DNA from: Dehalococcoidia bacterium
GTDB lineage: Bacteria > Chloroflexota > Dehalococcoidia > Plut-88900
Reading direction: 5' to 3'
NCBI GenBank assembly: GCA_965116945.1
Contig: OZ220734.1
Span: forward strand, 1,906,709-1,970,708
Length of the DNA stretch: 64,000 bases
The position numbers and the translations under genes are program-made. This document shows, one piece after another, positions 1 through 64,000 of this stretch. The number at the start of each line of letters is the position of its first letter. Position 1 is the first letter of the stretch. The notes beneath the pieces are model-generated. The model saw nothing but the letters and a program-made list of their open reading frames with translations, was not told the DNA's origin and did not search any database.

Positions 1-571
1 CCGACCTGAAGTCTAGCACCTGCTCATCCTCCACCTCGAAGGCGTGCCGCCACCGACACCCTATGTCGTTGCCCAGGATATGGATGGAGATTGATGGCTG
101 GTCCTTGTCCATGGTCTCAATCTTGTGGATGTCTCCCTCGGGCGGTACGAGGCGGGTGATGTCGCCCACTTTCAGGACGTTGGTAGCTACGTGAGTGAGT
201 TTGGCATGGTCGGGGTCAGAGCCGTCGTCCTCTCTGTGGTAGACGGTCTCCAATTGGCTACCCTGATACACACCCACCAGTCCCCAGGCCAGGTGGTCAT
301 GTACGGGAGTCGTGCAACCGGCTGGCACGACCATGGCCATCACGGAGAGGGAAGAGTCGTCTTCTCGATGAATGAGGTACTGGGCGAAATTGTCGGGGAT
401 GGGCACCTTGAATTCATCCGCCAGCCAGTCCGGGGAGTCCAGCATCTCCTGGAAGTCCGGGTAAATGCGCTCTATGGATTCTTCGGGTGGCAGGCCCATC
501 CGTGAAACCTCAACTATGCCCTCTACAAAGCGGGCGAGCTTTTCCGGTCGCAAATCTACTCCGGTGGTCAT
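1..571 (-). CDS. cysteine dioxygenase type I-like cupin (partial; C-terminus lies beyond window edge)
   Basis: Reverse-strand reading frame runs off the window edge and is absent from the ORF track. ATG at 571..569 is preceded by AAGGGGAG. Translation MTTGVDLRPEKLARFVEGIV...VPAGCTTPVHDHLAWGLVGVYQGSQLETVY...GDIHKIET carries the cupin H-x-H plus distal His pattern of CDO/3-mercaptopropionate dioxygenase. Confidence 0.6.
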   Translation of the reverse strand, partial: MTTGVDLRPEKLARFVEGIVEVSRMGLPPEESIERIYPDFQEMLDSPDWLADEFKVPIPDNFAQYLIHREDDSSLSVMAMVVPAGCTTPVHDHLAWGLVGVYQGSQLETVYHREDDGSDPDHAKLTHVATNVLKVGDITRLVPPEGDIHKIETMDKDQPSISIHILGNDIGCRWRHAFEVEDEQVLDFRS

Positions 572-613
572 GCTTAATCTCCCCTTGTAGGTCTAATTCT
601 GATGTTCAAGGCA

Positions 614-654
614 AAATATGTGGGTGAGGACTTGCAGCCCTCACCCACATATTT
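614..654 (-). terminator. rho-independent terminator downstream of katG (16-bp perfect inverted repeat plus T-tract)
   Basis: AAATATGTGGGTGAGG-acttgcagc-CCTCACCCACATATTT, followed on the minus strand by TTTTGCC. Lies between the katG stop (692) and the start of the next minus-strand gene. Confidence 0.6.
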
Positions 655-691
655 GCTTCTTGCATTCGGCGGTTGCGCCTACTTGCTGGAA

Positions 692-2866
<2,175 letters not shown>

Positions 2867-3299
2867 CTATGCGCTTCCGACATAGTAGCATCAACAACCG
2901 TCATTTGGAAGAGTTTGCACCAGCTCGATGGGGCAGCGACACTGCTGGCATTTCTATGGTTGTGGGGTTTCGTTTTCCGTTCTGTCTGTTGGGGTTTGGG
3001 TCGGCGATGGAAGGTCCGGGAATCAGTTTTCAGGGGGCGGGAGGCCAGCCTGGTTCAGCCCCGTGTTCCTGTGTCACATGGCAGACAGGCGAGGGGTCCT
3101 CGCCAGAGGGCGTCTCTGCCACCAGTTTTTCAGTTTTCCCGACCCACTCGGAGGGGTGGGTGGGTGTTTTCTCGCTGCCGTCGCTGGGTTAAAGGGAATC
3201 TCCGAAGGGAACGACGGGGGAGATTTTTCAAGGGCCATAAAGCCCGAGGTTTTTCGACAGGGCTCCTATATGAGGAGCGTGCCGCTTAATGTTGTGGAC

Positions 3300-3594
3300 C
3301 TTCCATCGCCTGGATGGACAGGGAAGGGGCGCGGGACCCGTGAAGATGAAGAGATGGCGCTGTTCGCTTGTGCCGCAACCTGCTTGCCTCGCGAGGGAGG
3401 GCGATTGGCCGGTCGCCCCTACAAGAGAGGGGAGAGGTATTGGGGTGGGCCAGGGCGTTGAGTCCTCGGATCGGGTCGGGTGGGCTTCCCTGGGTTTTTG
3501 GTTCCTCCTTGAAATAGGTGAGGTGATGTTCGAACGGTGTCGAGAATAGTACGGGTGTTCGTGTAGTGTCAAGGGGCAAATGTCCCACTTTCTG
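3300..3594 (-). promoter_or_regulatory. sigma70-like promoter plus conserved ~250 nt leader module (copy A), reading toward katG
   Basis: TTGACA at 3572..3567, an 18-nt spacer, and TATTCT at 3548..3543. The element AAAGTGGGACATTTGCCCCTTGACAC and ~250 nt downstream are near-identical to 57551..57803 on the other strand. The overlapping ORF-track peptides share KVGHLPLDTT(R/K)TPVL and PKTQGSP.DP.RGLNALAHPN, which reflects DNA duplication rather than a protein. Confidence 0.45.
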
Positions 3595-3612
3595 GGGGAT
3601 GGAAGTCTTAGC

Positions 3613-3666
3613 GTGGGTGGGGGGCAGGGTACCCACGAGGGGAACCCCTACAGGGGAGGGGGAATC
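3613..3666 (+). other. G-run cluster (potential G-quadruplex) in non-coding region
   Basis: GTGGGTGGGGGGCAGGGTACCCACGAGGGGAACCCCTACAGGGGAGGGGG contains four or more G3+ runs. Confidence 0.3.
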
Positions 3667-3772
3667 ACAGAGGCCGGAGATTGGTTGGCCTGGGCATCCT
3701 CTGCCTCTGTTCAGTACTGGGGAGGAGGGGGAGTGCTCCTCCCTCCCGCCCCGGGAATAATATGAGTCCCAC

Positions 3773-3838
3773 CCACCCGCCCTGTTTTAATGACATATCA
3801 AAAATGCAGTGCATTTTTGATATGTCTTTACCAAGGGG
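3773..3838. repeat. repeated intergenic element built around a 35-bp perfect AT-rich palindrome (copy 1)
   Basis: GACATATCAAAAATGCA-G-TGCATTTTTGATATGTC at 3792..3826, with shared flanks CCCGCCCTGTTT..AAT and TTTACCAAGGGG. A second copy lies at 17407..17471. Confidence 0.7.
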
Positions 3839-4026
3839 GGAGGGGAAGCAAGAGTAGAGGCAGGTGGATGTGGCGAGCACATGCGCCTGCCTTTGGTTTG
3901 GCAGAAAGGGTCTAAATTCACAAACGAAGTGCAACACTTGGTTAAGGTGTTGTCATGGAAAAAAGTTATGGACATATCACCATTGAAGAGAGATGTGAGA
4001 TTTCCCGACTACTCGAGAATGACGGA

Positions 4027-4090
4027 TTGGGGGTCGGGGGGAGGGGGAGAAGAGAAGAAGGGTGGGGGTGGCGAGACCCGGGGTGGGTCC
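4027..4090 (+). other. G-run cluster (potential G-quadruplex) adjacent to the 3' end of the CoA-transferase operon
   Basis: GGGGGTCGGGGGGAGGGGGAGAAGAGAAGAAGGGTGGGGGTGGCGAGACCCGGGGTGGG. A similar tract (TGACGGAGGGGGAGGGATGGGG) occurs at 17530..17565. Confidence 0.3.
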
Positions 4091-4102
4091 AGGGAGACAT
4101 TT

Positions 4103-5398
4103 CTAGCTGGGATTGTCTATGACGTATGACGTGCCGACGTGCCCATCGATCTCCATCTGAGCGTATTCCGCAGGGGTGCAGCCGAGGAGGTCTGAGTAGA
4201 CATAACCATTGTGTTCGCCGAGCCTGCATGGCGGCGTTCGTATACCGTTGGGGTGCCCCGACGCCTTCCACATGATTCCCGGGTAAAGGTGTGTCCCGCA
4301 ATCAACTTGGGTTAGCGACTGGAAAAATCCTCGAGAATCGTACTGGGGATCGGAGAAGGCATCCTCATCAAAGATGACCGGGCCCGCCGCGACGCCATGG
4401 GCCTGGAGCAGCGCGGAGATATCGTAAGGGTCATGGTTAAGTGTCCAACTGGTTATATGCTCGCCGATTTCCTCCTGATTGTTGTATCTGCCGGTCACGG
4501 TGGCAAAGCGAGGATTTCGGGCCCAATCCGGAGCCCCGAGGGCCTTTACGAAACCCTCCCACTCATCGTCAGTCCCAATCGCTATGGTCACCCACTTGTC
4601 CTCTCCCTTGCACGGGAAGCAATCGTGGGGTGCGAAAGACCAGTGTCGGTTCCCGATAGCCGATGGGATGCGGCTGTTCATGGCGTATTCGAGGATCTGC
4701 CGAGGCATAAAGGACGCCATGGACTCACATTGTGCCATCTCAATCTGGGTCCCCTTGCCGGTGTGTCTCCGAGCTCTCAGTGCACTCATGATGGCGAATG
4801 CCGCATACACCCCGGCTATCCCGTCTCCGACCACAGTAGTGCTGATTTCCGAAAAGTCGGTGTCCGCGTAGTTTCGGAGCCACGTGTGACCTGTTACCGC
4901 TTCGCCGTGGTTACCCATGGACCGGTAGTTTGTGTATGGCCCGTCAAGTCCGAATCCCGGCATTCTGACCATGATGATGTCAGGACGCTGCTTGCGGACG
5001 GACTCGTAATCAATTTGCAGCTTTGCCATTGTCGTTGGGGTGTTGTTTTCGACAAGTACGTCGCTGATATTGAGAAGGCTATTCAGGACGGCGCGGCCTT
5101 GGGGCCTGGTTAGGTCCATTGTCCCGCTGAGCTTGTTGCGGGCGTGGACGTTGAAGAGTGCCCACCGGTTTGCCCTGTTTTCACCAAGCTTGGAGCCGGG
5201 GTATCCCAGCCACCACATTGCAGGGGGAGGCTCTATTTTCTCGATAGACCAAACCCTGGTTGAAATGGGTGCGATCTGCGTTGATTCGACGCGAATTACC
5301 TCTGCACCCCAGTCGGCGAGCAATTGAGTAGTGTAAGGGCCGGCCCAGATCTGAGTGATGTCCAGCACCCGGATCCCTTCCAACGGCAGCCGACGCAT
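4103..5398 (-). CDS. CoA-transferase family III (CaiB/BaiF-like)
   Basis: 431 aa; N-terminus MRRLPLEGIRVLDITQIWAGPYTTQLLADWGAEVIRVES is the family-III CoA-transferase signature. The stop is 2 nt from the next paralog. Confidence 0.85.
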   Translation of the reverse strand: MRRLPLEGIRVLDITQIWAGPYTTQLLADWGAEVIRVESTQIAPISTRVWSIEKIEPPPAMWWLGYPGSKLGENRANRWALFNVHARNKLSGTMDLTRPQGRAVLNSLLNISDVLVENNTPTTMAKLQIDYESVRKQRPDIIMVRMPGFGLDGPYTNYRSMGNHGEAVTGHTWLRNYADTDFSEISTTVVGDGIAGVYAAFAIMSALRARRHTGKGTQIEMAQCESMASFMPRQILEYAMNSRIPSAIGNRHWSFAPHDCFPCKGEDKWVTIAIGTDDEWEGFVKALGAPDWARNPRFATVTGRYNNQEEIGEHITSWTLNHDPYDISALLQAHGVAAGPVIFDEDAFSDPQYDSRGFFQSLTQVDCGTHLYPGIMWKASGHPNGIRTPPCRLGEHNGYVYSDLLGCTPAEYAQMEIDGHVGTSYVIDNPS

Positions 5399-5400
5399 GT

Positions 5401-6606
5401 CTATATGACCCCCGTTTGTTTCAGTTTGCCCAGCTCTTCGCGGCTGAACCCCAGTTCTCCGCCAAATATCTCATCGTTGTGCTCTCCGAGCGCTGGCGCC
5501 GCTCTGCGTGCCGAGACGCGGGCATGGTCTATTGTGAAAGGTGATCCTGGGTAGGCCGTTAGACCGGTTTCCCCTTCGATTCGGTTCCAAAACCCACGGT
5601 AGGCATAGTGTGGATCGTTAAGAAGGTCGGAAGCGTTGTTTATCGGAGCCGCCATGGCCCTATGGTCCTGCGCTATGCGCCAGGCTTCCTGGTTGTCCTG
5701 GCGGAGGGCCCATTCCATAATACGAGACCGAATCATGTCGAAATTTTCGGACTCCTGTCGGGCGTCGGGGTCCGTGAAGCGAAAGTCGTGGGCCAGCTCG
5801 GGTGCATCGATTAAAGTGGGGAGCTGTTCAGTGGCAGCCGGGGTTGCCGCATCGAAGGCAATGTAACCGTTGCTGGTGGGCAACACTCCACTTAATGCGC
5901 TGATTCCGGCATCAATGCGCCCTCCCCTTTCACCCGTGTATTGGTAAGAGAGGAAGGTGAGGGTGCGGCGATCTATGTTGCCTGCTTGTATTTCCATGAT
6001 GGACATGTCCAGGTGCTCCCCAACCCCCGACACTTCAGCCTCGAAAAACGCAATCATCGTCGCAAGCGCTGTTGCGGTACCGGCCTGGTGAAATACTATG
6101 CCGTCCGCAATGTTGAGTGGAGGATGGTCAGGGGTGCCGGTCACGGCCATGGGGCCGCCCATCCCGTATTGTGTAATTTCGTCAGCCTTATAGTGTTTGT
6201 AGGGTCCGGATTGTCCGAAATTCGTTACCGATGCCATCACCAGCCCGGGATTGAATTTTGATAATTCGTCAAATCCGAGACCCAAAGTGTCCATAACGCC
6301 AGGGTCAAAGCTCTCCACCAGAACTTGGGCTGAAGAGACTAGCTCACTGAATACTCTCCTGCCGGCCTCGCTTCCTATGTTGAGCGTGACGCCGCGCTTA
6401 CCAAGATTCACATACTGGAAAGTTCCGCTTGCCTCATATGCCGGGACCATTCCGGGAAAGGGAGCAAGGCGCCGGGAGGGATCACCGTTCGTTGGGGCTT
6501 CAACCTTTATTACATCGGCGCCCTGGTCGGCCATTAGCCTTGCGCTGAAAGGTCCGGGAACGCCTTTGGAGAGATCGATGACTCGTATACCGTCAAGAGG
6601 CAGCAT
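5401..6606 (-). CDS. CoA-transferase family III (CaiB/BaiF-like), second paralog in operon
   Basis: MLPLDGIRVIDLSKGVPGPFSARLMADQGADVIKVEAP. The track ORF extends to 6804 through an implausible N-terminal extension; the internal ATG at 6606 gives a normal-length protein and a sensible divergent intergenic region. Confidence 0.75.
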   Translation of the reverse strand: MLPLDGIRVIDLSKGVPGPFSARLMADQGADVIKVEAPTNGDPSRRLAPFPGMVPAYEASGTFQYVNLGKRGVTLNIGSEAGRRVFSELVSSAQVLVESFDPGVMDTLGLGFDELSKFNPGLVMASVTNFGQSGPYKHYKADEITQYGMGGPMAVTGTPDHPPLNIADGIVFHQAGTATALATMIAFFEAEVSGVGEHLDMSIMEIQAGNIDRRTLTFLSYQYTGERGGRIDAGISALSGVLPTSNGYIAFDAATPAATEQLPTLIDAPELAHDFRFTDPDARQESENFDMIRSRIMEWALRQDNQEAWRIAQDHRAMAAPINNASDLLNDPHYAYRGFWNRIEGETGLTAYPGSPFTIDHARVSARRAAPALGEHNDEIFGGELGFSREELGKLKQTGVI

Positions 6607-6738
6607 TGCATGCCTTTCACCGGGTGTCGGAAGTGGGTGCAGTATAGCATGAGCCAAGGGTACGATTGATTGACGGAGGAGTCGCGTAGCAATATGATTC
6701 GACAGGCCGATTCGAGTTAGCATTGCCGCAGAGGACAC

Positions 6739-7908
6739 ATGAAATCCAAGGCTGACGTAGTAGTTATAGGTGGCGGTGTGATGGGGTGCAGTATCCTGTT
6801 CCATCTCGCCCGTCGCGGCGTGACCGACACCGTGCTCGTGGAGAAAGAATCACTGGGCGCAGGGTCTACGGGTCGTTCCTCCGGTATTGTTCGCATGCAC
6901 TACTCCAGTGAGGTCAATGCCAGGATCGCTTTTGATAGCCTGGAGACTATCCGGGACTTTCCCGAGATAGTGGGCTACGAATCGGGGTTTGTTAATTCCG
7001 GAGCGATGTTCATGGCGCCGCCAGATACCAAGGAGGACTTCCAACGGAACATCGCAATGCAGCAAGCCCTGGGAATAGACACCAGGATCCTGGACGCCAG
7101 GCAGGCCAAAGAGATTGCTCCTCACCTTGAATTCAGTGAGTCGGACACCATTTGCTTCGAGCCTCAGTCCGGTTACGCCGACCCGCCCAGTGTAGGTCAA
7201 GGCTTTGCCACGGCCGCCCGAGGCATGGGTGCTGAGGTATTTCTGGACACTCCGGCTTCAGACGTGGAAATTGTCAACGACAAGGTAGTTGCGGTGGAGA
7301 CAAGGGCGGGCCGGATTGAGACGGATACTGCTGTGGTTGCCGCCGGTCCGTGGTCTGTCTACCTGATGCGGAAAATCGGTATAGACCTGCCCCTGAAGGC
7401 CACCCGCCACGAGGTGTTTTTCCTCAAACGCAGCCTGGACATAATTCCCGGACACCCGGTAATCGGCGACTTGGTCAACATGGCCTACATGAGGCCGGAA
7501 AGCCCTGACCTCACACTAGTCGGTGACGTGGAGCTGGAGATAGATGCTGACCCAGACAGCTACGATCAGAAGCCCAGCATGGATTACATCGAGAGGATGT
7601 GGGGCCGGGTGGCGAAACGGGCACCCGGCCTGGAACAAGCCGAGTATTTCACGGGATACGCGGGCCTTTACACCAACACCCCTGACGGACACCCTATCAT
7701 TGACAAAGTGGAAGACATAGATGGCCTTTACATCTGCACCGGCTTCAACGGTCACGGGTTCAAGGAGTCGCCGGCCGTAGGCAAGCTGGTTGCCGAGATA
7801 ATCGTGGATGGGGAGGCGACTAGCATTGATATTTCCAGTCTTGGCATGTCCCGCTTTGGCGAAGATTCTCTTCACGCCGTAGGCTATGCATCGAAGGTCA
7901 TGGGATAA
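6739..7908 (+). CDS. FAD-dependent oxidoreductase (sarcosine oxidase beta / DadA family)
   Basis: MKSKADVVVIGGGVMGCSILFHLARRG Rossmann dinucleotide motif; DAO-family length and C-terminus. Confidence 0.85.
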   Translation: MKSKADVVVIGGGVMGCSILFHLARRGVTDTVLVEKESLGAGSTGRSSGIVRMHYSSEVNARIAFDSLETIRDFPEIVGYESGFVNSGAMFMAPPDTKEDFQRNIAMQQALGIDTRILDARQAKEIAPHLEFSESDTICFEPQSGYADPPSVGQGFATAARGMGAEVFLDTPASDVEIVNDKVVAVETRAGRIETDTAVVAAGPWSVYLMRKIGIDLPLKATRHEVFFLKRSLDIIPGHPVIGDLVNMAYMRPESPDLTLVGDVELEIDADPDSYDQKPSMDYIERMWGRVAKRAPGLEQAEYFTGYAGLYTNTPDGHPIIDKVEDIDGLYICTGFNGHGFKESPAVGKLVAEIIVDGEATSIDISSLGMSRFGEDSLHAVGYASKVMG

Positions 7909-7941
7909 ATCCCTGGCTTCACACAACTCAGGAGGACCAAA

Positions 7942-9006
7942 ATGTGCTCAATGAAATACCCCGACTGGCAAGACTTCATGGCTAACAGCTTCGCGGGGCG
8001 CCGGACCTTCCCCTTGATCGCCGACGAACTGCCCACATTCCTGGGCGTTCCCCACGTCACCTCCAAGGTTGAACTCAAGGGTCAGGACGTTGTGATTATC
8101 GGCGCTCCTTACGTGGCAACCGCCACGGACAAGTACGCCGGAGTCGACAAGTGGGAGTGGATATCGGGCCCCAAGAGGGTCAGGCAGCAGTCAGTCAGGT
8201 ATGGATCGGGGTACATCCAGGACTTCGATATCGACGTATTCGAACATCTCAATGTAGTTGACTACGGTGACGCAGACATCCCCGAAGAGGTCAACGTCTC
8301 CCAGACCCCCGAGAACATCCTTAAGGCCCAGGCCTCCGTGGAAGAAAAGGTCGGTGATGTGCTGGAAGCGGGCGGTATCCCGATCGTGATAGGACAGAAT
8401 TCCCCGCTCGGCTCCTTTGCCATTGCCAAGTCCATATCCGAGCATACGGCCGGTCAGGTAGGGTGCGTGAGTCTCGACACCCATTGGGACGCTGCGAAAC
8501 TCGACAGAATGACCAACGATCCACGTATAGCTGGCAGCGGCAGCTGGAAGCACAAGATGTACGAATTCCTCGAAAACATGCATCCCAGCACCCTTGTGGA
8601 AATCGGGGAGCGGGGGATGCTGGAGAAGAAGGACATCGTGCGTCGGTACCTGAGGGAAGGGGCTCGGTTCATCTCCTCGTGGGAGGTGCGAAGCCTGGGT
8701 ATCGAGGGAGTTGTCAACGAACTGGACAGGGCCTATAAGGGCACGGATGGCGTATACGTCCACTTCGACATGGATGTCCTCGGGGGGGCAGGGCCGGCCT
8801 CTGGAGACATTATGGGCGAGCTGGCCGAGCCTATCGGACTAACGGACTACGAGGTCATCCGAATAGCCCATGAAGTAGGGCGTCGGGGGCTCAGTGGTAT
8901 GTCCTTCATCTGCATCCCGCCGGGGTCCGCGGTGATCTACCGGGTGATCGTGTACGTGATCATGTACCTGATGGCGGGGCTGGCGCTGGAGAAGGCGAAG
9001 AAGTAG
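7942..9006 (+). CDS. arginase/agmatinase-family ureohydrolase (guanidino-compound hydrolase candidate)
   Basis: VSLDTHWDA and VHFDMDVLGGAGPASGD Mn-binding motifs of the ureohydrolase fold. The RBS AGGAGGACCAAAATG precedes the start. The C-terminal hydrophobic tail is unusual. Confidence 0.8.
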   Translation: MCSMKYPDWQDFMANSFAGRRTFPLIADELPTFLGVPHVTSKVELKGQDVVIIGAPYVATATDKYAGVDKWEWISGPKRVRQQSVRYGSGYIQDFDIDVFEHLNVVDYGDADIPEEVNVSQTPENILKAQASVEEKVGDVLEAGGIPIVIGQNSPLGSFAIAKSISEHTAGQVGCVSLDTHWDAAKLDRMTNDPRIAGSGSWKHKMYEFLENMHPSTLVEIGERGMLEKKDIVRRYLREGARFISSWEVRSLGIEGVVNELDRAYKGTDGVYVHFDMDVLGGAGPASGDIMGELAEPIGLTDYEVIRIAHEVGRRGLSGMSFICIPPGSAVIYRVIVYVIMYLMAGLALEKAKK

Positions 9007-9012
9007 AGGGGC

Positions 9013-9753
9013 CTAGGCCGCGCCCAGGAATACGCGGGTCAGGATGTCCGTGTCCCGGATAGACTGTGGCGTACCGTCGTGGACTACCCGACCCTTATCC
9101 AGCACGTAGGCCCGATTCACAATGTCGAGCACGCCCTTGATGTTGTGCTCGACTACCATGATGGTGGTCCCCAGGCGTTGGCTGATTTCGGAAACCTTCT
9201 CGAACACTTCTTTCACGATGATCGGCGCAAGCCCGAGGGTCGGCTCGTCCAGGAGTAGCACCTCTGGGTCGGCCATCAGCCCGCGCCCCAGGGCCAACAT
9301 CTGCTGCTGCCCTCCTGACATCTGGCTTGCGTAGTCCTGACGCTTCTCGTGGAGGATGGGAAACAGCTCCATCACGCCGTCAAGGCGGCGGCGCATTTCT
9401 GCCCTGTTATTGAGGTAGAGACAGCCCATCTCCAAGTTCTCTTCGATTGTGAGGTGGGTGAAAACTCGGCGTCCTTGCGGAACGAAAGAGATGCCTTTCT
9501 TTACTATCTCATGGGTCTCGGCCTGCAACTGTTGGTGCTGCCAATAGACCTGCCCCCCGACGACAGGCGCCAGGCGCATGATGGCCTTTAGTACCGTGGA
9601 CTTCCCTGCCCCGTTGGGCCCCATCACGGCCACAACCTCACCCCTGTCCACCCCCAGTGATGCTTCATTCAAAGCGACGACCGCACCATAATGTACAGAG
9701 ATGTCCTCGAGTTCCAGTATCCTCCTTTTACCGTTGTCGCGCATTGTGTTCAT
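9013..9753 (-). CDS. livF: ABC transporter ATP-binding protein (LivF-like)
   Basis: Walker A GPNGAGKST, signature LSGGQQQM, Walker B LLLDEP. Confidence 0.85.
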   Translation of the reverse strand: MNTMRDNGKRRILELEDISVHYGAVVALNEASLGVDRGEVVAVMGPNGAGKSTVLKAIMRLAPVVGGQVYWQHQQLQAETHEIVKKGISFVPQGRRVFTHLTIEENLEMGCLYLNNRAEMRRRLDGVMELFPILHEKRQDYASQMSGGQQQMLALGRGLMADPEVLLLDEPTLGLAPIIVKEVFEKVSEISQRLGTTIMVVEHNIKGVLDIVNRAYVLDKGRVVHDGTPQSIRDTDILTRVFLGAA

Positions 9754-9773
9754 CAGTTCCAGACCTCGCTCAG

Positions 9774-10527
9774 CTAATCGCCCAGATAGGCCTCAATGAC
9801 CTCAGGACGGTTCAGGACGTCTTCGACTTCTCCCTCGGCAAGGAGGGTGCCGCTATCCAACACAATAATGCGGTCGGAAAGCTCCCGAACGATGTCCATA
9901 TTGTGCTCTATGAAGACTATGGTATGGCCCTCGTCCCGCATCTCCTTCATCAGATCCTTTACCCGTTCAAGCATTTGCGGAAACAGACCGGCAAATGGTT
10001 CGTCAAACAGATATACCTTCACATTCATGGCCATCGCCCGCCCGATCTCCAGCAGCTTGCGCTGTCCGTAGGAGAGGTTTTGAGCCAGGGCACCGCGTTT
10101 CTCCCACATCCCCACCTTCTCCAGGATCTCCTGGGCCCTCTTCTTGTAGTCGGGTTTGGACCTTTCAAACAACGCCGGAAGCCATGGCCTGCTGGTGAGG
10201 ACAACCATGATGTTGTCCCACACGGTTATCTGGTCGAACAGGCGGACCTCCTGGAAAGTGCGGGTCAGCCCGTGGTCCGGGGTCTCGAAGGAGTGGACGA
10301 CCTTTAGCCCCGTCCCGTCTATTATCACCATGCCCCCGTCCAGCGGAAGCGTCCCCGACAGCAAGTTTACCAGCGTAGATTTGCCAGATCCGTTAGGACC
10401 GACAATGCTGGTCATCCCTGTTGAGGGGATCGAAATCGAAAGCTCGTCTACAGCCCGTACGGCGCCGAAGTGCTTGGAGACCTTGTCGGTAGACAGGGCT
10501 GAGGAATCTTGAATCTCGGAAGTGGTC
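9774..10527 (-). CDS. livG: ABC transporter ATP-binding protein (LivG-like)
   Basis: GPNGSGKSTLVNLL, LSYGQRKLLE, LFDEPFAG. A TTG start overlapping the livM stop (TTGA) is proposed; the track ORF extends further upstream. Confidence 0.75.
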
Positions 10528-11533
10528 AAAGCTTGTATCTCCCTACCAGGCCCTGGGGTCTGAAGAGCATCAGGACGATCAACAGGAGCCCGAGAATCGC
10601 CCATCTGGCCTGTCCCTCAATCCCGACGGGCAGGCCCGGCACGAAACGCATTCCTTCTTCCAACAGGACGAACACCGTGGCCCCCAGCACCGACCCCCAC
10701 AGACTGGCCAGACCCCCGATTATCACGATAGACACAATTAGTATGGAGTCCAGCAGTGTGAAGGAAGGCGGCTCTATGAACTCGATCAGCCCCGCGAGCA
10801 ATGCGCCCGCCAGGGCGGCAATCATCGCCGAGATTACCCAAACGGCCAGCTTGTAGTAGGTTGCCTTGTAGCCAAACACCTGTATGGCTTGCTCGTCCTC
10901 CCGTATCGCGGTAAGCACCCGGCCAAAGGACGAATTCACAATAAGCCAGCATATTCCCAGCACGACCACAAGGAAGAACATCACGATGACAAGGTACTCC
11001 CAGGGCTCGTCGAAGTCCCAAATCCCGATGGATGGCTTGGCTATTTCCCTGATGCCGAAGGGTCCCCGGGTAACGGGCAGCCAGTTCCTGAACACCCCGA
11101 GCGCGATTACGGCAAAACCGAAAGAAGTCAGCGTAAAGATATCGTCTCTGAATCGGTTAAGCACAAATCCGGCCAGCAGCGCCACGATACCCGTGAGGAT
11201 TATGGCCACGGGCAAGGCGGCAAACCAGCTCATGCCAATGGAAGGTATCACGTCAATGGACTTTGGCGGCTCGATGTCGGGGTTGGTTGTTAGCACGGCG
11301 ATGGTATAGGCCCCGACCCCGAAAAACCCGATATGCGCCACCGAAAGGAGCCCCGTATATCCGATCACCAAGTTCAGACCGATGCCGAGAATGGCGAATA
11401 TGCCAATTATCGTCCCGGTTACGATGGTGAACCGGACCCCCTGGGACAGCATGAATATAAGAGCAGCGCCGATGATGACGATGGTTATCACCATCTCGAA
11501 GTTGTCTTTCAGGAACTTCGTGGTCGGTGTCAT
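10526..11533 (-). CDS. livM: branched-chain-amino-acid-type ABC permease (LivM-like)
   Basis: Polytopic membrane protein ending ...LFRPQGLVGRYKL. Start taken at the internal ATG (MTPTTKFL) to remove the overlap with the upstream permease. Confidence 0.75.
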   Translation of the reverse strand: MTPTTKFLKDNFEMVITIVIIGAALIFMLSQGVRFTIVTGTIIGIFAILGIGLNLVIGYTGLLSVAHIGFFGVGAYTIAVLTTNPDIEPPKSIDVIPSIGMSWFAALPVAIILTGIVALLAGFVLNRFRDDIFTLTSFGFAVIALGVFRNWLPVTRGPFGIREIAKPSIGIWDFDEPWEYLVIVMFFLVVVLGICWLIVNSSFGRVLTAIREDEQAIQVFGYKATYYKLAVWVISAMIAALAGALLAGLIEFIEPPSFTLLDSILIVSIVIIGGLASLWGSVLGATVFVLLEEGMRFVPGLPVGIEGQARWAILGLLLIVLMLFRPQGLVGRYKL

Positions 11534-12933
11534 ACTCTTTCCTGCTTGCTCTTCAATAGGCCTCCCGGACGGTACAACAAGAAGAGGATAAGCACTATAA
11601 AGGCTACGGCATCCTTCCAGTCGGAGGCTATCCACCACACTCCGAAGTTCTCAACCATGCCCAGGAAGAAGGCGCCGACTAAGGCTCCCCTGAGGTTGCC
11701 AAGCCCGCCAATGGTTGCTGCGATCCAGCCTTTCAATAGGGCTATGAATCCCATCGTAGGGCGGATGGCCGTATCGAGGCCCATCAGCACCCCCGAGAAC
11801 CCAAAGATTGCGGACCCCAGGAAGAAAACACTGGCTATGACAACGGAGGTGTTAATTCCCACCACCATTGCCACCTCTTCATCGTCACTGATGGCTCGGA
11901 CCATCTTGCCCCACTTGGTCTTGTTAACAAGCAGGGCAACTATGGCGAATACTGCGATGACCGCTCCCCACATGAAGATGCGGAAACCCTTTACCGAGCC
12001 TCCCAGCAGGCTAATCGGCTCTGTCCCTAGAGGGTCGGGCAGGTCGTGGGCCTGGGCGGTGAAGATGATGACCACCAGGGCGATGAGCATGATCATCACG
12101 CCGAGGGAGGCGACCAGCATGATCATGGGCGAACGCGCCCGTCTGCGCAGGTAATAGAAGATTCCGCGGTACAGGACAAGGCTGATGCACCCGACCACAA
12201 CTATGCCCAATATGGCACTCAGCGTCAGATTAGCTTCCGGGGCCCCCGAGATAATCCAACCTGCCAGGGCTCCCAGGACAATAGCCGCCGCAACCGTAAA
12301 CACTACGAAGGCGTAGGTCAGAGCGGTCGACTTATACTCGCTGATTCTGGGATGTACCAGCCCCGAGAGCAGTGCAATGACGGCGCCCGCCGTCACCACT
12401 CCAACCAGCGGGCTGATATATACATTCAACTCCTGGGGGTTGACGAACAAAACACCCGTGTATACCCCCAGCCCTGCAGACATAGCGCCCCCAATCACGA
12501 GGGCCGGCTGTTTCGGCAGGCGGTGACGCACCCTTGGATAGACCCAGGTGTAGAGAGTCCAGGCAAGGGTAACGGCAATGAGAAGGCCGATAGCGCTGCT
12601 GAACAGAAGACTGGGCTCTCGTGAGCTTGAGGAATGGAAATGGAGGACGGTGTATGCGGCAGTGGTGGACATGGCCGCGTAGGAAAGGTCGAAGTACCAG
12701 ACGGTGGAGTACTGGAGGGTGAAGCCGATGGCCATGATCCCGTAAATTGACGCGGAGGTCATGCCGTTGAGGAAGGTCTGGCCGAACCTGTCAGGGTCCA
12801 GGACAAGCATCAGGAGCAGAAGGCCGATGGCTATCGCCACCCCTCCCGACACCGCAATCCCCTTCGGGCTTGCGACTCCGTTGGGACTGACACCCCCCAC
12901 ATTAGGGGCAATGGATTTCAGATACTTCAGCAC
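11530..12933 (-). CDS. livH: branched-chain-amino-acid-type ABC permease (LivH-like, extended)
   Basis: The hydrophobic LivH core (SIYGIMAIGFTLQYST...) is followed by additional TM helices; 467 aa is longer than canonical LivH. Confidence 0.7.
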   Translation of the reverse strand: MLKYLKSIAPNVGGVSPNGVASPKGIAVSGGVAIAIGLLLLMLVLDPDRFGQTFLNGMTSASIYGIMAIGFTLQYSTVWYFDLSYAAMSTTAAYTVLHFHSSSSREPSLLFSSAIGLLIAVTLAWTLYTWVYPRVRHRLPKQPALVIGGAMSAGLGVYTGVLFVNPQELNVYISPLVGVVTAGAVIALLSGLVHPRISEYKSTALTYAFVVFTVAAAIVLGALAGWIISGAPEANLTLSAILGIVVVGCISLVLYRGIFYYLRRRARSPMIMLVASLGVMIMLIALVVIIFTAQAHDLPDPLGTEPISLLGGSVKGFRIFMWGAVIAVFAIVALLVNKTKWGKMVRAISDDEEVAMVVGINTSVVIASVFFLGSAIFGFSGVLMGLDTAIRPTMGFIALLKGWIAATIGGLGNLRGALVGAFFLGMVENFGVWWIASDWKDAVAFIVLILFLLYRPGGLLKSKQERV

Positions 12934-13067
12934 AGTATCAAATCAGTCTATGCCAAGGCCTTACCAAGCAGGATAAAAGGAGACAGGGCCGACCTTCCCT
13001 GGGAAAGCCAGCCCTGTCTCATATCTTACTTACTCGTCCAGCCGGTATATCGGCATATCGTAGGATT

Positions 13068-14222
13068 CTATTCCTGTATGGTCGATACGCCGTCGATGAC
13101 CTTGTAGACGCCGAACACGCTCGGGTCCATGTCACCGTTGGAGTCGAACCCGTAGGTCCCGATGGCGCCGGAGTAGGGGTTGTCGCTGTTCACGGCGTAC
13201 AGGCAGTCCCTTATCTCCGCGGTGTTCGTCTCGCTGCCCGCTTCGTCGATGCAGGCCGCCATGATGTGGACCGAGTCGTAGGAGGAGCCTATGTAGTAGT
13301 GGAGCGAGATGGAACCGTGTTTCTCGACGTACTTCTCGGTGAGTTCCGCACCTGCCGGGTTGTACTCGAGATCCTGCGGCACGAGGACTCCTATCACACC
13401 CTCTGCGGCGTCGCCGGCAATGTCCAGCACCGTAGCGGCGTGGCCGGGCTCCACTGCAAACATCTGACCTTCGTAGCCCAGCTCGCGAGCCTGCTTGTAG
13501 AGTGTGCCCTGGGCAAATTCAGACTGGGAAAGCAGGACTATGGCCGGAGGATCGTCAGCGAGGATCCTGGTGAGGCCAGCGCTGAAGTCGGTCTCTTCGG
13601 AGGTGTACCTTTCAGCGGCCAAGATGGACCCACCCAAGGGCTCGTAGTTGTTGGTGAATTCGGTGCGGACGCCTTCAATGTAGTCCGTGGCCTCACCCAT
13701 GACGCCGACTTCGTTGTAGCCCTCGTCAATGATGACCTGGGCCAGGCGCTTCCCTACGTCGGCATCGCTGAACACGTTTCGGAAGATGTAGTCACCGGCC
13801 GTCGAAATAGCTGGGTTGGAGGTCAGACCGGAGAAGACCACGACCTCGTCGTCGTCCACCCGAGACGCAAATCCGAGCATTTCGCCGCTGCAGGAGGGGC
13901 CCAGGATGATGGAAACCTCGTCCACGTCCACCAACTTGGTGTATGCGGTCAGGGCGTCGGTGCCGTTGCACTTCCCGTCTTCGGCAATGATCTCAATCTG
14001 CCGGCCAAGGACACCGCCTGCTTCATTGACTTCGTCAACCGCCAGCTGGATGCCGTTCAAGGCCACATTTCCGTAGGTCTCGCCGGGTCCGGTCAGGGAC
14101 TGGATGACCCCTATGGTTATGGGCTCGTCATCACCTCCGCCGCAGGCAAGGCCCACGATAGCCATAACGGCAAGCAGGCCAAGCACCAGGGCCAAAGGTT
14201 TCTTCTGGATTCGCATACACAC
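13068..14222 (-). CDS. ABC transporter substrate-binding lipoprotein, Leu/Ile/Val-binding protein family (LivK/amide-binding type)
   Basis: Signal peptide plus lipobox LACGGG; ITIGVIQSLTGPGETYGNVALNGIQLAVDEVNEAGGVLGRQIEI is typical of the PBP type-I LivK family. Confidence 0.85.
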   Translation of the reverse strand: MCMRIQKKPLALVLGLLAVMAIVGLACGGGDDEPITIGVIQSLTGPGETYGNVALNGIQLAVDEVNEAGGVLGRQIEIIAEDGKCNGTDALTAYTKLVDVDEVSIILGPSCSGEMLGFASRVDDDEVVVFSGLTSNPAISTAGDYIFRNVFSDADVGKRLAQVIIDEGYNEVGVMGEATDYIEGVRTEFTNNYEPLGGSILAAERYTSEETDFSAGLTRILADDPPAIVLLSQSEFAQGTLYKQARELGYEGQMFAVEPGHAATVLDIAGDAAEGVIGVLVPQDLEYNPAGAELTEKYVEKHGSISLHYYIGSSYDSVHIMAACIDEAGSETNTAEIRDCLYAVNSDNPYSGAIGTYGFDSNGDMDPSVFGVYKVIDGVSTIQE

Positions 14223-14341
14223 CCTCCTTAGAACGGTTCCTATACCCAGCGGGCCGGGTCGCAGGACGGGACTATGGGGGGCAATATAGCGACTTGCCGT
14301 CGATTAGTCAATGACACCCAGGACTTGACAGCCCCTCAGCT

Positions 14342-15061
14342 TTAGTCATCTTCCAAAATCACAACGTGAAGCTCAATTGGGCCATGAATCCCGACCGTGC
14401 GAATAGTCTCGATATCCGCTGTACGCGAAGGGCCCGTGACCAGCGATACTGCTGACGGGAGCCCGCCGGCGGTATTGAGCAAGGGCAACAGATCTTGCAA
14501 AGAGGAGACAATCTTGTCGGGGGTGACGATTGCTACGTGGACCGGAGGAATTACGGATGCGAGGCGGCTCTGGGGCCCCGATGCCCTCATCACAAGCGAC
14601 CCGATTTCGGCTACCGCATAGTCCACTTCCGTCAGGCCCATGTCTGCCTCTACAAGAGAGGCTCTCTGGTCTGTTCCGGAGGTCTCAGATTGCGCCAGAT
14701 TGATGGGAAGGACCTCGGCGCCGGCTCCCGTAAGTGCGTCGTCGAGGTCTGTAAGAGTGGGCGTGTCCCACCTCGCTATTTTGCGTATTCCCTTCTCCTC
14801 TATCAGAGCGCCAAGCAGAGAAGATAGTTCCCCGTGCCCCGACACTCTGCTGACAACCCCGTGCACCTTCTTTACCTCTTCCTCAAAGCGGGCAATCATC
14901 TGCTCATGGCTGAGGGTATCTTGCCTGATTGTGGCATCCCCGGCGGCTGAAGGAGCGCCATTGGAGGCCGGGGCGGTGGGTCCGGTTCTCCCCAGACTGC
15001 GGCGGACTGTGGAGAGAAAAACCTCGCGGCTAGTCGGGGGCATCTTTGGAGAGCCTTTCAT
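14342..15061 (-). CDS. lutC: lactate utilization protein C (LutC/YkgG, LUD domain)
   Basis: LUD-domain C-terminus ...HVVILEDD, following lutB with a short overlap. Confidence 0.75.
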   Translation of the reverse strand: MKGSPKMPPTSREVFLSTVRRSLGRTGPTAPASNGAPSAAGDATIRQDTLSHEQMIARFEEEVKKVHGVVSRVSGHGELSSLLGALIEEKGIRKIARWDTPTLTDLDDALTGAGAEVLPINLAQSETSGTDQRASLVEADMGLTEVDYAVAEIGSLVMRASGPQSRLASVIPPVHVAIVTPDKIVSSLQDLLPLLNTAGGLPSAVSLVTGPSRTADIETIRTVGIHGPIELHVVILEDD

Positions 15062-16478
15062 CCCAGGTTTGCCTGAAGGAGCGAGGCGCGAGGGCGGGGA
15101 ATTCTCGGTTCTCGGTCCATCCTCTGAGGAATGGAGGCAGCCAGCGGAAGTGGCCGTCTCTCAATAAAGGTTTCTGCAGGAGTCTGGCGAGTCCCGTGGC
15201 AACTGCGTAAGCCTTTTGGCTCCTCATGCCGGCCGACCATGCCCGTACAACCCATTTCTCCATCTTTGAAGGTGTTATGTTGTCGGCTGCGGTATCTTTA
15301 GCATCAGGCTCAGCGGCCTTGTGGCGCAGCTTCAGGAGCATGTGGGGTATGTTGATCTTGATGGGGCAGACGTCTCGACACGCACCACAAAGGGTAGAGG
15401 CCGCAGGCAGGTCCTTGGCCCCTTCGATACCGACCAGCTCGGGTGTGATGATCGAACCAATCGGCCCCGAGTAAACCCATCCGTAAGCGTGTCCACCGAC
15501 GGAGTTGTAGACAGGGCAGATGTTGAGGCAAGCGGCACAGCGGATGCAGTACAGGGATTCCCGCATGGTACGGTCTGCGAGAATGCGGGACCTGCCGTTA
15601 TCCAGAATGACCATGTGGAATTCTTCGGGGCCGTCTATTTCGTCGGGGCGTCGGGGCCCGGTGATCATGGAAACGTAGGAGCTGGCCTTCTGGCCCGTGG
15701 CACTGCGCGGGAGCAGGGCCAGGAAAATCGAAAGGTCTTGCAGGGCCGGAATAACCTTCTCCATCCCCATCACGGAAACATGTATGGGAGGTAGTGCCGT
15801 CGAAAGCCGCTGGTTCCCCTCGTTCTCCACCAGGACTATCGTCCCGGTTTCTGCGACTCCGAAATTTGCGCCCGTGACCCCCATGTCTGCCTGAACGAAT
15901 TTCTTGCGGAGGGCATGACGGGCGATCTGGGTAAGACGCTGGGGGTCTTCTTCGTAGGGTATCGAAAGGTGTTTTGAGAAGAGTTGCCCGAAGTCCTGCC
16001 GGGTCTTGTGGATGGCGGGGGCGATGATGTGGTAGGGGGTCTCTCCGGCCAGCTGGATCATGTACTCGCCGAGGTCGGTCTCTATCGCCTCCACCCCGAC
16101 ATTTGCCAGCTTGTGGTTGAGGTCGATTTCCTCAGTGGCCATGGACTTGCCCTTGACCACCGTACGGACTCCACGCTCCCTTGCGAGTGAGACGATGTAA
16201 TCGGATGCTTCTTGCGCAGTGCTCGCCCAAACTACCTTTCCCCCAGCCTTCTCGATTGAGTCGGCAAACTGGGCCAGGTACTCGTCCAGTCTTTCTATGG
16301 TGTGGGCCTTGATCTCACGGGCACGGTTCCGGAGGTCTTCCCATTCAGGCAGATCGGCGGCTGCGTTGTTACGCTCCCGCAGGAGATTTCCAGTGGCCCG
16401 GCGCGCGGCCTGCTGTACCCGCACGTTCTCGACAGCGCGTCGGGAGCCGGCCTTGAAGTCACTGGTCTTTATTTCCAT
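15030..16478 (-). CDS. lutB: lactate utilization iron-sulfur protein LutB/YkgF
   Basis: CIRCAACLNICPVYNSVGGHAYG ferredoxin-type 4Fe-4S motifs plus a LUD domain. Confidence 0.9.
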   Translation of the reverse strand: MEIKTSDFKAGSRRAVENVRVQQAARRATGNLLRERNNAAADLPEWEDLRNRAREIKAHTIERLDEYLAQFADSIEKAGGKVVWASTAQEASDYIVSLARERGVRTVVKGKSMATEEIDLNHKLANVGVEAIETDLGEYMIQLAGETPYHIIAPAIHKTRQDFGQLFSKHLSIPYEEDPQRLTQIARHALRKKFVQADMGVTGANFGVAETGTIVLVENEGNQRLSTALPPIHVSVMGMEKVIPALQDLSIFLALLPRSATGQKASSYVSMITGPRRPDEIDGPEEFHMVILDNGRSRILADRTMRESLYCIRCAACLNICPVYNSVGGHAYGWVYSGPIGSIITPELVGIEGAKDLPAASTLCGACRDVCPIKINIPHMLLKLRHKAAEPDAKDTAADNITPSKMEKWVVRAWSAGMRSQKAYAVATGLARLLQKPLLRDGHFRWLPPFLRGWTENREFPALAPRSFRQTWDERLSKDAPD

Positions 16479-16501
16479 AAGATTTGGCCTGGGAGGTTAG
16501 A

Positions 16502-17239
16502 CTAGTGGCGTGAGGCCAGTATCTCGGCGATGTGTTTGGCCTGTACCGGGATTTTCTGCCGCTTCAGGCCTCCGGCCATATGCATGAGGCAACCGGCATC
16601 ATTGGCGACAAGGGTATCCGCTCCTGATTTCTTAATGCAGTCCAGTTTTCGCTCCAGAATTGATCCCGAAATGTGCGGATACTTGACGGCAAAGGATCCA
16701 CCGAATCCACAGCACTGCTCGGAGTCAGGTAAGTCCTTCATCGCAATGCCTTCCACATTCTCGAGGAGCTCCCCCGGCTCTGACTGCACGCCAAGCTCCC
16801 GCAGAAGGTGACAAGATGGATGGTAGGCAATCGAACCCTGGTGGGATGCGCCCACATCTGTGACGCCCAGAACTTTCACCAAGAACTCGGAGAATTCGTA
16901 GGTGCGGGTGCCCAGGGCACGGGCCTTTTCTAACATCTTGGGGTCGTCCTTGAACAGGTCCGGGTAGAAGACTCGGACCATGGACGTACAGGAACCGGAT
17001 GGAGCCACGACGTAGGAATCATCATCAAAAATGGAGATAAACCGTTTTGCGAGGTCTCGGGCGTCCGACTGGTAGCCGGCGTTAAATGCGGGCTGTCCGC
17101 AGCAGGTCTGAGCCCGGGGGAAGGAGAGACTAACGCCCTGTTCCCTTAACACCCTCACCATGGCCTCGCCGACCTCTGGGTAGAACTGGTCCACCAGGCA
17201 GGTGATGAAAATTGAGGCTCGGGGTTTGGGTTGGGGCAT
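16502..17239 (-). CDS. lutA: lactate utilization Fe-S oxidoreductase LutA/YkgE (CCG domains)
   Basis: MPQPKPRASIFITCLVDQFYPEVGEAMVRVLREQGVSLSFPRAQTCCGQP shows the CCG cysteine-rich domain pair. Confidence 0.9.
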   Translation of the reverse strand: MPQPKPRASIFITCLVDQFYPEVGEAMVRVLREQGVSLSFPRAQTCCGQPAFNAGYQSDARDLAKRFISIFDDDSYVVAPSGSCTSMVRVFYPDLFKDDPKMLEKARALGTRTYEFSEFLVKVLGVTDVGASHQGSIAYHPSCHLLRELGVQSEPGELLENVEGIAMKDLPDSEQCCGFGGSFAVKYPHISGSILERKLDCIKKSGADTLVANDAGCLMHMAGGLKRQKIPVQAKHIAEILASRH

Positions 17240-17406
17240 GGCGGCATCTAATTATAGGTTCACTCCAATGGGGTTACAAATTGGTGAGAAGCCCAGAGGG
17301 AAGGCGTTGCCGACTTGATTGTTTTGCGATTTCAGGCACGGGTTTGATTGTTTAAGGAATCGGAGGGGAAGCCTCCCCTGTCCCACCCCGGGATTAAGGG
17401 GAGTCC

Positions 17407-17471
17407 CGCCCGCCCTGTTTAATTGACATATCAAAAAAGCAGTGCATTTTTGATATGTCTTTACCAAGGGG
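17407..17471. repeat. repeated intergenic element with 35-bp AT-rich palindrome (copy 2) in the lutA/amidase divergent region
   Basis: GACATATCAAAAAAGCA-G-TGCATTTTTGATATGTC at 17425..17459 (one mismatch between the arms), preceded by TTGACA and flanked by CCCGCCCTGTTTAAT and TTTACCAAGGGG. Confidence 0.7.
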
Positions 17472-17583
17472 TTAGGGACATCCGGCCCCGGACCACCGGG
17501 GATGGATTCCGGCTCTGGGGGGCCGGAATGACGGAGGGGGAGGGATGGGGAATAGCAAGGGAGGATAGGGCCGGCCTTCTTGA

Positions 17584-17613
17584 CCGCCGGATTGGGCCAT
17601 TCCTATAATCGCC
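17584..17613 (+). promoter_or_regulatory. candidate sigma70 promoter for the amidase/CoA-transferase/amidohydrolase operon
   Basis: TTGACC, an 18-nt spacer, then TATAAT, about 50 nt upstream of the amidase ATG. Confidence 0.45.
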
Positions 17614-17664
17614 GCGAGCCTCCGGTGATTTCCCTATTACCCGATCCACAAGGACACCTGACGC

Positions 17665-19065
17665 ATGACCGAAGACCTCCTCAGAAAAGACACAACTGAA
17701 CTCGCCCAGCTAATCGCCTCACGCAAGGTGTCGCCTGTTGAATTAACCGAGGTCTGCCTTCGCCAGATTGATGCACTCAACCCGACCCTAAATGCATTCC
17801 TCACTGTATGCGGAGACGAGGCCATGGAGTCGGCCAAGCAGGCTGAGCCAAGCGCCGGCCCCGACTCCCCGCCTCTCCACGGCATCCCCATCGCTGTCAA
17901 GGACCTGGAGCCTACTAAGGGAATCAGGACTACCTATGGATCGCTGCCCTTCAAGGACTGGGTGCCGGACCAGGATTCGATAATCGTAGAACGCCTTAAG
18001 AAGGCAGGGGCCATAGTCCTCGGCAAGACGAACACCCCGGAATTCGGGGAGTCCACCAGCACGGAGAACCGGCTCGGCGACGACTGCCGGAACCCCTGGG
18101 ATACGACTCGAACAAGCGGCGGTTCCAGCGGAGGGTCTGGGGCAGCGTTGGCCTCGTACATGTGCTCACTGGCGACGGGAAGTGACGGTGGTGGGTCGAT
18201 AAGAATCCCCTCGTCCTTCTGTGGGGTGTACGGCATCAAGGCAACGCACGGTCGGGTCCCGACCAGGGACAACGGATGGTCCCTGTTCTCCGACCCCGGG
18301 CCCATGAGTCGGAGCGTCCGGGACTCGGCGCTGATGCTCAATCTGGTTGCGGGACACGACTCGGGAGACAGCCTGGCAATCCGGGCCGTCCCCCCGAACT
18401 TCCTGGACGCCCTTGACGGGGAGGTGAAGGGCCTCAGGATAGCCTGGAGTTCCGACCTGGGCTTCGGAGTCGTCGACCCCGAGGTCCTTTCGGTTGCCCG
18501 AGAGACCGCTGAACTTTTCGAAGGCATGGGTTGCTCCCTGGAAGACGCCACCCCGGACGCCGGCGCCCCATTTGAGATATTCGGGACCATAGTCATTGTG
18601 GAAGACTTCGTGGCCTCTGGCGTCCTGCTTAAGAGCCATCCGGATGAGTTGATGGGCTACGTGAAGTCGACAATCGAGGCGGGGAGTCGGGCCACGGGTG
18701 CGGACTATGCCCGGGCTATGGCCAAACTCTGGAAGTTCCGGGCCCGCATGGAGGACTTCTTCGAAGACTACGACCTACTGCTGACACCCACCACCGCGAT
18801 ACCTGCTTACCCAATCGGAGGACGTCCGAGAGAGGTGATGGGCCAGCGGGTGAACAAGCTCTGGGGAGCGACGCCCTTCACGGCTAGCTTCAACTTGTCG
18901 GGGAATCCGGCGGCGAGTGTGCCGTGCGGGTTCTCCTCGGACGGTTTGCCCATAGGACTGCAGATAGTGGGGAGGTGGGGGGATGAGTTGAGCGTGCTGC
19001 GGGCGTCGGCGGCGCTGGAGAAGGCCCGACCATGGGCAGATGCGATACCGGACATAGCGAAGTAG
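17665..19065 (+). CDS. amidase (amidase-signature family)
   Basis: GGSSGGSGAALAS signature with Ser-cisSer-Lys context; 466 aa. Confidence 0.9.
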   Translation: MTEDLLRKDTTELAQLIASRKVSPVELTEVCLRQIDALNPTLNAFLTVCGDEAMESAKQAEPSAGPDSPPLHGIPIAVKDLEPTKGIRTTYGSLPFKDWVPDQDSIIVERLKKAGAIVLGKTNTPEFGESTSTENRLGDDCRNPWDTTRTSGGSSGGSGAALASYMCSLATGSDGGGSIRIPSSFCGVYGIKATHGRVPTRDNGWSLFSDPGPMSRSVRDSALMLNLVAGHDSGDSLAIRAVPPNFLDALDGEVKGLRIAWSSDLGFGVVDPEVLSVARETAELFEGMGCSLEDATPDAGAPFEIFGTIVIVEDFVASGVLLKSHPDELMGYVKSTIEAGSRATGADYARAMAKLWKFRARMEDFFEDYDLLLTPTTAIPAYPIGGRPREVMGQRVNKLWGATPFTASFNLSGNPAASVPCGFSSDGLPIGLQIVGRWGDELSVLRASAALEKARPWADAIPDIAK

Positions 19066-19126
19066 CAGCGATACCCAGCACTAGAGTGCCCGAAAGCAAA
19101 AACAGAGTAGATATGGGAGAAAAGCC

Positions 19127-20335
19127 ATGCCGGGACCTTTAGATGGAATCAGAGTCGTCGAGATGGCCGTTATACACGTCGGGCCTCCCATAGGCTACAT
19201 ATTGGGAGACCTCGGCGCCGAAGTTATCAAGGTTGAGCGACCGGATGGCGGAGACCCCACCCGCTCCCGGGGCACCTTCTGGTTCGATGCCGTTAACCGG
19301 AGCAAGAAGAGCGTAACCCTGGATCTGAAGTCCGAGTCGGGGCGGGAGGTTCTGCACCGGCTAATCGGAAAGGCTGACATCTTCGTTTCCAACTTCCCCC
19401 CGGCCCTCCTTGAGCGCCTGGGCGCGGACTACGAGACGCTATCCGGCATCAACAGCAAACTCGTTTACGGGCAGGTCGGGGCCTGGGGGCCGATGGGCAA
19501 GGACAAAGATCGCCGCGCTTTCGAAGCCCTGGTGCAGGCCCGGAGCGGATTCACCGGCATCGTGAGCGGAGGTCTCGAGGCTGAACCTCTGCTCCTGGAG
19601 GGCGGCCTATTCGACCAGACGACTGCCACCGTGATGACCTATGGCATCCTCGCTGCTCTGGTTAGCCGGGAAAGGACGGGCCGAGGACAGATGGTGCAGG
19701 GCTCACTGCTGGGCAGCGCCATGCACTTCCAGCACGGTGCGGTCAATTACTCGCTGTGGGCGGACAAGTTCCCGGAGCTGAACCTGCCCCCCGGCGAAGG
19801 GTCTCCGTTGCATTCCAGGAATGACAGGACCAAAGCAACCAGTCTTCTGTACAACTGGTACCAGTGTGCCGACCGCCGGTGGATCATGTTCTGCGAACCC
19901 GACCCAGACCGATGGTGGCCGGAATTTTGCCGAGCCATTGGAGCCGAGGGTCTCGCTTCGACCTCGCCGCAAGACGAGAACTGGGCAGGCCTGAGGGGAC
20001 AGATTGACGAGATATTCGCAAAGAAAACCCTCGCCGAGTGGCTGGAGACCCTAAAGGACGCGGGCCTGGAGATGGCCTACTCACCGGTCAACTCTACGGC
20101 GGAGGTGGCCGCCGATCCCCAGGCTCGGGCCAACAACTACGTCGTTGATGTCGACCATCCAACAAGGGGAAAGATGACCTCGGCGGGCGTGCCGCTGGCG
20201 TTTTCAGGAACGCCGGTGGGCCGGGTGTCGGCGGCGCCGGGTCTCGGAGAGCACAATGAAGATGTTGCGACCGGTGTCGGGGGATTCAGCGCTGAGGAGC
20301 TCGCCCGTTTGAAGGAAGATGGGGCATTCGGATAG
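19127..20335 (+). CDS. CoA-transferase family III (CaiB/BaiF-like), third paralog
   Basis: MPGPLDGIRVVEMAVIHVGPPIGYILGDLGAEVIKVERP. Confidence 0.85.
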   Translation: MPGPLDGIRVVEMAVIHVGPPIGYILGDLGAEVIKVERPDGGDPTRSRGTFWFDAVNRSKKSVTLDLKSESGREVLHRLIGKADIFVSNFPPALLERLGADYETLSGINSKLVYGQVGAWGPMGKDKDRRAFEALVQARSGFTGIVSGGLEAEPLLLEGGLFDQTTATVMTYGILAALVSRERTGRGQMVQGSLLGSAMHFQHGAVNYSLWADKFPELNLPPGEGSPLHSRNDRTKATSLLYNWYQCADRRWIMFCEPDPDRWWPEFCRAIGAEGLASTSPQDENWAGLRGQIDEIFAKKTLAEWLETLKDAGLEMAYSPVNSTAEVAADPQARANNYVVDVDHPTRGKMTSAGVPLAFSGTPVGRVSAAPGLGEHNEDVATGVGGFSAEELARLKEDGAFG

Positions 20336-20398
20336 ACTGGATGCAAGTAATTGTGGAAGGATCTGGTTGAGCGGGGATTTGAAAGGAGCGCGGGCCTG

Positions 20399-21475
20399 AT
20401 GGACTACAAGCTGATTTCGGCGGACTCCCACGTGAACGAACCGTTGAGCATGTGGCAGGAAAGAATGCCTGCGGAATTCCGGCACAAAGCGCCCCACAGG
20501 AAGGTTGTTGACGGCAAACTCCTCGAGATTCGGGACGGCATGCGCCCGAGGCGGGTGGAGTTGGGCACCGAGGAAATGGGCAAGGACGACATGCTCCGGG
20601 AGGATGCGGTTGAGGATGGTTGGGACGTGAAGGTCAGGATCGAGGCCCAGGACACGGACGGGGTGGCCGGAGAAGTGATTTACCCCAACTACGGCCTGGA
20701 ACTCACAGCCTCCCCCGACCCTGGATTCCAGCTCGCCGCGGCCCGCACTTACAACGATTGGGCCGCAGAGCTCTTTGGAGCGTACAGGGACAGGTTCGCT
20801 CTGGCAGCGTTGATTCCCGTGCTGGATATCCAAGGGGCGGTTGACGAGGTGTATCGGACTGCAAAAATGGGCCTCGGCTCAATGTTTCTGCCCAGCAAGC
20901 CCACCGTCCCCTACAACCGACCCGAGTACGATCCCCTCTGGGCCGCGATAGAAGAAGTAGGCGTGCCGGCGAACTTCCACATCAGCAGTGGCCGGGACCC
21001 GCGTATCGAAAGAGGGGCGGGTGGAGCAATTATCAACTACGTTATGGGTGCGCTGGTGGACGGGATTGACGTGGTTACCTATTTGTGCTCCTCCGGCGTG
21101 CTGATGAAGCACCCGAACATGAAATTCGTGATCGTGGAGTCGGGAATCGGGTGGATAGCCTGGAACATGCTCGCCATGGATGAAGGCGCCGACAAGCACC
21201 ACATGTATGTCCGACCCAAGCTGGACATGAAGCCCAGCGATTACTTCCGACGCCAGGGATACGCCACCTTTGGAGAGGACGCGGTGGGCCTGTCCAACAT
21301 CTCCTTCACGGGCGCCGGGTGCTTGCTGTGGGGCAACGATTACCCCCATCACGAAGGCACGTGGCCCCACTCCCGGGCGGCGATAGCGCGGCAGTTTGTC
21401 GGGGTGGAGGAGGAGCACAAGGAAATGATCGTCAGCTCCAATGCGGGGTCGCTGTACGGGTTCAGCACGAACTAA
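20399..21475 (+). CDS. amidohydrolase-2 family metal-dependent hydrolase (ACMSD-like TIM barrel)
   Basis: MDYKLISADSHVNEP... His-x-His metal site. AAAGGAG lies 9 nt upstream of this ATG; the track ORF starts 48 nt earlier. Confidence 0.8.
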   Translation: MDYKLISADSHVNEPLSMWQERMPAEFRHKAPHRKVVDGKLLEIRDGMRPRRVELGTEEMGKDDMLREDAVEDGWDVKVRIEAQDTDGVAGEVIYPNYGLELTASPDPGFQLAAARTYNDWAAELFGAYRDRFALAALIPVLDIQGAVDEVYRTAKMGLGSMFLPSKPTVPYNRPEYDPLWAAIEEVGVPANFHISSGRDPRIERGAGGAIINYVMGALVDGIDVVTYLCSSGVLMKHPNMKFVIVESGIGWIAWNMLAMDEGADKHHMYVRPKLDMKPSDYFRRQGYATFGEDAVGLSNISFTGAGCLLWGNDYPHHEGTWPHSRAAIARQFVGVEEEHKEMIVSSNAGSLYGFSTN

Positions 21476-21528
21476 TTCGCGGCTGAGCCAACGACCGGCT
21501 CATATACCTCAACATAAAGGAACAGAAT

Positions 21529-22506
21529 ATGGCACAAAACGACATGTACCGAGGGCCGAGGGTCTGGCCGTTCAGCGGGATCCCGTCCTTCTTGAGGTCG
21601 AAGATCGTTACCGATCTAGATGAGTTGGAAGCCGACATTGCGGTGATGGGCGCCCCTACCGACGAGGGCTCTCCCTTCATGGGTGGAGCGCGTTTCGCGC
21701 CGCAGAGCATCCGGCAGCACTCCTTGAGGTTCGGGGAGGAGGGGTACTACAACTACTCGGAGGACAAGGAGTACCTGGAATACGAGATGAAGAACGGGCG
21801 CATCGCGGATGTCGGGGATGCGCCGATAATTCCGACCAACGCTGAAGACTCTTTCTACAACATCACCGCCATGACCAAGAAAGTGTTGGAAAAGGGAGCA
21901 ATGCCCGTAGTCCTGGGCGGAGACCATGCAGTCAGCTTCCCCGTTGTACGCGCCTTCGAAGAAGAGCCGCTATATGTGTTCCACTTCGATGCGCACATCG
22001 ACTACACACCGTTTATGCACGGTTTTGAATACACGAACGGGCATGCCTTCAGGCACATAAACGCCATGGCAAACGTCGATACCATCTTCCAGGTCGGGAT
22101 TCGAAGCCTGCGCAACAAAAAGGACTACATTGAAGATTCTTTCAAAGACGGGAACAGAATCGTCAGCATGGAAGAGTTCCGGGACGTCGGGCAAAAGGAC
22201 CTGGTGGAAGAACTGCCCTCGAATGCCAAGGTCTACGTCTCAATAGATATCGACGTATTGGACATGAGCCTGGTTCCGGGTTGCGTGTCGGCGGAGCCCA
22301 ACGGCATGCATTACCAGGAGCTGGAAAAGACACTGAAGGTAATCGCCGAACATACGGATGTCGTTGGCTTTGACCTCTGCGAGGTCAATCCACAGCTGGA
22401 CGTCGGGACAGGGGTGACATCGTACCTGGCGGCCCACACCGTCATGGAATTCCTGGGAGACATCTGCGACCAGCCCAGGTGGAGAGAGAGTAGGCACAAC
22501 CGCTAG
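21529..22506 (+). CDS. arginase/agmatinase-family ureohydrolase (second paralog)
   Basis: VVLGGDHAVSFPVV, FHFDAHIDY and SIDIDVLD Mn-binding motifs. Confidence 0.85.
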   Translation: MAQNDMYRGPRVWPFSGIPSFLRSKIVTDLDELEADIAVMGAPTDEGSPFMGGARFAPQSIRQHSLRFGEEGYYNYSEDKEYLEYEMKNGRIADVGDAPIIPTNAEDSFYNITAMTKKVLEKGAMPVVLGGDHAVSFPVVRAFEEEPLYVFHFDAHIDYTPFMHGFEYTNGHAFRHINAMANVDTIFQVGIRSLRNKKDYIEDSFKDGNRIVSMEEFRDVGQKDLVEELPSNAKVYVSIDIDVLDMSLVPGCVSAEPNGMHYQELEKTLKVIAEHTDVVGFDLCEVNPQLDVGTGVTSYLAAHTVMEFLGDICDQPRWRESRHNR

Positions 22507-22528
22507 GGCTTGAAAGAGATAGATGTAT

Positions 22529-22563
22529 AAACAGGGACGGCCCTCGGGCCGTCCCTGTTTACT
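22529..22563. terminator. bidirectional rho-independent terminator between convergent genes
   Basis: AAACAGGGACGGCCC-TCG-GGCCGTCCCTGTTT with an A-tract and a T-tract on either side. Confidence 0.7.
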
Positions 22564-22577
22564 TTAGAGGGCAGACT

Positions 22578-23732
22578 CTACTTTATGACCAGGTCCCGAG
22601 GGAAGTCCGATAGGACCTCGGGGCCCGACTCTGTCACCAGAACCGTGTCCGAGTAGATCACGCCGATTTCGCCGTCAATCTTAACGTCAGGGACCAGGTG
22701 GAACACAAGGCCGGGCTCCAGGGGTGTCTCGTCGTTCTCAATGAGGCTCATGATGCGGCCCTCGCCCCAGTCGGGTGGGAAGCCGATGCCTATCAGGTAA
22801 CCGCATCGGTGCTGGAAGTGCGCGCTGAGACCCAGGCTCTCCATGTAGCCCCGGGCAGCCCTGTCTACGGAAGCAGATGACGCCCCAGGCTTCATAGCCT
22901 CGATGGCCCGTTCCAGGGCGCCGCGGGAGGCGTCGGCGAGGCGCTTGGCCTGGTCCGATGGCTCCCCTACTACAACGCCCCTCGACAGGCAGGCGTTGTA
23001 ACGCATGTAGCTGCCGCCCATCTCCAGGTACAGGAGGTCACCGCGCTTGATGGGGGTGCGTTCCCACGTGGTGAACCCGAGACCTCCTCGGGCGCCGGTG
23101 GCCACCAGCATTGCGTGACCCAGGTATTCGCTGCCTGCTTTGATCGATTCGTAATAGGCTGCTGCTGCGGCGTCGTTCTCGGTGGCGCCCTCTTGAATGG
23201 CGTCGATACAGCCCTGCATGGCGGCCTTGCAAGTTTGGGCTGCCTCCCGGATGTAGGCAATTTCCTGGGGGGACTTTACCCGACGCACCTTCTCGACCAG
23301 CCCTGCGGTCTCCACGAAGTTGGTAGAGCCTGCGCTGTCTACGAGCGCCTTGTGGTGGCCTATGTTGTAGAACCAGGCCTGCTCGTCATACCCGACGCTC
23401 TTGCCAATCAGCCCCGCCGAGTCCAGGGCCTTCCTGGTTGTCTCGATGGGGTTCTGAATGTCGGTCCAGCCCTGTACGTCGTCCACCCAGGAGCTGTGCC
23501 TGACCATGCTGGAGACCAGGTCCCTTACAACAATGGTTGCACCTTTGGAAGTAAGGATCAGGGCCGTATAGGTGAAATATCCGATGCTGTGGTAGCCGGT
23601 GAGGTAGAAGATGTTCTCGGGAGAATGGATCATCAGTCCGTCGACGCCCTTCTCCTCCATGGCTGCAAGGACACTTTCGACGCGTGACTGATACTCTTTG
23701 GCCTCAAAGGGAAGGTTTGGGTTGTGTTGCAA
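22578..23732 (-). CDS. creatinase / Xaa-Pro aminopeptidase family protein (M24 pita-bread fold with creatinase-type N-domain)
   Basis: N-terminal creatinase_N-like region (GVDGLMIHSPENIFYLTGYHSIGYF) and an M24-fold C-terminal half. Confidence 0.8.
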   Translation of the reverse strand: MQHNPNLPFEAKEYQSRVESVLAAMEEKGVDGLMIHSPENIFYLTGYHSIGYFTYTALILTSKGATIVVRDLVSSMVRHSSWVDDVQGWTDIQNPIETTRKALDSAGLIGKSVGYDEQAWFYNIGHHKALVDSAGSTNFVETAGLVEKVRRVKSPQEIAYIREAAQTCKAAMQGCIDAIQEGATENDAAAAAYYESIKAGSEYLGHAMLVATGARGGLGFTTWERTPIKRGDLLYLEMGGSYMRYNACLSRGVVVGEPSDQAKRLADASRGALERAIEAMKPGASSASVDRAARGYMESLGLSAHFQHRCGYLIGIGFPPDWGEGRIMSLIENDETPLEPGLVFHLVPDVKIDGEIGVIYSDTVLVTESGPEVLSDFPRDLVIK

Positions 23733-23911
23733 GATGGCACCTCTTGGGACTGGGTTGCGAGGGAGTATACCACCGAGCCTGAATAGCCTGATGAATCCCA
23801 GGCTCGGCGGCAGGCGGTCGAGCTACGCTCAATTTGACAAGAGAGCGGTGTGTCTTTAGAATCGCCTATCTATATGGTGGGAAAGAGGTTGCCCAAGCTA
23901 GCTTCAGGGCA

Positions 23912-23940
23912 AGACTTCTCCAAGAGTTTGATCTGCACCA
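23912..23940 (+). promoter_or_regulatory. candidate sigma70 promoter upstream of the first PotD-like binding-protein gene
   Basis: TTGACA, a 16-17-nt spacer, then TAGAAT. It is followed by a ~60-nt 5' UTR containing the hairpin TTGCCC-aagctagcttca-GGGCAA. Confidence 0.4.
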
Positions 23941-23996
23941 GTCCGGACGTAAATCACCATGCCAGCTGATGATTGGACACTGAGATAGGAGGGGCT

Positions 23997-25316
23997 ATGA
24001 AACGTACATTCCCAGTTCTCAGACGCAAAATAAAGAAGAGTTGGGCCCTGCTTGCCGTAGCAGGGTTGATGGCCCTTTTGCTGGTCTTGGCGGCTTGTGG
24101 AGAGTCTGCAACCGCTACCCCGGAACCCGCCGATGAGCCGGACGAACCCGAAACCACGATGGATGATGACGCCGCCATGGACGATGAAGATGCTATGGTG
24201 AGCCACATCAGGCCCAAGTCTGAGTGGACAGCAGAGAATCCGGCTACCCTGGAAGAGATTGAAGCTGAGCTGACAAAGTACCGCGGCAAAAGCTTCACTC
24301 AGGCCAGCTGGGGCGGTGCTTGGCAGGCCGCTATCCGTCAGGGACACATGATCCCCTTCGCCGAAAAGTTCGGAATACAGGTTGTCGAAGACAGCCCAGT
24401 CGAGCTAGCCAAGATCAAGGCCATGGTTGAAACGGGCAACGTGACCTGGGACGTCGTGGACTTCGGCACCAGGTGGGTCTACACCCTCGGCGAGCCCGGT
24501 TTCCTTGCAGAACTCGACCCCGCGATCCACAACGGTTACCTTTCCGGAAACCCCGAAATCACGCAGACTCCCTGGAGTGGGGGCGCGGGTGTTCTCTGGT
24601 CCACCGGAATGGCATACACGTTGGATGAATATCCCGACCACGAGGGCGCTCCCAAAGACTGGGCGGACTTCTGGGATGTTGATGGCATCGACGGCCACAG
24701 GTCCTTGGGCAACAGGCCCAACGAGAACGTGATCTTTGCCCAGATGGCCCTCAACCCCAACGTATTCGACACAGTCGAAGGCAGGAACAGCATAGCCAGC
24801 CTGGACGATGCCCAGGTAGACCAGTCCTTCGCTAAGCTCGAGGAAATCAAGGACCACCTCGTCAACTGGTGGCACACCGGCACCGACTGCCCCCAGGGAC
24901 TGTTGTCGGGAGACTACACCATCTGCTCAGCCTGGAATGGCCGGATTTGGAACGCGCAGCAGGAAGATGATAGTTCTCCGCTGTACTACTGTTACGAGTG
25001 CGGGCACATCAACCAGACGGGCGTCTACTCGATCCCCGAGGGTTCTCCCAACCAGGAACTGGCCGAGCTTTACATGGCTTGGATGGGATACCCGGAGAAC
25101 GCGGTCCAGGTGTCCAGCTACATCACCTACGGACCCCTCCACGCCGAGGCTGTAAAACTGGCCGCCGATGTGATCGACCCGGCAATCCTCAACGACCTTC
25201 CCACTTCGCCCATTGCCCTGGAAAAGGTTATCATCATGGATGAGTACTGGCTGGGCACCAACCTGGATGCCGGTCAAATGCTGATCGAAAGATTCCAGGC
25301 CCTTCAGCAGCAGTAA
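23997..25316 (+). CDS. ABC-type solute-binding lipoprotein, PotD/PotF (polyamine/agmatine) family
   Basis: Lipobox LAACGES followed by an acidic low-complexity linker (ATATPEPADEPDEPETTMDDDAAMDDEDAM). The PotD-like core has SWGGAWQ, WDVVD, DWADFWD and SAWNGRIWN. The start is set at the ATG preceded by TAGGAGGGG. Confidence 0.8.
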   Translation: MKRTFPVLRRKIKKSWALLAVAGLMALLLVLAACGESATATPEPADEPDEPETTMDDDAAMDDEDAMVSHIRPKSEWTAENPATLEEIEAELTKYRGKSFTQASWGGAWQAAIRQGHMIPFAEKFGIQVVEDSPVELAKIKAMVETGNVTWDVVDFGTRWVYTLGEPGFLAELDPAIHNGYLSGNPEITQTPWSGGAGVLWSTGMAYTLDEYPDHEGAPKDWADFWDVDGIDGHRSLGNRPNENVIFAQMALNPNVFDTVEGRNSIASLDDAQVDQSFAKLEEIKDHLVNWWHTGTDCPQGLLSGDYTICSAWNGRIWNAQQEDDSSPLYYCYECGHINQTGVYSIPEGSPNQELAELYMAWMGYPENAVQVSSYITYGPLHAEAVKLAADVIDPAILNDLPTSPIALEKVIIMDEYWLGTNLDAGQMLIERFQALQQQ

Positions 25317-25356
25317 TCGACACGCAGACCAAAGGAAAGACAGAAAGCTGGATAAC

Positions 25357-25384
25357 GGCGGAGGAGGCATTTGCCTCCTCCGCC
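25357..25384 (+). terminator. hairpin between the tandem binding-protein genes
   Basis: GGCGGAGGAGGC-attt-GCCTCCTCCGCC is a perfect 12-bp stem; no clear U-tract follows. Confidence 0.4.
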
Positions 25385-25580
25385 CCAGTCCGTTAAGAAC
25401 AGCAAGCAGAATCACGCATATTGCAAGGTCAGAAAGCTATAGTACGCAGTATTTTCAGAGCATGAGGACAAACATACCTACCCTTGAGGAGAACGCCTAT
25501 GTAATTAACGTCCCCCCGGCACACGAGCGACGAACGCACCTATAGTTCGAGACTCGTAAAGACTCTAGATAGGAGAGCTT

Positions 25581-26969
25581 ATGCAATTTGGAAAGAAAAG
25601 AATCAAGATGAGCCGGCGACAGGGCATCCTGGGCGCGCTCGGTCTGGTCTTGGTGCTTATGCTCGTTGTAGCAGCTTGTGGCGAATCTGCCACGGCAACA
25701 CCCGAGCCTGAGCCCACTGCCATGATGGAAGAGCCCACCCCCGAACCGGCAATGGAGGAGCCTACCGCGACGGCAGTGCCCGGCGAGGTAGTTGAGGCCA
25801 CCAAGGCTCCCGAGCCCGATGATGACGATGCAATGGAGCCTTCAGGCCCCCGCCCCATCTCCGAGTGGACAGCGGATGAACCCGCTACCTTTGAAGAGAT
25901 CGAAGCCGCCCTTGAAGGCTTCAGAGGCTCCAGCCTTAACGTAGTATCCTGGGGTGGCGCCTACCAGGCAGCCCAGCGCCAGGCCTACTTCCTTCCCTTC
26001 CAGGAGCGCTTCGGAATCCAGCTGGTTGAAGACAGCCCCGTGGAGTACGCCAAGATTCGTTCCATGGTCGAGACCGGGAACGTGACCTGGGACGTAGTTG
26101 ACTCCGGTACCAGGGCCGTTTACCAGCTTGGCCCGACGGGCGACCTCGAAGAGCTCACCCCTGGCATCCACAACCGCTACCTCCCCTTCTTCCCCCAGGT
26201 AGCAGTTACTCCCTGGAGCGGTGGTGGCGGAGTCCTCTGGTCCACTGGTCTTGCTTACCAGAAGAACAAGGTTGACGAGCTCTGGGGCGGCAACGCTCCC
26301 GAGGACTGGACCGCCTTCTGGGACGTCGAGAAATTCCCCGGCACCAGGTGGATGGGACGCAGGGTGAACGAGAATATCTTCTTCGCCCACTTCAACCGCA
26401 CGCCTGAGATCCTGGACACCGTCGAGGGTCGGACCGCGATAGCGAAGCTTACCGACGAGCAGGTCGACCAGTCCTTCGAACAGCTCGAGGCCATTAAGCC
26501 TCACATCCAGTTCTGGTGGACCGGTGGTACGGACTGCCCGCAGGCCTTGATAACCGACCAGGCTGACATGTGCACGGCTTGGAACGGTCGAATTTGGAAC
26601 GCCCAGCAGGAAGATGGCGGCGACAACCTCCACTACTGCTTCGAGTGTGGACACCTGAACCAGACCGACGTGTTCTACATCCCGAAGGGCTCTCCCAACA
26701 AGGAACTGGCAGAACTGTTCATTTCCTGGACAGCCGAGCCACACATCAACGTAGAGATGATCAAGTACATCACCTACGGCCCCCTGAACCTTCAGGCCCT
26801 GCCGCTGGTTAACACTGACGTAGTCGACCAGCTGACCATTGACAACCTCCCCACCTCCCCGACCGCCCTTGAGAAGGCAGTCGTAGTGGACGAGGTCTGG
26901 TTGGGCACGAACCTCGACGCCTTGGCTGAGAGGATGGAGGCATTCCTCGCAGACGTGGCCGACAGTTAA
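25581..26969 (+). CDS. ABC-type solute-binding lipoprotein, PotD/PotF family (tandem paralog)
   Basis: Same architecture as the upstream paralog: lipobox VAACGESATATPEP plus a longer Pro/Glu/Thr/Ala-rich linker. RBS AGGAGAGCTTATG. Confidence 0.8.
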   Translation: MQFGKKRIKMSRRQGILGALGLVLVLMLVVAACGESATATPEPEPTAMMEEPTPEPAMEEPTATAVPGEVVEATKAPEPDDDDAMEPSGPRPISEWTADEPATFEEIEAALEGFRGSSLNVVSWGGAYQAAQRQAYFLPFQERFGIQLVEDSPVEYAKIRSMVETGNVTWDVVDSGTRAVYQLGPTGDLEELTPGIHNRYLPFFPQVAVTPWSGGGGVLWSTGLAYQKNKVDELWGGNAPEDWTAFWDVEKFPGTRWMGRRVNENIFFAHFNRTPEILDTVEGRTAIAKLTDEQVDQSFEQLEAIKPHIQFWWTGGTDCPQALITDQADMCTAWNGRIWNAQQEDGGDNLHYCFECGHLNQTDVFYIPKGSPNKELAELFISWTAEPHINVEMIKYITYGPLNLQALPLVNTDVVDQLTIDNLPTSPTALEKAVVVDEVWLGTNLDALAERMEAFLADVADS

Positions 26970-27021
26970 ACGTTGAGCACGAAGTGAGCCTCGCACGGTC
27001 ATTGACCGAACGAGGGAAAAG

Positions 27022-27060
27022 AGAGGGGAGCGGCCTGGCCGCTCCCCTCTCTGCTTTATA
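27022..27060. terminator. bidirectional rho-independent terminator
   Basis: AGAGGGGAGCGGCC-tg-GCCGCTCCCCTCT followed by CTGCTTTATATT, between convergent genes. Confidence 0.65.
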
Positions 27061-27081
27061 TTGAATTGTGGCTACGTTTGT

Positions 27082-27405
27082 CTACTTGATGGCGGAGTAG
27101 TCAGTCGGGACAAGGACTGAACTCTCCAGTCCGGACACCAGCTCCCCGTCCACCTCACTGTCGGCCCGCACCTTCTTCCATTCCTCATCCGCGCCAAATG
27201 ACGCCCAGCACTTCTTCATGTGTTCGCCGTCCTCAAACCCGAGCATGTAGACCAGGACTTCCTGCTCCTTGCCTTCAGGAGTCCAGAACCCGACAACGGT
27301 CATTCCATGCCTTTCAAAGATGTCACATGTATGGTCCCGGAACCTCTTGTTAAGGGCATCCATCTTTCCCGGGGCTGCGTAGTACGTCCTCAGTTCGTAG
27401 ATCAT
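27082..27405 (-). CDS. NIPSNAP family protein
   Basis: MIYELRTYYAAPGKMDALNKRFRDHTCDIFERHGMTVVGFW is typical of NIPSNAP (dimeric alpha/beta barrel). Confidence 0.8.
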   Translation of the reverse strand: MIYELRTYYAAPGKMDALNKRFRDHTCDIFERHGMTVVGFWTPEGKEQEVLVYMLGFEDGEHMKKCWASFGADEEWKKVRADSEVDGELVSGLESSVLVPTDYSAIK

Positions 27406-27471
27406 CGGGTCCTCCTTGGTGTGTGGCTGGAACTTTGAATAACCTGGACTCGGCCTTCGTGGAAGGGGAAT

Positions 27472-27547
27472 TGGCGTCCCTGGAGGGATTCGAACCCACG
27501 ACCCACTGCTTAGAAGGCAGTCGCTCTATCCACTGAGCTACAGGGAC
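27472..27547 (-). tRNA. tRNA-Arg (anticodon TCT), CCA encoded
   Basis: Reverse complement GTCCCTGTAGCTCAGTGGATAGAGCGACTGCCTTCTAAGCAGTGGGTCGTGGGTTCGAATCCCTCCAGGGACGCCA folds as a cloverleaf with anticodon loop CTTCTAA. Confidence 0.9.
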
Positions 27548-27592
27548 GTAATCTGCCCAGGACCAGCTTAGCTTCCGGTCCTTGGGCATCAC

Positions 27593-28159
27593 CTATTCTA
27601 ACGTAAAGGCGGTATCTATCCTGTGGGAAGGCCAGGGCCCCACCCCCGACTTCGACACTCCCGTTATAACCATTTCCCCCAGGTCTGCATAGGTTGTTAT
27701 GCGTCGTTGGACTATCTTGCCCAGCGGCTGAGCAGCCACTACAGCGATAATTGTCGACAGGATGACCCTGGGAAGGTTCAGGAACCTGTTTCCGGACCCC
27801 ATAACAAGTATGGCGGCCAGGCCGGCAAGTATGCCCGCCACTGCGATGTTTGTGCCGCAGAAGGGTGAAACTGCCAATTCACGTTCTCCGTTCTTCAACC
27901 TTCGGAGGGCCTCGTGGGCAGCCTCTTCTACTAGGGGGGTGGGGAGGTTGCCGTAGACGTGGAATCCGCCGGGTGTCGCCCGACCGGCGATCCGTGTGTG
28001 AATGTTGCTGTTCCGGAGCAATATGGCGATTGTCGCGTGCTCCAGAGCGTGGTTCTGCCGGGTGGCCTGTATGGGGTTTGGTGCTTGTTTATCAGACATG
28101 GACTTCAGGACGGTTAAAACGTGCCGCTTGAAGGCTATTGTGCCATGTCCTGCTCCCAA
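27593..28159 (-). CDS. conserved hypothetical protein (NHALEHATIA motif)
   Basis: 188-aa ORF of uncertain start (TTG at 28159, or ATG MSDKQ at 28099). No confident family assignment from sequence alone. Confidence 0.45.
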   Translation of the reverse strand: MGAGHGTIAFKRHVLTVLKSMSDKQAPNPIQATRQNHALEHATIAILLRNSNIHTRIAGRATPGGFHVYGNLPTPLVEEAAHEALRRLKNGERELAVSPFCGTNIAVAGILAGLAAILVMGSGNRFLNLPRVILSTIIAVVAAQPLGKIVQRRITTYADLGEMVITGVSKSGVGPWPSHRIDTAFTLE

Positions 28160-28308
28160 TGAACAAGATTAACTCAGGGAACTTTTGCATAGTTCTGAAT
28201 GTGTCTATACGTCGTACTATATTTGATCTAGACCAATTGTGAGTAGATATTGACCGGGTTCTAAAGTGATGCTAGAGTGAGGTCAACCTCAGGAGGTGGG
28301 AGGTTATT

Positions 28309-28536
28309 TTGGCTATTAGAAAGAGCAAATTGATGCGGCGCGTCGAGGATCGCTACAACCGGCCGCTGGAGGAACTGCTGCCGGAAATGTACAACCGCAT
28401 GGGATTGCCCGCGATGGCGGAGGACATGGAAGTCAACAAGGGCACCCTTTGGTACTGGCTCCTCAAGTTCGGCGTAAACGTCCGCCGCGTGGCCCTGGCC
28501 CCGGGCGAAGTGCTGGAAGTGCGCAAAGTAGGCTAG
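28309..28536 (+). CDS. small putative helix-turn-helix protein
   Basis: 75 aa, preceded by GGAGGTGGGAGG and an atypically AT-rich upstream region containing TTGACC-17-TAGAGT. Confidence 0.4.
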   Translation: MAIRKSKLMRRVEDRYNRPLEELLPEMYNRMGLPAMAEDMEVNKGTLWYWLLKFGVNVRRVALAPGEVLEVRKVG

Positions 28537-28580
28537 GTCCTACCCTTCGTCCCTGAATCAGGCGACCGAAATCCCGCAGG

Positions 28581-29459
28581 TTAATCGCGGGGCTGGTTAA
28601 TTATGGCCGCAAGGTAGCCTGCTCCGAAGCCGTTGTCTATGTTCACTACGGCTATTCCCTGCGAGCAGCTATTGAGCATTGTCATAAGAGCACCCAGGCC
28701 GCCTAAGCCTACACCGTAGCCGATGCTTGTTGGCACGGCGATGACGGGAGCTTGGACCAACCCTCCGACGACGCTGGGAAGCGCTCCCTCCATCCCTGCA
28801 ACCACGACTATGACTTTGGCCTTCTGAAGGGCCTCTACGTGGGGCAGCAGGCGGTGAATTCCCGCCACGCCAACGTCGTATAGAGTCAGAGGTTCGTGGC
28901 CCATGATTCGGCAGGTCACTGCGGCCTCTTCGGCGACAGATAGGTCGGCCGTGCCTGCGGCCAATATAGCCACGCCGTCCTTCATAACAAGTCCCTCCCG
29001 ACGGTCCAGCCAGATGATTCGGGCGGCGTCGTTGAAGACTGCGTCGGGGACACATGCCTTTACGGCTTCAAATGCCGCGGGCGTGGTGCGCGTAACCATG
29101 AACCGTCCCGCCTGCTCAGCAAGTTCCCTGGCAATGACGGTAATCTGCTCGACGGTCTTACCCTCTCCAAACACCACTTCCGGCACGCCCTTCCTGAGGG
29201 TGCGATGGTGATCAATCTTGGCAAATCCCAAATCCTGAAAAGGAAGCAGGCGGAGTCCGTCATAGGCTTCGTCAACGCTGAGTGACCCGCCCTTAACCTG
29301 CTCCAGGATGGCCCGTATTTTCTCCGGTTCGATGTGCGAACTCCTGCTGAGGAAGGGTCGGGAAATTATATCACCGGTGCGTGGACGGCTTTGGATAGTT
29401 ACACTCTCGGGCAGGTAGAACGGAAACGGGGAGGCAGACACTTGGCGGGCAACGGGCAA
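28581..29459 (-). CDS. larB: nickel-pincer cofactor biosynthesis protein LarB (PurE-like)
   Basis: EKIRAILEQVKGGSLSVDEAYDGLR ... KVIVVVAGMEGALPSVVGGLVQAPVIAVPTSIGYGVGLGGLGALMTMLNSCSQGIAVVNIDNGFGA. The N-terminal ~35 aa are atypical, so the true start may lie downstream. Confidence 0.7.
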   Translation of the reverse strand: MPVARQVSASPFPFYLPESVTIQSRPRTGDIISRPFLSRSSHIEPEKIRAILEQVKGGSLSVDEAYDGLRLLPFQDLGFAKIDHHRTLRKGVPEVVFGEGKTVEQITVIARELAEQAGRFMVTRTTPAAFEAVKACVPDAVFNDAARIIWLDRREGLVMKDGVAILAAGTADLSVAEEAAVTCRIMGHEPLTLYDVGVAGIHRLLPHVEALQKAKVIVVVAGMEGALPSVVGGLVQAPVIAVPTSIGYGVGLGGLGALMTMLNSCSQGIAVVNIDNGFGAGYLAAIINQPRD

Positions 29460-29489
29460 TCGATTTCGCTAGATGCGGCCCATCAGAAG

Positions 29490-30098
29490 ATGATGACCGA
29501 GCTTGCGGTAAGGATCAAAGAAGCCAGGGTCCTCGAGGCCTTTGCCCGCACCCCTCGGGAAGCCTTTGTTCCCCTCGCCCCTCGGGAGTTGGTCTATGGA
29601 GACCATCCATTGCCGATAGGTTTCAACCAGACCATATCGCAGCCCTACATCGTTGCCCTCATGCTGCAGGCGTTATCGCTCAAGGGCGATGAGACCGTCC
29701 TGGATGTGGGCACAGGCAGTGGATACCAGGCCGCGCTTCTGGCTCAGCTGGCAGCCAGGGTAGTAACTGTGGAGAGGGTCCCTGCACTGGTATGCGAGGC
29801 ACGAAGTCGGCTGGATGCGCTCCACTTTAGGAACGTTCGGGTGGAAATTGCGAATGATGCGTTGGGCTATTCCGACCTCGCACCCTATGACGCCATAGTA
29901 GTCTCGGCGGCGGCGCCCCGGGTCCCGGACGCCCTCGTAGAACAGCTCGCATTCGGGGGTAAGATGGTAATTCCCGTGGGCGGCAGGGAGGAACAGGAAC
30001 TACTGCTGGTGGAAAAGCGTAAGCGCAAGCCAAAGGTCAAACGCCTGGCTTTGTGCCGCTTCGTGCCACTGATCGGTGAAGGCGGCTGGCCCAATTGA
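29490..30098 (+). CDS. pcm: protein-L-isoaspartate O-methyltransferase
   Basis: TISQPYIVALMLQAL...VLDVGTGSGYQAALLAQL. The start is taken at the internal MMTELAV to give a ~200-aa protein and avoid a divergent overlap with larB. Confidence 0.8.
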   Translation: MMTELAVRIKEARVLEAFARTPREAFVPLAPRELVYGDHPLPIGFNQTISQPYIVALMLQALSLKGDETVLDVGTGSGYQAALLAQLAARVVTVERVPALVCEARSRLDALHFRNVRVEIANDALGYSDLAPYDAIVVSAAAPRVPDALVEQLAFGGKMVIPVGGREEQELLLVEKRKRKPKVKRLALCRFVPLIGEGGWPN

Positions 30099-30187
30099 AG
30101 CCGGTAGTTTCACATACTTTCGCTTTGTTACGGTCGGGGCCCGATGCTATACTCAATCAGCGTGGCTGCACGCCGCGCAAGACGAAG

Positions 30188-31690
30188 ATGACTACCAAAA
30201 CCGCGGCACTCCCGACTGAGAAACTCCCACTTGGTGACTTTGAGGCCGTCATTGGCCTGGAAGTGCATTCGCAGCTCAAGACCCGGAGCAAGATGTTTTG
30301 TGGCTGTGCGACGGGATATACGGACTCCGATCCCAACACCCGTGTGTGCCCAGTGTGCCTTGGTATGCCCGGTGTGCTTCCAGTAATCAATAAAAAGGCC
30401 GTGGAATTCACCATCATGACCGGCCTTGCCCTCAACTGCACCATCGCCGATCACACCAAGTTCGACCGCAAGAACTACCCGTATCCAGACCTGATGAAAG
30501 GCTACCAGATCTCTCAATACGATATGCCCCTCTGCAGCGCTGGATGGCTGACTGTGGAGACAGCCGACGGCGTAAGGAAAGCCAGGCTCAACCGGGTGCA
30601 CCTGGAAGAGGACACGGCCAAGCTGGCCCACGTGGATAGAGAGGCAGGGGAGCGATGGTCTCGCGTGGACGTGAACAGGGCGGGGACGCCTCTCATGGAG
30701 ATAGTCGGGGAGCCCGACCTCCGTTCCGCTGCAGAAGCCCGGCAATACCTGATAAAGCTGCGCACAATCCTGCAATATCTTGGCGTGTCTACCGGCAACA
30801 TGGAGGAAGGCAGCTTCCGCTGTGACGCCAACATCAGCATCAGGCCCCGGGGATCAACCGACCTCAACGCAAAGGTCGAAGTCAAGAACATGAACAGCTT
30901 CCGCTCCGTGTTCAGGGCTCTGGAGTTCGAGTTTGAGCGACAGGTACGCGCAGTTTCGGAAGGATTGCCTGTGCACCAGGAGACCCGAGGCTGGGTGGAC
31001 GACCGGGGCGTGACCGTCTCCCAGCGCAGCAAGGAATACGCCCACGACTACAGATACTTCCCAGAACCCGACCTTCCGGCTATGAAAATCGACCCGTTAT
31101 GGGTTGACGAGATACGGGCCAAACTCCCGGAACTGCCTGATGCCCGTATCCAACGTTTCACCTCGGAATTGGGGCTCCAACCCAGGGACGCCAACACCCT
31201 TGTCGACAACAAGTCGATGGCTGATTTTTTCGAAGAGGCTCTCTCCTTTGGTGAGGATGCGAAACCGGAGAAAAGGGCCAAAGCGGTCGCCTCATGGCTG
31301 TTGGGTGACTTCCTGGGCCTGATCAACGCTTCCGGCCAGGACATCGAGAGCGCCAGAGTCAGCCCCAAGTCGTTGGCCCAGCTTCTCGACCTGATTGATG
31401 ACAGTACCCTCTCCGGCAAGATGGCAAAGGAAGTCTTCCAGGAGATGTACGAAACTGGTAAGGCCCCTTCGGCCATTGTGCAAGAGAAAGGGCTGAGCCA
31501 GATCACCAATACGGATGAAATCTCGGTTGTAGTGGATGAAGTGGTTAGTCAAAATCCTCAAGCGGTGGAGGACTTCAGCTCTGGAAAAGGCCAGGCGCTG
31601 GGTTTTCTTGTCGGGCAGGTTATGAAGGCAACCCGTGGCAAGGCAAATCCGGGCATGGTGAACCAGCTTCTCAAGGAGCGCTTAAACTAG
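30188..31690 (+). CDS. gatB: Asp-tRNA(Asn)/Glu-tRNA(Gln) amidotransferase subunit B
   Basis: FEAVIGLEVHSQLKTRSKMFCGCATGY and the C-terminal GatB/YqeY domain. Confidence 0.9.
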   Translation: MTTKTAALPTEKLPLGDFEAVIGLEVHSQLKTRSKMFCGCATGYTDSDPNTRVCPVCLGMPGVLPVINKKAVEFTIMTGLALNCTIADHTKFDRKNYPYPDLMKGYQISQYDMPLCSAGWLTVETADGVRKARLNRVHLEEDTAKLAHVDREAGERWSRVDVNRAGTPLMEIVGEPDLRSAAEARQYLIKLRTILQYLGVSTGNMEEGSFRCDANISIRPRGSTDLNAKVEVKNMNSFRSVFRALEFEFERQVRAVSEGLPVHQETRGWVDDRGVTVSQRSKEYAHDYRYFPEPDLPAMKIDPLWVDEIRAKLPELPDARIQRFTSELGLQPRDANTLVDNKSMADFFEEALSFGEDAKPEKRAKAVASWLLGDFLGLINASGQDIESARVSPKSLAQLLDLIDDSTLSGKMAKEVFQEMYETGKAPSAIVQEKGLSQITNTDEISVVVDEVVSQNPQAVEDFSSGKGQALGFLVGQVMKATRGKANPGMVNQLLKERLN

Positions 31691-31723
31691 CCTCTGCAGG
31701 CTAAAAGAGTTAGGCTTACAGAC

Positions 31724-31939
31724 ATGTCGTTGCTGAACGTAGTACAGATACTGATTTCAGTCGCCCTGGTTGCCGTGATCCTGCTACAGGTGAAGGGACA
31801 GGGTATGGGTGGAGTGTTTGGTGGGGCGAGCACCGGTTTCCGCACCCGCCGAGGCCTCGAAAAGACCCTATTCCAGCTCACGATTCTCCTGATCGCAGTG
31901 TTTATACTCGTATCGCTAGTCAGCGTACGATTCTCCTGA
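31724..31939 (+). CDS. secG: preprotein translocase subunit SecG
   Basis: 71 aa, two TM helices, LLQVKGQGMGGVFGGAS motif. Confidence 0.75.
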   Translation: MSLLNVVQILISVALVAVILLQVKGQGMGGVFGGASTGFRTRRGLEKTLFQLTILLIAVFILVSLVSVRFS

Positions 31940-31994
31940 CAGCAGCCGGCCCCAGAGTCCCAGACGGCCGTATACCACGGGTGAAGCGGATTCA

Positions 31995-32834
31995 ATGGCA
32001 GCCGTAGTAACTCTGACCACTGATTTTGGCCTGAGCGACGGTTACGTCGGGATGATGAAGGGTGTTTTGCTGGCCATCAGTCCCCTGGCCCAGATAGTAG
32101 ACATAAGTCATGCTATTGAGCCCGGCAACGTGCGAGAGGCCGCCTTCGTGCTTGGTACTTCGTACAAGTTCTTTCCCACGGATACTGTCCACATGGTGAT
32201 AGTGGACCCGGGGGTAGGGACTGAGCGTGATGCCCTGTGTGTGAAGGGCCTGGGCCAGTACTTCGTTGGGCCCGACAACGGGGTGTTCAGCCACATTCTC
32301 GCCGACGCTCAGGACTCCTCTGAGCACCCTACCAACCCGGAAGGTGAAGACATAAACCCACACCCCCTCCCCGATGGCATAGAGGCCGTGCGCCTTACCA
32401 ACGAACAGTTCTGGCTTCGCGAGGTTAGCAATACCTTCCATGGTAGGGACATCTTCGCTCCTGTCGCAGCCCGCCTCCCCGAGACCACGCTGCGCGAATT
32501 GGGTGAGCCCTTGACCTCGGTACTGGCGTTCCCGATGCCTGCGGCCGCAATCGACGGGCAGGGCAGGATTACAGGGCAAGTTCTGCACGTAGACAGGTTC
32601 GGCAACCTGATTACGAATGTACGCCGGGATCAGCTTGGAGATGGCCATTTTAGGGGCGCTGTAGAAGGGCATCCATTCTCGGGGCTTGTACGCAGCTACG
32701 GCGATGGAGATAATCTATTCGCCCTGGTAAGCAGCGCCGGGTACGTGGAGATTGCGGAGCGTGAAGGCAGCGCCGCAAAACGGACCGGCGCCCGAGTCGG
32801 GAGCCAGGTGGTCTTCGAGCGGACTCTGTTGTGA
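31995..32834 (+). CDS. S-adenosyl-L-methionine hydroxide adenosyltransferase (SAM hydrolase, DUF62/fluorinase-chlorinase fold)
   Basis: VTLTTDFGLSDGYVGMMKGVLLAISP...VIVDPGVGTER. Confidence 0.8.
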   Translation: MAAVVTLTTDFGLSDGYVGMMKGVLLAISPLAQIVDISHAIEPGNVREAAFVLGTSYKFFPTDTVHMVIVDPGVGTERDALCVKGLGQYFVGPDNGVFSHILADAQDSSEHPTNPEGEDINPHPLPDGIEAVRLTNEQFWLREVSNTFHGRDIFAPVAARLPETTLRELGEPLTSVLAFPMPAAAIDGQGRITGQVLHVDRFGNLITNVRRDQLGDGHFRGAVEGHPFSGLVRSYGDGDNLFALVSSAGYVEIAEREGSAAKRTGARVGSQVVFERTLL

Positions 32835-32859
32835 CCTGGAATCACCGGGAGGAAGCGCT

Positions 32860-33969
32860 ATGGTAAGTCAGATAGTCAAAGAATCCGTAGAGATCGGCAA
32901 GACCCTCCCCAGTCGATACTACTGGGATGATGAAATCTATGCGCTGGAGAAAGAGCGCATCTTTTTCAAGTCGTGGCTATTTGTCGCCCATACCAGCAAT
33001 CTTCCCACGCCCGGCGATTACGTGGTCCGCACAATTGCTGACGAGAGCATAGTGATAACCCGGGACAGGGATATGGAGGTGCACGCCTTCTACAACGTAT
33101 GCCGGCACCGCGGGTCCAGGCTTTGCACCCAGGCCGAGGGCCACGCGCAGGGTGGTGCGCTGACGTGCCGCTATCACGGTTGGACGTATTCCATGAATGG
33201 AGACTTGGTGGCCACCCCAAAAGAGATGCACATGGAAGGCCTTGCCAAGGAGAAGTACCCCCTGTACAGGGTGCCCGTAGAGACCTGGCAGGGCCTGATC
33301 TTCATCAACCTGGACCCCGACCCCGAGCCGTTCGTGGCCGACTTCGGAGAACTGGATTCGGTCTTGCCCAGGTACGGGCTGCCGAGGCTCAAGTCTGGGC
33401 ACGTGAACTACTATGAAGTCGAGTCCAATTGGAAAGAGATCTGGGAAAACGCCAGCGAATGCGGACATTGCCCGGGCGTACACCCGGAACTGTGCGAGGT
33501 GGTGCCAATCTACAGAACTGGCCTGACGGGTCGGGATTCGGTGGGGGGAACCCTTCTCCTGGATGAAAACGCCACCATGACCGCGGGTGGACGGACCGAT
33601 CAGCCCATGCTGAAGGAACTGGCGAGGGAAGACTTGGGGCGCTTCAGAAGCATATCGATGTATCCGAATGTCGTTCTCGTCTTCCAGCCCGAGTCCGTGG
33701 CAACAATCGTAATGTGGCCCGACGGCCCGAACAGGACCAGGATAACCAACGAGTTCTTCTTCGATGCCGACGTGGTGGACAGCCCCGACTTTGACCCCAG
33801 CGACACGGTAAACTTCTGGGACCTGTTCAATAAGCAGGACTTCGCAGTCTGCGAACTGGCCCACCGGGGCAACAGGTCCAGGGCCCACAAGCAGGGTGTA
33901 CTTGGCCCTACGGAGCCGCATGTACTCAGGTTCAACAACTGGGTCAGGGAGAAACTCGGGGAGATCTGA
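32860..33969 (+). CDS. Rieske [2Fe-2S] non-haem-iron oxygenase alpha subunit (GbcA/CntA-like)
   Basis: CRHRGSRLC...CRYHGWTY Rieske motif. The start is set at ATG 32860, preceded by GGGAGGAAG; the track ORF begins earlier, inside the previous gene. Confidence 0.85.
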   Translation: MVSQIVKESVEIGKTLPSRYYWDDEIYALEKERIFFKSWLFVAHTSNLPTPGDYVVRTIADESIVITRDRDMEVHAFYNVCRHRGSRLCTQAEGHAQGGALTCRYHGWTYSMNGDLVATPKEMHMEGLAKEKYPLYRVPVETWQGLIFINLDPDPEPFVADFGELDSVLPRYGLPRLKSGHVNYYEVESNWKEIWENASECGHCPGVHPELCEVVPIYRTGLTGRDSVGGTLLLDENATMTAGGRTDQPMLKELAREDLGRFRSISMYPNVVLVFQPESVATIVMWPDGPNRTRITNEFFFDADVVDSPDFDPSDTVNFWDLFNKQDFAVCELAHRGNRSRAHKQGVLGPTEPHVLRFNNWVREKLGEI

Positions 33970-34004
33970 TCTCCTCTATTTCCTACTACCCTACGGTACG
34001 GAAA

Positions 34005-34457
34005 TCAGGGGTTGCGCTCTTCCCAGGTCGGGGTCTCTTCGTTTACGCAGTGAAGGAAGACGAAGGCTCCGGTGTTGCCCAGGCCCCGGAACTCTCGGGT
34101 GAGGCATTTCACCTTTTCCCTGTAGCCAAGCTCGTCCATAGAGCGCAGGTAGCCGAATAGGGAGCCGTGCTCGGCTATTAGCATCTGGCACTTCCCGGCG
34201 TTTTCGATGGTTGCGACAATCTTGCTCCGGTTGCGGACTATGTCCTCGTCTTGGAATAAGCGCTCCATGTCTTCCAGGCTATAGGAAGCAACCTTTGCGA
34301 TATCGAACGACTCGAATGCCGCACGAAAGTTGTCCCACTTCCTGCGTATAACCGCCCAGGAAAATCCCGACCGGAAGATGGCCTTGGTAAGCTCTTCGAA
34401 GTAACCTGAATCGTCGGCAGGCGTGACCTTGGGCGGAATTTCTATCTCTCTGTACAT
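34005..34457 (-). CDS. tag: DNA-3-methyladenine glycosylase I-like (Tag family)
   Basis: GYFEELTKAIFRSGFSWAVIRRKWDNFRAAFESFDIAKVASYSLEDMERLFQDEDIVRNRSKIVATIENA matches the Adenine_glyco core. The N- and C-termini differ from E. coli Tag. Confidence 0.7.
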   Translation of the reverse strand: MYREIEIPPKVTPADDSGYFEELTKAIFRSGFSWAVIRRKWDNFRAAFESFDIAKVASYSLEDMERLFQDEDIVRNRSKIVATIENAGKCQMLIAEHGSLFGYLRSMDELGYREKVKCLTREFRGLGNTGAFVFLHCVNEETPTWEERNP

Positions 34458-34511
34458 TGGCTGTGTGGGACAGAGACCTTCAGAGGATATTGGTGGGGCC
34501 CGTAAGACCGG

Positions 34512-35990
34512 CTAGGCGATTTCCCAAGTCGTACCGGACGGCGAGTCCTTGAGGGTGACGCCTTGCCCAGTCAGCGAGTCCCGAATCCCGTCCGCCAGCG
34601 CAAACTCTCGGCTCTTCCGAAGCTTCTGCCGGGCATCTATCATCGCTTTGACATAGCTATCGGCGCCCGCATCCTTGGCGGAAACGGCAGCTGAAAGCTC
34701 TGCGGCGGTTTCGGTCTGCCCGGCAGACTCAAGCTGCGCGGCAACTGACTTCACCAGCTCTGCAAGACCTCCGACATCCACCCCCGACTCCCCATCCTGA
34801 CCTTCCAGCGTAAGCCCCAGCACCGACGACAGATCCTTTAACAATGCGACGGCCTCATCCAGGTTGGAACCGGAGTCCGCACCTCGGTTGATATCCCTGG
34901 CCAGGTCATAGAGCGCCGCCACTGCCTGCGCCGTTCCAAAATCGTCATCCATCGCCTCGATGAACCTCTCCCGGTAGCCATCCGTGGAGACGGCGGTACC
35001 GCTATCACCGGAATTCCCATCTTGCTGTGCGGCGTTTCTCAGTCGGGCGGCGCCTCGCTCCATCGCTTCAAGGCCCCGTTCACTGAAGGAAAGCGGGCTA
35101 CGGTAGTGTGAACCGAGGAAGAAAAGACGCAGGGCGTCGGCGGAGTGGTCCGCAAGCACTTCCTTCACGGTCACGAGGTTGCCCAGGGACTTGCTCATCT
35201 TCTCATCATCAAGCTGTAGCAGCCCATTGTGCATCCAGTATTGGACTGAGGGCGAGTTCCGGGTGAAGGCCTCGGTCTGGGCAATCTCGTTCTCGTGGTG
35301 CGGGAAAATTAGGTCCAGGCCTCCGCCGTGGATATCAAACCTCTCGCCCAGGTATCTAAGGGACATGGCGCTGCATTCCATGTGCCAGCCGGGCCGCCCC
35401 GGGCCCCAGGGGCTGCCCCATGAAGGCTCGCCGGGTTTGGCGGCCTTCCACAGGGCGAAGTCCATCGGGTGCTCCTTCCGGTTGTCTACTTCAATCCTGG
35501 CCCCGGACATCATGCCTTCCAGCGAGCGGTGGCTGAGCTTCCCGTAGTCTGGGTAGCTGCTAATTCGATAATAGACGTCACCATCAACCGCATAAGCAGT
35601 GCCGTTCTCTACGAGTCCCTCCGTCATTTCAAGGATCTTGGCTATCTCCTCCGTGGCCCGTGGATAGATGTGCGCCCTGGTCACGTTCAGAGCGTCCATT
35701 TCGTCGAAATAGTCCTGGATCAGGCCCTCGGCCAGGTCCTTGGGAGACGATCCCAGCGTGGCGGAACGGTCAATTATCTTGTCGTCCACATCGGTGAAGT
35801 TCTGGATATGGAGTACGTTGTATCCGCGCCACTCCAGGTACCGGCGCACCACGTCAAAGGTGATGTAGCTCATCGCATGCCCGACATGCGAGGCCGAGTA
35901 CGGAGTTATCCCGCACACGTACATCTTGACGGGATCGCCCAGTGGTACGAACTCCTCTTTGGACCTGGTCATTGTGTTGTATATCTGCAT
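34512..35990 (-). CDS. cysS: cysteine--tRNA ligase
   Basis: HIGH-type motif (SHVGHAMSY), KMSKS, class I architecture. Confidence 0.95.
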   Translation of the reverse strand: MQIYNTMTRSKEEFVPLGDPVKMYVCGITPYSASHVGHAMSYITFDVVRRYLEWRGYNVLHIQNFTDVDDKIIDRSATLGSSPKDLAEGLIQDYFDEMDALNVTRAHIYPRATEEIAKILEMTEGLVENGTAYAVDGDVYYRISSYPDYGKLSHRSLEGMMSGARIEVDNRKEHPMDFALWKAAKPGEPSWGSPWGPGRPGWHMECSAMSLRYLGERFDIHGGGLDLIFPHHENEIAQTEAFTRNSPSVQYWMHNGLLQLDDEKMSKSLGNLVTVKEVLADHSADALRLFFLGSHYRSPLSFSERGLEAMERGAARLRNAAQQDGNSGDSGTAVSTDGYRERFIEAMDDDFGTAQAVAALYDLARDINRGADSGSNLDEAVALLKDLSSVLGLTLEGQDGESGVDVGGLAELVKSVAAQLESAGQTETAAELSAAVSAKDAGADSYVKAMIDARQKLRKSREFALADGIRDSLTGQGVTLKDSPSGTTWEIA

Positions 35991-35995
35991 GAGTT

Positions 35996-36490
35996 TCAGG
36001 GGGAGTCGGGTGCCTTCTCTTCCAGGAGGGCCACGGCAAATGCCGCTATGCCCTCTTCTCTTCCTGCCAACCCGAGGTGGTCACTCGTGGTTGCTTTCAC
36101 GTTGATTTGGCTGGGTTCGAGTCCCAGGACCCGGGCGATATTTGCTCCCATCTCCTTTACGAATGGGGAAAGAGCCGGTCTCTGGGCGACAATTGTAGCA
36201 TCCACGTTTTGGACGCTCCAACCGGCGGTTATTAGCTCAGGGGCGATGGTTGAGAGGAAAGTGAGGCTGTCGGCGTCTTTCCAAGTCGGGTCGGAGGAAG
36301 GGAACCAACCACCTATATCCCCCATCCCCGCCGCCCCGAGGAGGGCATCAACAACGGCATGTATCAAGGCATCCCCATCGCTGTGACCCGACAGACCCAA
36401 CGGATGAGGTATGTTCACGCCTCCCAGTATCAGGTTATTCCCCTCAACGAGAGCGTGAACATCAATTCCCATTCCCACGCGCATTGTCAT
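35996..36490 (-). CDS. ispF: 2-C-methyl-D-erythritol 2,4-cyclodiphosphate synthase
   Basis: MRVGMGIDVHALVEG...GHSDGDALIHAV. Confidence 0.9.
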   Translation of the reverse strand: MTMRVGMGIDVHALVEGNNLILGGVNIPHPLGLSGHSDGDALIHAVVDALLGAAGMGDIGGWFPSSDPTWKDADSLTFLSTIAPELITAGWSVQNVDATIVAQRPALSPFVKEMGANIARVLGLEPSQINVKATTSDHLGLAGREEGIAAFAVALLEEKAPDSP

Positions 36491-36491
36491 C

Positions 36492-37205
36492 TCAATTTCG
36501 GCATGTTACTTCTTCGGTCCGGGACTTTAGAATCAACTCGGCCAATTCCAGGTCCATGGGGTTAGTGACCTTTAAGTTTGTTGGGTTCCCCTGGGTTAAC
36601 CTCACCTTCATTCCCAGCCTCTCCACCATCGACGCATCGTCGGTGACGTCAGTACTCACTTCTCGATAGGCGCGACGCAGTGTTTCATAAGGGAATACCT
36701 GGGGTGTTTGCATTGCCCAAAGACCATCACGAGAAACTGTTGATGAGATGAAACCCTCGGAATCGCCGCGTTTGACAGTGTCGGCCACCGGCACGGCGAC
36801 TACGGCATTTCCATGCTGTCTTGCGTCGGATAGGACGGTACGAAGGGTTGCCGGTGAGAGGCAGGGACGAGCCCCGTCGTGGACAGCTACGAAATCGCAG
36901 GGGCCAAGGGCGTCTATTCCCCTGGCTGCGGAGTCCTGGCGCCTGTTCCCGCCGGCGCACAACCTCACCCGCCCCGAGCCTATGTGTTTCTCAATCAAGG
37001 CTCGGCCTTTTTCCAGGTTGGACTCGGGCATTACCAGCACGATTTTCTCGATGTCAGAGCAATCGAGAAATACGGAAAGAGTGTGAAGAATGAGGGGCTT
37101 GCCCAGTATCGAAGCGAAAGTCTTGTCGATTCCCTGCATCCGCCGACTGCTGCCCGCGGCCAGAATCAACGCACCGAAAGTTCCCTTCTGTGCCTCCACG
37201 TTCAC
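36492..37205 (-). CDS. ispD: 2-C-methyl-D-erythritol 4-phosphate cytidylyltransferase
   Basis: GALILAAGSSRRMQG...DKTFASILGKPLILHTL. Confidence 0.9.
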   Translation of the reverse strand: MNVEAQKGTFGALILAAGSSRRMQGIDKTFASILGKPLILHTLSVFLDCSDIEKIVLVMPESNLEKGRALIEKHIGSGRVRLCAGGNRRQDSAARGIDALGPCDFVAVHDGARPCLSPATLRTVLSDARQHGNAVVAVPVADTVKRGDSEGFISSTVSRDGLWAMQTPQVFPYETLRRAYREVSTDVTDDASMVERLGMKVRLTQGNPTNLKVTNPMDLELAELILKSRTEEVTCRN

Positions 37206-38278
37206 TACCTCAGGTGAGCGAAAATTATCCGCCCAGCCGATGTTTGCAGCACCCGAGTTATCACCACCGGGAGTTGGGAGTTCAAGTACCGATTCCCTCC
37301 CTCGACAACGACCATAGTGCCGTCGTCCAGGAACCCGACCCCCTGGCTTTCTTCCTTGCCTTCCTGGGTGATGTGCAGGTTAAGCTCCTCCCCGGGAATT
37401 AGTGTGGGCTTCAGAGAGTTTGCAAGGTCGTTGATGTTGAGGACCCTGATGCCCTGCAGTTCTGCCACTTTGTTGAGGTTGAAGTCTGTTGTAAGCAGGG
37501 AAAAATCGGAGCGCTTTGCGAGGCTAACCAACTTGCTGTCAACGCCGTCCTGATCGGGGATGTCCACCTCGGATATCTGGACTTCCACGTTGTTGTCTTT
37601 CTGAAGACGGTTGAGGACGTCCAGCCCCCGACGCCCCCGGTTGCGCTTTAAGCTATCGGGAGAGTCCGCTACATACTGCAGTTCATCCAGAACAAATCTG
37701 GGAATTAACAACTCGCCGTCAACGAAACCCGTGTGGGTGATCTCGGCAATGCGTCCATCAATAATAGCTGAGGTGTCGACTAGGATGCAGCGCCCGTTAG
37801 CCTGACCGTTCGCGGGCGCCACGGATGGGCCCGGGACCTCTCTTATTTCGCTCACCCTTGTCCAGGATAGATGAGCAATCTTTACGTACCCAACCCATGC
37901 GCCTAGGGGCCCGAGCGACAGAAGTAGCAATCCAGGAGCTACGCTGTTCCACGGGTACGCCAATGAAGCGATAGAAAACACGTAAACCAGGCTAACTGAA
38001 AGCAGTGCCCCCGCCAGAGCTCCTGCTGATGCCCATAGAACAGCCTCAGGGCGCACTTCCACCATCCGCTTTGCAGCTCCTTGCATCATCGGAATAACCA
38101 CTAGCCCCGTGGCCACAAACCCGAGCAGCAACCCACCAATGCTGGCGATTGCCAAGGTCCAGGTGGCCCACCCCTCCGCAATCCCTGCTTCTGGCAGGGC
38201 CAGTCCTATTCCCAGCCCGAGCAGGCCCCCAACCAGTCCGCCCGCCGCGATCCCAGCTAACCTTTGGGAATTAGCCAA
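37205..38278 (-). CDS. PIN/TRAM-domain membrane protein (YacL-like)
   Basis: N-terminal TM helices, a PIN domain (CILVDTSAIIDGRI), and a C-terminal TRAM domain. Confidence 0.8.
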   Translation of the reverse strand: MANSQRLAGIAAGGLVGGLLGLGIGLALPEAGIAEGWATWTLAIASIGGLLLGFVATGLVVIPMMQGAAKRMVEVRPEAVLWASAGALAGALLSVSLVYVFSIASLAYPWNSVAPGLLLLSLGPLGAWVGYVKIAHLSWTRVSEIREVPGPSVAPANGQANGRCILVDTSAIIDGRIAEITHTGFVDGELLIPRFVLDELQYVADSPDSLKRNRGRRGLDVLNRLQKDNNVEVQISEVDIPDQDGVDSKLVSLAKRSDFSLLTTDFNLNKVAELQGIRVLNINDLANSLKPTLIPGEELNLHITQEGKEESQGVGFLDDGTMVVVEGGNRYLNSQLPVVITRVLQTSAGRIIFAHLR

Positions 38279-38587
38279 CGCGTTACCCCATCATTGCAAA
38301 TTTGATACAACATACCGGTCAGGTCCGGATCAAGTTGATGTCTTTTGGTCGCCGGCTAAAGCCCTTGCCCTGATGGGAGCGAGGAAGAGAAATCTTATTA
38401 TTGCCTATTTTGAGGCGCTGCCCAGGGACACGGGCGTCGACTGCCGGCGGGCGCTAGATTATCACAAAGGCATATTCCATTCAATTTTGTGGATTGTGCG
38501 GTTGCACGCCTGGCGAATATACATAATCCCATCCCTTGAATACCGCATTGTTTGACACTGAATTTGGGGTCAAATAACATATATTCA

Positions 38588-38859
38588 GATCGTGCTAGGT
38601 GGGGAGCTAGCGGTGCCCTGTACCTGCAATCCGCTATAGCGGGACTGAATTCCCCCTAGAGGTCCTGGTCCTTCGGACGCTGTATTTGTCCGGCGGGCGC
38701 CGATGATTGGGTCCTACGCGGCAGAAAACTGTGAAACCCGCCAGGTCCGGAAGGAAGCAACGGTAAGCGGTCCATTCTGGGTGCCGTAGGGTAGCCTGGT
38801 CTGAGCCCGACGGCGGATGGCAGGCCGGCGTAGCAGGATCGACGGGGGGTGCACGATCT
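38588..38859 (+). ncRNA. ffs: signal recognition particle RNA, long Bacillus-type (with Alu domain)
   Basis: GGGGAGCTAGCGGTGCCCTGTACCTGCAATCCGCTATAGC matches the 5' Alu-domain consensus. GTGAAACCCGCCAGGTCCGGAAGGAAGCAACGGTAAG is the domain IV helix-8 consensus. The 5' GATCGTGCTAGG pairs with the 3' GGTGCACGATC. The gene is overlapped by spurious track ORFs. Confidence 0.85.
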
Positions 38860-38883
38860 GAAACTTTCTCCCAGGAGCAGCCT

Positions 38884-39726
38884 GTGCCCAAGGCAATAGA
38901 CTTTCACATCCATCCACCCAAGGAGCCCGGTAAACCCCTTACACGCTTCCATTCCGCCATGGCGACATATTTCAAGTCTCCCCCTGAACTCACCCTCGAA
39001 GAACTTGCCGCCAAGTACAAGGAACTCGATTACATGGCCGTTGTCCTGGCCAATGACGACCGCACTGCGCAGGGCGACGAATGGGACAGCAACGATTGGG
39101 TCTCTTCCATCTCTAAACGCTACCCCGACACCTTCATTGGATTCGGCTCTGTAGACCCATGGATGGGCAAACTTGCAGTCAAGGAAGTCGAGAGAGCTCA
39201 TAAAGAACTGGGTTTAAAGGGCATCAAGTTCATCCCGATGACCCAGGAGTTCTACCCCAACGAGCGCCGCTTCTACCCGATCTACGAAAAGATCGCTGAG
39301 TTGGGTATGATCGCCATGTTCCACACAGGAACCACGGGAGTCGGGGCGGGGCTGCCGGGGGGTGGGGGTGTTCATTTAAAATACACCAAGCCCATTCCCT
39401 ACATCGATGACGTGGCAGCCGACATCCCGGAACTGACCATCGTCATGGCCCACCAGGCCTTCCCGTGGGTCGAGGAGCAGCTTGCGGTACTGGTACACAA
39501 ACCCAACGTCTACATGGACATCTCAGGCTGGTCGCCGAAATACTTCAACCCATTGCTCATCCAGTACGCCAGTACTCTGATTAAGCACAAGGTGCTGTTC
39601 GGGTCCGATTACCCGGCCCTGACGCCCGAGCGATGGGTCAAGGACTTCGAGGGCGCACCGTTTTGGGATGAAGCCCGACCCCTGATCATGCTGGAAAATG
39701 CCAAGCGCATCCTTGGAATGACCTAG
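38884..39726 (+). CDS. amidohydrolase-2 family TIM-barrel hydrolase
   Basis: GTG start after AGGAG; (M)PKAIDFHIHPP...FGSDYP metal-dependent hydrolase motifs. Confidence 0.75.
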   Translation: MPKAIDFHIHPPKEPGKPLTRFHSAMATYFKSPPELTLEELAAKYKELDYMAVVLANDDRTAQGDEWDSNDWVSSISKRYPDTFIGFGSVDPWMGKLAVKEVERAHKELGLKGIKFIPMTQEFYPNERRFYPIYEKIAELGMIAMFHTGTTGVGAGLPGGGGVHLKYTKPIPYIDDVAADIPELTIVMAHQAFPWVEEQLAVLVHKPNVYMDISGWSPKYFNPLLIQYASTLIKHKVLFGSDYPALTPERWVKDFEGAPFWDEARPLIMLENAKRILGMT

Positions 39727-39747
39727 GACCGAACAAGGGAGATACCC

Positions 39748-40188
39748 GTGAGCAATGTACCCTCAGTTGGCGATCCCGAGGCCGTAGCCCTATTGGAAAG
39801 AATCTTCGCCTGCTTCAACAGCCATGACCCCGCTAAGTTCCGCGCCTTCTGCTCGGACGATTTTGAATTCCACGATGCTTCCCGCGCCGACACCGACAAG
39901 GGGCGAGACATGTTTATCGGCGCCCTGGAGAAGTGGTGAGGTGCATTCCCGGACTCCAGGATCACGGGTAAGATGATCATCGCCTCGGGGAACTGGGCTG
40001 CAGCCGAAGCTACGGTCACGGGCACACACCTGGGAGATTTCAATGGCATCCCCGGCACGGGCAAGAAGGTCGGGTGGACGTTCATGGAGATCGCCGAGTT
40101 CAAGGGCGGTAAGCTCAAAGCACTCAGGGCGTACCGGGACAACGTGAATATATACAAGCAGATCGGTGCGCTGCCTCTAAACTTGTAG
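39748..40188 (+). CDS. SnoaL-like (NTF2-fold ester cyclase) protein interrupted by an in-frame TGA at 39937..39939 (Sec-recoding candidate or pseudogene)
   Basis: Track ORFs 39748..39939 and 39973..40188 are in the same frame and together form one SnoaL-like domain (…ALEKW-TGA-GAFPDSRITGKMIIASGNWAAAEATVTGTHLGDFNGIPGTGKK…). Candidate stem-loops lie 9-30 nt downstream of the TGA. Confidence 0.45.
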
Positions 40189-40258
40189 GGCTAAAACGTA
40201 CACTCAACACTGGTTCGCGGCATTGGACATCGGTCTCGCTTGGATATAGGGTGAGCTA

Positions 40259-41101
40259 ATGTCGGTTTCAGCGGCTGGCAAAATGCCCAAATCCTCCGGT
40301 GTGCGGGCAAAGAAATCCCTGGGCCAGCACTTCCTTAAGGATCGAAGGATAGCCCAGAAGATTGTGGAGTACGCTTACCCGCGCCCCGACGATGTCGTGG
40401 TCGAGGTCGGCCCAGGGACCGGAGCTCTTACTCGGCTGCTGGCGAAGCGTTGCGACACTGTGATTGCCGTCGAAATTGACTCCCGACTCTCCGACCTGCT
40501 TAGGGAAGACCTCTCCGATTACTCCCAGGTCCATATCATCACCGAAGATGTGCGTGAATTGTCCCCCGGAGATCTACTAAAGGACTACTGCGCAGTGACT
40601 CCCGCAGAGCATTGCTGCTACAAGGTCGTCGGAAACTTACCCTATTTCGTTGCCTCACCCATCATCCGGCATTTCCTGGAATCCGACTTCAAGCCCACGA
40701 GAATGGTTGTCATGGTGCAGAAGGAAGTGGCGGAGAATATGGTTGCCCGACCTGGAAGGTTGAGTCTCCTGAGCCTTGCCGTTCAAATATATGGGGAGCC
40801 GAGCATCGTAGTTCGGGTCCCGGCATCCAAGTTTCACCCCAGACCGAAAGTCGACTCCGCGGTAGTCGCTATCGACGTATATCCCGAACCCCTGGTCTCT
40901 GACCCTGCCCGTTTCTTTAATTTGGCGAGGGCCGGCTTCCGAGCCCCCAGGAAGCAGCTCCATAATTCGTTGCTGCAGGGGCTCGATGTGGAAACCGATG
41001 TTGTGGCGTCGGCGCTGGAGCTGGTCGGGATAGACGGGCGTCGCAGGCCCTCTACCCTTTCCATTGAAGAGTGGGACAAACTCTCTGAGGTGCTGGCTTG
41101 A
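40259..41101 (+). CDS. rsmA: 16S rRNA (adenine1518-N6/adenine1519-N6)-dimethyltransferase
   Basis: LGQHFLKDRRIAQKIVEYA...VVEVGPGTGALT. Confidence 0.9.
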   Translation: MSVSAAGKMPKSSGVRAKKSLGQHFLKDRRIAQKIVEYAYPRPDDVVVEVGPGTGALTRLLAKRCDTVIAVEIDSRLSDLLREDLSDYSQVHIITEDVRELSPGDLLKDYCAVTPAEHCCYKVVGNLPYFVASPIIRHFLESDFKPTRMVVMVQKEVAENMVARPGRLSLLSLAVQIYGEPSIVVRVPASKFHPRPKVDSAVVAIDVYPEPLVSDPARFFNLARAGFRAPRKQLHNSLLQGLDVETDVVASALELVGIDGRRRPSTLSIEEWDKLSEVLA

Positions 41102-41988
41102 CTGGCAACCCAGTCCTTACCATCAAGACCCCCGCCAAGGTCAATCTCACCCTGGAAGTCCGGGGCAGACGTGCTGATGAGTACCACGAGGTCTCCTCGG
41201 TTATGCAGACCGTCAACCTCTTCGATACTTTGACGTTTTCCACCTCCGAGGAGGTGTGGTTGGAAACCGATTTCTTCGGGCTCGATACCCGGGATAACCT
41301 TGTCTATCGTGCTGCCGACCTCCTGAAGGAGAAAACGGGGGTTAACAAGGGGGCGCTGATCAGACTTTGCAAGGGCATCCCTGTCGCGGCTGGGCTGGGG
41401 GGAGGCAGCAGCGATGCGGCCGCTGCCCTCTTGGGTCTGAACAGGTTGTGGGGCTTGCAACTCGCGGAAGAAGATTTAGGTAAGTTGGCGGCCCAACTGG
41501 GATCGGATGTCCCATTTTTCCTGAGCGGGGGCACGGCACTGGCGGAGGGGCGGGGAGAGCAGATCACAACACTGCCCACCCTCCCTACCTCCTGGCTGGT
41601 TCTTTCGTTCCGTTCACACGGCCACGATAACAAGACTGCCGCCGCGTACCAGGCCCTTTCCCCTGGCGACTATTCAGATGGAGGCCATACCACTCGCCTG
41701 GTGAGCCGTATCAGGAATGGTCTTCAGTTGAATGATAGCTATCTTTTCAATTCCTTTGACGGAGTAGCCACCTCCCTGTTCCCGGGGATCGAAGAAGATT
41801 GGACGGCGTTGGGGGAGAGAAGCGGTGGGCCTGTACATCTCTCGGGGGCCGGCCCGACCCTGCTGTGCCTGGTGGATGGCGTCGGGGAAGGCGAAAGAGT
41901 GGTTGATGAGTGTACGAGACAAGGCCTGGATTGCAGGCTGGTCAGGACTCTTGCCCCGGGCGAGGGGCCCAGGTTCACCCTTGATTAA
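41098..41988 (+). CDS. ispE: 4-diphosphocytidyl-2-C-methyl-D-erythritol kinase
   Basis: PAKVNLTLEV...IPVAAGLGGGSSDAAAAL GHMP kinase motif. The TTG start overlaps the rsmA stop. Confidence 0.9.
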   Translation: MTGNPVLTIKTPAKVNLTLEVRGRRADEYHEVSSVMQTVNLFDTLTFSTSEEVWLETDFFGLDTRDNLVYRAADLLKEKTGVNKGALIRLCKGIPVAAGLGGGSSDAAAALLGLNRLWGLQLAEEDLGKLAAQLGSDVPFFLSGGTALAEGRGEQITTLPTLPTSWLVLSFRSHGHDNKTAAAYQALSPGDYSDGGHTTRLVSRIRNGLQLNDSYLFNSFDGVATSLFPGIEEDWTALGERSGGPVHLSGAGPTLLCLVDGVGEGERVVDECTRQGLDCRLVRTLAPGEGPRFTLD

Positions 41989-42005
41989 CGAGGCTGCTTA
42001 GTCCA

Positions 42006-42419
42006 TTGGCTCTATTGATAGGCACTGCATGCGGTTTCTTTATGGGCTCCCTCTTCACCATGCTATGGGCCATTAACATAACGAAACCCGGAAGAAGCCC
42101 GAGCAGCTTATTCTCCTACCTGGACCGAGTACCGGGAACCATTCCGGCAGCCGCACTACTACCTCTCGTTATCATGGGGGCGTGGGGTTTTCTGGGCGGT
42201 ATGATCGGTGCGCTGTATATCGGGGCGGAAGCCCTGGCGCCGGGGTCCGGGCTGGGTAGCGAAAACATGGTGTTTGCTATTGCGATCTCCGCATTTACCC
42301 TAAACGCTTTGGTTCTTGGAGCTTTCTGGGTGCGCAAATGGTTCTGGCGAGACGGCTACCTGTTGGGCTTGGCTTTTGCCGGAATGTTCGGCTGGCTGAT
42401 GCCGATCTTGTTGTCGTAA
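42006..42419 (+). CDS. hypothetical membrane protein
   Basis: 137 aa with four predicted TM segments; no family call. Confidence 0.45.
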   Translation: MALLIGTACGFFMGSLFTMLWAINITKPGRSPSSLFSYLDRVPGTIPAAALLPLVIMGAWGFLGGMIGALYIGAEALAPGSGLGSENMVFAIAISAFTLNALVLGAFWVRKWFWRDGYLLGLAFAGMFGWLMPILLS

Positions 42420-42510
42420 GTCACTCCAACTGGTAGAATTGCACTGCTTTGTTCGATTATTCACAGGTCTCATTCCTTTTGAGACGCAGTTGCAGTAAAA
42501 GGCCCAAGTA

Positions 42511-43188
42511 GTGCTCATTGATCTTCATTCCCATACCATGGTTGGAGGGAGCGATAGCAGCATCTCCCCAGAAGATCTGGTAATCGAAGCAAAGAAGCAG
42601 GGACTTGATGGGATCTGCTTCACGGAGCACGGGGCAAACTGGGAGTGGGCCCGATTCAAGGAGTTTGCGGCCTCACAGGACATTGTGGTGCTCCACGCCT
42701 TGGAGGTGGACACGGACGTTGGACACGTCGGCTCCTTCGGACTTCACCACTACGTGAGCGGGATGCACAAGGTCGCCCGACTGAGGGAGGTCATCACCGA
42801 GGTTGGCGGCTTCATGGTGTCCATGCACCCGTTTCGCCGGTTTTTTGACCACAGAGGTAGCCTTCTTTGGCCCAACGGCTCCAAGCCCGAGACGATAGAA
42901 GAGGCAGCCCAGCATCGCGTTTTCCAGTACGTGGATGCTATCGAAGCCCTAAACGGCGGCAATAACGACACCGAGAATCACACTGCCTACAAAGTTGCCC
43001 AAATACTTGGCAAACCATGCACCGCGGGCAGCGACGCACATTCTCATCACGGTGTGGGTTGCAATGTTACCGTCTTTGAAAGGGACGTTTACACCGACGA
43101 AGACCTCGTGGCTGAGCTCAGGTCTGGGAGGTTCCGCCCGGCTACGGGGCTTAGGAAGGGCGCCCTTTCCCTGTACAACCCTGACTAG
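42511..43188 (+). CDS. PHP-domain metal-dependent phosphoesterase
   Basis: MLIDLHSHTMVGGSD...GICFTEHG PHP His motifs. Confidence 0.75.
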   Translation: MLIDLHSHTMVGGSDSSISPEDLVIEAKKQGLDGICFTEHGANWEWARFKEFAASQDIVVLHALEVDTDVGHVGSFGLHHYVSGMHKVARLREVITEVGGFMVSMHPFRRFFDHRGSLLWPNGSKPETIEEAAQHRVFQYVDAIEALNGGNNDTENHTAYKVAQILGKPCTAGSDAHSHHGVGCNVTVFERDVYTDEDLVAELRSGRFRPATGLRKGALSLYNPD

Positions 43189-43248
43189 CTCCGCCTTGTG
43201 ATTAAGACTCGTGGTTGGGGGTTCGCGTAGGGCAATTGATACCCACCC

Positions 43249-44097
43249 ATGCTAATTCCTATTGAACAGCCCTTTAACCTTACCCACACCCTTGAATGCG
43301 GCCAGGCCTTCCGGTGGAGACGGGAGGGGGACTGGTATTACGGGGTCATCTACGGCAACATCCTCAAAATCCGGCAGACGCTGCTCGGGGTTGAATTCCA
43401 AAGCTATCCTTTGCCGGAAGAGCAGATCGTAAACCGTCTCATCTACTACCTCAGGCTTGATGACGACCTGCCGGACGTCTACTCCAAGATCGGCAAGGAC
43501 GACCGTATGCGACGGGCCATTACCCAGTTTTATGGTCTCCGCTTGCTAAGGCAGGAGCCATGGGAGTGCCTTGCATCATTCATCTGCTCAATCTCATCCA
43601 ACATACCCAGGATTAGCGAGTGTATAGAGTCCCTTTGCCGAAGGATGGGAGACCCATTAGAGATGGACGGACACGTCCGCTACTCCTTCCCCAGTCCCGA
43701 GAGAGTGATGGAACTTGGGGAAACGGGACTGCGGCTCATCGGTTGGGGATTCAGAGCCCCCTACCTGGCTGGCACCGCAGACCTCATTGGCAGGGGTGTA
43801 TATGACCTTGACGGTCTCAAAGAGCTCACCTATGACGATGCCAAGAAGGATCTGATGTCGCTGCACGGAGTCGGCGATAAGGTGGCGGATTGCGTGCTGC
43901 TGTTTTCCCTGGAAAAACTGGATTCCTTTCCAATAGATAGATGGGTGAGGAGAGCAGTCGAAGAGTGGTATGCAGTCGGAGAGAATCCGTCCTACGATGC
44001 CATCCGCACCTGGGCATTGGACTACTTCGGCGGTCATGCCGGCTATGCCCAGCAGTACCTCTTCCACCGCCGACGACTCGAGAAGTCAACCAGCTAG
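43249..44097 (+). CDS. ogg: 8-oxoguanine DNA glycosylase / HhH-GPD family N-glycosylase-lyase
   Basis: ECGQAFRW N-terminal motif and the HhH-GPD region LHGVGDKVADCVLLF. Confidence 0.8.
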   Translation: MLIPIEQPFNLTHTLECGQAFRWRREGDWYYGVIYGNILKIRQTLLGVEFQSYPLPEEQIVNRLIYYLRLDDDLPDVYSKIGKDDRMRRAITQFYGLRLLRQEPWECLASFICSISSNIPRISECIESLCRRMGDPLEMDGHVRYSFPSPERVMELGETGLRLIGWGFRAPYLAGTADLIGRGVYDLDGLKELTYDDAKKDLMSLHGVGDKVADCVLLFSLEKLDSFPIDRWVRRAVEEWYAVGENPSYDAIRTWALDYFGGHAGYAQQYLFHRRRLEKSTS

Positions 44098-45338
44098 GTC
44101 GCAGCTTCCTCCAGCCACTTCTTCACCAGGTTGGCCTCCTCCTCCCTGGACCCGACTACACCGTCGAGTCGGGCTTTGAGCAACCGATCCAGATTTTCCC
44201 CCACCCTTGGCCCCCGCGGCACTCCGATGGAAATCAGGTCCTTGCCACTGAGGTCGGGCCGGACACCCGACAGCCCATTGAGATAGTCGGACACCCGACT
44301 TCTCACAATCCCGCGTTGTGCAGCTACTCCAAAGGCCTGAATTGACAGCCTGCCGCACCCTTTGAAGTAACCGTAAACTTCGCTAGGCCTGAGTCTCGGC
44401 TCTGCTAACTCCGTCTCCCTGTCTCTCAGGTCAAGCATACCAAGGACAGTCTGAATCCAGTCTTTTGGGAAGCGGAAACGTTTCAGGAAGCTATGGGCTC
44501 TCTGTTTTTCTGTGGCATGAAGCAGCAGGGATAGGTAGATCGTGGAATCGACGTTCTCCAAGTCTCGGCGGGCGGATGCGAAGAGTGTGGACAACCCATC
44601 CCCGAGTCTTAGCTCCGGCTCTATAACGTCGACTACGCCTAATGCCACCGCCCGACCGAACTGAAGCTCAGGCTCGCGCTCCAGGAGAAAGAGTTCAATC
44701 TCCCGTCGCAAACGGTCTACCCCGACGGCAGGCAAGAGGTGGAGGTCACGGGCAATGAGTTCGAGTGTCTCCGGCTCAATTTCAAATCCCAGCCTCTGCT
44801 CGTATCGTATGGCCCGCATTATTCGCGTTGGGTCGTCTACGAAACTTCCCTCGTGCAAAACCCTGATCAACCCGTTACTCAGGTCCTCCCGACCCCCGAA
44901 TTGGTCCAACAAGCTGCCAGCGTTGGGAGGGCTTAGCGGAATAGCCATAGCGTTGACAGTGAAATCTCTCCGTTTCAGGTCTTCCTCTATTGGTCCAGGT
45001 CGGACGTCGGGCAGTACGCCTGGCCGTGAGTAGTCCTCTGCTCGGGAGGTGGCCAAATCGACGGCTAAGTCGTCGTGGCGGTACGTTGCGGTCCCGAACC
45101 TTGGATGCACAACTGCTTCCCCGCCCTGGTCAACCGCCAAAGCTCTGACAAGTTCCAGCGCATCACCCTCGACCACCAGGTCAAAGTCAGCCCCGCCCTT
45201 ATCCAGCAGCAGGTCTCTGACTCTGCCGCCAACAAGAAATAGGGGAGTCCGTCGTGCCTCGGCCAGCTCCCCCAGCCGACGCACCAATGCCCAGAGTCTC
45301 GGGCTGGTCTGCTCTTCTAATATCTTCAGGTAGTCCAT
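44094..45338 (-). CDS. cca: CCA-adding tRNA nucleotidyltransferase
   Basis: LFLVGGRVRDLLLDKGGADFDLVVEGD PolyA_pol head domain. Confidence 0.85.
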   Translation of the reverse strand: MDYLKILEEQTSPRLWALVRRLGELAEARRTPLFLVGGRVRDLLLDKGGADFDLVVEGDALELVRALAVDQGGEAVVHPRFGTATYRHDDLAVDLATSRAEDYSRPGVLPDVRPGPIEEDLKRRDFTVNAMAIPLSPPNAGSLLDQFGGREDLSNGLIRVLHEGSFVDDPTRIMRAIRYEQRLGFEIEPETLELIARDLHLLPAVGVDRLRREIELFLLEREPELQFGRAVALGVVDVIEPELRLGDGLSTLFASARRDLENVDSTIYLSLLLHATEKQRAHSFLKRFRFPKDWIQTVLGMLDLRDRETELAEPRLRPSEVYGYFKGCGRLSIQAFGVAAQRGIVRSRVSDYLNGLSGVRPDLSGKDLISIGVPRGPRVGENLDRLLKARLDGVVGSREEEANLVKKWLEEAAT

Positions 45339-45409
45339 TGGGTGCTCTTTATTATAGGGTGGGCCGGGTGTTAGAATTGACCCAGTTTGAAATTGAAAGG
45401 CGGGGCGAT

Positions 45410-46030
45410 ATGAGTGACAAGATTAACCTGACGGTTTTCTACGACTACCTTTGACCCTACGTACGGGTTGCAGCAGTTTGGCTGCGAGACGTAAAGGAAG
45501 CCTACGGAGACGACCTCGATATCACTTGGAAGAACTTCCCACTGGAGCAGGTGAACTCCAAGGAAGGCCCCGACTGGAAGCTCTGGGAACAGGGTGAGTC
45601 CTTTCCTAGCCGCGGGCTCCTGGCCCTCAGGGCCGGAGAAGCCGCCAAAAAGCAGGGCCCCGAGAAGTTTCAGGAATTCCATGTTGCCCTCCTCAACGCC
45701 CGTCACATGCAGCGCAAGGCCATCGACAAGCTGGAGATTCTGACTGAGGTGGCCAGGGAGTCCGGACTGGATGTCGACAGGTTCCTCGAAGACATAAACG
45801 ACCCCGAAGCCCTGAAGACCATAGCCGCCGACTATGAAGAGGCCACCTCCAAGTATGGCGTTTTCGGAGTGCCGACTATGTTCACGGAGTCAGGGGCGTC
45901 GGCCTTCGTCAAGATGATGCCTCCCCCCGAGGCGGACAAGGCTAGGGGCATTTTCGAAAACGTCCTGGGGCTGGTTGACGGAGCGCCCAACCTTCAGGAG
46001 ATCAAGCGTCCCACTCCTCCCGAGGAATAG
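45410..46030 (+). CDS. DsbA-like thioredoxin-fold protein with in-frame UGA at the CxxC position (putative selenoprotein)
   Basis: ATG at 45410 after GAAAGG. MSDKINLTVFYDYL-TGA(45452..45454)-PYVRVAAVWL continues in frame into track ORF 45551..46030. The UGA aligns with the first Cys of the DsbA/FrnE motif (FYDYL-U-PYV against WSDVV-C-PWC); the second Cys is Val here. Confidence 0.6.
45459..45492 (+). other. SECIS-like stem-loop immediately downstream of the DsbA-like UGA
   Basis: ACGT-acggg-TTGCAGC-AGTTTG-GCTGCGA-g-ACGT. The upper-stem sequence GGTTGCAG starts 12 nt after the UGA, the same position and sequence as the E. coli fdhF SECIS (GGUUGCAGG). The apical loop is AGUUUG. Confidence 0.55.
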
Positions 46031-46049
46031 GTAGGCTCTCCTTTCCACA

Positions 46050-46748
46050 ATGCCATTTGATATAGATTGTGAGCGCCTTATCGGCGTGAATTTCACCGAT
46101 AAGGCGCTCTTAACCCAGTCCATTACCCACACTTCCTATTCCCACGAACACCCTGAGGAATCCACGGATTCTTACGAGAGGCTGGAGTTCTTGGGTGATG
46201 CGGTTCTTGGCTTGGTTATTGCAGAAGATGTGTATGGCCATGCCGACCAGCTTAGTGCCGGAGAGATGACTACCCTTCGGGCGCAGCTAGTGTCTACCAA
46301 CTCCCTTGCTCAAGCTGCCCTGAACATGGGATTGGACAACTTTCTGCGGCTGGGTAGGGGAGAGGAGATGTCGGGGGGCAGGGCCAAGCCTAGAAACTTG
46401 GCCGGTTGCCTTGAAGCGGTGATTGGCGCTATTTGGCTGGACGCCGGGATGGAAGCCGCCCGAAATTTCATCGTGACCTCCCTCAAATCCGCTTTGGGAG
46501 AAGTCAACAAGCCTCTGGATGACTCAGACTACAAGTCCCGGCTCCAGGAGCTGACCCAGGCGACGCTTCAATCCCAACCGAGATATGAAACGGTTGAACA
46601 GATATCAAATACGGCTACCCCATTTTTCGCCTCCAAGGTCATAGTCGCGGGAAAGGCACTAGGTCACGGTACAGGGTCTTCCAAGAAAGAGGCCCAACGG
46701 GAGGCTGCCCGCAACGCCCTGGAGAAATTCTCCAAGACCCAATCCTGA
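46050..46748 (+). CDS. rnc: ribonuclease III
   Basis: ERLEFLGDAVLGL signature and a C-terminal dsRBD. Confidence 0.9.
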   Translation: MPFDIDCERLIGVNFTDKALLTQSITHTSYSHEHPEESTDSYERLEFLGDAVLGLVIAEDVYGHADQLSAGEMTTLRAQLVSTNSLAQAALNMGLDNFLRLGRGEEMSGGRAKPRNLAGCLEAVIGAIWLDAGMEAARNFIVTSLKSALGEVNKPLDDSDYKSRLQELTQATLQSQPRYETVEQISNTATPFFASKVIVAGKALGHGTGSSKKEAQREAARNALEKFSKTQS

Positions 46749-46755
46749 ACCGTGT

Positions 46756-47397
46756 TTACCAGGCGGTCTCTTCCGTCCTGATCGTCGCCTCCATCAGCCT
46801 GGCGACGGCCTGCTCGTTATCCCCTGCTCGGGCTCTTAGTTCGTTCAAGGCCCTTTGCCGTAGGTGTGCTGGCCTGTTCTGCCCCATCTTCCACTTACCC
46901 TCCACCCGAGCGATCTTGATCCTGAAAGCAGTCACGCCCCGAATCATTTTCCTGTTATAGGAATTTGTGAAATCTGTTGTCCACGGTTGGGACTCGAAGG
47001 ACTCATAGTAGTCCACTATCCGGTTGACTATATCCACCGTTTCCGTCTTGTCGCGTACGACTTCGAATGTGCCGTAGGCGTGAACGACGGCGTAGTTCCA
47101 GGTGGGCACCACGTCTTCCTCCTGGTACCACGTGGGCGACACGTAGGCGTGTGGCCCGTGGAAGACAATCAGCACTTCATGTCCGTCGGCGTGCTTCCAC
47201 TGGTCGTTGGCTTTCGCCATGTGCCCGATAATCGAATCCTGTCCTCCATCGTCTTCCTCCAGCACGAAAGGTAGATGCGTGGCCGTAGGCCCGGGTCCCT
47301 GGTGAGAGAACAGGATGCCGAATCCGTTATCCCGGATGAAATCGTATATACGCTTTTTGTCATTTACGGCGTACAGATCGGGCACATACATACTCAA
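46756..47397 (-). CDS. paiB: FMN-binding negative transcriptional regulator PaiB family
   Basis: MSMYVPDLYAVNDKKRIYDFIRDNGFGILFS... split-barrel FMN-binding fold. Confidence 0.75.
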   Translation of the reverse strand: MSMYVPDLYAVNDKKRIYDFIRDNGFGILFSHQGPGPTATHLPFVLEEDDGGQDSIIGHMAKANDQWKHADGHEVLIVFHGPHAYVSPTWYQEEDVVPTWNYAVVHAYGTFEVVRDKTETVDIVNRIVDYYESFESQPWTTDFTNSYNRKMIRGVTAFRIKIARVEGKWKMGQNRPAHLRQRALNELRARAGDNEQAVARLMEATIRTEETAW

Positions 47398-47418
47398 TTT
47401 CCCCCTGTGGAGAGGATC

Positions 47419-48543
47419 CTAGGTCCGGGCCCCGGCGCCCGGTGAGAAGCGTGCTATCCCAGCCAGTACTTCCGAGGCATGACTCACCAGGTCTTCAACA
47501 ATCCTGCCCGCCGGCCTCCGCTCCGCAATCAACCCCCCAACCTGTCCCCCAGAATTCAGCTCCAACTCTTCCAAATGCCCTTCGGAAACCCCGGCCTCCA
47601 TATCCTCAATCAGCATTCCTTGTAAGGGCATAGGCAGTGCCTCCAGACCCGACTCTGCCCACTCCTTCACCAGGGTGTTGTTGAAATAGCGGGCAGTCTT
47701 GCCAGAGCTAAGGCGGCTGATAACCCAGTCCTCGGACCTGCCATCCGCTATGCGGCGCTTGTGAATGTCGGGGACGGCGGCCTCATCAGAGCAAAGGAAC
47801 AATGTGCCGCACCAGACCCCCTGCGCCCCGAGTGACAGCGCTGCCGCTACCCCCCTCCCATCCCCGATTCCCCCTGCAGCGACCACGGGAATAGGGGATA
47901 TGGCATCGACCACCTGCGGCACCAACACCATCGTGGCGATTCGGCCTGTATGGCCTCCGGCCTCGTTGCCCTGTGCTACAACCACGTCGACACCCGCTTC
48001 AACATGCCGGCGCGCATGTCTCGGACTGCCCGCCATTCCTATGACCTTTATGCCGAGCCTGTGAGCGTCTTCGGTCATCCACCCTGGAGGCCCCAGCGCC
48101 GACACGAATACGGGAACCTCCTCTTCCAGTATTACTTCCACCTGGCGCCTGATGAAGGCTGGGTTGTATGCGAAGGACTTGCCAGCCTGGGCCTCGGGGA
48201 TTGAGTGTCGCTGGATGGCTCCCTTGACCCACGCCACATGCTCCGGGTAGTCCACCGGGAGACTGGCTTTTACCTCGGTACGGTTGTCGTCAACGTCTGC
48301 CATTGTCACGGGCAACTGCAGGTCCACGCCGAATGGATTGTTTGTGTTGTCTCGTATCCAGCGGATCTTCTCCCGGATGTCCTCGGGCTCCCACCCCGAA
48401 GCCCCAAGCACACCCAGCCCTCCAGCGTTCGATACTGCCGCGGCCAACTCCGGTGATCCACCGGGCACCATGCCTGCCTGGAGTATGGGGTACTTGATGC
48501 CCAGCAGGTCACATAAGGGAGTCCGGAGTGTATTGTCGGACAT
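47419..48543 (-). CDS. nitronate monooxygenase / NMO-family FMN oxidoreductase
   Basis: MSDNTLRTPLCDLLGIKYPILQAGM...GGIGDGRGVAAALSLGAQGVWCGT. The start is set at ATG 48543, preceded by GAGGAGAAC; the track ORF has a 50-aa spurious extension. Confidence 0.8.
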   Translation of the reverse strand: MSDNTLRTPLCDLLGIKYPILQAGMVPGGSPELAAAVSNAGGLGVLGASGWEPEDIREKIRWIRDNTNNPFGVDLQLPVTMADVDDNRTEVKASLPVDYPEHVAWVKGAIQRHSIPEAQAGKSFAYNPAFIRRQVEVILEEEVPVFVSALGPPGWMTEDAHRLGIKVIGMAGSPRHARRHVEAGVDVVVAQGNEAGGHTGRIATMVLVPQVVDAISPIPVVAAGGIGDGRGVAAALSLGAQGVWCGTLFLCSDEAAVPDIHKRRIADGRSEDWVISRLSSGKTARYFNNTLVKEWAESGLEALPMPLQGMLIEDMEAGVSEGHLEELELNSGGQVGGLIAERRPAGRIVEDLVSHASEVLAGIARFSPGAGART

Positions 48544-48707
48544 AATGTTCTCCTCAGGAGAAAGGTTGAAACTGAGAAAAGGATATGAACGTGGCAATGG
48601 GGTGTCAATGCGGAAGCGTGGCGAGGCGTGTTCGGTTAGGTACTGTTTGCAAGCGATATAATTGACCTTGAATTTGACCCATAGCGACACCAAATAAGGA
48701 CGCGGCT

Positions 48708-49643
48708 ATGCCCTTTCTACGGCTCAGAAGACGGAAGGAAAAGACTGAGGAGAGCCTCCAGCGCACCAAGCGAGGCTTTTTTCGGCGAATAGTCGGTGTA
48801 TTCAGTTCTACGAAGATCGACGAAGAGTTCTGGGAGACCCTTGAAGAATCAATGATAGCCGCGGATGTCGGGGTCCAGACTTCTACCCGACTCTCCGAAT
48901 CTCTTAGAGAACGAGTCAAGAGAGACCGTATCTCCAATCCCGAAGAAATCCGTGCTGCCCTCCGCGAGGAAATTGCCGCCATCCTGTCCAGGGCTACCGG
49001 TAATGGAGAGTTTCTGTCGTCGGTGAATGGTGGCCCGGGCATCGTTCTGGTGGTGGGGGTGAACGGCGGGGGAAAGACCACATCTATAGGTAAGCTGGCC
49101 CAGGCCTACACCGCCGAGGGGCAGAGCGTCGTTCTTGCTGCGGCTGACACATTCCGGGCCGCAGCTATCGAGCAGCTGGAGGTGTGGGGGCAGAGGACGG
49201 GGGCCCAGGTCATTTCCCATCAGCAGGGCTCTGATCCTGGAGCCGTGACCTTTGATGCCTTGAGCAGCGCCCGAAACAGGAAGGCCGACCTGGTAATAGT
49301 CGACACCGCAGGACGGCTGCACACGAAGTTCAACCTGATGCAGGAGCTTCAGAAGATCAAGAGAGTGGTGAGCCGCTTCGATCCCTCTGCTCCCCACGAG
49401 GTGATTCTGGTGCTAGATGCGGTAACGGGCCAGAACGCTGTTATCCAGGCCAAACAGTTCATAGAATCAGCTGGGGTCACCGGGATTTTTCTTGCCAAGC
49501 TGGACGGCTCGGCCAAGGGGGGTGTCGTCCTCAGCATTTGCGATGAGCTGGGTATACCCATCAGGTTCATTGGTACTGGCGAAGGCCCCGACGACATAGC
49601 CCCCTTCGATGCCGAGGAGTTCGCCGCAGCACTTCTGGATTGA
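48708..49643 (+). CDS. ftsY: signal recognition particle receptor FtsY
   Basis: [23 protein letters not shown]-GTPase NG domain. Confidence 0.9.
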
Positions 49644-49682
49644 CTATTTCCCCCTCCCTTGCCATCAAGATAAACCGATTCG

Positions 49683-52145
49683 ATGCGTCCGCCACAGGCG
49701 GGCGCATCGGCTTATTGGGTATTATGGGTCGACAATTATGAGCCCGGTCAGCCCGACATGATCGACTTCATTGCCTGGGCCCTCACCGTCGAGGCCCTGG
49801 GCCTCATCGCCCTGCCAATCACCTTTGTCCTTTTCTCCCGCCTCCCGTATGGCGGATACGCATTCGCGAAACCCCTGGGGATTCTTCTGTTCAGCTTCCT
49901 GGTCTGGGTAGTTGGGTTTACGGGTATCGTCCCGCTAAATCGTGTTTGGGTGTCGGTGCTGGCTGTCGTGCTGATGGCGGGATCCATGCTGGTAGTCAAG
50001 GACAGAATCCCCGAGTTCCTCGCATACCTGAGGTCCCGAAGGTGGACGATCGTCGCCGTGGACGTGGTGTTCGTGGGAGCCCTGGTCCTTTGGGCTGTCG
50101 TGCGGTCTCATAACCCTTCCATCAGCCACACCGAGCAGCCTATGGACTTTGCCCTGCTCAACTCGGTGGTCAGGGCGGAATCCATGCCCCCCCAGGACCC
50201 CTGGCTCAGCGGTCACTCGGTGAGCTACTACTACTTCGGATACGTGATGCACGGGGTCTTGGCCAAGGTATCGGGCGTGGACCCCGCGGTGGCTTACAAC
50301 CTCGCTATTGCCTTGGTATTTTCACTGTCCTTTACAGCTGCCTTCGGCCTTGCCTCAGAGATGGTTGCTATGCACCGCAATGGCAAACAGTCCGGGTACA
50401 CCGCACCCTTGGGGGTCGGGCTGCTTGCCGGTCTTTTGATGGTGTGGGTGGGCAACTTTCAGGGAGTGGCGGAATCGGCCCGGTCACTAGGGATAGGAGG
50501 AGATAGCGTATGGGGATGGGTCGGGGTGGAGGGAGCTACGAGCGTGCCGGAGACCTCGTCCCTGTTCCCCAACGACTTCTGGTGGTGGTGGCGCAGCACC
50601 CGCGTCATTGACGCCGCCGACTCCTTCCCGGCGATCACGGAATTTCCCAGCTTCAGCTTCATCCTCGGAGACCTGCACCCCCATGTCATGTCATTGCCCT
50701 TCGTCATCCTGGCCCTTGCGCTAGGGTTGACGGCCCTCGCGTCAGGGGAAATCTTCGGCGCCCGATGGGTCAAGAATAATAAGGTCGCCTTTGTTGTTAT
50801 TGCCATGGCGTTAGGGTCGCTGGGCTTCCTCAATAGCTGGGACCTGCCCCTTGGCTTGAGCCTGTTTCTCATAACAACATTCATTGCCAGCCGACGGTCA
50901 GCGCAAACTTGGGGTCGAGACCAGACTAGAGATTGGCTGATTTTCGCTGGAGCCGTAGCGTCAGCCTCTTTCGTTCTCTACCTGCCTTTCTACCTTGGCG
51001 ACAGACCTTCTCCCCTATTCCCGTGGGTCCTTCCCCTTCAAGATGTCCACACCCGCTACATCGACTATTTCCTGGTACTGGGGCTCTTCCTTCTGATCGT
51101 TGTCCCATTCATCCTGTCCCTGGCATTCCGCTACCGGCACTCAGGTAGTTCAAGCAGCAGGGAATGGCGATGGGGCGCCTTGACCCTGTTCGCACCTCTT
51201 GCAGTATGGGCCGGGATAGTTCTTCTGACGGGTCTTGTGCAGGGAGAGACGGTGGAGAGCCTTGCAGAGATTGGGTGGCGCCTCCTGTGGACGCTGCCTC
51301 TTCTGGTGTTGGTAGGGCTGGCTATCTGGACAGCGCTCAGGCTCGGTTTGAATGCTGCAAGTGAAGCGAGGGCGCCGGCTATCTTTGCAGCAGTACTGGT
51401 GTTTGCAGGATTATTCGTCACCCTTGGCCCGGAACTCTTCCGCATTGTCGACGTTTTCGGTAACAGGATGAATACGGTCTTTAAGTTGTACTACCAGGCC
51501 TGGATTTTGCTGGCGGTGGCATCCGCCTTCGCGCTCTATTACCTTTTCGTCAGCTGGAACAAGTCCAGTCCCCTGGCCCGGGCCGCGGGCGCATCGGCCA
51601 CAGGGCTGGTAGCATTGCTGATAGTGGCTTCTTCCATGTACTCCTTCGGTGCCATAGATGACAAGGCCGACTCCTTTGCCGGATCGCCTACCCTGAACGG
51701 TTTGGCCTTTCTCGGCTCTTCCGACTCTCCGGAACATCGGGCCTTGGAGTTCATTGCCAACGATTCGGACTCTGACTCAGTCGTGGTTGAAGCAGTTGCG
51801 GTTGATGACAGGGGCATACCGGGAGGCGACTACCGACTAGAATATGCCCGAGTGTCGGGACGCACCGGTGTGCCCACTGTTCTCGGGTGGGCGGGACACG
51901 AGGAGCAATGGCGCGGCAATCGTGTTGGGTTTCGGGAGAGAGCCGACGACGTGAAGACCATCTACACCGATCCCAACCCTATAATTGTCCGGGACCTGCT
52001 GGAAAAATACGGAATCGACTATGTCTACGTCGGAAGCCTGGAGAGAGACTTGTACGAGGTGCCCCCTACGGCAACCTTCGACATATTCATGGATCGAGCA
52101 TTCGTGTCGGGTGACATAGTCATCTACAAGGTGAGGCAGAATTGA
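49683..52145 (+). CDS. YYY-domain polytopic membrane protein (TIGR03662 Chloroflexi/archaeal family)
   Basis: 820 aa and highly hydrophobic, with the GHSVSYYYFGYVMHG motif. The alternative start MIDFIAW is at 49758. Confidence 0.7.
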   Translation: MRPPQAGASAYWVLWVDNYEPGQPDMIDFIAWALTVEALGLIALPITFVLFSRLPYGGYAFAKPLGILLFSFLVWVVGFTGIVPLNRVWVSVLAVVLMAGSMLVVKDRIPEFLAYLRSRRWTIVAVDVVFVGALVLWAVVRSHNPSISHTEQPMDFALLNSVVRAESMPPQDPWLSGHSVSYYYFGYVMHGVLAKVSGVDPAVAYNLAIALVFSLSFTAAFGLASEMVAMHRNGKQSGYTAPLGVGLLAGLLMVWVGNFQGVAESARSLGIGGDSVWGWVGVEGATSVPETSSLFPNDFWWWWRSTRVIDAADSFPAITEFPSFSFILGDLHPHVMSLPFVILALALGLTALASGEIFGARWVKNNKVAFVVIAMALGSLGFLNSWDLPLGLSLFLITTFIASRRSAQTWGRDQTRDWLIFAGAVASASFVLYLPFYLGDRPSPLFPWVLPLQDVHTRYIDYFLVLGLFLLIVVPFILSLAFRYRHSGSSSSREWRWGALTLFAPLAVWAGIVLLTGLVQGETVESLAEIGWRLLWTLPLLVLVGLAIWTALRLGLNAASEARAPAIFAAVLVFAGLFVTLGPELFRIVDVFGNRMNTVFKLYYQAWILLAVASAFALYYLFVSWNKSSPLARAAGASATGLVALLIVASSMYSFGAIDDKADSFAGSPTLNGLAFLGSSDSPEHRALEFIANDSDSDSVVVEAVAVDDRGIPGGDYRLEYARVSGRTGVPTVLGWAGHEEQWRGNRVGFRERADDVKTIYTDPNPIIVRDLLEKYGIDYVYVGSLERDLYEVPPTATFDIFMDRAFVSGDIVIYKVRQN

Positions 52146-54877
52146 CCGGCCCCGACCAAATGGACCCTACCCCGGCTCCCGGGTCTCCAGCCGCATTGTC
52201 GGCCCGGCTGAATGCCCGTCTACTTGGTTGGCTAGAGGGCGTCCCGGCTTGGGAAGTCTCGGTATACGTGGTTCTGGTAGCGTTGGCCGCGCTAACCCGG
52301 TTCTGGGACCTCGGGACCCGGGCAATGCACCATGATGAGAGCATTCACGCCTTCTTCGCCCTGGAATTCCTGGGAGCATACGAACATAACCCCCTGACCC
52401 ACGGTCCCTTCCAGTTCTTCGGCATCAACCTGTTTTTCAATATTTTCGGAGAAAGCGAGGTCACAGCCCGAGGCCTGGCCGCGGTGTCGGGGGTGCTTTT
52501 GGTCGGGCTCCCGTTCTTCCTGCGCAACTACCTCGGCCGCTGGACCTGCATGCTGGCAAGCCTGATGTTCCTCCTCTCTCCTACCATCCTCTACTTCACC
52601 CGCTTCGCCCGTAACGACGCATACATGGCCGTCTGGACCTTGCTGCTAATAGTGTTCATGTGGAAATTCTCGTCAGGTCGAAAGGCAAGATACCTGTACG
52701 CAGCCGCCGCTGTATTGAGTCTGGCTTTCGCCACAAAAGAGAACACCTTCATCCTGATGGTCATCCTGGCCGGCTTCTTCTTCCTGCTCTGGCTGAAGGG
52801 CATGGAAGACCCAACCGAACCCGACAAAGAGACTCCTCAAGAGGTCCTTAAATCGGGTGCCCCCCAAATGCTCCTTAAAACCATAGAGACCGTTAGAGCT
52901 GCCGCTGTCTGGCTGTGGCCACGCATCGCACCCTACCCCTTGGTCTTCACCCTGTTCCTGGCATGGATCGTTTCGGCTATCTTCTGGTCATTTGACATAT
53001 ATGACGTCTTCGGCAGGGTCAACCTCACCTTCAGCCTGGTCTCCTTGGGCATCGCCATAGGCCTTTACGTAGCATTGGTACCCTGGCTCGTAATACTGCG
53101 CAAGTCCCGACTCCATTCAAGATTGGAGTTCCGGGGAGTCGCCGACCGATTCCCCCTGATCGAACGCCTGCGCCGGACCCCCTGGCCCTTGCTTGTCTTA
53201 CTCCCAATGCCCCTGATGGGCGCCGCTCTGGGCGTTTTCCAGGAGCCCCTTGGCCTCACCCTTGCCAACCCCAATGCTTTCGGGGGTGGCGGTGAGCATC
53301 ACGTCGCCGGCATCCCCGATGGCGCCCCTGCGGGCAACATCAGCCTTGCCATGGCCCTTGGCATTACCGTTTACCTATTCGCCGCCAGCTTCTATATCGG
53401 CATCAAGTGGGACCGGAAGAAATTCCTGATAGCCGGCGCGATCTTCTGGTCGATATTTCTCGTCCTATTCACCACCTTCTTCACCAACACGGCACAAGGC
53501 TTGGGGAGCGGCCTGTGGCAGTCCCTCGGGTACTGGGTTGCTCAGCAGGAAGTCCGGCGCGGGGCTCAACCCTGGTACTACTACCTGGTTATGACCACGG
53601 TCTACGAATTCCTCGCCCTGGCCCTCGTCCTCGCTGGTGGAGTATGGCTCGCATTTAGGAATAGAACTTCTTGGAAGCCAAGCCTGCTGGTCTACCAGGG
53701 GTTCTTCTGGGCGATTGCCGCAGCTCTCGTACTGTATACCTACTGGATGCCCTCCGCCCCCGCCTCCCGACTCACCATTGGCACAATCCTGATTCTCGGG
53801 GCGGCCTTCGTTCTGTTCACCTACCAGTTTGCCTTCGACAAGTTTTTCCTGCGAAGCAGGCTACTGGTCGCCAACCTGGCAGTCCTCCTTCTTTTGGTTA
53901 TCAACTGGGAAGTCCCGAGAATTATCGAGGCCACGGGCGTGGGAACCGTCGCTAGCTTCGACTCGGCCCGGGAACCATTTAACGCCGTAGTCCTCTTCGC
54001 TACCCTCTTGATCATCACTTACAAGTCCCTCACACGGGAGAACCGATTTGACGCATTCCTCGTCTTTTGGCTCGCGGCAACCCTCGTCCTCTATTCGTCC
54101 GCCGGCGAGAAGATGCCCTGGCTGATGGTCCACACTGCCCTCCCCATAATCCTGCTAGCGGCCAGGCTGGTGGGGAGAGCTATTGAAGGCGTTGACTGGA
54201 AGGCCCCCCTCAATCTCCGTTGGGCCGCGGCGTTGATTGGGGTACTGGCCTTGTCCCTTGTCGGCTTCCATTCGACGCGTGTGGCGGTGGATGCCGCCTA
54301 TGGTCTCGGACGGCCCGGGACAGGGGATTACCCCATCGAAATGCTGGTTTATACCCAGACCACACCCGACATCACCCGAACAATGGCCAGCATCGAAGAA
54401 CGGGCCAGTGAGACCGGCCAGGGATTCGAACTGCCCATTATCATCGACAGAACCAGCGGCTTCGGTTATCCGTGGCGCTGGTACCTGCGAGATTATACGA
54501 ATGTGCATTGGCCCTGCTACGACTCCGAGACCTCTGATGCAACGTGCTCGGCACTAAATGAGCCTCCTGGAGCCGAAGTAATTGTCATGCACTACAGGAA
54601 CGAAATCGCCGCCACCGAATATCTCTCCGAATTTGACGAGGGAGAGCGGATAGGACACAGGGCGTGGTTCCCTGAATTCGCCACGTACAAGAGCGGGTCC
54701 AATCCCTTGCCCTTGGGCACATTCGTTAGCGCACTGGGTGACGGGGGATCATGGCGTCAGTGGTGGGACTACTTCGTCGATCGGGAACTTGCGGAAGGCA
54801 AACAGGTCGGCTCTGAGGATGCGATTGTGTTCTTCCGCCTCGGCCCCGAGCCTTTTGTAGAGGATGAGGAGCAATAG
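52142..54877 (+). CDS. TIGR03663-family membrane protein (GT39/ArnT/PMT-like glycosyltransferase fold)
   Basis: RFWDLGTRAMHHDESIHAFF N-terminal motif; 911 aa polytopic; the start overlaps the upstream stop. Confidence 0.7.
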   Translation: MTGPDQMDPTPAPGSPAALSARLNARLLGWLEGVPAWEVSVYVVLVALAALTRFWDLGTRAMHHDESIHAFFALEFLGAYEHNPLTHGPFQFFGINLFFNIFGESEVTARGLAAVSGVLLVGLPFFLRNYLGRWTCMLASLMFLLSPTILYFTRFARNDAYMAVWTLLLIVFMWKFSSGRKARYLYAAAAVLSLAFATKENTFILMVILAGFFFLLWLKGMEDPTEPDKETPQEVLKSGAPQMLLKTIETVRAAAVWLWPRIAPYPLVFTLFLAWIVSAIFWSFDIYDVFGRVNLTFSLVSLGIAIGLYVALVPWLVILRKSRLHSRLEFRGVADRFPLIERLRRTPWPLLVLLPMPLMGAALGVFQEPLGLTLANPNAFGGGGEHHVAGIPDGAPAGNISLAMALGITVYLFAASFYIGIKWDRKKFLIAGAIFWSIFLVLFTTFFTNTAQGLGSGLWQSLGYWVAQQEVRRGAQPWYYYLVMTTVYEFLALALVLAGGVWLAFRNRTSWKPSLLVYQGFFWAIAAALVLYTYWMPSAPASRLTIGTILILGAAFVLFTYQFAFDKFFLRSRLLVANLAVLLLLVINWEVPRIIEATGVGTVASFDSAREPFNAVVLFATLLIITYKSLTRENRFDAFLVFWLAATLVLYSSAGEKMPWLMVHTALPIILLAARLVGRAIEGVDWKAPLNLRWAAALIGVLALSLVGFHSTRVAVDAAYGLGRPGTGDYPIEMLVYTQTTPDITRTMASIEERASETGQGFELPIIIDRTSGFGYPWRWYLRDYTNVHWPCYDSETSDATCSALNEPPGAEVIVMHYRNEIAATEYLSEFDEGERIGHRAWFPEFATYKSGSNPLPLGTFVSALGDGGSWRQWWDYFVDRELAEGKQVGSEDAIVFFRLGPEPFVEDEEQ

Positions 54878-55009
54878 ACGTCCATTTGCCCCTCCGAGTC
54901 GGCCTTCCTATAATTGAATGACCATCAGTGAATACTGAAACCATACCGGCAGACCGCAAGCCTCGCCGACCCGTTATGAAACCACTTCCACTTCAAGGCA
55001 CGCCAGTCA

Positions 55010-56077
55010 TTGCTAAAATCTAAGAAGCTCTGGCTCGGCCTGGTCGTAAGCGCGCTTTTCCTTACCCTCTTCCTCTACCGTATCGACTATTCCGAAACCT
55101 GGGACGCGCTCCGCGGCGCCAATTACCTGTATGTCCTGCCGGCCATCGCCGTATACTTCGGGTCGCTCTGGTTCAGGACTATACGTTGGCAGTACCTGAT
55201 GAAGCACCTCACCGAGGTCTCGGTGGCCCGACTCTACCCCGTCACCATAGTGGGTTACATGGCCAACAATATCCTGCCCGTGCGCCTCGGGGAAATCGTC
55301 CGCTCCTACTATCTGTCCACCCGGGAGCGAATCAGCACGACATCGGCCCTTGGCACCGTGGGCGTAGACCGCGTCTTTGACGGTCTTACCCTGATTTTCT
55401 TCCTGCTCGTTATCTGGCCCTTCCTTCCCCTTGCAGACATTCTGAAGAACGATGCCGGCGATGTAATCTGGAGCAGGGTGGTGGGCAGCGCAGTCGTATT
55501 CGCGGTGTTCCTTGGTGGGATAGTTGTCTTCGTGGCCCTCGCCGTCAGGCCGGGCCTTACCTCCTTCACCGTAAGAACGCTGCTTATCTTCGTGCCGGGT
55601 CGATTCAGAGCACTAATCAAAGGACTGGCCGAGACCTTTATTGAGGGTCTCGGGTCTCTCGGCAGCGCCAGGAAACTCTTTGTCATTTTCATTCTCTCGC
55701 TGCCAATATGGATCATGGAGTGCCTGATGTACTACCTGATCACACTCTCCTTTGATCAGTTTGACGTTTCCTTTGCTCTGGCCATGGTTGTGACCGCTAC
55801 CTCCAATTTGGTCGGGGCACTACCCGCTGCGCCCGGAAACGTCGGAACATTCGAATGGGCCATCAAGATTACCCTGGTTGCCTTTGGCTTCAACCCCGAG
55901 ATCACAGTTGCCTACGCAGCGACCCTCCACGTGGTGCTGTGGTTGCCCGTCGTGGTGGCCGGAGTAATGTATCTTTGGCTCGAACACCGTTCCCTTATGG
56001 AGCTTGTTCGTGGGGGAACGCCAGCTGCGGCCGTGGCCGGAGGCAACATCTCCATGGAAGGAGAAAACAAGGATTGA
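55010..56077 (+). CDS. flippase-like domain protein (UPF0104 / LPG-synthase TM-region family)
   Basis: TTG start; LYRIDYSETWDALRGANYLYVLPAI...WFRTIRWQYLM is typical of TIGR00374. Confidence 0.7.
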   Translation: MLKSKKLWLGLVVSALFLTLFLYRIDYSETWDALRGANYLYVLPAIAVYFGSLWFRTIRWQYLMKHLTEVSVARLYPVTIVGYMANNILPVRLGEIVRSYYLSTRERISTTSALGTVGVDRVFDGLTLIFFLLVIWPFLPLADILKNDAGDVIWSRVVGSAVVFAVFLGGIVVFVALAVRPGLTSFTVRTLLIFVPGRFRALIKGLAETFIEGLGSLGSARKLFVIFILSLPIWIMECLMYYLITLSFDQFDVSFALAMVVTATSNLVGALPAAPGNVGTFEWAIKITLVAFGFNPEITVAYAATLHVVLWLPVVVAGVMYLWLEHRSLMELVRGGTPAAAVAGGNISMEGENKD

Positions 56078-57396
56078 AAATAGGAGTCATCGGTGCGGGA
56101 GCCGCGGGTTTGGCGGCAGCCTACGAGTTGCTAAAAAGAGGCCATAACGTCCATGTCTACGAGGCTGCCCCATTCGTCGGCGGCCAGGCCTCGACATTCG
56201 ACGTCGGGGGTGGAAGGCTGGAACGGGGCTACCACCACCTCTTCAAAAGCGACACCTACATGGTGGACCTCATCCACGAACTCGGCCTCGGCGACAAGCT
56301 GGCCTGGATTGAGTCCAAGGTCGGGTTCTACCACGATGGCACCATTTACAACTTCGTGACACCCTTCGACCTGCTCAAATTCAAACCTCTGAGCCTGATC
56401 AACCGCATTCGCCTGGGCCTCGTGACCCTCTACCTTCAGAAGACAGGAAACTGGAAGAAATTCGAGAACGTCACGGCAAGGGATTGGGTAATAAAGTGGG
56501 CCGGACGTCAGGCCTACGACGTGGTCTGGGGCCCACTCCTCAGGGGCAAGTTCGGGGCCAGCGCTGATGAAATTAGCATGGCCTGGCTCTGGGGCAAGAT
56601 CTACCTAAGGGTCGCCTCCCGAGACAAGAGCCTCCAGAAAGAACGGCTCGGCTATCCGATGGGCAGCTTTGGCGAGGTTTTCGAGGTTCTCACCGAGCGT
56701 ATTGAGCAGATGGGCGGAGAGGTCCACTTGTCCACCCCCGTGACCCGGGTCATTGTGGAGAATAATCGGGCCACGGGTCTGGAGATTAAGAGATCGAATG
56801 GAGAGGCAGCCACCGAGAACTTCGACCTGATAATATCGACAACGCCGTCCTACATCTTCCCCAGGCTCGTCCCCGAACTCCCCAACGACTACACCGAGAC
56901 CCTGACCAGAATCAAGTATCATGCCGCAATTCTGGTAGTCATGGTTCTGAAGAAGTCCCTGTCCCACATCTACTGGATGAACATTAGCGGATACAAGACC
57001 CCGTTCCTCGCCGTCATAGAGCACACCAACTTCATCGACAAGTCCCACTACGGCGGCAAACACCTCGTCTATCTCAGTAACTACCTTGGCAAGGAAAGCC
57101 CCATGTATTCGATGAGCCGGGAAGAGCTGATGGCCGAGTACCTGCCTCACCTAAAACGCCTCAACCCCGACTTCGAAGAGTCCTGGATTGAGGAGTATTA
57201 CTATCACAGGGAAGAGGCCGCACAGCCTATCGTAACCACCAACTATGGCGAGAAGATTCCCGCCCACCGAACCCCCATCGACAGGCTTTATCTCGCCAAT
57301 ACCACCCAGATCTACCCCGAAGACCGGGGCACCAACTACTCCATCCGCCTCGGCCAACGGATCGCAAAGCTGGTTTTGGAAGAAAACGCTGGCTAA
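56074..57396 (+). CDS. NAD(P)/FAD-dependent oxidoreductase (amine oxidase / phytoene desaturase-like)
   Basis: (M)KIGVIGAGAAGLAAAYELLKRGHNVHVYEAAPFVGGQAS dinucleotide-binding motif. The TTG start overlaps the previous stop (TTGA). Confidence 0.75.
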   Translation: MKIGVIGAGAAGLAAAYELLKRGHNVHVYEAAPFVGGQASTFDVGGGRLERGYHHLFKSDTYMVDLIHELGLGDKLAWIESKVGFYHDGTIYNFVTPFDLLKFKPLSLINRIRLGLVTLYLQKTGNWKKFENVTARDWVIKWAGRQAYDVVWGPLLRGKFGASADEISMAWLWGKIYLRVASRDKSLQKERLGYPMGSFGEVFEVLTERIEQMGGEVHLSTPVTRVIVENNRATGLEIKRSNGEAATENFDLIISTTPSYIFPRLVPELPNDYTETLTRIKYHAAILVVMVLKKSLSHIYWMNISGYKTPFLAVIEHTNFIDKSHYGGKHLVYLSNYLGKESPMYSMSREELMAEYLPHLKRLNPDFEESWIEEYYYHREEAAQPIVTTNYGEKIPAHRTPIDRLYLANTTQIYPEDRGTNYSIRLGQRIAKLVLEENAG

Positions 57397-57486
57397 GTGC
57401 AGCATCGAGGCTCAACACTACACCCGCCGGCGAAGCCCCATCCCCCCCGACCAGGAATCCCTGCCCATTTTTCCCGCTATTGAACT

Positions 57487-57533
57487 AGGGGTAGAGGTTA
57501 GCGCTTTTGCGCCAACCTCTACCCCTGTTTTTC
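57487..57533 (+). terminator. rho-independent terminator after the envelope-gene cluster
   Basis: AGGGGTAGAGGTTAGCGC-tttt-GCGCCAACCTCTACCCCT followed by GTTTTTCT. Confidence 0.7.
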
Positions 57534-57550
57534 TCCCCCCTCTCCCTCCA

Positions 57551-57803
57551 AAAGTGGGACATTTGCCCCTTGACACCACTAAAACACCCGTTCTATAATG
57601 CCCCCAGTCTAGACCTCACACCCACCCCAAGGAGGAACCCAAAAACCCAGGGAAGCCCCCGAGACCCCACCCGAGGACTCAACGCCCTAGCCCATCCCAA
57701 CGGCCCTCGCGCAGGCCTGCGGCACAAGCGAACGTCGCCATCTCCTCATCCCGCTGGGTCCCGTGTCCTTTCCCTGGTCGTCAGGCGATGGAAAGACGCC
57801 CTG
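57551..57803 (+). promoter_or_regulatory. consensus sigma70 promoter plus conserved ~250 nt leader module (copy C), reading toward the fds operon
   Basis: TTGACA 57570..57575, 18-nt spacer, TATAAT 57594..57599. The upstream AAAGTGGGACATTTGCCCC and the downstream ~200 nt are near-identical to the reverse complement of 3300..3594. Confidence 0.5.
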
Positions 57804-58381
57804 GATAGAGCCACAGCGGATCGGCCATCCCCCGCCGAGGCGGTAGTCTCGGAGGCTGGTTAGCAGCGAGCTTACGCTATATCAAGCAGGGGTGGCGGGC
57901 CGGCTACCCCCGACCGGGACTGGATCCCGGAGGTCGGCCCGCCGGCGAGCTTGCGCCATATATCAAGCAAGGGGTCGCTGGGCCGCCTTGACCCTCGGGG
58001 GGCCCACGTAACACATGATGTCTGAGGGGGCCACAGCCCGATCACTGGCCCCCGCCATGCCTGCGGGCATTCAGAAGTGGGGTCAAGGCCCGGTTGTCTG
58101 CCCGGACAACTGGAGCACACATCGAGCGCTAGGGCGCGGCCGGCTGCAATCCGCCCTCGTGGCGGACCTCCAAGGCCCCCTACAGCCGGAACACCGCATT
58201 AGAGTAGAGGCCAACGGCTCACCAGGCGTCTTCCATCGCCAACCCTAAACCCGACAGACAACCCGAAAACCCCAAACCCTACAACTGAATAAGAACCCGG
58301 AGTGTTAGGAACCCTCGCAAACCGCCATGCCCTCCTTGAACGCCTTCTGTGTGTAGGGCATAATAGTGCGCAAGTTCACAC

Positions 58382-58870
58382 TTGGAGCAAGCGCAACCCC
58401 CCATGACGGCAACGGCCTCTACGACAGATAGAGTCAACCAGGCCCTTAATCAACAGGTCAAAGACGAAGTTACCGTTCTCTCATCCCTGATTTACGTTCA
58501 GGAGGAGTTCGGGTTCTTGCCCCCCGAGTCCATCCCCCTGGTAGCGGACTTCACCGACGCCTCCATCAACGACGTGTTCGGCGTCGCGACCTTCTATACC
58601 CACTTCCGCTTCACCCCACCCGGGCCCCACACCGTAGAAGTCTGCTGGGGCCCGTCCTGTCACGTCCGCGGCGCCGCCGAGGTGATGTCGGCGGTAAAGG
58701 CCGAATTGGGCATGGAAGAAGAAGGCACTACGAAGGACGGTCAGGTTACCTGGAAGAGGTCGTCCTGTGCCGCTGCCTGTGCCCACGGGCCCGTGGCTAT
58801 GGTCGACGAGATGATCTACGGAGACCTCACCCCCGAGGCCGCAGTACAGCTCATTAAGGACGTCCGGTAA
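58382..58870 (+). CDS. fdsG: NuoE-like 2Fe-2S subunit (FdsG/HoxE-type)
   Basis: VCWGPSCHVRGAAEV...CAAACAHGPVAMVDE thioredoxin-like [2Fe-2S] ferredoxin. Confidence 0.8.
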   Translation: MEQAQPPMTATASTTDRVNQALNQQVKDEVTVLSSLIYVQEEFGFLPPESIPLVADFTDASINDVFGVATFYTHFRFTPPGPHTVEVCWGPSCHVRGAAEVMSAVKAELGMEEEGTTKDGQVTWKRSSCAAACAHGPVAMVDEMIYGDLTPEAAVQLIKDVR

Positions 58871-58885
58871 GGTCATTTACACACC

Positions 58886-60580
58886 ATGACGGAAGCCTAC
58901 AAGCAGCTCAGAGAACGCGCTGACGCCGGTTGGGAAGCTCTCAGCAACGGCTCCCCAGTCCGAATCATGGTCGGCGCCGCTACCTGCGGTCGGGCCGCGG
59001 GCGGCCTGCAAGTGATCCAGGCTTTTGAAAAGGCCATTGCTGCGAATGGCCTCGAGGCCCGTGTCCACCGCGTCGGCTGTATCGGCCTCTGCTACGCCGA
59101 GGTGTTGGTAGACATAATAGTCCCCGGCCAACCACGCATAACTTACGCAAACGTCACCCCGGTATTAGCGGAGACCCTCGTCAAGGACTACCTCGTCGGC
59201 GGAAACCCCAGGTCAGACCTGGCCATCGGCATCAGGGGCGAAGGTTCCCTGGACGGAGTCCCCGCCCTGTTTGACATCCCCGACCTGAAACCCCAGGTCC
59301 GCGTCGCCATGCGCAATTGCGGAACAATCGATCCCTCAGATATCGACCAGTATATCGCCAACGGCGGTTACTCCGGCCTCGACCGTTGCCTGTCCGACAT
59401 GAAGCCCCCAGAAGTCATTGAGGAGGTCCTCAAGTCGGGGCTTAGAGGGAGGGGCGGGGCCGCATTCCCAGCCGCGATGAAGTGGCGCTTCCTGGCCAGC
59501 GCCCCCGGCCCGACCAAGTACATCCTCTGCAACGCCGAGGAAGGCGACCCTGGCGCCTACAACGACAAGGGCCTGCTTGAAAGCGACCCCCACACCGTCC
59601 TGGAAGGCATGACCATCGCTGGGTATGCCACCGCCGCCAGCAAAGGCTATGTCTTCATTCGTTGCGTCCACCGAGACGTAATCCGAACTACCCATACCGC
59701 CATCGATCAGGCCTACAAAGAAGGCCTGCTTGGCAAGAACATCCTTGGCACTGACTTCAACTTCGACATCGCAGTTGCTCTCACCGGCGAGTCCTATGTA
59801 TCCGGTGAAGAGACAGCCTTAATGGAGGCAATCGAAGGCAAGCGTGCCATGCCTCGGTACAGGCCCCCCTTCCCCGCCCAGGTCGGGCTCTGGGGCAAGC
59901 CCAGCAACATCAACAACGTTAAGACCTACGCTTACGTGCCGGAGGTCCTCCGCCAGGGCGGCGATTGGTACGCGAGTATCGGGACGGAACGGAGCAAGGG
60001 TACTGCCATTGTGTGCCTGACAGGCAATGTGGCCCGACCCCAGATGGCCGAAGTGCCCTTCGGCCTGACCCTCCGACAGGTCATAGATGACGTCGCCGGG
60101 GGTGTGAGTCCGGGCAACGAGATTAAGCTCCTCCAGACCGGCGGGCCCCTGGGTGGGTTCCTCGGCCCCTCCGAGATCGATGTCACCCTGGACTTTGATG
60201 AGATGGCCGGCAGGGGCGCAATCCTCGGCTCCGGCGGAATTATCGTCGGCGACGAAAGTTCTTGCCCGGTAGAAATGGCGTCAATCCTCGCCGATTTCAA
60301 CAATGAAGAGTCCTGCGGCAAATGCTTCCCCTGCCGTCTCGGGACCAAGCACATCCTCGAAAAATTCGAGACCATGACCGAAGGCAAAGCGCAGGAGGGG
60401 GACGTAGACAAGATGCTCGCCATGGGCGACACCCTTCTCACCTCCCTCTGCGGCCACGGCCAGCTCTCTGTCAACCCGATCAAATCCGCCGTCAAGTATT
60501 TTGAAGACGAACTGAACGCTCATATCATCGACAAGGTGTGCCCCGCCGGGAGGTGCGCCGCCCTCGCCAAGCCGAACTAG
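58886..60580 (+). CDS. fdsB: NuoF-like NAD(H)-binding FMN/4Fe-4S subunit with N-terminal NuoE-like domain (FdsB-type)
   Basis: GRGGAAFPAAMKW FMN site and ESCGKCFPCRLGT 4Fe-4S motif; 564 aa. Confidence 0.85.
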   Translation: MTEAYKQLRERADAGWEALSNGSPVRIMVGAATCGRAAGGLQVIQAFEKAIAANGLEARVHRVGCIGLCYAEVLVDIIVPGQPRITYANVTPVLAETLVKDYLVGGNPRSDLAIGIRGEGSLDGVPALFDIPDLKPQVRVAMRNCGTIDPSDIDQYIANGGYSGLDRCLSDMKPPEVIEEVLKSGLRGRGGAAFPAAMKWRFLASAPGPTKYILCNAEEGDPGAYNDKGLLESDPHTVLEGMTIAGYATAASKGYVFIRCVHRDVIRTTHTAIDQAYKEGLLGKNILGTDFNFDIAVALTGESYVSGEETALMEAIEGKRAMPRYRPPFPAQVGLWGKPSNINNVKTYAYVPEVLRQGGDWYASIGTERSKGTAIVCLTGNVARPQMAEVPFGLTLRQVIDDVAGGVSPGNEIKLLQTGGPLGGFLGPSEIDVTLDFDEMAGRGAILGSGGIIVGDESSCPVEMASILADFNNEESCGKCFPCRLGTKHILEKFETMTEGKAQEGDVDKMLAMGDTLLTSLCGHGQLSVNPIKSAVKYFEDELNAHIIDKVCPAGRCAALAKPN

Positions 60581-60590
60581 AGGTACACAC

Positions 60591-63290
60591 GTGGACGAAT
60601 TAAAGCTCACCGTAGACGGACAGGAGATCACGGCCAGGAAAGGCCAGACGATCATCGAGGCCGCTCGGGAGGCGGGCATCTACATCCCATACCTCTGCTG
60701 GCACCCGACTCTCAAGGCCTTCGGCGCCTGCCGCATGTGCGTGGTCCAGGTCGAAAGGATGCGAGGGACTCCGGCATCCTGCACAACGGGCGTAATGGAC
60801 GGCATGGTCGTCACGACCAAGGGCAGACAGATCGACGGGATCCGGCACAACATCATGGATATGATCCTGTCGGAGCATCCCCACGGCTGCCTGACCTGTC
60901 CCCGCATTGACCACTGCGGCCCCCAGGACACCTGCCTCCGTCACGCCAACGTCGTCGACCGCTGTGTCCTCTGTCCCCAGAACGAACGCTGTGAGTTGCA
61001 GGACGTTGTCTATCACCTCCAGATGAAGGACTCTGACCTCTCCTACGAATACCGGAACGTCCCCCTCGACTCCTCCAACCCCCTCATAGACCACGATATG
61101 AACCTCTGTATCGTCTGCGGACGCTGCGTAAGGGCCTGCAACGAGATAGAGGCCGCCAACGCCATCACCTTCATCGAAAGGGGAGACAGGACGCTTATAG
61201 GCACTTCCCTCGGCGGCTCCCTGTCCGACTCCGGCTGCACTTTCTGTGGCGCCTGCGTGGACGTCTGCCCCGTCGGAGCGATAACCGAGAAAGACAATAA
61301 ATGGACGGGCGCCCCCGAGAAGTCGGTCACGACTATCTGCTCTCACTGCAGCGTCGGCTGCCAGTTGGAACTTCTGGTTAAGAAGGACCGCGTCATCCGC
61401 TCCATCGCCGACCTCAGCGGGCCCGTTAACCAGGGCAATTCCTGCGCCAGGGGCAAGTTCGGCTACAAGTACATCCACAGCAACGACCGTATCACCACCC
61501 CCTACGTCAGGAAGAACGGCGAGCTGGTCGAAGCCACCTGGGAAGAGGCCCTGGACCTCGTCGCGGCTAAGCTCTCCGAGAATAAAGGCCCGGCCTTCGG
61601 CGCCGTCGCTTCCCCCCGGGCCACCAACGAGGAGAACTACCTTCTCCAGAAGTTCACCCGGGCGGTGATGGGATCCAACAACATAGATCATCCCGACTCC
61701 ACCTGCAATGCCGACGCCGTCTCCGCGCTTGGTGAAACTTTGGGTATCGGGGCCATGACCAACGGATTCCGCGAGCTGAGGGATTCCGGGTGCATCCTGG
61801 TCTACGGCAGCGACCTCACCTGGGACCACCCTGTGGCCGCCATCCAGGTCAAGGAGGCCGTCAACCGCGGCGCAACCCTCATCGTCGTCGACCCCGCAGA
61901 GACCGAGCTTTCCCTCATGGCAACCCACTGGCTGCGCCACTGGCCCGGAGCAGGGGTAGGTGTCCTAGCAGGCTTGGCTAAGGCCGTTCTCGATGAAGGC
62001 CTCAAGGACCAGGAATTCATCGACCGGCAGACCGAGGGCATCGATGCACTGAAAGACTCCCTTGACGGGACCACCGTGCAACAGTTCGCCGAGAGCACGG
62101 GCGTCGACCAGGAATTGCTCTTGAACGCCGCCAGGGCCTACGCTACCGCTGATTCATCGGCCATCCTATTCAGCACCTCCCGCTCCATCGAACCGGGTGC
62201 GGCCATCGCCCGGTCAGCAGCGAATCTGGCCCTGATTACTGGCAATCTGGGCAAGGGGTCGGCAGGCGTGAACCCCCTAAGGTCGGATGCCAACAGCCAG
62301 GGCACCACCGACATGGGCTGCTCTCCCTCCCTCCTCCCGGGCCACGTGTCCCTCGCAAACGGCGCCGAGACCTTTGGCAAGGCATGGGGCGCAGGCCTCC
62401 CATCGGAAGCGGGCTTGAGCTTGAACGAGATGACGGGTGTGGGCGGCGATAACGACCTGAAAGCCATGTTCATCTCCCTGGAGACCCAGCGCGAGACCTC
62501 TGACATTGACCCCCAGTCACTATCCTCCCTCGACTTTCTCGTTGTCCACGACCTCTTCTTCTCCGACGTCGCCCGGGCCGCCGACGTAGTGCTCCCTGCC
62601 GTCAGCGCCGCGGAAAAGGGCGGCACCTTCACTACCGTCGACCGCCGGATCCAGAAGGTCAACAAGGTCGTTGACCGGATTGGCGATTCCCGCACCGTAT
62701 CAGAGATTGTGAGCGCATTGGCCTCAGCAATGGGAGCGTCGGGCTTCGACTTCGATAGCTCTGCCGATGTCATGGGTGAAATCGCCTCCCTTGTCCCGTC
62801 CTACGGCGGCATCAGCCACGACCGCCTGGGTGTCGTAGGCCTCCAGTGGCCCTGCCCCGACCCCTCCCATTCCGGCACCCCCATTCTTCATGTGGAAGGC
62901 ATCGCCAGGGGTAAAGGCTTGCTTACTCCATTCGAGTCCAGTTCATACGCCCCACAGGTAGACCCGGACTACCCGATCTTCGTGATGAGTGGTGTTCTAC
63001 GGGAGATTAAGGGAGTCGTTGAGTTGGAAGGCCGTACGAGGGCGATGGTCAACGTAAACGATGCAAAGACGGCTGACATAAGCGACGGAGACGAGATCCA
63101 GGTCCTCACCCGTTCTGGAGCAGCAGACGCCGTGGCAACAGTTTGCGACTACGTCCCCGCCGGCGTGGTCCAGCTCTCCATCCCCCACACCGACGCCCTC
63201 GTCCAAGGCCTCAATCATGCTCCCGCAGCGTCGATGCCTCGCAGTGGGTCCAGGGCCAAATTGGCCAAGCTCGCTCCCGTAGTCGGCTAG
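60591..63290 (+). CDS. fdsA: NAD-dependent formate dehydrogenase alpha subunit (FdsA-type molybdopterin oxidoreductase with NuoG-like N-terminus)
   Basis: An N-terminal 2Fe-2S (CRMCVV) and two 4Fe-4S motifs, then CSHCSVGC...NSCARGKFG and the molybdopterin-binding and C-terminal beta-barrel domains; 899 aa. Confidence 0.85.
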   Translation: MDELKLTVDGQEITARKGQTIIEAAREAGIYIPYLCWHPTLKAFGACRMCVVQVERMRGTPASCTTGVMDGMVVTTKGRQIDGIRHNIMDMILSEHPHGCLTCPRIDHCGPQDTCLRHANVVDRCVLCPQNERCELQDVVYHLQMKDSDLSYEYRNVPLDSSNPLIDHDMNLCIVCGRCVRACNEIEAANAITFIERGDRTLIGTSLGGSLSDSGCTFCGACVDVCPVGAITEKDNKWTGAPEKSVTTICSHCSVGCQLELLVKKDRVIRSIADLSGPVNQGNSCARGKFGYKYIHSNDRITTPYVRKNGELVEATWEEALDLVAAKLSENKGPAFGAVASPRATNEENYLLQKFTRAVMGSNNIDHPDSTCNADAVSALGETLGIGAMTNGFRELRDSGCILVYGSDLTWDHPVAAIQVKEAVNRGATLIVVDPAETELSLMATHWLRHWPGAGVGVLAGLAKAVLDEGLKDQEFIDRQTEGIDALKDSLDGTTVQQFAESTGVDQELLLNAARAYATADSSAILFSTSRSIEPGAAIARSAANLALITGNLGKGSAGVNPLRSDANSQGTTDMGCSPSLLPGHVSLANGAETFGKAWGAGLPSEAGLSLNEMTGVGGDNDLKAMFISLETQRETSDIDPQSLSSLDFLVVHDLFFSDVARAADVVLPAVSAAEKGGTFTTVDRRIQKVNKVVDRIGDSRTVSEIVSALASAMGASGFDFDSSADVMGEIASLVPSYGGISHDRLGVVGLQWPCPDPSHSGTPILHVEGIARGKGLLTPFESSSYAPQVDPDYPIFVMSGVLREIKGVVELEGRTRAMVNVNDAKTADISDGDEIQVLTRSGAADAVATVCDYVPAGVVQLSIPHTDALVQGLNHAPAASMPRSGSRAKLAKLAPVVG

Positions 63291-63297
63291 GCACCCA

Positions 63298-63468
63298 TTG
63301 CGACGCCGGTTAGAGCTGACAGGCTGGGTGCTCTTTCTGGTCGGCACCTTGCTGTTTGCAGTCAATAGCTTTCGTGCCGAGGACTATTTGGGGGTCGGCG
63401 CAAGTCTTACTTTCTCTGTGGGATGCGTCCTTTTCATCACCGCATTCTTCATAGAGGACAAGCGGTAA
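63298..63468 (+). CDS. small hydrophobic protein (two predicted TM helices) immediately after fdsA
   Basis: A 57-codon frame from TTG (or a GTG further in) encoding ...LELTGWVLFLVGTLLFAVNSF...GVGASLTFSVGCVLFITAFFIEDKR. Supported only by position and hydrophobicity. Confidence 0.25.
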   Translation: MRRRLELTGWVLFLVGTLLFAVNSFRAEDYLGVGASLTFSVGCVLFITAFFIEDKR

Positions 63469-63586
63469 GCGCCTCACCCTTACTCTTCTCCCTCCAACCA
63501 TTAGGCCCGACTGGGAAATATAAGAGCGCGTAACTCCTCCCTTGTGGCAAGGTTCATTCCGGGTAGAATAGCAGCAGGTAATTCCC

Positions 63587-64000
63587 GTGACCGCCACCCC
63601 GATTCGCAAGCAATATCTAGGCATCAAGCGCCAGTACCCCGACGTTCTGGTCTTCTTTCGCCTGGGCGATTTCTACGAGACCTTCGACGAGGACGCCGAG
63701 ATAGTTTCGCGGGAGTTGTCCATCACCCTGACTTCCAGGGAGATGGGGCGAGGCAAGCGATTTCCGATGGCCGGTTTGCCCCATCACGCCCTGGAAGGCT
63801 ACCTCGCTAAACTGGTCAATCGGGGGTTCAAAGTCGCCATATGCGAGCAGGTTGGGGATTCGAATCCGGCCCGAGGCCTTGTCGAAAGGGAGGTGGTCAG
63901 AGTCGTCACCCCGGGTACGGTTGTCGAACCCGAAATCCTGGACCACAAGAGGAACAATTACCTCGTCTCAGTAGTGCAGGACGGTCCCGAGGCCGGGATA
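63587..64000 (+). CDS. mutS: DNA mismatch repair protein MutS (N-terminal part; continues beyond window)
   Basis: GTG start; (M)TATPIRKQYLGIKRQYPDVLVFFRLGDFYETFDEDA is the canonical MutS domain I. Confidence 0.85.
   Translation, partial: MTATPIRKQYLGIKRQYPDVLVFFRLGDFYETFDEDAEIVSRELSITLTSREMGRGKRFPMAGLPHHALEGYLAKLVNRGFKVAICEQVGDSNPARGLVEREVVRVVTPGTVVEPEILDHKRNNYLVSVVQDGPEAGI

Follow-up and report, generated by a model that had tools for sequence, protein, structure and literature searches.

A family of promoter-bearing, structured non-coding insertions upstream of diverse genes in uncultured soil Dehalococcoidia

Two related segments lying upstream of katG and of an fds-type operon in a 64,000-nucleotide stretch of Dehalococcoidia DNA (contig OZ220734.1; hereafter the window) belong to a family of promoter-equipped, non-coding, structured and orientation-locked insertions that are found upstream of diverse genes. 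The element occupies a site flanked on one side by the stop codon of the preceding gene and on the other by the native promoter of the following gene, which is left intact, and its copies recombine, with shuffling of promoters, leaders, optional hairpins and middle domains. The family is previously undescribed and is not represented in Rfam, and it is, as far as could be seen, confined to one clade of uncultured soil Dehalococcoidia. Judged from the sequences, there is about an even chance that it represents a recombining RNA-gene cassette that would act as an upstream co-directional transcription unit. It is not specific to katG, fds or redox functions. If transcribed as predicted, it would constitute a new family of large structured RNAs lacking an Rfam counterpart, uniting traits that are usually separate, namely the dispersal of a mobile repeat, a gene-like promoter, the fold of an ornate RNA and a ribosome-binding box without an open reading frame. 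The hosts are abundant, uncultured soil Dehalococcoidia.

Organisation of the element and its predicted RNA fold

The initial annotation of the window had described a 26-nt block including a -35 box in two segments, here termed copy A (minus strand, upstream of katG) and copy C (plus strand, upstream of fds), with identical 18-nt spacers to the -10 boxes and with the copy C promoter placed directly after a strong terminator, and the present analysis bears out these features. The block AAAGTGGGACATTTGCCCCTTGACAC has exactly two matches in the window, at 3566-3591 on the minus strand and 57551-57576 on the plus strand, where shuffled sequences lead one to expect 0.00, and the 18-mer CCGAGGACTCAACGCCCT also has exactly two (0.13 expected from shuffles). 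The block holds the -35 box of a promoter, P1, which reads TTGACA-18-TATTCT in copy A (3543-3572, minus strand) and TTGACA-18-TATAAT in copy C (57570-57599, plus strand), with promoter-scan scores of 10/12 and 12/12, respectively, and 9/12 in another copy. In copy C, P1 is preceded by an intrinsic terminator module at 57488-57534 on the plus strand (-35.7 kcal/mol, z = -8.9), a hairpin followed by the U-run UGUUUUUCU, which lies within the inserted segment and is missing from the related loci that lack the element (L088 and L089, see below).

The conservation of about 200 nt after the promoter, reported initially, is real at those positions, but the conserved unit is larger. Copies A and C match in three collinear blocks of 54-62 nt in inverted orientation with 81-89% identity, as identified by a repeat search of the window, in which nhmmer detects these two copies only. 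Similarity returns after a dissimilar stretch of 290-440 nt in a 3' module, located at 3017-2953 on the minus strand in copy A and at 58222-58292 on the plus strand in copy C, which opens with CTTCCATCGCC(G/A)ACCC and continues for about 50 nt that are rich in C and A, poor in G and terminate in ACAAC(C/T)GAA. The sequence CTTCCATCGCC is the complement of GGCGATGGAAG, the 3' end of the conserved block described initially, and the start of the module pairs with CAGGCGATGGAA, which had already been listed there; this pairing delimits an RNA unit of about 560 nt in copy A and about 690 nt in copy C.

All parts of the element follow a common order: P1, a short leader, the Shine-Dalgarno (SD)-like box AAGGAGGAAC, a conserved 5' domain (about 160-230 nt), a swappable middle domain (290-540 nt) enclosed by a long-range helix, and a CA-rich tail. 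The insertions measure 0.7-0.9 kb, of which the C-rich sequence downstream of P1 accounts for 0.52-0.75 kb, and the sense strand is strongly skewed towards C over G. A sigma-70-like promoter is situated about 45 nt before the box in all copies for which upstream sequence is available; three further promoter types besides that of copies A and C occur among the other copies, and the motif upstream of the -35 box is therefore not a feature of the family. Copies A and C themselves share a promoter but differ in their leaders, with the 8-nt palindrome GTTCGAAC at the predicted transcript start of copy A (3528-3535, minus strand) and the palindrome GTCTAGAC in copy C (57607-57614, plus strand), as well as in their middle domains; in other copies the palindrome position is occupied by GTCTAGAC or GTTCGATCGAAC.

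The SD-like box (3501-3510, minus strand, in copy A; 57629-57638, plus strand, in copy C) is identical in 30 of the 31 copies scored and lies 30-45 nt past the predicted transcript start, with no ATG, GTG or TTG codon 5-12 nt downstream. For an internal UCCUC, pairing with the box (-8.0 kcal/mol) and pairing with a second GAGGA (-7.8 kcal/mol) are about equally favourable, and the box may thus be switchable.

The 5' domain, delimited by alignments, profile matching, minimum free energy (MFE) folding and pair counts, spans 3296-3510 on the minus strand in copy A and 57629-57804 on the plus strand in copy C, the latter being a short form without the optional hairpin of 51 nt that copy A carries inside the domain (3387-3437, minus strand). 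Three nested helices are predicted within the domain in copy A, CAGGGAAG/CUUCCCUG, GACCC/GGGUC and GAGGA/UCUUC, and the last segment of the domain is the 5' strand of the helix that closes the middle domain (3296-3310, minus strand, in copy A; 57784-57804, plus strand, in copy C). The MFE folds of copies A and C recover both the closing helix and the three nested helices (CAGGGAAG/CUUCCCUG, GACCC/GGGUC, GAGGA/UCCUC), with z = -2.8 and -1.5, respectively.

The closing helix, GGCGAUGGAA/UUCCAUCGCC, comprises 10-21 bp overall, and it is found together with the tail in all complete copies. A 10-bp core is constant and the extension varies by type on both strands, the observed forms being GGUCC/GGACC, GACGC..CUGG/CCAG..GCGUC and AGGUUCCCGG/CCGGGAACCU. 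In copy A the 3' strand GGACCUUCCAUCGCC (3003-3017, minus strand) forms 15 bp with 3296-3310, while the distal part of the helix in copy C, with the 3' strand CCAGGCGUCUUCCAUCGCC (58222-58240, plus strand), differs from that of copy A on both strands and represents a compensatory change (GACGC/GCGUC and CUGG/CCAG). Cognate strands form duplexes with a mean of -14.2 kcal/mol vs -9.1 kcal/mol for non-cognate strands. The enclosed middle domain is of a type designated 1 in copy A (3018-3295, minus strand), other types being present at the orthologous katG locus, and of type 2 in copy C (57805-58221, plus strand), which is also found in the copies L010, L023 and L025 and which in copy C contains an internal duplication of about 30 nt (57866-57893 and 57945-57976, plus strand). 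The tail, identified by alignment and profile matching at 2953-3002 on the minus strand in copy A and at 58241-58292 on the plus strand in copy C, is G-poor and unstructured. In copy A it is followed by a post-tail spacer (2911-2952, minus strand), the final part of the insertion as judged from the empty sites L083 and L087, the fold of which is not significant; no conserved hairpin or terminator was detected in the post-tail spacer, where hairpin positions are inconsistent and folds no better than those of shuffled sequences.

Variation among the copies is consistent with this fold. A variable hairpin of the 5' domain is short, long (+46 nt) or absent in different copies and its basal pairs switch jointly (GC/AU, GC/CG, CG/UA), another hairpin of 22 nt is optional, and the katG-locus copy L086 has lost the interior of its 5' domain with the two outer helices kept as a neat hairpin. 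Few of the 79 pairs predicted by RNAalifold for the type-1 middle domain are broken among 11 copies, and double changes are seen at two of the 79, the small number being due to the close relatedness and hence excessive similarity of the copies. The covariation in these alignments thus lends real but thin support to the predicted RNA fold. A different view would regard the family as a repeat at the DNA level without any RNA role, such as REP/BIME-like mosaic debris, a nucleoid site or a site of recombination. Other repeated modules do abound in the intergenic DNA around the copies, but the compensatory differences in the long-range helices, the strong strand asymmetry (sense strand C-rich and G-poor), the near-consensus promoter before every copy and the fixed orientation render this view very improbable.

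The absence of coding capacity behind the promoter, suggested in the initial annotation, was confirmed, a protein-coding reading being excluded by indels of 1, 22 and 46 nt between copies and by the lack of a start codon after AAGGAGGAAC. The long open reading frames that cross the region are artefacts of GC-rich sequence. A tRNA-Ser predicted by ARAGORN inside copy C (57906-58001, minus strand) is a false positive: the Rfam tRNA model run with Infernal remained silent there even at E <= 10, and the sister copies with the same middle domain were not called, and a tRNA or tmRNA origin of the element was accordingly rejected.

Distribution, insertion sites and recombination

About 40 copies were identified in total, distributed over five Dehalococcoidia metagenome-assembled genomes (MAGs) and one metagenome, with at least 11-12 copies per genome in two of the MAGs and fewer seen in the three others. 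A scan with exact 18-mers, which covered one genome per species, yielded 27 true copies in four Dehalococcoidia MAG species (10 in OZ241876.1, 12 in CBDBLV01, four in OY760104.1 and one in OZ240215.1), the other 15 matches being due to chance. An independent pattern from the 5' end, used to scan metagenomes, retrieved true copies only from assembly LXNJ01, on eight contigs, and these are more divergent than the copies from the MAGs. Three further copies were found at katG loci. A search for additional diverged copies with nhmmer in the window and in the loci with empty sites yielded none.

No match at the gathering threshold was obtained with the 4227 models of Rfam 15, among them those for T-boxes, riboswitches, OLE, GOLLD, ROOL, HEARO, group I/II introns, 6S RNA, tmRNA and RNase P, for either copy, for the whole window or for 14 further variant loci, and at E <= 10 copies A and C gave chance-level matches only (12.8-19.4 bits vs thresholds of 36-60.5). 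No RNA of this kind from Dehalococcoidia or Chloroflexota was found described in the literature consulted. Plasmids and phages gave no blastn match to the element, and a plasmid or phage origin was rejected on this basis.

The insertion is evident from orthologous loci that differ in carrying or lacking the element. Among loci of conserved synteny, in which two CoA-transferase genes precede katG, the element is present in genomes with 97%, 96% and 90% identical KatG, while two loci encoding 87% identical KatG (L083 and L087) are empty and have a spacer of 203 nt only. Filled and empty loci have in common the katG promoter CTTCCAA-17-TAC(T/C)AT and the 5' untranslated region; in the window this native promoter (TTCCAA-17-TACTAT; 2882-2910, minus strand) lies outside the element, the right boundary of which falls 0-2 nt before the native -35 box, and it is conserved in relatives with and without the element. 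At the fds locus, two empty sites (L088 and L089; FdsB 87% and 73% identical) have spacers of 78 and 109 nt and retain the same TTGAAC-17-CATAAT promoter as the window, where it is located at 58336-58364 on the plus strand and preceded by GCCATGCCCTCC. The stop codon in L088 is followed directly by GCCTGCCCCGC-TTGAAC-17-CATAAT, whereas in the window 927 nt (57397-58323, plus strand) separate the stop codon from a position 12 nt ahead of the native -35 box. The retention of intact native promoters argues against a replacement of these promoters by P1.

The four empty sites establish a presence/absence polymorphism at orthologous positions for a dispersed, non-coding element, and at both katG and fds the element is inserted within 0-12 nt of the native -35 box, on its upstream side. 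Together with the many copies per genome in a narrow clade, and with a large conserved RNA fold for which a plain DNA repeat has no apparent need, this would suit a non-autonomous mobile element, whose RNA would serve as a mobility intermediate or guide and which a trans-acting reverse transcriptase or recombinase would mobilise, with a preference for the gap upstream of promoters. Such an origin is nevertheless distinctly unlikely. Terminal inverted repeats and target-site duplications were not detected at the junctions of katG (L082 vs L083) and fds (window vs L088), there is no associated protein gene across 40 loci, and the promoter lies outside the transcript, so that a simple RNA copy would lose it. 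The native spacers are, moreover, very short (78-203 nt), which may leave no tolerated insertion site other than the one directly ahead of the -35 box, and homologous recombination between copies accounts better for the mosaic structure. The initial annotation had noted that copies at random locations unrelated to promoters would point to a MITE-like repeat; the copies are indeed dispersed and polymorphic in presence, but each has a promoter of its own and a fixed orientation towards a gene start.

Recombination between copies is apparent at the katG locus, where four species display four combinations of promoter, 5'-domain form and middle domain between nearly identical flanks. A comparison of three loci common to OZ241876 and CBDBLV showed 87-95% identity in the 5' domain and 82-95% in the tail, with 76-84% at four-fold (synonymous) sites of the same loci, but only 50-57% in the middle domain, which at orthologous loci indicates that the middle domain has been replaced. 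The filled and empty orthologous sites, together with the swapping of modules, offer a ready-made natural experiment.

Downstream genes, orientation and termination

The two window copies are directed towards katG (ATG at 2812; Pfam peroxidase) and an fds-type operon encoding 2Fe-2S thioredoxin-like, Nuo51-like and molybdopterin subunits (Pfam; formate-dehydrogenase type), in agreement with the initial annotation. It had further proposed that the shared promoter and leader place both under one redox or peroxide regulator, which could bind the motif preceding the -35 box. This would be favoured by the 26-nt block that surrounds the -35 box in both window copies and by their position ahead of redox enzymes, but RNA of this family also stands before at least 15 housekeeping genes that are unrelated, the promoters of other copies differ, and relatives with 87% identical KatG or FdsB lack the element and keep the native promoters. 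Pfam identified 17 downstream genes, comprising the KatG and Fds subunit genes of the window and, at the MAG loci, those for RpoB, UvrA, MoaA, an amidohydrolase, SecDF, Gln/Glu-tRNA synthetase (glnS), LeuRS (leuS), a Rieske oxygenase, Lgt, an SdhA-type flavoprotein, an M24 peptidase, MnmA, a thiolase-like protein and RibF. The identity of the genes downstream of other copies had been named beforehand as a check, and with rpoB, uvrA, leuS, glnS and others among them no redox class emerges. As the downstream genes are unrelated, a redox-specific role is ruled out, and a common redox regulator is not supported and scarcely credible. Similarly, a gene-class-specific cis leader, such as a riboswitch, a T-box or a redox leader, finds no consistent downstream class among the identified genes. 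For annotation purposes, katG and fds in this genome should not be regarded as co-regulated by the 26-nt motif.

The orientation of the element relative to its neighbours is nearly invariant. The next gene lies on the same strand in all 23 complete copies and in three katG-locus copies, and overall 26 of 27 copies are co-directional with the next gene. At many loci the upstream gene is divergent and co-direction is therefore automatic; where the genes are in tandem, as at about six loci, the element always aims at the start of the downstream gene. The distance from the end of the tail to the start codon is 54-190 nt in 14 of the 23 complete copies. No intervening strong terminator is present in 19 of these 23, which include the MAG loci and the two window copies, and none was found after copy A or copy C; the other four (L005, L008, L033 and L040) have terminators of 12-19 bp before the gene. 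Since an intrinsic terminator is missing between element and gene in most copies, the element is probably an upstream co-directional transcription unit.

In such a unit, P1 would drive synthesis of the element RNA, and some of the P1 transcripts probably continue past the native promoter, so that the gene would have a second mRNA, one with an extended leader. By analogy with the stabilising leaders discussed below, a 30S subunit is probably held at the SD-like box and would, along with the fold, shield the RNA from 5'-to-3' decay. Rho probably enters at the unstructured C-rich tail, which would restrict read-through. The location of the element ahead of core genes (rpoB, aminoacyl-tRNA synthetase genes, secDF, uvrA) suggests that it could form a general layer of gene-expression control. 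Alternatively, residence beside essential genes may be a new and safe strategy of a selfish element.

The initial annotation had offered a cis-acting leader or an independent RNA as the two options, which proved to be the right pair. The second of these, a sibling family of stand-alone trans-acting or structural RNA genes, takes the RNA to be the product and the neighbouring gene to be irrelevant. The 3' end would then be generated by Rho acting on the CA tail or by added terminators, and the orientation would be fixed only by selection against insertions that fire antisense into a gene. This explanation is possible, though doubtful. It accords with the greater conservation of the 5' domain relative to synonymous sites, the retention of native promoters, the G-poor, unstructured, rut-like tail, and the intactness of the element in the four copies where a 12-19-bp terminator follows. 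It also accords with the intact LXNJ01 copy L062, which is followed by convergent genes for a DUF6295 protein and a dienelactone hydrolase and in which the RNA has thus been kept where a leader role is impossible. The lack of any intrinsic terminator in 19 of 23 copies argues against it, as does the fact that in tandem contexts all copies aim at the start of the downstream gene and never at the end of the upstream gene; many copies with shuffled middle domains would likewise be unusual for a housekeeping RNA.

Comparison with known systems

The element somewhat resembles stabilising SD leaders, promoter-bearing repeats and ornate or multi-copy RNAs, but on Rfam matches, inverted repeats or duplications and downstream gene class it belongs to none of them. 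In the cry3A STAB-SD system of Bacillus thuringiensis, an SD-like sequence binds the 30S subunit and blocks RNase J1, and the promoter lies far upstream at -558 (PMC4113751). The present element likewise has a perfect SD-like sequence in a long untranslated 5' region without a translation start, and AAGGAGGAAC corresponds to STAB-SD in sequence, with a predicted complementarity to the 3' end of 16S rRNA and a position close to the 5' end of the transcript. Unlike STAB-SD, the box is situated in a folded RNA of 0.5-0.75 kb that is repeated at many genes, and the binding of 30S subunits and the resulting stabilisation are putative here.

Correia and other MITE-like intergenic repeats are co-transcribed with their neighbours and can bring promoters and alter mRNA stability (PMC2649163, PMC10969869). 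The element shares with Correia, BIME, RIME, ERIC and BOX sequences a dispersed intergenic distribution, presence/absence polymorphism between strains and a mosaic, modular make-up. However, those repeats are 30-200 bp in length, have terminal inverted repeats and target duplications and occur in either orientation, whereas the element is 0.7-0.9 kb long with a complete consensus promoter, a large RNA fold and a locked orientation, and inverted termini or a duplication were not seen.

Large ornate bacterial RNAs such as OLE, GOLLD and ROOL (PMC12286853), as well as HEARO/omega-type RNAs, are of the same size class (about 0.5-0.8 kb), have complex folds and are non-coding with unknown or unusual functions, and those of the HEARO type are also multi-copy. 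The element differs in having no Rfam match and no prophage, IscB or TnpB neighbour, and in that each copy has its own promoter, a gene-start position and an interchangeable middle domain.

Sibling sRNA families such as Qrr, LhrC and Yfr2 are shorter than 200 nt, end in intrinsic terminators and occur in 2-7 copies. They are comparable in having several paralogous RNA genes per genome with their own promoters and a conserved core, but the element RNA is 3-5 times longer, mostly lacks terminators and is present in a dozen or more copies.

It is also conceivable, although unlikely, that a new kind of system is built around the RNA. This could be an RNA-centred mobile element, with a trans-encoded enzyme copying or guiding it into the gap ahead of promoters, or else an RNA that engages ribosomes or assembles with itself. 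The latter form would fit the SD box, which is invariant, the self-complementary palindrome of 8-12 nt at the 5' end and the ornate two-domain fold, and the many copies would then tune the expression of housekeeping genes.

A few features of the surroundings may be added. An open reading frame within a 'master' copy was considered for L009, the only copy with internal genes, and rejected, these genes being an IS21 interruption. The IS481 and IS21 transposases in the vicinity of the elements are separate insertions, and the surrounding intergenic DNA is rich in other repeats, which include terminator modules, REP-like hairpins and a 73-nt palindrome repeat.

Palindromes at the predicted transcript start and upstream of katG

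The RNA element, a dispersed insertion carrying its own promoter P1, has a short perfect palindrome at its predicted transcript start in both window copies, namely copy A upstream of katG (3528-3535, minus strand) and copy C upstream of the fds operon (57607-57614, plus strand), and likewise in the leaders of two loci of related Dehalococcoidia, L019 and L020. The symmetry of this palindrome is kept while its sequence varies among the copies (GTTCGAAC, GTCTAGAC, GTTCGATCGAAC, CAGTTCGAACTG), and it could serve as an operator or as an RNA-RNA dimerisation site. A conserved GC-rich inverted repeat of the GCGCGCC...GGTGCGCG type is present in the katG 5' UTR (2813-2881, minus strand); equivalents were identified in the related loci L083, L084 and L087, and the repeat is retained even where KatG identity to the relative falls to 81%. 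This inverted repeat may be the real regulatory site of katG.

A separate 73-nt repeat is found twice in the window (3772-3844 and 17405-17477, 92% identical), with the perfect palindrome GACATATCAAAAATGCAGTGCATTTTTGATATGTC as its core. The promoter of copy A has one of the two roughly 200 nt upstream of it, and a related palindrome occupies the equivalent relative position in L085.

Terminator module and dispersed hairpins

A repeated terminator module, in which (C)CAGTACTGAACTAGAGG is followed by a long GC stem and then by CCTCTGTTCTTCT, was located at 57488-57534 (plus strand) and 3650-3705 (minus strand) in the window and in many of the loci from related genomes, such as L040 (3906-3957). 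Two of the three frames are closed in its lead-in by stop codons, TGA and TAG. The module precedes the RNA element and in some cases also follows it, an arrangement that would suit a portable terminator.

Copies of the repeat CCCGTAGGGGCGACCGG(N)4GTCGCCC are dispersed across the intergenic DNA of this Dehalococcoidia clade, and the optional 46-nt hairpin in the 5' domain of the RNA element is a version of this repeat. A REP-like hairpin, GTCATTCCCGAGGAGTCGGGAATCC, occurs at 4000-4023 (minus strand), and sites of this hairpin or of the dispersed repeat were also observed in the downstream regions of L005, L008, L020, L035 and L039.

Transposase genes adjoining element copies

In L009, one element copy is split by an IS21-family insertion (3048-5662), the genes of which match the Pfam domains IstB_IS21 and rve/Mu-transposase C-terminal. 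Identical IS481-type transposase genes (384 aa; rve, LZ_Tnp_IS481) lie about 260 nt upstream of P1 in L005 and L023, the loci of two different element copies in OZ241876.1. Their relative orientations are opposite.

Middle domain of copy C and other window features

The exchangeable middle domain of copy C, which is of type 2, contains an internal direct repeat, GCGAGCTT(A/G)CGC(C)ATATATCAAGCA(A)GGGG, at 57866-57893 and 57945-57976 (plus strand). A 96-nt tRNA-Ser(TGA) called by ARAGORN within this domain (57906-58001, minus strand) is probably a false positive, since the Rfam tRNA model had no match at the site and the sister copies sharing this middle domain gave no tRNA call. Elsewhere, the window encodes a large-type bacterial SRP RNA (38590-38856, plus strand; 186 bits) and a tRNA-Arg(TCT) (27472-27547, minus strand), and two segments 1647 nt apart (24920-25138 and 26567-26785; 71-84% similar) look like tandem paralogous genes.

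Follow-up and report, generated by a model that had tools for sequence, protein, structure and literature searches.

A 23-kb run of catabolic and transport genes in a SAR202-like Dehalococcoidia bacterium: a candidate mosaic of four modules

Gene content and borders of the block

The window, meaning the whole stretch of DNA analyzed here, comprises 64,000 nt of contig OZ220734.1 (assembly GCA_965116945.1, positions 1,906,709-1,970,708, forward strand) from Dehalococcoidia bacterium, Plut-88900. The host is a marine, SAR202-like member of the Dehalococcoidia (an earlier note on this DNA had seen SAR202-type paralog richness in it); its closest genomes are Dehalococcoidia MAGs, and SAR202-labelled MAGs hold homologues at 65-69% identity. 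The window contains an unbroken run of 21 catabolic or transport genes over ~23 kb, with no housekeeping genes inside, and its remaining 37 kb are mostly housekeeping. Pfam finds every gene family listed in the earlier note where that note had placed it. The features are as follows.

692-2812: katG, left border
4103-5398, minus: family III CoA-transferase 1, 431 aa (PF02515, 321 bits)
5401-6804, minus: family III CoA-transferase 2 (PF02515, 300 bits, domain from residue 70)
6739-7908, plus: DAO-family FAD oxidoreductase, 389 aa (PF01266, 235 bits)
7942-9006, plus: Arg_div, atypical arginase-fold protein, 354 aa (PF00491, only 90 bits)
9013-9753, minus: ABC ATPase, LivF/UrtE-like (PF00005)
9774-10604, minus: ABC ATPase, LivG-like (PF00005 and BCA_ABC_TP_C)
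10526-11638, minus: permease, LivM-like (PF02653, 143 bits)
11530-12933, minus: permease, LivH-like (PF02653, 110 bits)
13068-14222, minus: Peripla_BP_6 substrate-binding lipoprotein, LivK-like (PF13458, 184 bits)
14342-15061, minus: LutC, LUD domain (PF02589, 115 bits)
15030-16478, minus: LutB iron-sulfur subunit (LUD, Fer4_8 and LutB_C)
16502-17239, minus: LutA, two CCG domains (PF02754, 124 bits)
17665-19065, plus: amidase-signature (AS) amidase, 466 aa (PF01425, 360 bits)
19127-20335, plus: family III CoA-transferase 3, 402 aa (PF02515, 324 bits)
20351-21475, plus: ARO (amidohydrolase-related dinuclear oxygenase), PtmU3-like (Pfam Amidohydro_2; PtmU3 match); likely start at 20399
21529-22506, plus: Arg_agm, canonical binuclear-metal ureohydrolase, 325 aa (PF00491, 222 bits)
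22578-23732, minus: DoeA-like M24 hydrolase, 384 aa (Pfam Creatinase_N and Peptidase_M24)
23973-25316, plus: SBP_bac_8 substrate-binding lipoprotein a (PF13416, 102 bits)
25581-26969, plus: SBP_bac_8 substrate-binding lipoprotein b (PF13416, 103 bits)
27082-27405, minus: NIPSNAP-like ORF, 107 aa, right border (ORF call)
27472-27547, minus: tRNA-Arg(TCT), right edge of the block (ARAGORN and Rfam)

The NIPSNAP-like ORF is named after its syntenic counterparts, 107-aa genes that carry PF07978 (L083-85, L086-88 and L177). DUF6391 follows the tRNA, and housekeeping genes come next. The window contains no regulator, no urease and no guanidine riboswitch. Among the block proteins, only LutB passes a curated NCBIfam equivalog cut-off (TIGR00273, 492 bits against 445), so these models assign no substrate.

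Protein families of the four modules

Module A (4.1-9.0 kb) consists of CoA-transferases 1 and 2, which lie in tandem, 2 bp apart, and are divergent from the FAD oxidase and Arg_div. Among NCBIfam models CoA-transferase 1 best matches succinate-glutarate CoA-transferase (199 bits, cut-off 750), and it shares only 23-25% identity with the two other copies. CoA-transferase 2 likely starts at 6606, yielding 401 aa, although the ORF extends to 6804, because the copies in relatives are called in this way (the L001 orthologue has 401 aa). The FAD oxidase is of the sarcosine-oxidase/proline-dehydrogenase-beta type, with 1y56_B as its top PDB match (181 bits) and every NCBIfam score below cut-off. Arg_div begins 33 bp downstream of the oxidase gene. 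In its family the canonical GGDHS site reads invariantly GQNSP, so one metal-binding His ligand is lost, and DTHWD and HFDMD are retained. The family spans phyla at 63-98% identity and its next relatives reach at most 39%; it is a tightly conserved, isolated arginase-fold family. The AF2 model (pLDDT 92) has metformin hydrolase and guanidinases as its nearest folds. In module A, a secondary or N-methyl amine would probably be oxidized in a step coupled to amidine or guanidine cleavage.

Module B (9.0-14.2 kb; 9013-14222, minus strand) is a five-gene Liv/HAAT ABC importer; the earlier note had listed a Liv-type importer. The LivF/UrtE-like ATPase scores 218 bits with UrtE and 215 bits with LivF, each under its cut-off. 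The LivK-like lipoprotein has the lipobox GLAC|GGG and matches a LivJ-type model at 129 bits versus 48 for UrtA.

Module C (14.3-22.5 kb) has lutCBA divergent from the amidase, CoA-transferase 3, ARO and Arg_agm, with a 425-bp spacer between lutA and the amidase gene. The lutABC genes (14342-17239, minus), which lie mid-block, do not figure in the earlier list; they may be a lactate-oxidation operon located there by chance. The amidase shows the GGSSGG signature and a K79/S-S/S178 triad context; its top NCBIfam match is PRK06169 (398 bits, cut-off 506). The Amidohydro_2 protein does not belong among amide hydrolases: its residues D25-S-H27, H210, E263 and D330-Y-P-H333-H-E335 fit all ARO-defining motifs (PMC13154177), and it comes closest to PtmU3 (6omp), an enzyme of CoA thioesters, at 220 bits (E 7e-64), with DitZ at 107 bits. 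The block has neither a reductase nor a ferredoxin to partner the oxygenase.

Arg_agm retains all six metal ligands, and GGDHA, DAHID and SIDIDVLD are invariant across its family. It scores 148 bits with the agmatinase model TIGR01230 (cut-off 174), and its PDB matches include D. radiodurans agmatinase (163 bits), GpuA (132) and GbuA (111). The earlier note spoke of two agmatinase-family ureohydrolases; both do carry the arginase-family domain, and one of them is the isolated Arg_div. That note had named assignment to plain arginase or formiminoglutamase as counting against its reading; neither protein is a plain arginase (RocF, 71 and 27 bits against 228) or a formimidoylglutamase (formiminoglutamase; HutG, 140 and 44 bits against 229). 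The scores assign neither of them to guanidinobutyrase, guanidinopropionase or agmatinase.

In module D (22.6-27.0 kb) the M24 hydrolase is divergent from the two lipoproteins. The M24 protein aligns with DoeA (6twj) end to end at 180 bits, sharing the RCGY...PPDWGE motifs, versus 45 bits for creatinase (1chm); the domains behind its former creatinase-like label are present, and the label itself is rejected. Lipoprotein a carries the lipobox LAAC|GES with an acidic linker after it. Among PDB structures it comes closest to 4i1d, to the GABA binders Pf622 and Atu4243, and to opine binders. Lipoprotein b is 56% identical to a and scores 26 bits with PotF (cut-off 636). Both lipoproteins, PotD/PotF-like in the earlier note, are closest to GABA- and opine-binding proteins, and no cognate permease or ATPase for them is present in the window. 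Module D would probably take up a cyclic amidine, or a compound related to one, and open it.

Conservation of the block

The full 23-kb arrangement occurs in at least eight genomes, which are near-identical Dehalococcoidia (95-98% and 87% protein identity), and in three metagenome contigs. Only module C is conserved beyond one genus; the neighborhood conservation raised in the earlier note holds for this part of the block and not for the whole. With orthology and ARO motifs checked for the relatives' genes, module C recurs in four Dehalococcoidia lineages at 67-87% ureohydrolase identity.

L083-85, ureohydrolase 87%: full architecture
L176, ureohydrolase 70%: katG-lutCBA divergent from ureohydrolase-ARO
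L086-88, ureohydrolase 68%: lutCBA divergent from amidase-ureohydrolase-ARO
L177, ureohydrolase 67%: DAO...lutCBA divergent from amidase-CoA-transferase-ureohydrolase-ARO (three copies)-PAD_porph, then Aminotran_3

Amidase orthologues (66-67% identity) keep their position in L177 and L086-88, as does a CoA-transferase 3 orthologue (57%) in L177; two of the four lineages lack the CoA-transferase, and one lacks the amidase. In three, the NIPSNAP-like ORF again follows module C. Two lineages have an orthologous FAD oxidase near module C; orthologues near ureohydrolase homologues show 64% identity in L177 (over the 95 residues available) and 49% in L119/L123. Since all four lineages are Dehalococcoidia, the synteny may be partly inherited rather than selected.

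Farther afield, Arg_agm homologues adjoin PotD-type ABC transporters, M24/Creatinase_N proteins, DAO oxidases, DUF1989 and AS amidases, and also occur near an agmatine-deiminase-family gene and an omega-aminotransferase. In homologues at 62-66% identity the surroundings are different.

A candidate route and competing readings

We give about an even chance to the reading that the block combines four modules, transcribed as at least seven units, in a mosaic and not one pathway. Catabolism of a guanidino or amidino compound is plausible for part of the block, because module C is conserved and the neighbors of Arg_agm homologues fit. The intact ureohydrolase ligands point the same way, as do the ARO motifs, the CoA-ligated substrates of PtmU3, the DoeA-like M24 protein and the GABA/opine-binder-like lipoproteins. 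Module C would degrade a guanidino-substituted carboxylic acid or amide. The amidase would free the carboxylate, the CoA-transferase would form the thioester with no ATP spent, and the PtmU3-like diiron oxygenase would hydroxylate the CoA ester at a C-H bond. Urea would then be released by the binuclear-metal ureohydrolase, and LutABC may oxidize the resulting 2-hydroxy acid.

It is unlikely, though the first alternative to weigh, that unrelated catabolic paralogues have come together by chance, with no common substrate class even within module C. SAR202 genomes carry CaiB/BaiF CoA-transferases by the dozen along with other expanded families, and the expansion of family III CoA-transferase paralogues is known there as a generic feature (PMC5395668). 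The three copies in the block are mutually only 23-28% identical, and neighborhoods vary widely for both ureohydrolase families. However, module C linkage survives while gene order changes, the ARO preceding or following the ureohydrolase according to lineage. A PF04909 gene directly adjoins an Arg_agm-family gene in the four ARO lineages and in 15 of 83 surveyed metagenome loci, usually with a 4-bp overlap at the stop codon. L177 adds two further enzymes for guanidino or omega-amino groups, an agmatine-deiminase-family protein (PAD_porph) and an omega-aminotransferase (Aminotran_3).

The earlier note's single supercluster, importing and fully degrading substrates of one class (guanidino, N-methyl or polyamine), fares worse and we consider it improbable. 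The 21 genes do form one contiguous catabolic run, the whole arrangement recurs as described above, and ureohydrolase, M24, DAO and SBP_bac_8 genes occur together again in the distant locus L089. Yet the genomes sharing the whole are near-identical, and in L176 katG abuts lutC, which marks the left 10 kb as a separable block. Among strains of 95-98% identity, the genes for the Liv permeases and binding protein have been swapped: a 60%-identical variant replaces the LivM-like permease in genomes otherwise 97-98% identical, and close relatives carry LivH-like variants at about 41% identity. Arg_div has no consistent neighbor among window genes across about 70 other loci, and four strand switches without a regulator also speak against one pathway.

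Slightly less probable still is a role for CoA-transferase 3 and the oxygenase in degrading alicyclic or terpenoid carboxylic acids (CRAM-like DOM), with the ureohydrolases and amidase unrelated. The characterized enzymes closest to the ARO are PtmU3 and DitZ, which hydroxylate substrates of diterpenoid type (CoA-ligated ones for PtmU3), the CoA-transferase gene is directly upstream, and recalcitrant-DOM degradation by SAR202 is a published hypothesis (PMC5395668). But the oxygenase still adjoins the ureohydrolase in the two lineages that lack the CoA-transferase, small polar molecules are also ARO substrates (AibH1H2 and SfbO are examples), and genes for beta-oxidation or ring cleavage are absent from the block.

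Classical creatine/creatinine or ectoine catabolism is very improbable: the M24 protein is DoeA-like with a Creatinase_N domain and the oxidase is as long as monomeric sarcosine oxidase and matches such models, but those matches are all far under cut-offs, the M24 protein favors DoeA over creatinase and reaches only 269 bits with DoeA_2 (cut-off 575) and 198 with the other DoeA model (613), doeB, doeC, doeD and an ehu/uehABC-type transporter are absent, and the two genes lie 15 kb apart in different modules.

Gene content and borders of the block

The block is most readily interpreted as four modules placed side by side, designated A (4.1-9.0 kb), B (9.0-14.2 kb), C (14.3-22.5 kb) and D (22.6-27.0 kb), with operon structure inferred from intergenic gaps and strands. 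ORF listing and Pfam searches recover every gene family named in an earlier sequence-only note, each in its place, and add lutC, lutB and lutA, which that inventory had overlooked.

Features of the block and its borders, with block genes assigned by Pfam
692-2812, katG, left border of the block
4103-5398, minus strand, CoA_transf_3 (CoAT1)
5401-6804, minus strand, CoA_transf_3 (CoAT2), 2 bp from CoAT1, likely true start at 6606
6739-7908, plus strand, FAD oxidoreductase (DAO)
7942-9006, plus strand, Arginase family (Arg_div), weak match of 90 bits
9013-14222, minus strand, LivF, LivG, LivM and LivH with a Peripla_BP_6 binding protein
14342-17239, minus strand, lutC, lutB and lutA, with LutB also an NCBIfam equivalog
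17665-19065, plus strand, Amidase
19127-20335, plus strand, CoA_transf_3 (CoA-transferase 3)
20351-21475, plus strand, Amidohydro_2 (amidohydrolase-related dinuclear oxygenase, ARO)
21529-22506, plus strand, Arginase family (Arg_agm), strong match of 222 bits
22578-23732, minus strand, Creatinase_N and Peptidase_M24 (M24 protein)
23973-25316, plus strand, SBP_bac_8, first copy
25581-26969, plus strand, SBP_bac_8, second copy
27472-27547, tRNA-Arg(TCT), exactly at the right border

The right flank carries a NIPSNAP-like ORF, the tRNA gene and DUF6391; beyond them lie housekeeping genes (PCMT, gatB, cysS, ispDF, ksgA, ftsY and others). A genomic island next to tRNA-Arg is rejected: base composition is uniform, neither an integrase nor a compositional shift accompanies the tRNA gene, and the layout is common to relatives. 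The block encodes no transcription factor, urease or urea carboxylase, and the region from 2.7 to 27.7 kb holds no guanidine or other riboswitch at the gathering threshold or at E<=1.

Between katG and CoAT1 (2812-4103) lies 1.3 kb without a credible ORF, which includes a near-perfect palindrome with 36-nt arms (3773-3845); the length of this spacer ranges from ~200 to 1700 bp among near-identical genomes. Other isolated catabolic genes sit amid the housekeeping genes at 32752-33969, 38884-39726, 47419-48693 and 55855-57396. They encode a Rieske oxygenase resembling the glycine-betaine monooxygenase GbcA (216 bits, cut-off 670), another Amidohydro_2 protein, a nitronate monooxygenase and an Amino_oxidase flavoprotein. 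A large bacterial SRP RNA is found at 38590-38856 (186 bits).

Modules C and D and their conservation

Arg_agm retains all six ligands of the binuclear metal site, and its GGDHA, DAHID and SIDIDVLD motifs are invariant in 20 family members; together with a PF00491 score of 222 bits, these features predict a catalytically competent member of the arginase superfamily. It is 26% identical to Arg_div. Neither protein is a plain arginase or a formimidoylglutamase (HutG), the assignments that the earlier note, together with a lack of neighbourhood conservation, would have taken to refute its reading: RocF and HutG scores are 71 and 140 bits for Arg_agm and 27 and 44 bits for Arg_div, against cut-offs of 228 and 229. 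Biosynthetic agmatinase is also rejected for Arg_agm, which scores under the SpeB cut-off (TIGR01230, 148 bits against 174.3; Arg_div, 34.5 bits) and has a catabolic context. Against solved structures Arg_agm reaches 163 bits for agmatinase 1wog, 132 for GpuA, 129 for PAH and 111 for GbuA, and at about 30-38% identity it is roughly as far from agmatinase as from GpuA, proclavaminate amidinohydrolase and GbuA.

The Amidohydro_2 protein, previously called an amidohydrolase-2, is judged from its sequence to be an oxygenase of the ARO superfamily, with PtmU3 (220 bits, E 7e-64) and DitZ as best solved relatives. Two motifs define the AROs, D-x-H in the N-terminal part and D-x-P-H-x-D/E in the C-terminal part, the latter missing from PF04909 hydrolases and decarboxylases (PMC13154177). 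Both motifs are present as D25-S-H27 and D330-Y-P-H-H-E335, and H210 and E263 align to PtmU3. PtmU3 accepts CoA-ligated substrates (PMC7782822), and a CoA-transferase is encoded 63 bp upstream of the oxygenase. No reductase partner is evident in the block.

All three family III CoA-transferases match PF02515 with 300-324 bits over profile positions 1-366. The amidase scores 360 bits against PF01425 and displays the amidase signature family hallmarks (GGSSGG and a Ser-cisSer-Lys triad), with K79, GGSSGGSG (152-159) and GSDGGGSIR in its sequence. The Lut proteins form one operon, in which LutA has two CCG domains, LutC a LUD domain, and LutB, alone among the block proteins, passes an NCBIfam equivalog cut-off (TIGR00273, 492 bits against 445).

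In module D, the M24 protein had been described as creatinase-like. Its closest relative is instead the ectoine hydrolase DoeA (180 bits), ahead of the best-scoring prolidases and aminopeptidases P (104-125 bits) and the creatinase structures 1chm, 7yto and 1kp0 (only 38-45 bits). The end-to-end alignment with DoeA and the RCGY...PPDWGE motifs common to both mark the M24 protein as DoeA-like at the sequence level. It misses both NCBIfam cut-offs for DoeA/EutD (269 and 198 bits against 575 and 613), and no doeB, doeC or doeD partner genes occur in the window.

The three binding proteins of the block carry lipoprotein signal peptides. The SBP_bac_8 pair are tandem duplicates (56% identical). The earlier note likened them to PotD/PotF, but PotF gives just 26 bits where the cut-off is 636. 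Their nearest structures are 4i1d, the GABA binders Pf622 and Atu4243, and opine binders. The window encodes no cognate permease or ATPase for them, including any BPD_transp_1 permease. A urea transporter is rejected for the Liv cassette of module B, where UrtE, UrtC and UrtA fall under their cut-offs and do not exceed the Liv models.

Comparative support for functional coupling is confined to module C, with DAO as a recurrent neighbour. Its linkage persists through gene-order changes in four lineages, one of which gains two enzymes typical of guanidino/omega-amino metabolism.

Other loci that retain module C genes, with identity to Arg_agm
L083-85, 87%: right half wholly identical in arrangement, plus a third SBP_bac_8
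L176, 70%: katG-lutCBA, divergent from a gap followed by Arg-ARO
L086-88, 68%: lutCBA, divergent from amidase-Arg-ARO; NIPSNAP
L177 (left), 67%: DAO, an adenosine-deaminase-family gene and lutCBA, divergent from the amidase side
L177 (right), 67%: amidase (66%)-CoA-transferase (57%)-Arg-three ARO genes-PAD_porph (agmatine-deiminase family), then Aminotran_3 and two NIPSNAP genes

All PF04909 neighbours of Arg_agm in these loci have the ARO motifs, and the truncated DAO of L177 shares 64% identity with that of the window. In L176 katG lies immediately next to lutC, so the segment from CoAT1 to LivK (4.1-14.2 kb) behaves as a separate insertion/deletion unit. The single 23-kb supercluster proposed in the earlier note finds no support. 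Its left-hand arrangement (katG, CoAT1-CoAT2 divergent from DAO-Arg_div, Liv, Lut) is limited to eight near-identical Dehalococcoidia MAGs with Arg_div 95-98% identical. Even within these eight, LivM, LivH and LivK are swapped for variants of 40-62% identity or duplicated.

At 62-66% identity to Arg_agm (L119, L178 and L179), contexts differ. Across 83 metagenome loci, the most frequent neighbours of Arg_agm homologues are a hydrolase-type PF04909 gene that typically overlaps the stop codon (15/83), ABC ATPases (14/83), SDRs (10/83), DUF1989 (9/83) and class IV aminotransferases (8/83); carboxyguanidine deiminase belongs to the DUF1989 family (PMC11271267). In L089 the Arg_agm homologue is directly preceded by a complete PotD-type ABC transporter, and the locus also has two M24/Creatinase_N genes and DAO genes. 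An M24 gene adjoins two arginase-family genes in L108, and a 389-aa DAO, 49% identical to that of the window, is found 2.3 kb upstream in L119 and L123.

Several of these loci show peculiarities of their own. The amidase and M24 genes of L085 (5022-6316 and 11513-12668), one of three contigs from a single sample that are syntenic in other respects, are each broken into two ORFs, which represent either pseudogenes or long-read indel errors. Arginase-family paralogues follow one another in a row on one strand in two soil metagenome contigs, six in L094 (3745-10960) and three in L127 (1513-4528), the last in each being the Arg_agm homologue. In L001 and L003-L010 (about 11-20 kb in locus coordinates), where Arg_div is 95-98% identical, the LivM/LivH/LivK cassettes are different or duplicated (variants of 40-62% against 81-96% identity), and L001 retains a lutC remnant split by an extra Liv cassette. 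This suggests that transporter cassettes are exchanged between strains.

The Arg_div family

Arg_div has more than 700 homologues (66-98% identical), distributed over Dehalococcoidia, Alpha- and Gammaproteobacteria, Rokubacteria and other groups. A library clustered at 50% identity contains a single full-length Arg_div representative (63%), and the next full-length relatives are at <=39%; overall, the family spans 63-98% identity. The arginase fold is backed by a confident AlphaFold (AF2) model (pLDDT 92, pTM 0.93), for which Foldseek returns both metformin hydrolase subunits, a Nitrospira guanidinase and the Synechocystis guanidine hydrolase as the closest structures, with query-normalised TM-scores of about 0.73-0.77. 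The D-T-H-W-D and H-F-D-M-D motifs are invariant in the family. The position of GGDHS is invariably GQNSP, with Ser in place of the first His, so the first His ligand is lost and five of the six metal ligands are kept. In a wider clade, 30-39% identical, the corresponding residues are GGN(A/S).

We surveyed 80 genome loci anchored on Arg_div, searching them with all window proteins. Outside the eight MAGs, no window gene is a consistent neighbour of Arg_div in the other ~70 loci, and Ni-chaperone genes are not found near it, unlike in GdmH and metformin hydrolase systems. In the window, Arg_div lies 33 bp downstream of the sarcosine-oxidase-like DAO. In Alphaproteobacteria it is divergent from a CoA-transferase and a GST, and its operon also includes a xanthine-permease-like transporter and a Rieske oxygenase, for which GbcA is the best match, though a weak one. 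Examples are L174/L175 (6667-12071) and L002 (7775-15009), in which the transporter and GbcA-like Rieske oxygenases are accompanied by a formyl-CoA-transferase-like gene and a GST, and in L002 also by a guanine/8-oxoguanine-deaminase-like amidohydrolase. The alphaproteobacterial neighbours hint at a nucleobase-related or N-methylated substrate. Five Dehalococcoidia records (OY764147.1, OY760104.1, OZ241876.1, OZ240219.1 and CBDCTF010000007.1) contain two Arg_div paralogues at separate loci, the second about 68-69% identical to the window copy.

Metformin hydrolase offers a precedent for degenerate metal sites in arginase-fold subunits, in that its pseudoenzyme subunit MetCb is missing five of the six ligands (PMC11271267). 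A MetCaCb-like arrangement, in which Arg_div would serve Arg_agm as a metal-free partner, is nevertheless rejected because 12.5 kb separate the two genes, five of six ligands remain in Arg_div, and an arginase-fold neighbour is rare at Arg_div loci. Among the other 78 genome loci, only L017 and L033 have a second arginase-fold gene within 10 kb, and only L017 has it immediately adjacent to Arg_div. This dehalococcoidial locus (8735-12800), the sole MetCaCb-like pairing seen, has Arg_div (75%) flanked by an arginase-family gene that is 32% identical to Arg_agm and by an AS amidase (36%).

A bolder proposal, to which we give a small chance, is that Arg_div founds an uncharacterised, unusually constrained arginase-fold family of active amidine or guanidine hydrolases with a re-modelled metal site and a marine guanidine substrate. 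That substrate would be a widespread N-methylated or heterocyclic guanidine such as creatine, methylguanidine or a purine-derived compound. Such chemistry would account for the linkage to N-demethylase-type partners, namely the sarcosine-oxidase-like DAO of the window and, in Alphaproteobacteria, the GbcA-like Rieske oxygenases with the xanthine-permease-like transporter.

Interpretation and comparison with known systems

Family knowledge suggests a sequence of steps for module C, in which amide hydrolysis would be followed by CoA transfer, C-H hydroxylation of the thioester and urea release, with LutABC possibly oxidising a 2-hydroxy acid. Arginine is known to be converted through 4-guanidinobutyramide and 4-guanidinobutyrate to GABA and urea. 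For marginolactone biosynthesis, PMC4737276 describes the use of 4-guanidinobutyryl-CoA, so that both precedents, though from other systems, place such guanidino intermediates in nature. The guanidino/amidino interpretation of the earlier note is partly upheld for modules C and D, and is a possible one for module A. The SAR202 attribution made in that note is no more than plausible for this Dehalococcoidia source: the nearest genomes are labelled only 'Dehalococcoidia bacterium', homologues in SAR202-labelled MAGs are 65-69% identical, and the 64-kb window contains no rRNA gene.

Marine dissolved organic matter contains guanidino acids, creatine, ectoine-like solutes and guanidine as nitrogen-rich constituents. 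The block offers two testable handles on their turnover. The first is the conserved operon. It joins an amidase and an ATP-independent CoA-transferase to a PtmU3-type diiron oxygenase and a canonical ureohydrolase, and would constitute an oxygen-dependent, CoA-linked route absent from the textbook gbu, gpu, spe, doe and creatinase pathways. The second is a highly conserved arginase-fold family whose metal site is altered and of which no member has been characterised. Should neither act on guanidino compounds, the block is just another SAR202 set of orphan catabolic genes.

CaiB/BaiF CoA-transferase paralogue expansions are described for SAR202 (Landry et al. 2017, PMC5395668); the SAR202 papers examined do not mention arginase-family or amidase expansions. 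The three divergent family III CoA-transferases inside 16 kb of a Dehalococcoidia genome resemble this pattern, but one copy belongs to a conserved operon with defined partners and therefore has a testable context.

Arg_agm resembles P. aeruginosa GbuA/GpuA and SpeB in its fold and in its full set of six metal ligands, yet lies under the agmatinase equivalog cut-off; to our knowledge, its context of amidase, CoA-transferase, ARO and lutABC is unlike gbuA/gpuA or speAB loci. The oxygenase shares D-x-H, D-x-P-H-x-E, His210, Glu263 and an upstream CoA-activating enzyme with PtmU3/DitZ, but its context is catabolic, beside a ureohydrolase, and not one of making or degrading diterpenoids, and CoA would be supplied by a transferase instead of a ligase. 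LutABC has all three subunits of the L-lactate complex in the usual operon, but is divergent from the amidase/ureohydrolase/oxygenase operon in an orientation kept in four lineages, which hints at, and does not prove, a role beyond lactate. The M24 protein has the non-canonical active-site motifs of DoeA/EutD, but scores less than half the NCBIfam cut-off and, in place of the doeB, doeC and doeD partners of the doe/eut ectoine cluster, is paired with two SBP_bac_8 lipoproteins. Arg_div is closest in fold and sequence to GdmH, a Ni-dependent guanidinase, and MfmAB/MetCaCb, but is only 21-26% identical to them. It keeps five of the six ligands, where MetCb has lost five, and, L017 excepted, has no second arginase-fold partner gene as in MetCaCb. 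What is new about the locus is how known enzyme families are wired together; it is not a new kind of system, and its most novel element is the Arg_div family.

Follow-up and report, generated by a model that had tools for sequence, protein, structure and literature searches.

A DsbA-like gene of a Dehalococcoidia bacterium whose in-frame UGA very probably encodes selenocysteine

The stretch of DNA analyzed here (the window, 64,000 nucleotides from a Dehalococcoidia bacterium) carries on its forward strand a gene whose UGA codon at 45452-45454 very probably encodes selenocysteine (Sec), in a cytoplasmic DsbA-like protein with a single active site, of the kind catalogued as 'DsbA 3 (UxxV)'. This assignment is carried by the reading frame, the Sec/Cys pairing among homologues, a SECIS hairpin conserved across genomes and the protein fold. 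The gene and its two flanking genes have the following features:

44094-45338, reverse strand: CCA-adding / poly(A) polymerase family gene, upstream and divergent
45395..45405, forward strand: Shine-Dalgarno-like element GAAAGGCGGGG, read from the sequence, 4-14 nt before the ATG
45410..46030, forward strand: predicted DsbA-like selenoprotein coding sequence, about 205-206 residues including Sec15, stop codon TAG
45452..45454, forward strand: UGA, predicted Sec codon 15, first position of the U-P-Y-V motif and Sec/Cys column in homologues
46050-46748, forward strand: rnc (RNase III), 19 nt downstream, with the Pfam domains Ribonuclease_3 and dsrm

Reading frame and the Sec/Cys column

The region 45410-46030 is one frame of 206 codons on the forward strand with a lone in-frame TGA, codon 15 (45452-45454). 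From the ATG at 45410, it comprises 14 sense codons, the TGA and 191 sense codons up to the TAG at 46028-46030, so that the frame continues past the UGA as the initial annotation of this DNA had stated. Its translation is MSDKINLTVFYDYL*PYVRVAAVWL..., with the active-site motif U-P-Y-V at residues 15-18, in the context D-Y-L-U-P-Y-V. According to Pfam, searched with U changed to C, the DSBA domain PF01323 covers residues 7-161 with an E-value of 3.7e-18 and 66.4 bits against a cut-off of 25.6, which bears out the assignment to the DsbA family. The 52 long non-overlapping ORFs of the window end in TGA (12), TAG (29) or TAA (11), and since TGA closes 12 of them the genetic code is not reassigned, as had also been argued at first. 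The element GAAAGGCGGGG upstream of the ATG may act as a Shine-Dalgarno sequence, and the GAAAGGCGG block before the ATG is common to two relatives (L001 and L002). A scan for TGA-split ORFs found no second TGA-split selenoprotein gene in the 64-kb window; a candidate at 29205-30098 proved false, the methyltransferase there simply beginning downstream.

A protein search gave 318 homologues. The nearest database proteins (59-90% identity) all have 162-197 residues and start just past the TGA position, and more distant ones (~50% identity) have their full length, with ...YYDYL-C-P-Y-V... at the site. At the DNA level, two of the truncated matches showed the same in-frame TGA behind a conserved N-terminal peptide. 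A genome scan with one genome per species (GTDB representatives) yielded 80 loci, which belong to Dehalococcoidia, SAR202 and Thermomicrobiales, plus one Nitrospinota bin. In the locus tally, which includes the window and two earlier loci beside those of the scan, 66 of the 81 species-level loci have TGA at the aligned codon and 15 have TGC or TGT. A Cys is thus present at the UGA column of the Cys-containing homologues, where the initial annotation had proposed to look for it. The Cys forms carry C-P-[YF]-V at the site, in agreement with the earlier description of a UGA at the first active-site position and a Val in place of the second Cys; as Cys homologues also read C-P-Y-V, the family is single-Cys by nature. 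Furthermore, the 14 codons 5' of the TGA differ from those of close relatives by 6-8 synonymous and 2 non-synonymous codon differences, and this synonymous excess indicates that the stretch is translated.

It is very unlikely that the TGA is a true stop, with the gene being a pseudogene or encoding a shorter protein from a start farther 3'. Such a stop would agree with the database entries P0001-P0012, every one of which begins after the TGA, and with the normal use of TGA as a stop elsewhere in the window; however, 66 species-level genomes have the TGA at this very codon, a conserved in-frame N-terminal peptide and a Shine-Dalgarno-like element precede it, and synonymous changes outnumber non-synonymous ones 5' of it. 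The first start codon 3' of the TGA in the window is at 45551, and a start there would remove strand 1, the active site, helix 1 and strand 2 of the protein. The start codons picked by gene callers vary among relatives and are not conserved; the GTG used in one of them (P0001/L001) is GTA in the window. Truncation of homologues at this position, which had been named initially as a sign against Sec, does not extend to the DNA, where the upstream sequence is in frame and conserved in 66 genomes; the database homologues are short since gene callers take the TGA for a stop. The TGA/Cys column and the upstream conservation together make a classical Sec/Cys pair, which leaves hardly any room for a pseudogene, an error of assembly or a start farther downstream. 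Gene calls for all close relatives from public protein collections give a 5'-truncated protein of 162-197 residues without active site; this is a systematic error, and it leaves the selenoproteins of marine Dehalococcoidia and SAR202 under-annotated.

A SECIS hairpin conserved in the Sec forms

Folding of 45450-45510 (61 nt) with RNAfold gave a 7-bp upper stem and a 4-bp lower stem with an energy of -19.1 kcal/mol, and reproduced the upper stem UUGCAGC/GCUGCGA and the loop AGUUUG of the initial annotation. The hairpin spans 16-35 nt downstream of the UGA. Its parts are:

45468..45487, forward strand: SECIS upper stem-loop, from the minimum-free-energy fold and the pairing across 54 Sec forms
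45468-45474, forward strand: 5' arm, UUGCAGC
45475-45480, forward strand: apical loop, AGUUUG
45481-45487, forward strand: 3' arm, GCUGCGA
45459..45493, forward strand: possible lower stem, ACGUACG ... ACGUA, in the window fold only and not conserved

The bSECIS criteria (PMC13188914) ask for a loop of 3-9 nt, a stem of 4-16 bp and a G in the first two loop positions, with a spacing of 16-37 nt between UGA and loop and an energy of at most -7.5 kcal/mol. The hairpin of the window, with a 6-nt loop that begins 20 nt past the UGA, 7 bp and an upper stem of -9.2 kcal/mol by itself, lies within all four. Taken as a single sequence it is unremarkable against shuffles (z = -1.39), and among the 1,823 UGA trinucleotides on both strands of the window, 4.7% precede a hairpin within the bSECIS limits, and for 1.6% the hairpin is at least as stable as this one. 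A lone hairpin is therefore weak statistically, and its significance rests on conservation across genomes. Rfam showed no SECIS family match in the whole window at gathering thresholds, nor in 45300-45700 at E <= 10, where just a spurious lncRNA match appeared. The bacterial SECIS models of Rfam are clade-specific, and for this reason the blank is no argument against a SECIS.

Conservation was analyzed in a gapless alignment of 54 distinct Sec-form segments from the TGA to +54. In helix columns 17-24/29-36, 81.7% of the cells are paired, a value that 500 column shuffles never reached, and with the 3' partner displaced by 1-3 columns pairing is 22-55%. The core CAGC/GCUG is invariant in the Sec forms. 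The flanking pairs covary, both at 17-36 (AU 25, UA 9, CG 3, GC 2, UG 1) and at 18-35 (UA 35, CG 4, UG 1); RNAalifold on the 54 Sec forms gave the invariant 4-bp core only, with no covariation term, and the covarying pairs were found beyond it by explicit pair counting. With this pairing and covariation, the proposal of a SECIS hairpin directly downstream of the UGA holds. The hairpin occurs in two variants: that of the window, (U/C)(U/C)GCAGC-AGUUUG-GCUGC(A/G)(A/G), and a commoner one, AU-G-CAGCC-GUGU-GGCUG-G-AU. In both, the loop opens with G-U, 20-21 nt past the UGA.

The codons that form the hairpin also encode a conserved peptide, V-A-A-V-W-L-R, with which helix 1 begins, and stem complementarity comes partly free, since the conserved A-A-x-W-L peptide encodes it. 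The Cys forms provide a natural control. Loop bases G25 and U26, the first two of a Val codon, are invariant in 62 of 62 Sec forms, and just 5 of the 15 Cys forms have Val at this codon. At column 21, a wobble position, all 62 Sec forms have A or G, which pairs with U32, and six of the 15 Cys forms have C. The mean energy of the best SECIS-type hairpin is -7.7 kcal/mol in Sec forms against -2.9 kcal/mol in Cys forms (Mann-Whitney p = 9e-10, a statistic that ignores kinship), and two Cys forms (L029 and L070) still form a similar stem. The Sec forms thus keep the hairpin, which is relaxed in the Cys forms.

The ACGU/ACGU lower stem of the initial annotation stood in part. It is predicted in the window; however, it is at best 66% paired across homologues, without compensatory change, and was rejected as part of the SECIS. 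Three lower stems, including the RNAfold and the ACGU/ACGU registers, were 58-69% paired with almost no two-sided changes. The third of them, a stem that takes in the UGA and is seen in 'type B' relatives, falls within the same range, and none of the three is claimed.

The same octamer at the same spacing as in the SECIS of E. coli fdhF had also been pointed out, and this is literally true. The octamer GGTTGCAG lies at 45466-45473, 11 nt past the TGA, and the fdhF sequence TGA-CACGGCCCATC-GGTTGCAG-GTCTGCACC was found by megablast with 100% identity in 5,419 of 5,426 E. coli genomes. As in fdhF, the element of the window lies inside the coding region just 3' of the UGA, has an apical loop with G-U and contains the identical octamer GGUUGCAG, starting at the 12th nucleotide after the UGA. 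The fdhF SECIS is a 17-nt minimal stem-loop with the stem GGU(U)GCA / UGCACC, a bulged U and the loop GGUC. In contrast to this structure, the octamer of the window pairs in another register, without a bulge and below the loop AGUUUG, so that the hairpin differs from the fdhF type in register, loop and bulge. Furthermore, the octamer is confined to the closest relatives, most family members having AAUGCAGCC-GUGU-GGCUGGAU, and its absence from them indicates that the identity with fdhF is largely coincidental. The resemblance is of kind, not of family.

Protein fold and proposed mechanism

The protein modeled was a Cys homologue (P0015), 50% identical to the window protein, with an alignment of 68 sequences. 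Its AlphaFold model, with a mean pLDDT of 95.6 and a pTM of 0.90, shows a thioredoxin fold into which a helical domain is inserted. The Cys at the position of Sec in the window directly precedes helix 16-35, and so stands at the N-terminus of helix 1. A nearly invariant G-[VT]-P-T, which is G-V-P-T in the window, precedes strand 156-158 and corresponds to the cis-Pro loop of DsbA-type proteins. The active site, residue 15, comes directly past strand 1, which leaves no room for a signal peptide and places the protein in the cytoplasm.

The best sequence match (E = 1e-11) among the proteins of known structure compared here is DR2335 of Deinococcus radiodurans (PDB: 7dk9, and 7dka for C24S), which is also the best fold match of the P0015 model, with a TM-score of 0.87, an rmsd of 2.1 A and 29-30% identity. 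As the window protein, DR2335 is cytoplasmic and has one active-site Cys (DFLCPYAW) and no resolving Cys; it differs in carrying Cys instead of Sec and in being about 25 residues longer. A 2022 review (PMC8945050) lists DR2335 as DsbA-like with a single conserved Cys and gives no function or expression data for it, and DR2335 therefore informs the fold and not the mechanism. The second-best fold match (TM 0.71-0.74) is Rv2466c, a mycothiol-dependent reductase of Mycobacterium, which is likewise a cytoplasmic DsbA-like protein and works with a low-molecular-weight thiol; unlike the window protein, it has a CPWC dithiol site, and identity is 18-20%. The window protein scores 26.0 bits against the cut-off of 27 for the Rv2466c-like family PF22234 and has no second Cys. 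Foldseek with the P0015 model also returned kappa-class GST, HCCA isomerase and classical DsbAs at TM 0.55-0.65. Classical periplasmic DsbA (CPHC in E. coli) shares the thioredoxin fold, the inserted helical domain and the cis-Pro loop; however, its TM-score is only 0.55-0.62, and the window protein has U-P-Y-V instead of a CxxC pair, and no signal peptide.

On the basis of these data, the following sequence of events is proposed. Translation would begin at the ATG at 45410, and the UGA at codon 15 would be decoded as selenocysteine. The hairpin, acting as a bacterial SECIS, would recruit SelB with Sec-tRNA(Sec) to the ribosome of the Dehalococcoidia source organism, the GU of its loop being supplied by the Val codon of the helix 1 peptide, and after Sec insertion the ribosome would read the 191 further codons. 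In the folded protein, the selenolate at the N-terminus of helix 1 would face the cis-Pro loop (G-V-P-T) and might attack a disulfide, a mixed disulfide or another electrophile, giving a selenenyl-sulfide. In a protein without resolving Cys, this would have to be resolved by an external thiol or a reductase. Mono-selenol catalysis of this kind is the most likely chemistry, judging from the modeled fold and the single-nucleophile site.

Two further ideas on the gene are put forward tentatively, and we regard them jointly as rather improbable. A single-selenol protein could have a specific job tied to rnc, rather than generic disulfide reduction, or its target could be one particular low-molecular-weight thiol or electrophile. 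The other idea is that the RNA element, and not the needs of the protein, may fix the sequence of helix 1 at the invariant Val of A-A-V-W-L; if so, the gene would show cleanly, in a natural case, how a SECIS constrains the evolution of a protein.

Selenoprotein family, Sec decoding and gene neighborhood

DsbA-like selenoproteins have been in the catalogues since 2005-2006, and the GOS selenoproteome (Zhang and Gladyshev 2008, PMC2398784) contains three DsbA families. One of them, 'DsbA 3, pfam01323, UxxV', was described with five Sec sequences and 72 Cys homologues, and two of its GOS reads show ...IYFDFR-U-PFVYNVAVWL... and ...FIDYT-U-PWVRQAGIWL...LEQVNSKEGDDWKAWEQ... (PMC2398784). The comparison with DsbA selenoproteins from ocean metagenomes, which the initial annotation had recommended, matched the window protein to a 'DsbA 3' read, JCVI_READ_1592875, by BLASTP with 36% identity over 201 residues and an E-value of 1e-45. 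The window protein combines PF01323, at the 66.4 bits given above, with the U-x-x-V motif, and shares with 'DsbA 3 (UxxV)' the D-x-x before Sec and the blocks W..F.LEQ.N and FG.PT. By these sequence characters, the gene is an ordinary member of a selenoprotein family published in 2008. A 2026 catalogue (PMC13188914) lists a 'DsbA-like protein form 2, PF01323, DxxUP', whose representative MDP6049977.1 is labeled as crotonase family; this form is probably the same as 'DsbA 3 (UxxV)', the match being by the motif D-Y-L-U-P and not by sequence.

As to recoding, the gene raises no new question. Modestly new is the taxonomic placement of the family in Dehalococcoidia, SAR202 and Thermomicrobiales, with the Sec form in the majority; the 2008 set consisted of five reads without organism, and the family of the window is now found in named lineages. 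Also modestly new are the hold of the SECIS on the Val codon and on wobble positions of helix 1, and the pairing with rnc. The dominance of the Sec form in these lineages (66 of 81 loci) fits their reported richness in selenoproteins. Two Dehalococcoidia MAGs with 46 and 49 selenoproteins are among the richest bacterial selenoproteomes (BSepDB, PMC13326102), and Sec use in Chloroflexi was known by 2006 (PMC1794560).

The Sec machinery, which the initial annotation predicted to exist elsewhere in the genome, has support at clade level from these MAGs. It was also searched for nearby. None of the 30 large ORFs of the 64-kb window encodes SelA, SelB or SelD according to Pfam, and no tRNA-Sec was found in the window by ARAGORN and Rfam, or in 60 related loci by ARAGORN. 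An ARAGORN 'tRNA-Ser(tga)' at 57906-58001 was rejected as tRNA-Sec, as it has the wrong anticodon and lacks Rfam support.

These searches of the window would suit a UGA recoded to Cys or another standard amino acid, either through a tRNA-Sec-like tRNA-Cys using SelB or by near-cognate read-through, and so would the Cys found at the site in 15 homologues. Some bacteria are reported to have tRNA-Cys species that resemble tRNA-Sec and are delivered by way of SelB and a SECIS. Nevertheless, the hairpin with its invariant GU is of the SECIS type, which is a signature of SelB-dependent decoding, the family is catalogued among the selenoproteins, large selenoproteomes are reported for related Dehalococcoidia, and for a Cys a TGC or TGT would suffice, as in the Cys forms; such recoding is hence highly improbable. 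A work on RNA-dependent Cys biosynthesis in Chloroflexi (PMC5424206) contains nothing on UGA. An error of sequencing or assembly at the TGA, or a mutation of TGC/TGT peculiar to the strain, has a probability close to negligible: a single base separates these codons and the window is one assembled sequence, yet the same TGA is found in 66 independent assemblies from different projects, several of them closed chromosomes such as the sister chromosomes OY764147.1, OZ241876.1 and OY760104.1, and goes together with a hairpin absent from the Cys forms. Selenocysteine thus stays the preferred reading of the codon.

With respect to the gene neighborhood, rnc lies directly 3' of the selenoprotein gene in 44 of 82 loci, in Dehalococcoidia and SAR202, and all 44 are Sec forms. 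Neighbors other than rnc are retained only in the approximately 10 closest genomes. The gene is probably co-transcribed with rnc, its conserved neighbor. In the window, rnc is followed by genes encoding an FMN-binding protein and a nitronate monooxygenase, and by ftsY.

Genomic context and distribution of the DsbA-like selenoprotein gene

The DsbA-like selenoprotein gene is followed directly at its 3' side, on the same strand, by the RNase III gene:

46050-46748, + strand, rnc (RNase III)

A same-strand rnc immediately downstream of the DsbA-like gene was found in 44 of the 82 fetched loci, as well as in the window. All 44 rnc-adjoining loci are Sec forms, which carry TGA at the active-site codon, and rnc is directly downstream in none of the 15 Cys forms (TGC or TGT at this codon) among the fetched loci. 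Neighbours other than rnc are kept only in about 10 close genomes. The DsbA-like gene and rnc may form a conserved operon, or their adjacency may merely reflect phylogeny.

Sec forms were also found outside Dehalococcoidia, one in a Nitrospinota bin (L072) and three in Chloroflexia/Thermomicrobiaceae (L044, L065 and L071), which suggests horizontal spread or an ancient use of Sec. In some of these four loci the Trp codon of the SECIS hairpin is substituted (A-A-V-L-L, loop GUCC) and the stem is retained. Furthermore, two Cys forms of Thermomicrobiales (L029 and L070) retain a SECIS-like stem, CAGCC-AUGU-GGCUG, at an unchanged position, with AU in the loop where the Sec forms show GU. A recent switch from Sec to Cys may have left these stems as relics, or they may arise incidentally from the A-A-x-W-L peptide.

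Putative catabolic genes and the NuoE/NuoF/FdhA-like operon

Family III CoA-transferases are represented in the window by three paralogous genes and the arginase family by two; an amidase gene and a Rieske ring-hydroxylating oxygenase gene are present as well. This set is in keeping with the catabolic capacities that have been reported for SAR202-type Chloroflexota. The window also contains an operon encoding a molybdopterin subunit:

4103-6804 and 19127-20335, the three CoA-transferase paralogues (family III)
58382-63290, + strand, operon encoding NuoE-like (2Fe-2S), NuoF-like (FMN/NADH) and molybdopterin FdhA-like subunits

The FdhA-like subunit has 899 residues and shows, at the Sec/Cys position of formate dehydrogenases, the sequence HPDSTCNADAV, with Cys and without the next His. 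This subunit is not a selenoprotein and is possibly something other than a true formate dehydrogenase.

Non-coding elements upstream of the operon

The amine oxidase gene and the elements between it and the operon are located as follows:

55855-57396, amine oxidase gene
57487-57526, near-perfect inverted repeat of 18 bp with a 4-nt loop
57878-57892 and 57959-57973, two copies of the repeat TATATCAAGCA(G/A)GGG, 81 nt apart
57906-58001, - strand, 96-nt 'tRNA-Ser(tga)' called by ARAGORN

The inverted repeat lies about 90 nt past the amine oxidase stop codon and looks like a terminator. The tRNA call had no match to the Rfam tRNA model, even at E <= 1, and its anticodon stem is poorly paired; the call is probably a false positive and does not represent a tRNA-Sec. 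Both TATATCAAGCA(G/A)GGG copies, one of them overlapping this dubious call, are found in the non-coding gap of about 1 kb upstream of the operon, and the pair could possibly represent operator or promoter elements.

Follow-up and report, generated by a model that had tools for sequence, protein, structure and literature searches.

Chloroflexota are abundant, mostly uncultured bacteria with poorly understood cell envelopes, and four large genes packed together at positions 49683-57396 of a 64-kb stretch of Dehalococcoidia DNA (hereafter the window) raise the question of whether they serve a single process in that envelope, and which one. Open reading frames of all four were present where an initial annotation, made from the sequence, had placed them, and its four family assignments proved correct, each score lying above the curated cut-off.

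Two coupled gene pairs between ftsY and a terminator

All four genes lie on the + strand. The first, g1, encodes a DUF2298 (Chlor_Arch_YYY) protein that spans the membrane several times and ends in a soluble domain, and its start is ambiguous from the sequence: the ATG at 49683 (49683..52145, 820 aa) is kept in relatives at 74-77% identity, and a database protein of identical sequence, like every more distant homologue, starts at the ATG at 49758 (49758..52145, 795 aa). It is followed by g2 (52142..54877, 911 aa), which encodes a GT-C membrane protein of the PMT_2 type belonging to the Agl23 family (TIGR03663), by g3 (55010..56077, 355 aa), which encodes a stand-alone MprF-flippase-domain protein (UPF0104/LPG_synthase_TM), and by g4 (56074..57396, 440 aa), which encodes an FAD-dependent oxidoreductase of the NF005560/PRK07233 family. 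The mechanical ORF of g4 begins at ATG 55855; the family match and the Rossmann motif indicate that the true start is TTG 56074, which is preceded by GGAAGGAG.

The genes had been described as overlapping, which holds at two of the three junctions. At the g1/g2 junction (TTGACC) the stop codon TGA at 52143-52145 overlaps the TTG start at 52142-52144, giving a 4-nt overlap, and a Shine-Dalgarno-like GGTGAGG is positioned 5 nt 5′ of this TTG; at the g3/g4 junction (TTGA) the TGA at 56075-56077 and the TTG at 56074-56076 likewise give a 4-nt overlap. Between g2 and g3, by contrast, there is a gap of 132 nt (54878..55009, + strand) containing a sigma-70-like site, TTGCCC-17-TATAAT at 54886-54914, that agrees with 10 of 12 consensus positions. 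Matches to this consensus are no commoner here than in shuffled sequence, and the site is a possible internal promoter for g3-g4. The module is better seen as two translationally coupled gene pairs, g1-g2 and g3-g4, which are linked often and not always.

The strong terminator annotated at the module end (57487..57533, + strand) was confirmed as a hairpin with arms at 57487-57504 and 57509-57526, a 4-nt loop and a stem of 17 base pairs over 18 positions with one internal mismatch, followed by GTTTTTCT; its folding energy of -35.7 kcal/mol (z = -8.4) was equalled by none of 200 shuffles. At the other end, the SRP receptor gene ftsY (48708..49643, + strand) is a conserved neighbour lying 39 or 114 nt 5′ of g1, and no terminator-like site was predicted in the ftsY-g1 interval. 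In 53 of 73 loci it immediately precedes g1 in the same orientation, and SRP54 domains are present in the equivalent genes of contexts seeded with g4 homologues; ftsY is probably context and not a functional part of the module. The annotated genes near the module (40259-48693, 58382-63290 and four genes at 692-6804) have housekeeping or redox functions. To look for a polyprenyl-phosphate sugar synthase, three GT2 sequences and one UbiA sequence were compared with the 64-kb window by tblastn, none giving a match at E ≤ 0.01, and a targeted search for GtrA, DedA and SDR epimerase genes found none anywhere in it.

The g1 and g2 membrane proteins

The g1 protein scored 533.4 bits against TIGR03662 (cut-off 300.25), spanning model positions 2-727 of 727, and 361 bits against PF10060 (DUF2298). 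Its invariant residues (795-aa numbering) are E126, D130, D147, Y158-Y159-F160-G161, E295, D305, H307 and H309, the invariance of Y158, Y159, F160 and G161 being judged across 23 sequences, and a YYYxG motif was found on the + strand in 76 of 80 loci. The annotated SYYYFGY motif is indeed present in g1, but its supposed restriction to Chloroflexi and Archaea does not hold, as a DUF2298 protein of Pseudobutyrivibrio (Bacillota) carries NYYYMG. Residues E126 and D130 sit in a loop after a predicted helix at 95-117. A strongly positive loop (KDRIPEFLAYLRSRRW), a membrane helix and the invariant TEQPMDF loop succeed one another in that order, so that by the positive-inside rule the acidic loop would be placed outside.

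Profile methods did not connect g1 with known glycosyltransferases: a profile search of g1 against PDB sequences gave no GT-C match, and alignment of the YYY profile with an Agl23-like profile by hhalign returned a probability of 2.7%. An AlphaFold2 model of g1 (pLDDT 83, pTM 0.89) was compared with the PDB using Foldseek, and the best 11 matches were all GT-C enzymes (E 1.5e-7 to 2e-3, probability 1.00), with global TM-scores of only 0.28-0.52; among the significant structural matches there were only GT-C enzymes. The fold comparison with ArnT, PglB and AglB that had been proposed thus led to AglB (E = 4e-6) and PglB (1e-3), and also to DPY19 (1.5e-7) and AftA (5e-4), and the C-terminal domain of the model matched the C-terminal globular domain of AglB. 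The model places g1 in the GT-C fold, and we predict that the protein is a glycosyltransferase of this fold.

The g2 protein scored 251.4 bits against TIGR03663, now named Agl23 (cut-off 126.25), in three matched stretches of which the best covers residues 42-248. The Pfam matches were N-terminal only (PMT_2, 49 bits, and PMT, 38 bits; residues 87-218), with no other family at E ≤ 0.001, and neither a MIR domain nor the C-terminal PMT_4TMC module of true protein O-mannosyltransferases was found in g2. The RFWDLG...HHDESIHAFF signature was present as annotated. Within it, D65 and E66 (HHDES, after the first membrane helix) are invariant in 58 homologues and also in a set of 15, and R53, H87, R110 and E656...W660 are invariant as well. 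D65-E66 corresponds in position to the catalytic Asp-Glu pair in the first extracytoplasmic loop of PMT-type GT-C enzymes.

The initial annotation held that the system has no experimentally defined function, which for TIGR03663 is outdated given the genetic and in vitro flippase data on Agl23 of Haloarcula hispanica. Agl23 is tied to the use of dolichyl-phosphate-hexose for surface glycosylation and flips lipid-linked glycans in vitro, and within TIGR03663 such flippase activity on lipid-linked sugars is known for the H. hispanica protein only (PMC11182771). The g2 protein belongs to the same NCBIfam family as this protein of the Agl22/Agl23 system (Lu et al., 2020, cited in PMC11182771). The family model has 435 positions, against the 911 aa of g2; g2 comes from a bacterium, its gene is coupled to those for a DUF2298 protein, a UPF0104 protein and a flavoprotein, and an Agl22-like synthase was not found near the module in the 64-kb window.

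An alternative explanation is an oligosaccharyltransferase system in which an AglB/PglB-like g1 would attach to proteins an oligosaccharide assembled beforehand on a lipid, with g2 as the flippase. The Foldseek matches of g1 to AglB, PglB and the AglB C-terminal globular domain favor such a system, as do the translocation of Man5GlcNAc2-PP-lipid by purified Agl23 in vitro and its ability to act as a flippase in yeast and in liposomes (PMC11182771). However, g1 lacks a WWDYG-type motif (there is no WWD or WxDYG pattern, and its tryptophan run, WWWWRSTR, is placed elsewhere than the oligosaccharyltransferase motif); the matches of g1 to DPY19 and AftA, whose donors are monosaccharides, are as good or better; g2 keeps a catalytic-type Asp-Glu pair that would be needless for a pure flippase; and around the module are housekeeping and redox genes, the tblastn searches of the window having yielded no GT2, UbiA or GtrA homologue. 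We consider this explanation improbable.

The g3 and g4 proteins and their relatives

The g3 protein scored 112 bits against TIGR00374 (cut-off 43.2) and 177 bits against PF03706 (profile positions 2-302 of 302). It therefore matches, at full length, the Pfam and TIGRFAM domain of the MprF flippase domain and of GpgF/HexF; the substrates of those systems are phospholipids or glycolipids. In the Pfam search its 355 aa comprised the membrane domain only, with no fused aminoacyl-phosphatidylglycerol synthase domain, and the module further differs from those systems in that g3 is partnered by neither a GT4 enzyme nor a deacetylase. The operon-encoded UPF0104 flippase candidates that have been characterised take glycolipids, e.g., GlcN-PG, as substrates and not polyprenyl carriers (PMC12713373). 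In Archaea, UPF0104 proteins are predicted glycosylation flippases adjoining PMT/STT3-like enzymes. The archaeal neighbourhood consists of UPF0104 (arCOG00899), a PMT/STT3-like protein (arCOG00563) and an AglD-like GT2 enzyme, for which surface glycosylation was predicted (Makarova et al., 2015; PMC5898192). Our locus resembles it in that a UPF0104 gene adjoins a distant PMT/STT3-like GT-C enzyme; unlike this archaeal prediction, it is bacterial, includes a DUF2298 protein and a PRK07233 flavoprotein, and is without a GT2 gene.

Of the four genes, g4 shows the highest conservation. Its protein is 61-65% identical in Chloroflexota protein clusters among the matches listed from about rank 12 onward. 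It scored 526 bits against NF005560 (cut-off 252; residues 1-438), and its AlphaFold2 model (pLDDT 83) is of the protoporphyrinogen-oxidase/phytoene-desaturase fold class, the Foldseek matches being PPO (TM 0.74), phytoene desaturase (TM 0.76) and amine oxidases. The initial annotation had suggested that a lipid or carotenoid is modified, and carotenoid or hopanoid tailoring would make g4 a CrtI/HpnE-type desaturase whose pigment product is glycosylated or exported by the membrane proteins. The fold match to phytoene desaturase, the weak HpnE similarity and a weak similarity to the N-terminal FAD motif of CrtI and PDS agree with this, but the scores fall far below the cut-offs (HpnE 108 against 283, CrtI 46 against 238, PDS 48 against 569; PPO 72 against 98), the annotated genes beside the module, in the window and at the related loci looked at, include none for carotenoids or squalene, and the homologues outside Chloroflexota sit in polyprenyl-phosphate-sugar clusters and not in carotenoid clusters. 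We regard carotenoid or hopanoid tailoring as very improbable, and the lipid-or-carotenoid suggestion is not supported.

The proteobacterial members of the g4 family (NF005560 scores 503-548 bits) lie mostly in clusters of the decaprenyl-phospho-arabinose type. At all eight proteobacterial loci a GtrA flippase gene is directly 3′ of the g4-family gene, seven of the eight clusters also hold a HAD-UbiA phosphoribosyltransferase-like gene and an epimerase-family SDR, and six hold DprE1-like and DprE2-like genes. In Embleya (Actinomycetota; 460 bits) the g4-like gene and a PgfS/ArnC-like GT2 gene overlap. The mycobacterial decaprenyl-phospho-arabinose cluster encodes the GtrA-like Rv3789, DprE1, DprE2 and AftA/Emb, and our locus is like it in bringing together a flippase-like gene, an FAD oxidoreductase and GT-C transferases, in the resemblance of the g1 model to AftA, and in having proteobacterial g4 homologues inside DprE1/DprE2/UbiA/GtrA clusters. 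It differs in that g4 has a PPO/PDS/amine-oxidase fold and DprE1 a vanillyl-alcohol-oxidase fold, and in that neither an SDR partner nor a UbiA gene was found in the 64-kb window.

A bolder and decidedly tentative proposal is that PRK07233-type flavoproteins are an unrecognised cross-phylum component of polyprenyl-phosphate-sugar systems working with a flippase (UPF0104 in Chloroflexota, GtrA in Proteobacteria), and that DUF2298 is a new GT-C family. Because one family spans clusters that probably handle different sugars, as judged by their synthase genes, the flavoproteins might act on what these substrates have in common, the isoprenoid-phosphate carrier; one such reaction would be its saturation, yielding a dolichol-like lipid in bacteria. 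Another possibility is that they oxidize lipid-linked sugars and constitute a second class of such oxidases, with a fold unrelated to that of DprE1.

Gene order in Chloroflexota and a proposed envelope glycosylation module

Gene order was compared in those Chloroflexota species loci, 63 in number, that extend 8 kb or more 3′ of g1. A g2 homologue follows g1 in 54 of these and g3 is present in 39, while g2, g3 and g4 all occur in 35, in the conserved order YYY, Agl23-like, flippase-like, flavoprotein. The sample includes loci recorded as Thermoflexus and Chloroflexia. Across the loci with this order, the identity of g1 to the window protein is 34-68%, and the downstream genes vary. The same four genes were found in three of four contexts seeded with g4 homologues. 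In other genomes the module has taken up extra PMT_2 GT-C genes, a PMT_2-PA14-NHL fusion and a DedA/UptA-like gene, and small AglJ/PpgS-like GT2 genes lie inside it at loci L004 and L005.

The two pairs might instead be unrelated units standing side by side on a conserved backbone, with g1-g2 as a GT-C pair and g3-g4 as a membrane-lipid pair in which a membrane lipid or glycolipid, once modified by the flavoprotein, is flipped by the UPF0104 protein, the two pairs sharing no substrate. The pairs can indeed be separated, as 15 loci have g1-g2 without g3-g4 within 10 kb, L091 has g3-g4 without g1-g2, and at L049 a transposase stands between g2 and g3; the gap with its promoter-like site falls between the pairs, and gpgSDF and hexSDF, which serve glycolipid synthesis, likewise include UPF0104 proteins (PMC12713373). 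In addition, the housekeeping genes rnc and ftsY are equally conserved beside the block, and therefore part of the synteny may be inherited genome backbone and not functional linkage. Against two independent units stand the recurrence of the four-gene order at such g1 divergence with varying downstream genes, the insertion, in other genomes, of GT2, DedA and further GT-C genes between the two pairs, and the position of the g4 family beside GtrA in polyprenyl-phosphate-sugar clusters of other phyla. We judge this explanation unlikely, at something like one chance in four.

We favor, with a probability of roughly 0.55, the explanation that the four genes form an envelope glycosylation module acting at the outer face of the cytoplasmic membrane with sugars carried on polyprenyl monophosphate. 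The initial annotation's membrane machine for flipping and using a lipid-linked sugar has the best support, given the GT-C fold of the g1 model, the invariant Asp-Glu of g2, the recurrence of gene order and the GT-C, small GT2 and DedA genes inserted in other genomes. A cytoplasmic GT2-type synthase, encoded outside the window, would load a sugar onto polyprenyl phosphate. The g4 flavoprotein, to judge from its genomic context, may then modify the lipid-linked intermediate at the inner face, either by oxidizing the sugar as DprE1 does in the first half of epimerisation or by changing the isoprenoid carrier. Homology to the MprF flippase domain suggests that g3 would move the loaded lipid across the membrane, where g2 and g1, by their fold, topology and invariant acidic residues, would pass the sugar to an extracytoplasmic protein or glycan.

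Several observations count against this proposal, namely the lack of GT2/UbiA synthase, GtrA, DedA and SDR epimerase genes in the window, the separability of the pairs (15 loci; L091) with a 132-nt gap holding a promoter-like site between them, the synteny of rnc and ftsY, the UPF0104 candidates that act on glycolipids such as GlcN-PG (PMC12713373), and the one archaeal YYY locus looked at, which has no Agl23 neighbour.

Three-component extracytoplasmic glycosylation systems (GtrA/GtrB/Gtr*; pentofuranose) combine a polyprenyl-phosphate sugar donor, a small flippase and an outer-face GT-C transferase (PMC11127046). The module is like them in encoding the flippase candidate g3 together with the GT-C proteins g1 and g2, and in the small GT2 genes of L004 and L005; it differs in that the flippase candidate is of the UPF0104 and not the GtrA type, in having two GT-C genes of different families and an additional flavoprotein, and in that the synthase is unlinked in the Dehalococcoidia genome, none being found in the window.

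The module is widespread in Chloroflexota, where the scan confirmed at least 592 DUF2298 loci. If the proposal is true, it would give DUF2298 a function, provide a bacterial counterpart to the archaeal Agl23 system and assign a testable role to a large uncharacterised flavoprotein family. Members of the g4 family are also encoded in lipid-sugar clusters of the arabinose type in bacteria amenable to genetics, namely Burkholderia, Cupriavidus and rhizobia. All four genes are present in Thermoflexus hugenholtzii (L006), a species with the cultured strain JAD2 and a possible model organism for the module.

Families and layout of the four-gene module

The best-supported reading of the g1-g4 module is that of a three-component-type extracytoplasmic glycosylation system. 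Such three-component systems have been described (PMC11127046), and a similar neighbourhood, pairing a UPF0104 flippase with a PMT/STT3-like enzyme, has been predicted in Archaea (PMC5898192). In the scheme that we favor, polyprenyl phosphate would be loaded by a synthase encoded elsewhere, the lipid-linked intermediate would be modified by the flavoprotein g4 and flipped by g3, and the sugar would then be transferred outside by g2 and g1.

The initial annotation had placed four genes here, and all were confirmed at that place on the + strand. The DUF2298 ("YYY") gene g1 spans 49683-52145 and encodes 820 aa, or 795 aa from an alternative ATG at 49758; it is followed by the Agl23-like g2 (52142-54877, 911 aa), the UPF0104 flippase-like g3 (55010-56077, 355 aa) and the FAD flavoprotein gene g4 (56074-57396, 440 aa), the latter three each with a TTG start. 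Relatives of 74-77% identity have the first 25 residues of the 820-aa g1 product, whereas Met26 is the start in more distant homologues and in an identical database entry, and because close and distant relatives differ in this way both starts were kept. The mechanical ORF of g4 begins at ATG 55855; its start was set at TTG 56074 since the GxGxxG motif and the full-length family match begin there. The genes had been described as packed with overlapping stop and start codons, which holds for the 4-nt TTGA overlaps at 52142-52145 and 56074-56077, each preceded by a Shine-Dalgarno-like purine run, but not for the g2/g3 junction, a 132-nt gap that holds a sigma-70-like site (54886-54914). The strong terminator reported behind the module was recovered as a hairpin at 57487-57526 followed by a T-run (-35.7 kcal/mol, z = -8.4), and the two motifs quoted for g1 and g2 were both present.

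Each of the four proposed family assignments scored above its curated cut-off: g1 matched TIGR03662 with 533 bits (cut-off 300) and DUF2298 (PF10060) with 361 bits (27.8); g2 matched TIGR03663 with 251 bits (126), along with PMT_2 and PMT; g3 matched TIGR00374 with 112 bits (43) and LPG_synthase_TM (PF03706) with 177 bits (33.4); and g4 matched NF005560/PRK07233 with 526 bits (252). All four families are already catalogued, and the logic of the system is known; what is added here is a predicted GT-C fold for DUF2298, counts of how often Chloroflexota keep the four-gene order, and the finding that the flavoprotein is paired with flippase genes in more than one phylum. No functional study of DUF2298, TIGR03662, TIGR03663 or PRK07233 was found in the literature searched. 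The current NCBI name of TIGR03663 is 'flippase activity-associated protein Agl23', and Haloarcula hispanica Agl23, described as a putative hexose-phosphate-dolichol flippase, rescues a yeast rft1 deletion and, when purified, flips lipid-linked oligosaccharide in liposomes (PMC11182771). For one of the four families, then, the statement that the module has no experimentally defined function no longer holds.

The flanking genes are housekeeping or unrelated: ksgA-like, ispE-like, PHP protein, OGG, CCA-adding enzyme, RNase III, FMN-binding protein, nitronate-monooxygenase-like protein and ftsY genes upstream, and NuoE-like, NuoF-like and formate-dehydrogenase-like subunit genes downstream. Homologues of GT2, UbiA, GtrA, DedA and SDR-epimerase proteins were absent from the 64-kb window by tblastn (E <= 0.01). 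The ftsY gene (SRP receptor) occupies 48708-49643, no terminator-like site was predicted between it and g1, and it might be co-transcribed with the large membrane proteins; a bacterial large SRP RNA (38590-38856, + strand, 186 bits) lies approximately 10 kb upstream of ftsY, and one tRNA gene is located at 27475-27547 on the - strand. The spacer downstream of g4, a 985-nt gene-free, C-rich stretch (57397-58381), matched no Rfam family. It has an inverted counterpart at 2959-3599, with three blocks of about 80% identity. The shared 5' part of both copies, approximately 300 nt, starts at a sigma-70-like promoter, which in the g4-side copy is a perfect TTGACA-18-TATAAT (57570-57599). This copy precedes the nuoE/nuoF/fdhA-like operon by about 780 nt, and the inverted copy precedes a gene for a katG-like catalase-peroxidase (2812..692, minus strand) by about 790 nt. 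The element may be a shared promoter with a long leader, or a small RNA. In L001, the closest related locus, the interval between g4 and the NuoF-like gene is only about 545 nt, too short for it.

Gene order in Chloroflexota and its variants

A pattern scan with one genome per species yielded at least 592 DUF2298 loci; the best 80 of these were all from Chloroflexota, mostly Dehalococcoidia, with Anaerolineae, Chloroflexia and Thermoflexus also represented among the record titles. Neighbourhood profiling, which had been proposed with the initial annotation, was run by tblastn with the window proteins on 63 Chloroflexota loci whose sequence extends 8 kb or more past g1. A g2 homologue was found downstream in 54 of the 63 loci (within 600 nt in 44) and g3 in 39, and the full order g1-g2-g3-g4 in 35; g2 occurred without g3 or g4 in 15 loci, and none of the three in nine. 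When contexts were seeded independently from g4 homologues, the four-gene order was present in three of four, the fourth (L091) carrying g3-g4 alone. In many loci g3 and g4 are closely spaced, their aligned segments being 0-18 nt apart in 7/37, and the genes downstream of the module vary between loci. In 53 of 73 Chloroflexota loci, ftsY is the immediate upstream neighbour of the DUF2298 gene, in the same orientation and itself preceded by rnc; as these genes are likewise syntenic, part of the synteny represents conserved chromosomal backbone, and gene order alone is therefore a weaker argument for function. The module might accordingly be viewed as two pairs, g1-g2 and g3-g4, that are functionally independent neighbours; with the loci carrying one pair alone on the one side and the 35 complete ones on the other, we regard this as unlikely, though of appreciable weight.

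Variants of the locus in other genomes carry further genes. Extra PMT_2 GT-C genes occur between g1 and g2 in L067 and L022, and in L022 the Agl23-like gene is directly followed by one for a 1208-aa protein (17324-20950) in which a PMT_2 GT-C domain is fused to PA14 and an NHL-repeat beta-propeller; its PA14/NHL domains could bind a carbohydrate acceptor. The L048 module contains a DedA/VTT gene whose nearest relative is the undecaprenyl-phosphate transporter UptA, and those of L004 and L005 contain small GT2 genes that most resemble AglJ, PpgS and dolichyl-phosphate hexose transferases, though none of the scores reaches its cut-off. These GT-C, fusion, DedA and GT2 additions all belong to polyprenyl-phosphate-linked glycosylation.

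Searches with g1 and g4 returned only Chloroflexota among the best 120 matches, and distant relatives were recovered by tblastn on plasmids and with a mixed profile. In the polysaccharide locus that holds a Pseudobutyrivibrio DUF2298 gene there are also GT2 genes, a gene of the O-antigen-ligase family and one for a sugar aminotransferase; the archaeal YYY locus examined, on a Halarchaeum plasmid, lacks an adjacent Agl23 gene. Against plasmid records, tblastn gave nothing for g2 and two weak Bacteroidota matches for g3.

Several other arrangements were observed. A DDE_3 transposase gene (16011-16895) lies between the Agl23-like and flippase-like genes of L049, setting the pairs about 2.5 kb apart. 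ORFs of approximately 1500-1625 aa with DUF2298 similarity occur in L059 (1564-6057), L080 (2854-7545) and L056 (3388-8265), loci titled Anaerolineae or Chloroflexi, 1.7-3.9 kb upstream of a normal-length copy on the same strand with other ORFs between; they resemble the 'two copies of the domain' class of the TIGR03662 description. In two Dehalococcoidia loci, L094 (11506-12639) and L012 (18400-19596), g4 is followed by a gene for a membrane fatty-acid desaturase, and a trehalose-6-phosphate synthase gene lies slightly further downstream in L094 and L095.

Transferase-like features of g1 and g2

An AlphaFold2 model of g1 was built from 23 homologues (pLDDT 83, pTM 0.89) and compared with the PDB using Foldseek, taking up the suggested fold comparison against ArnT, PglB and AglB. 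All 11 best matches were GT-C glycosyltransferases, including C-mannosyltransferase DPY19 (1.5e-7), archaeal AglB (4e-6), AftA (5e-4, TM up to 0.52) and PglB (1e-3), with ArnT and Pmt4 ranking lower; the C-terminal part of g1 resembled the C-terminal globular domain of an AglB paralogue. Global TM-scores were low (0.28-0.52), so that this is an assignment of fold class and not of close kinship, and at this level g1 is predicted to be a GT-C-fold protein. A g1 profile found no meaningful relatives among PDB chain sequences, and profile-profile comparison detected no homology between the YYY and Agl23-like families (2.7% probability). The TEQPMDF loop of g1 (E126, D130) is invariant and follows helix 95-117, and the loop ahead of that helix contains five Arg/Lys residues; the positive-inside rule would thus place the acidic loop on the outer side, where GT-C catalytic residues lie. 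The AglB and PglB matches might also suggest that g1 acts as an oligosaccharyltransferase with g2 as its flippase, but g1 lacks a WWDYG-type motif and was therefore not classed as such an enzyme, and we consider this improbable.

Residues D65 and E66 of g2 (HHDES, just past the first membrane helix) are invariant in 58 homologues from related loci, as are several Arg/His residues and the C-terminal GEKMPW motif. A conserved Asp-Glu at this position serves catalysis in PMT-type GT-C enzymes; judged by these residues, g2 therefore looks like an active transferase, with or without Agl23-like lipid flipping. Neither the single sequence nor a profile of g2 found meaningful relatives among PDB chains.

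The flavoprotein g4 and its partners

The most conserved gene of the module is g4, with 61-65% identity (among the Chloroflexota clusters listed, from about rank 12 on) versus 36-40% for g1. Its model (pLDDT 83) matched protoporphyrinogen oxidase, the unannotated Methanosarcina oxidoreductase 3ka7, phytoene desaturase and amine oxidases about equally, which fixes the fold class and not the substrate. A carotenoid or hopanoid role, to which the phytoene desaturase match might point, is very improbable: g4 falls far below the HpnE, protoporphyrinogen oxidase and CrtI cut-offs, and the context speaks against an enzyme of any of these types.

Full-length g4 homologues of 31-38% identity were found in Burkholderia, a Rhodobacteraceae strain, Agrobacterium, Rhizobium and Embleya, and those scored on NF005560 (Burkholderia, Rhodobacteraceae, Agrobacterium, Embleya) reached 460-548 bits. 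A GtrA-family gene directly follows the g4 homologue in all eight proteobacterial-type loci examined; in seven of them the g4 homologue comes after genes for an SDR of the epimerase family and a HAD-UbiA protein similar to decaprenyl-phosphate phosphoribosyltransferase, and six of these seven also carry a DprE1-like FAD_binding_4 protein (319 bits for Burkholderia, the only locus scored) and a short-chain dehydrogenase. The Embleya g4-like gene comes after a gene for a DegT aminotransferase and overlaps one for a PgfS/ArnC-like GT2. Together with g3-g4, the GtrA pairing thus defines a recurring unit of a PRK07233 flavoprotein and a lipid-linked-sugar flippase candidate, which is GtrA in Proteobacteria and UPF0104 in Chloroflexota.

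Within the proposed glycosylation pathway, g4 may oxidise the sugar, by analogy with DprE1/DprE2 and given the adjacent epimerase-type SDR in Proteobacteria. Alternatively, it may act on the isoprenoid carrier, as one family serves clusters with different sugar synthases and is kin to isoprenoid-chain enzymes; a literature search for a CrtI-like polyprenol reductase gave nothing relevant. Two minimal proteobacterial clusters are possibly the best place to learn the role of the flavoprotein: L090 (5544-11293) encodes HAD-UbiA, the epimerase SDR, the PRK07233 flavoprotein, GtrA and a 523-aa protein lacking a Pfam match, with no DprE1/DprE2, and L093 (8001-10328) encodes only the PRK07233 flavoprotein, GtrA and a 217-aa protein.
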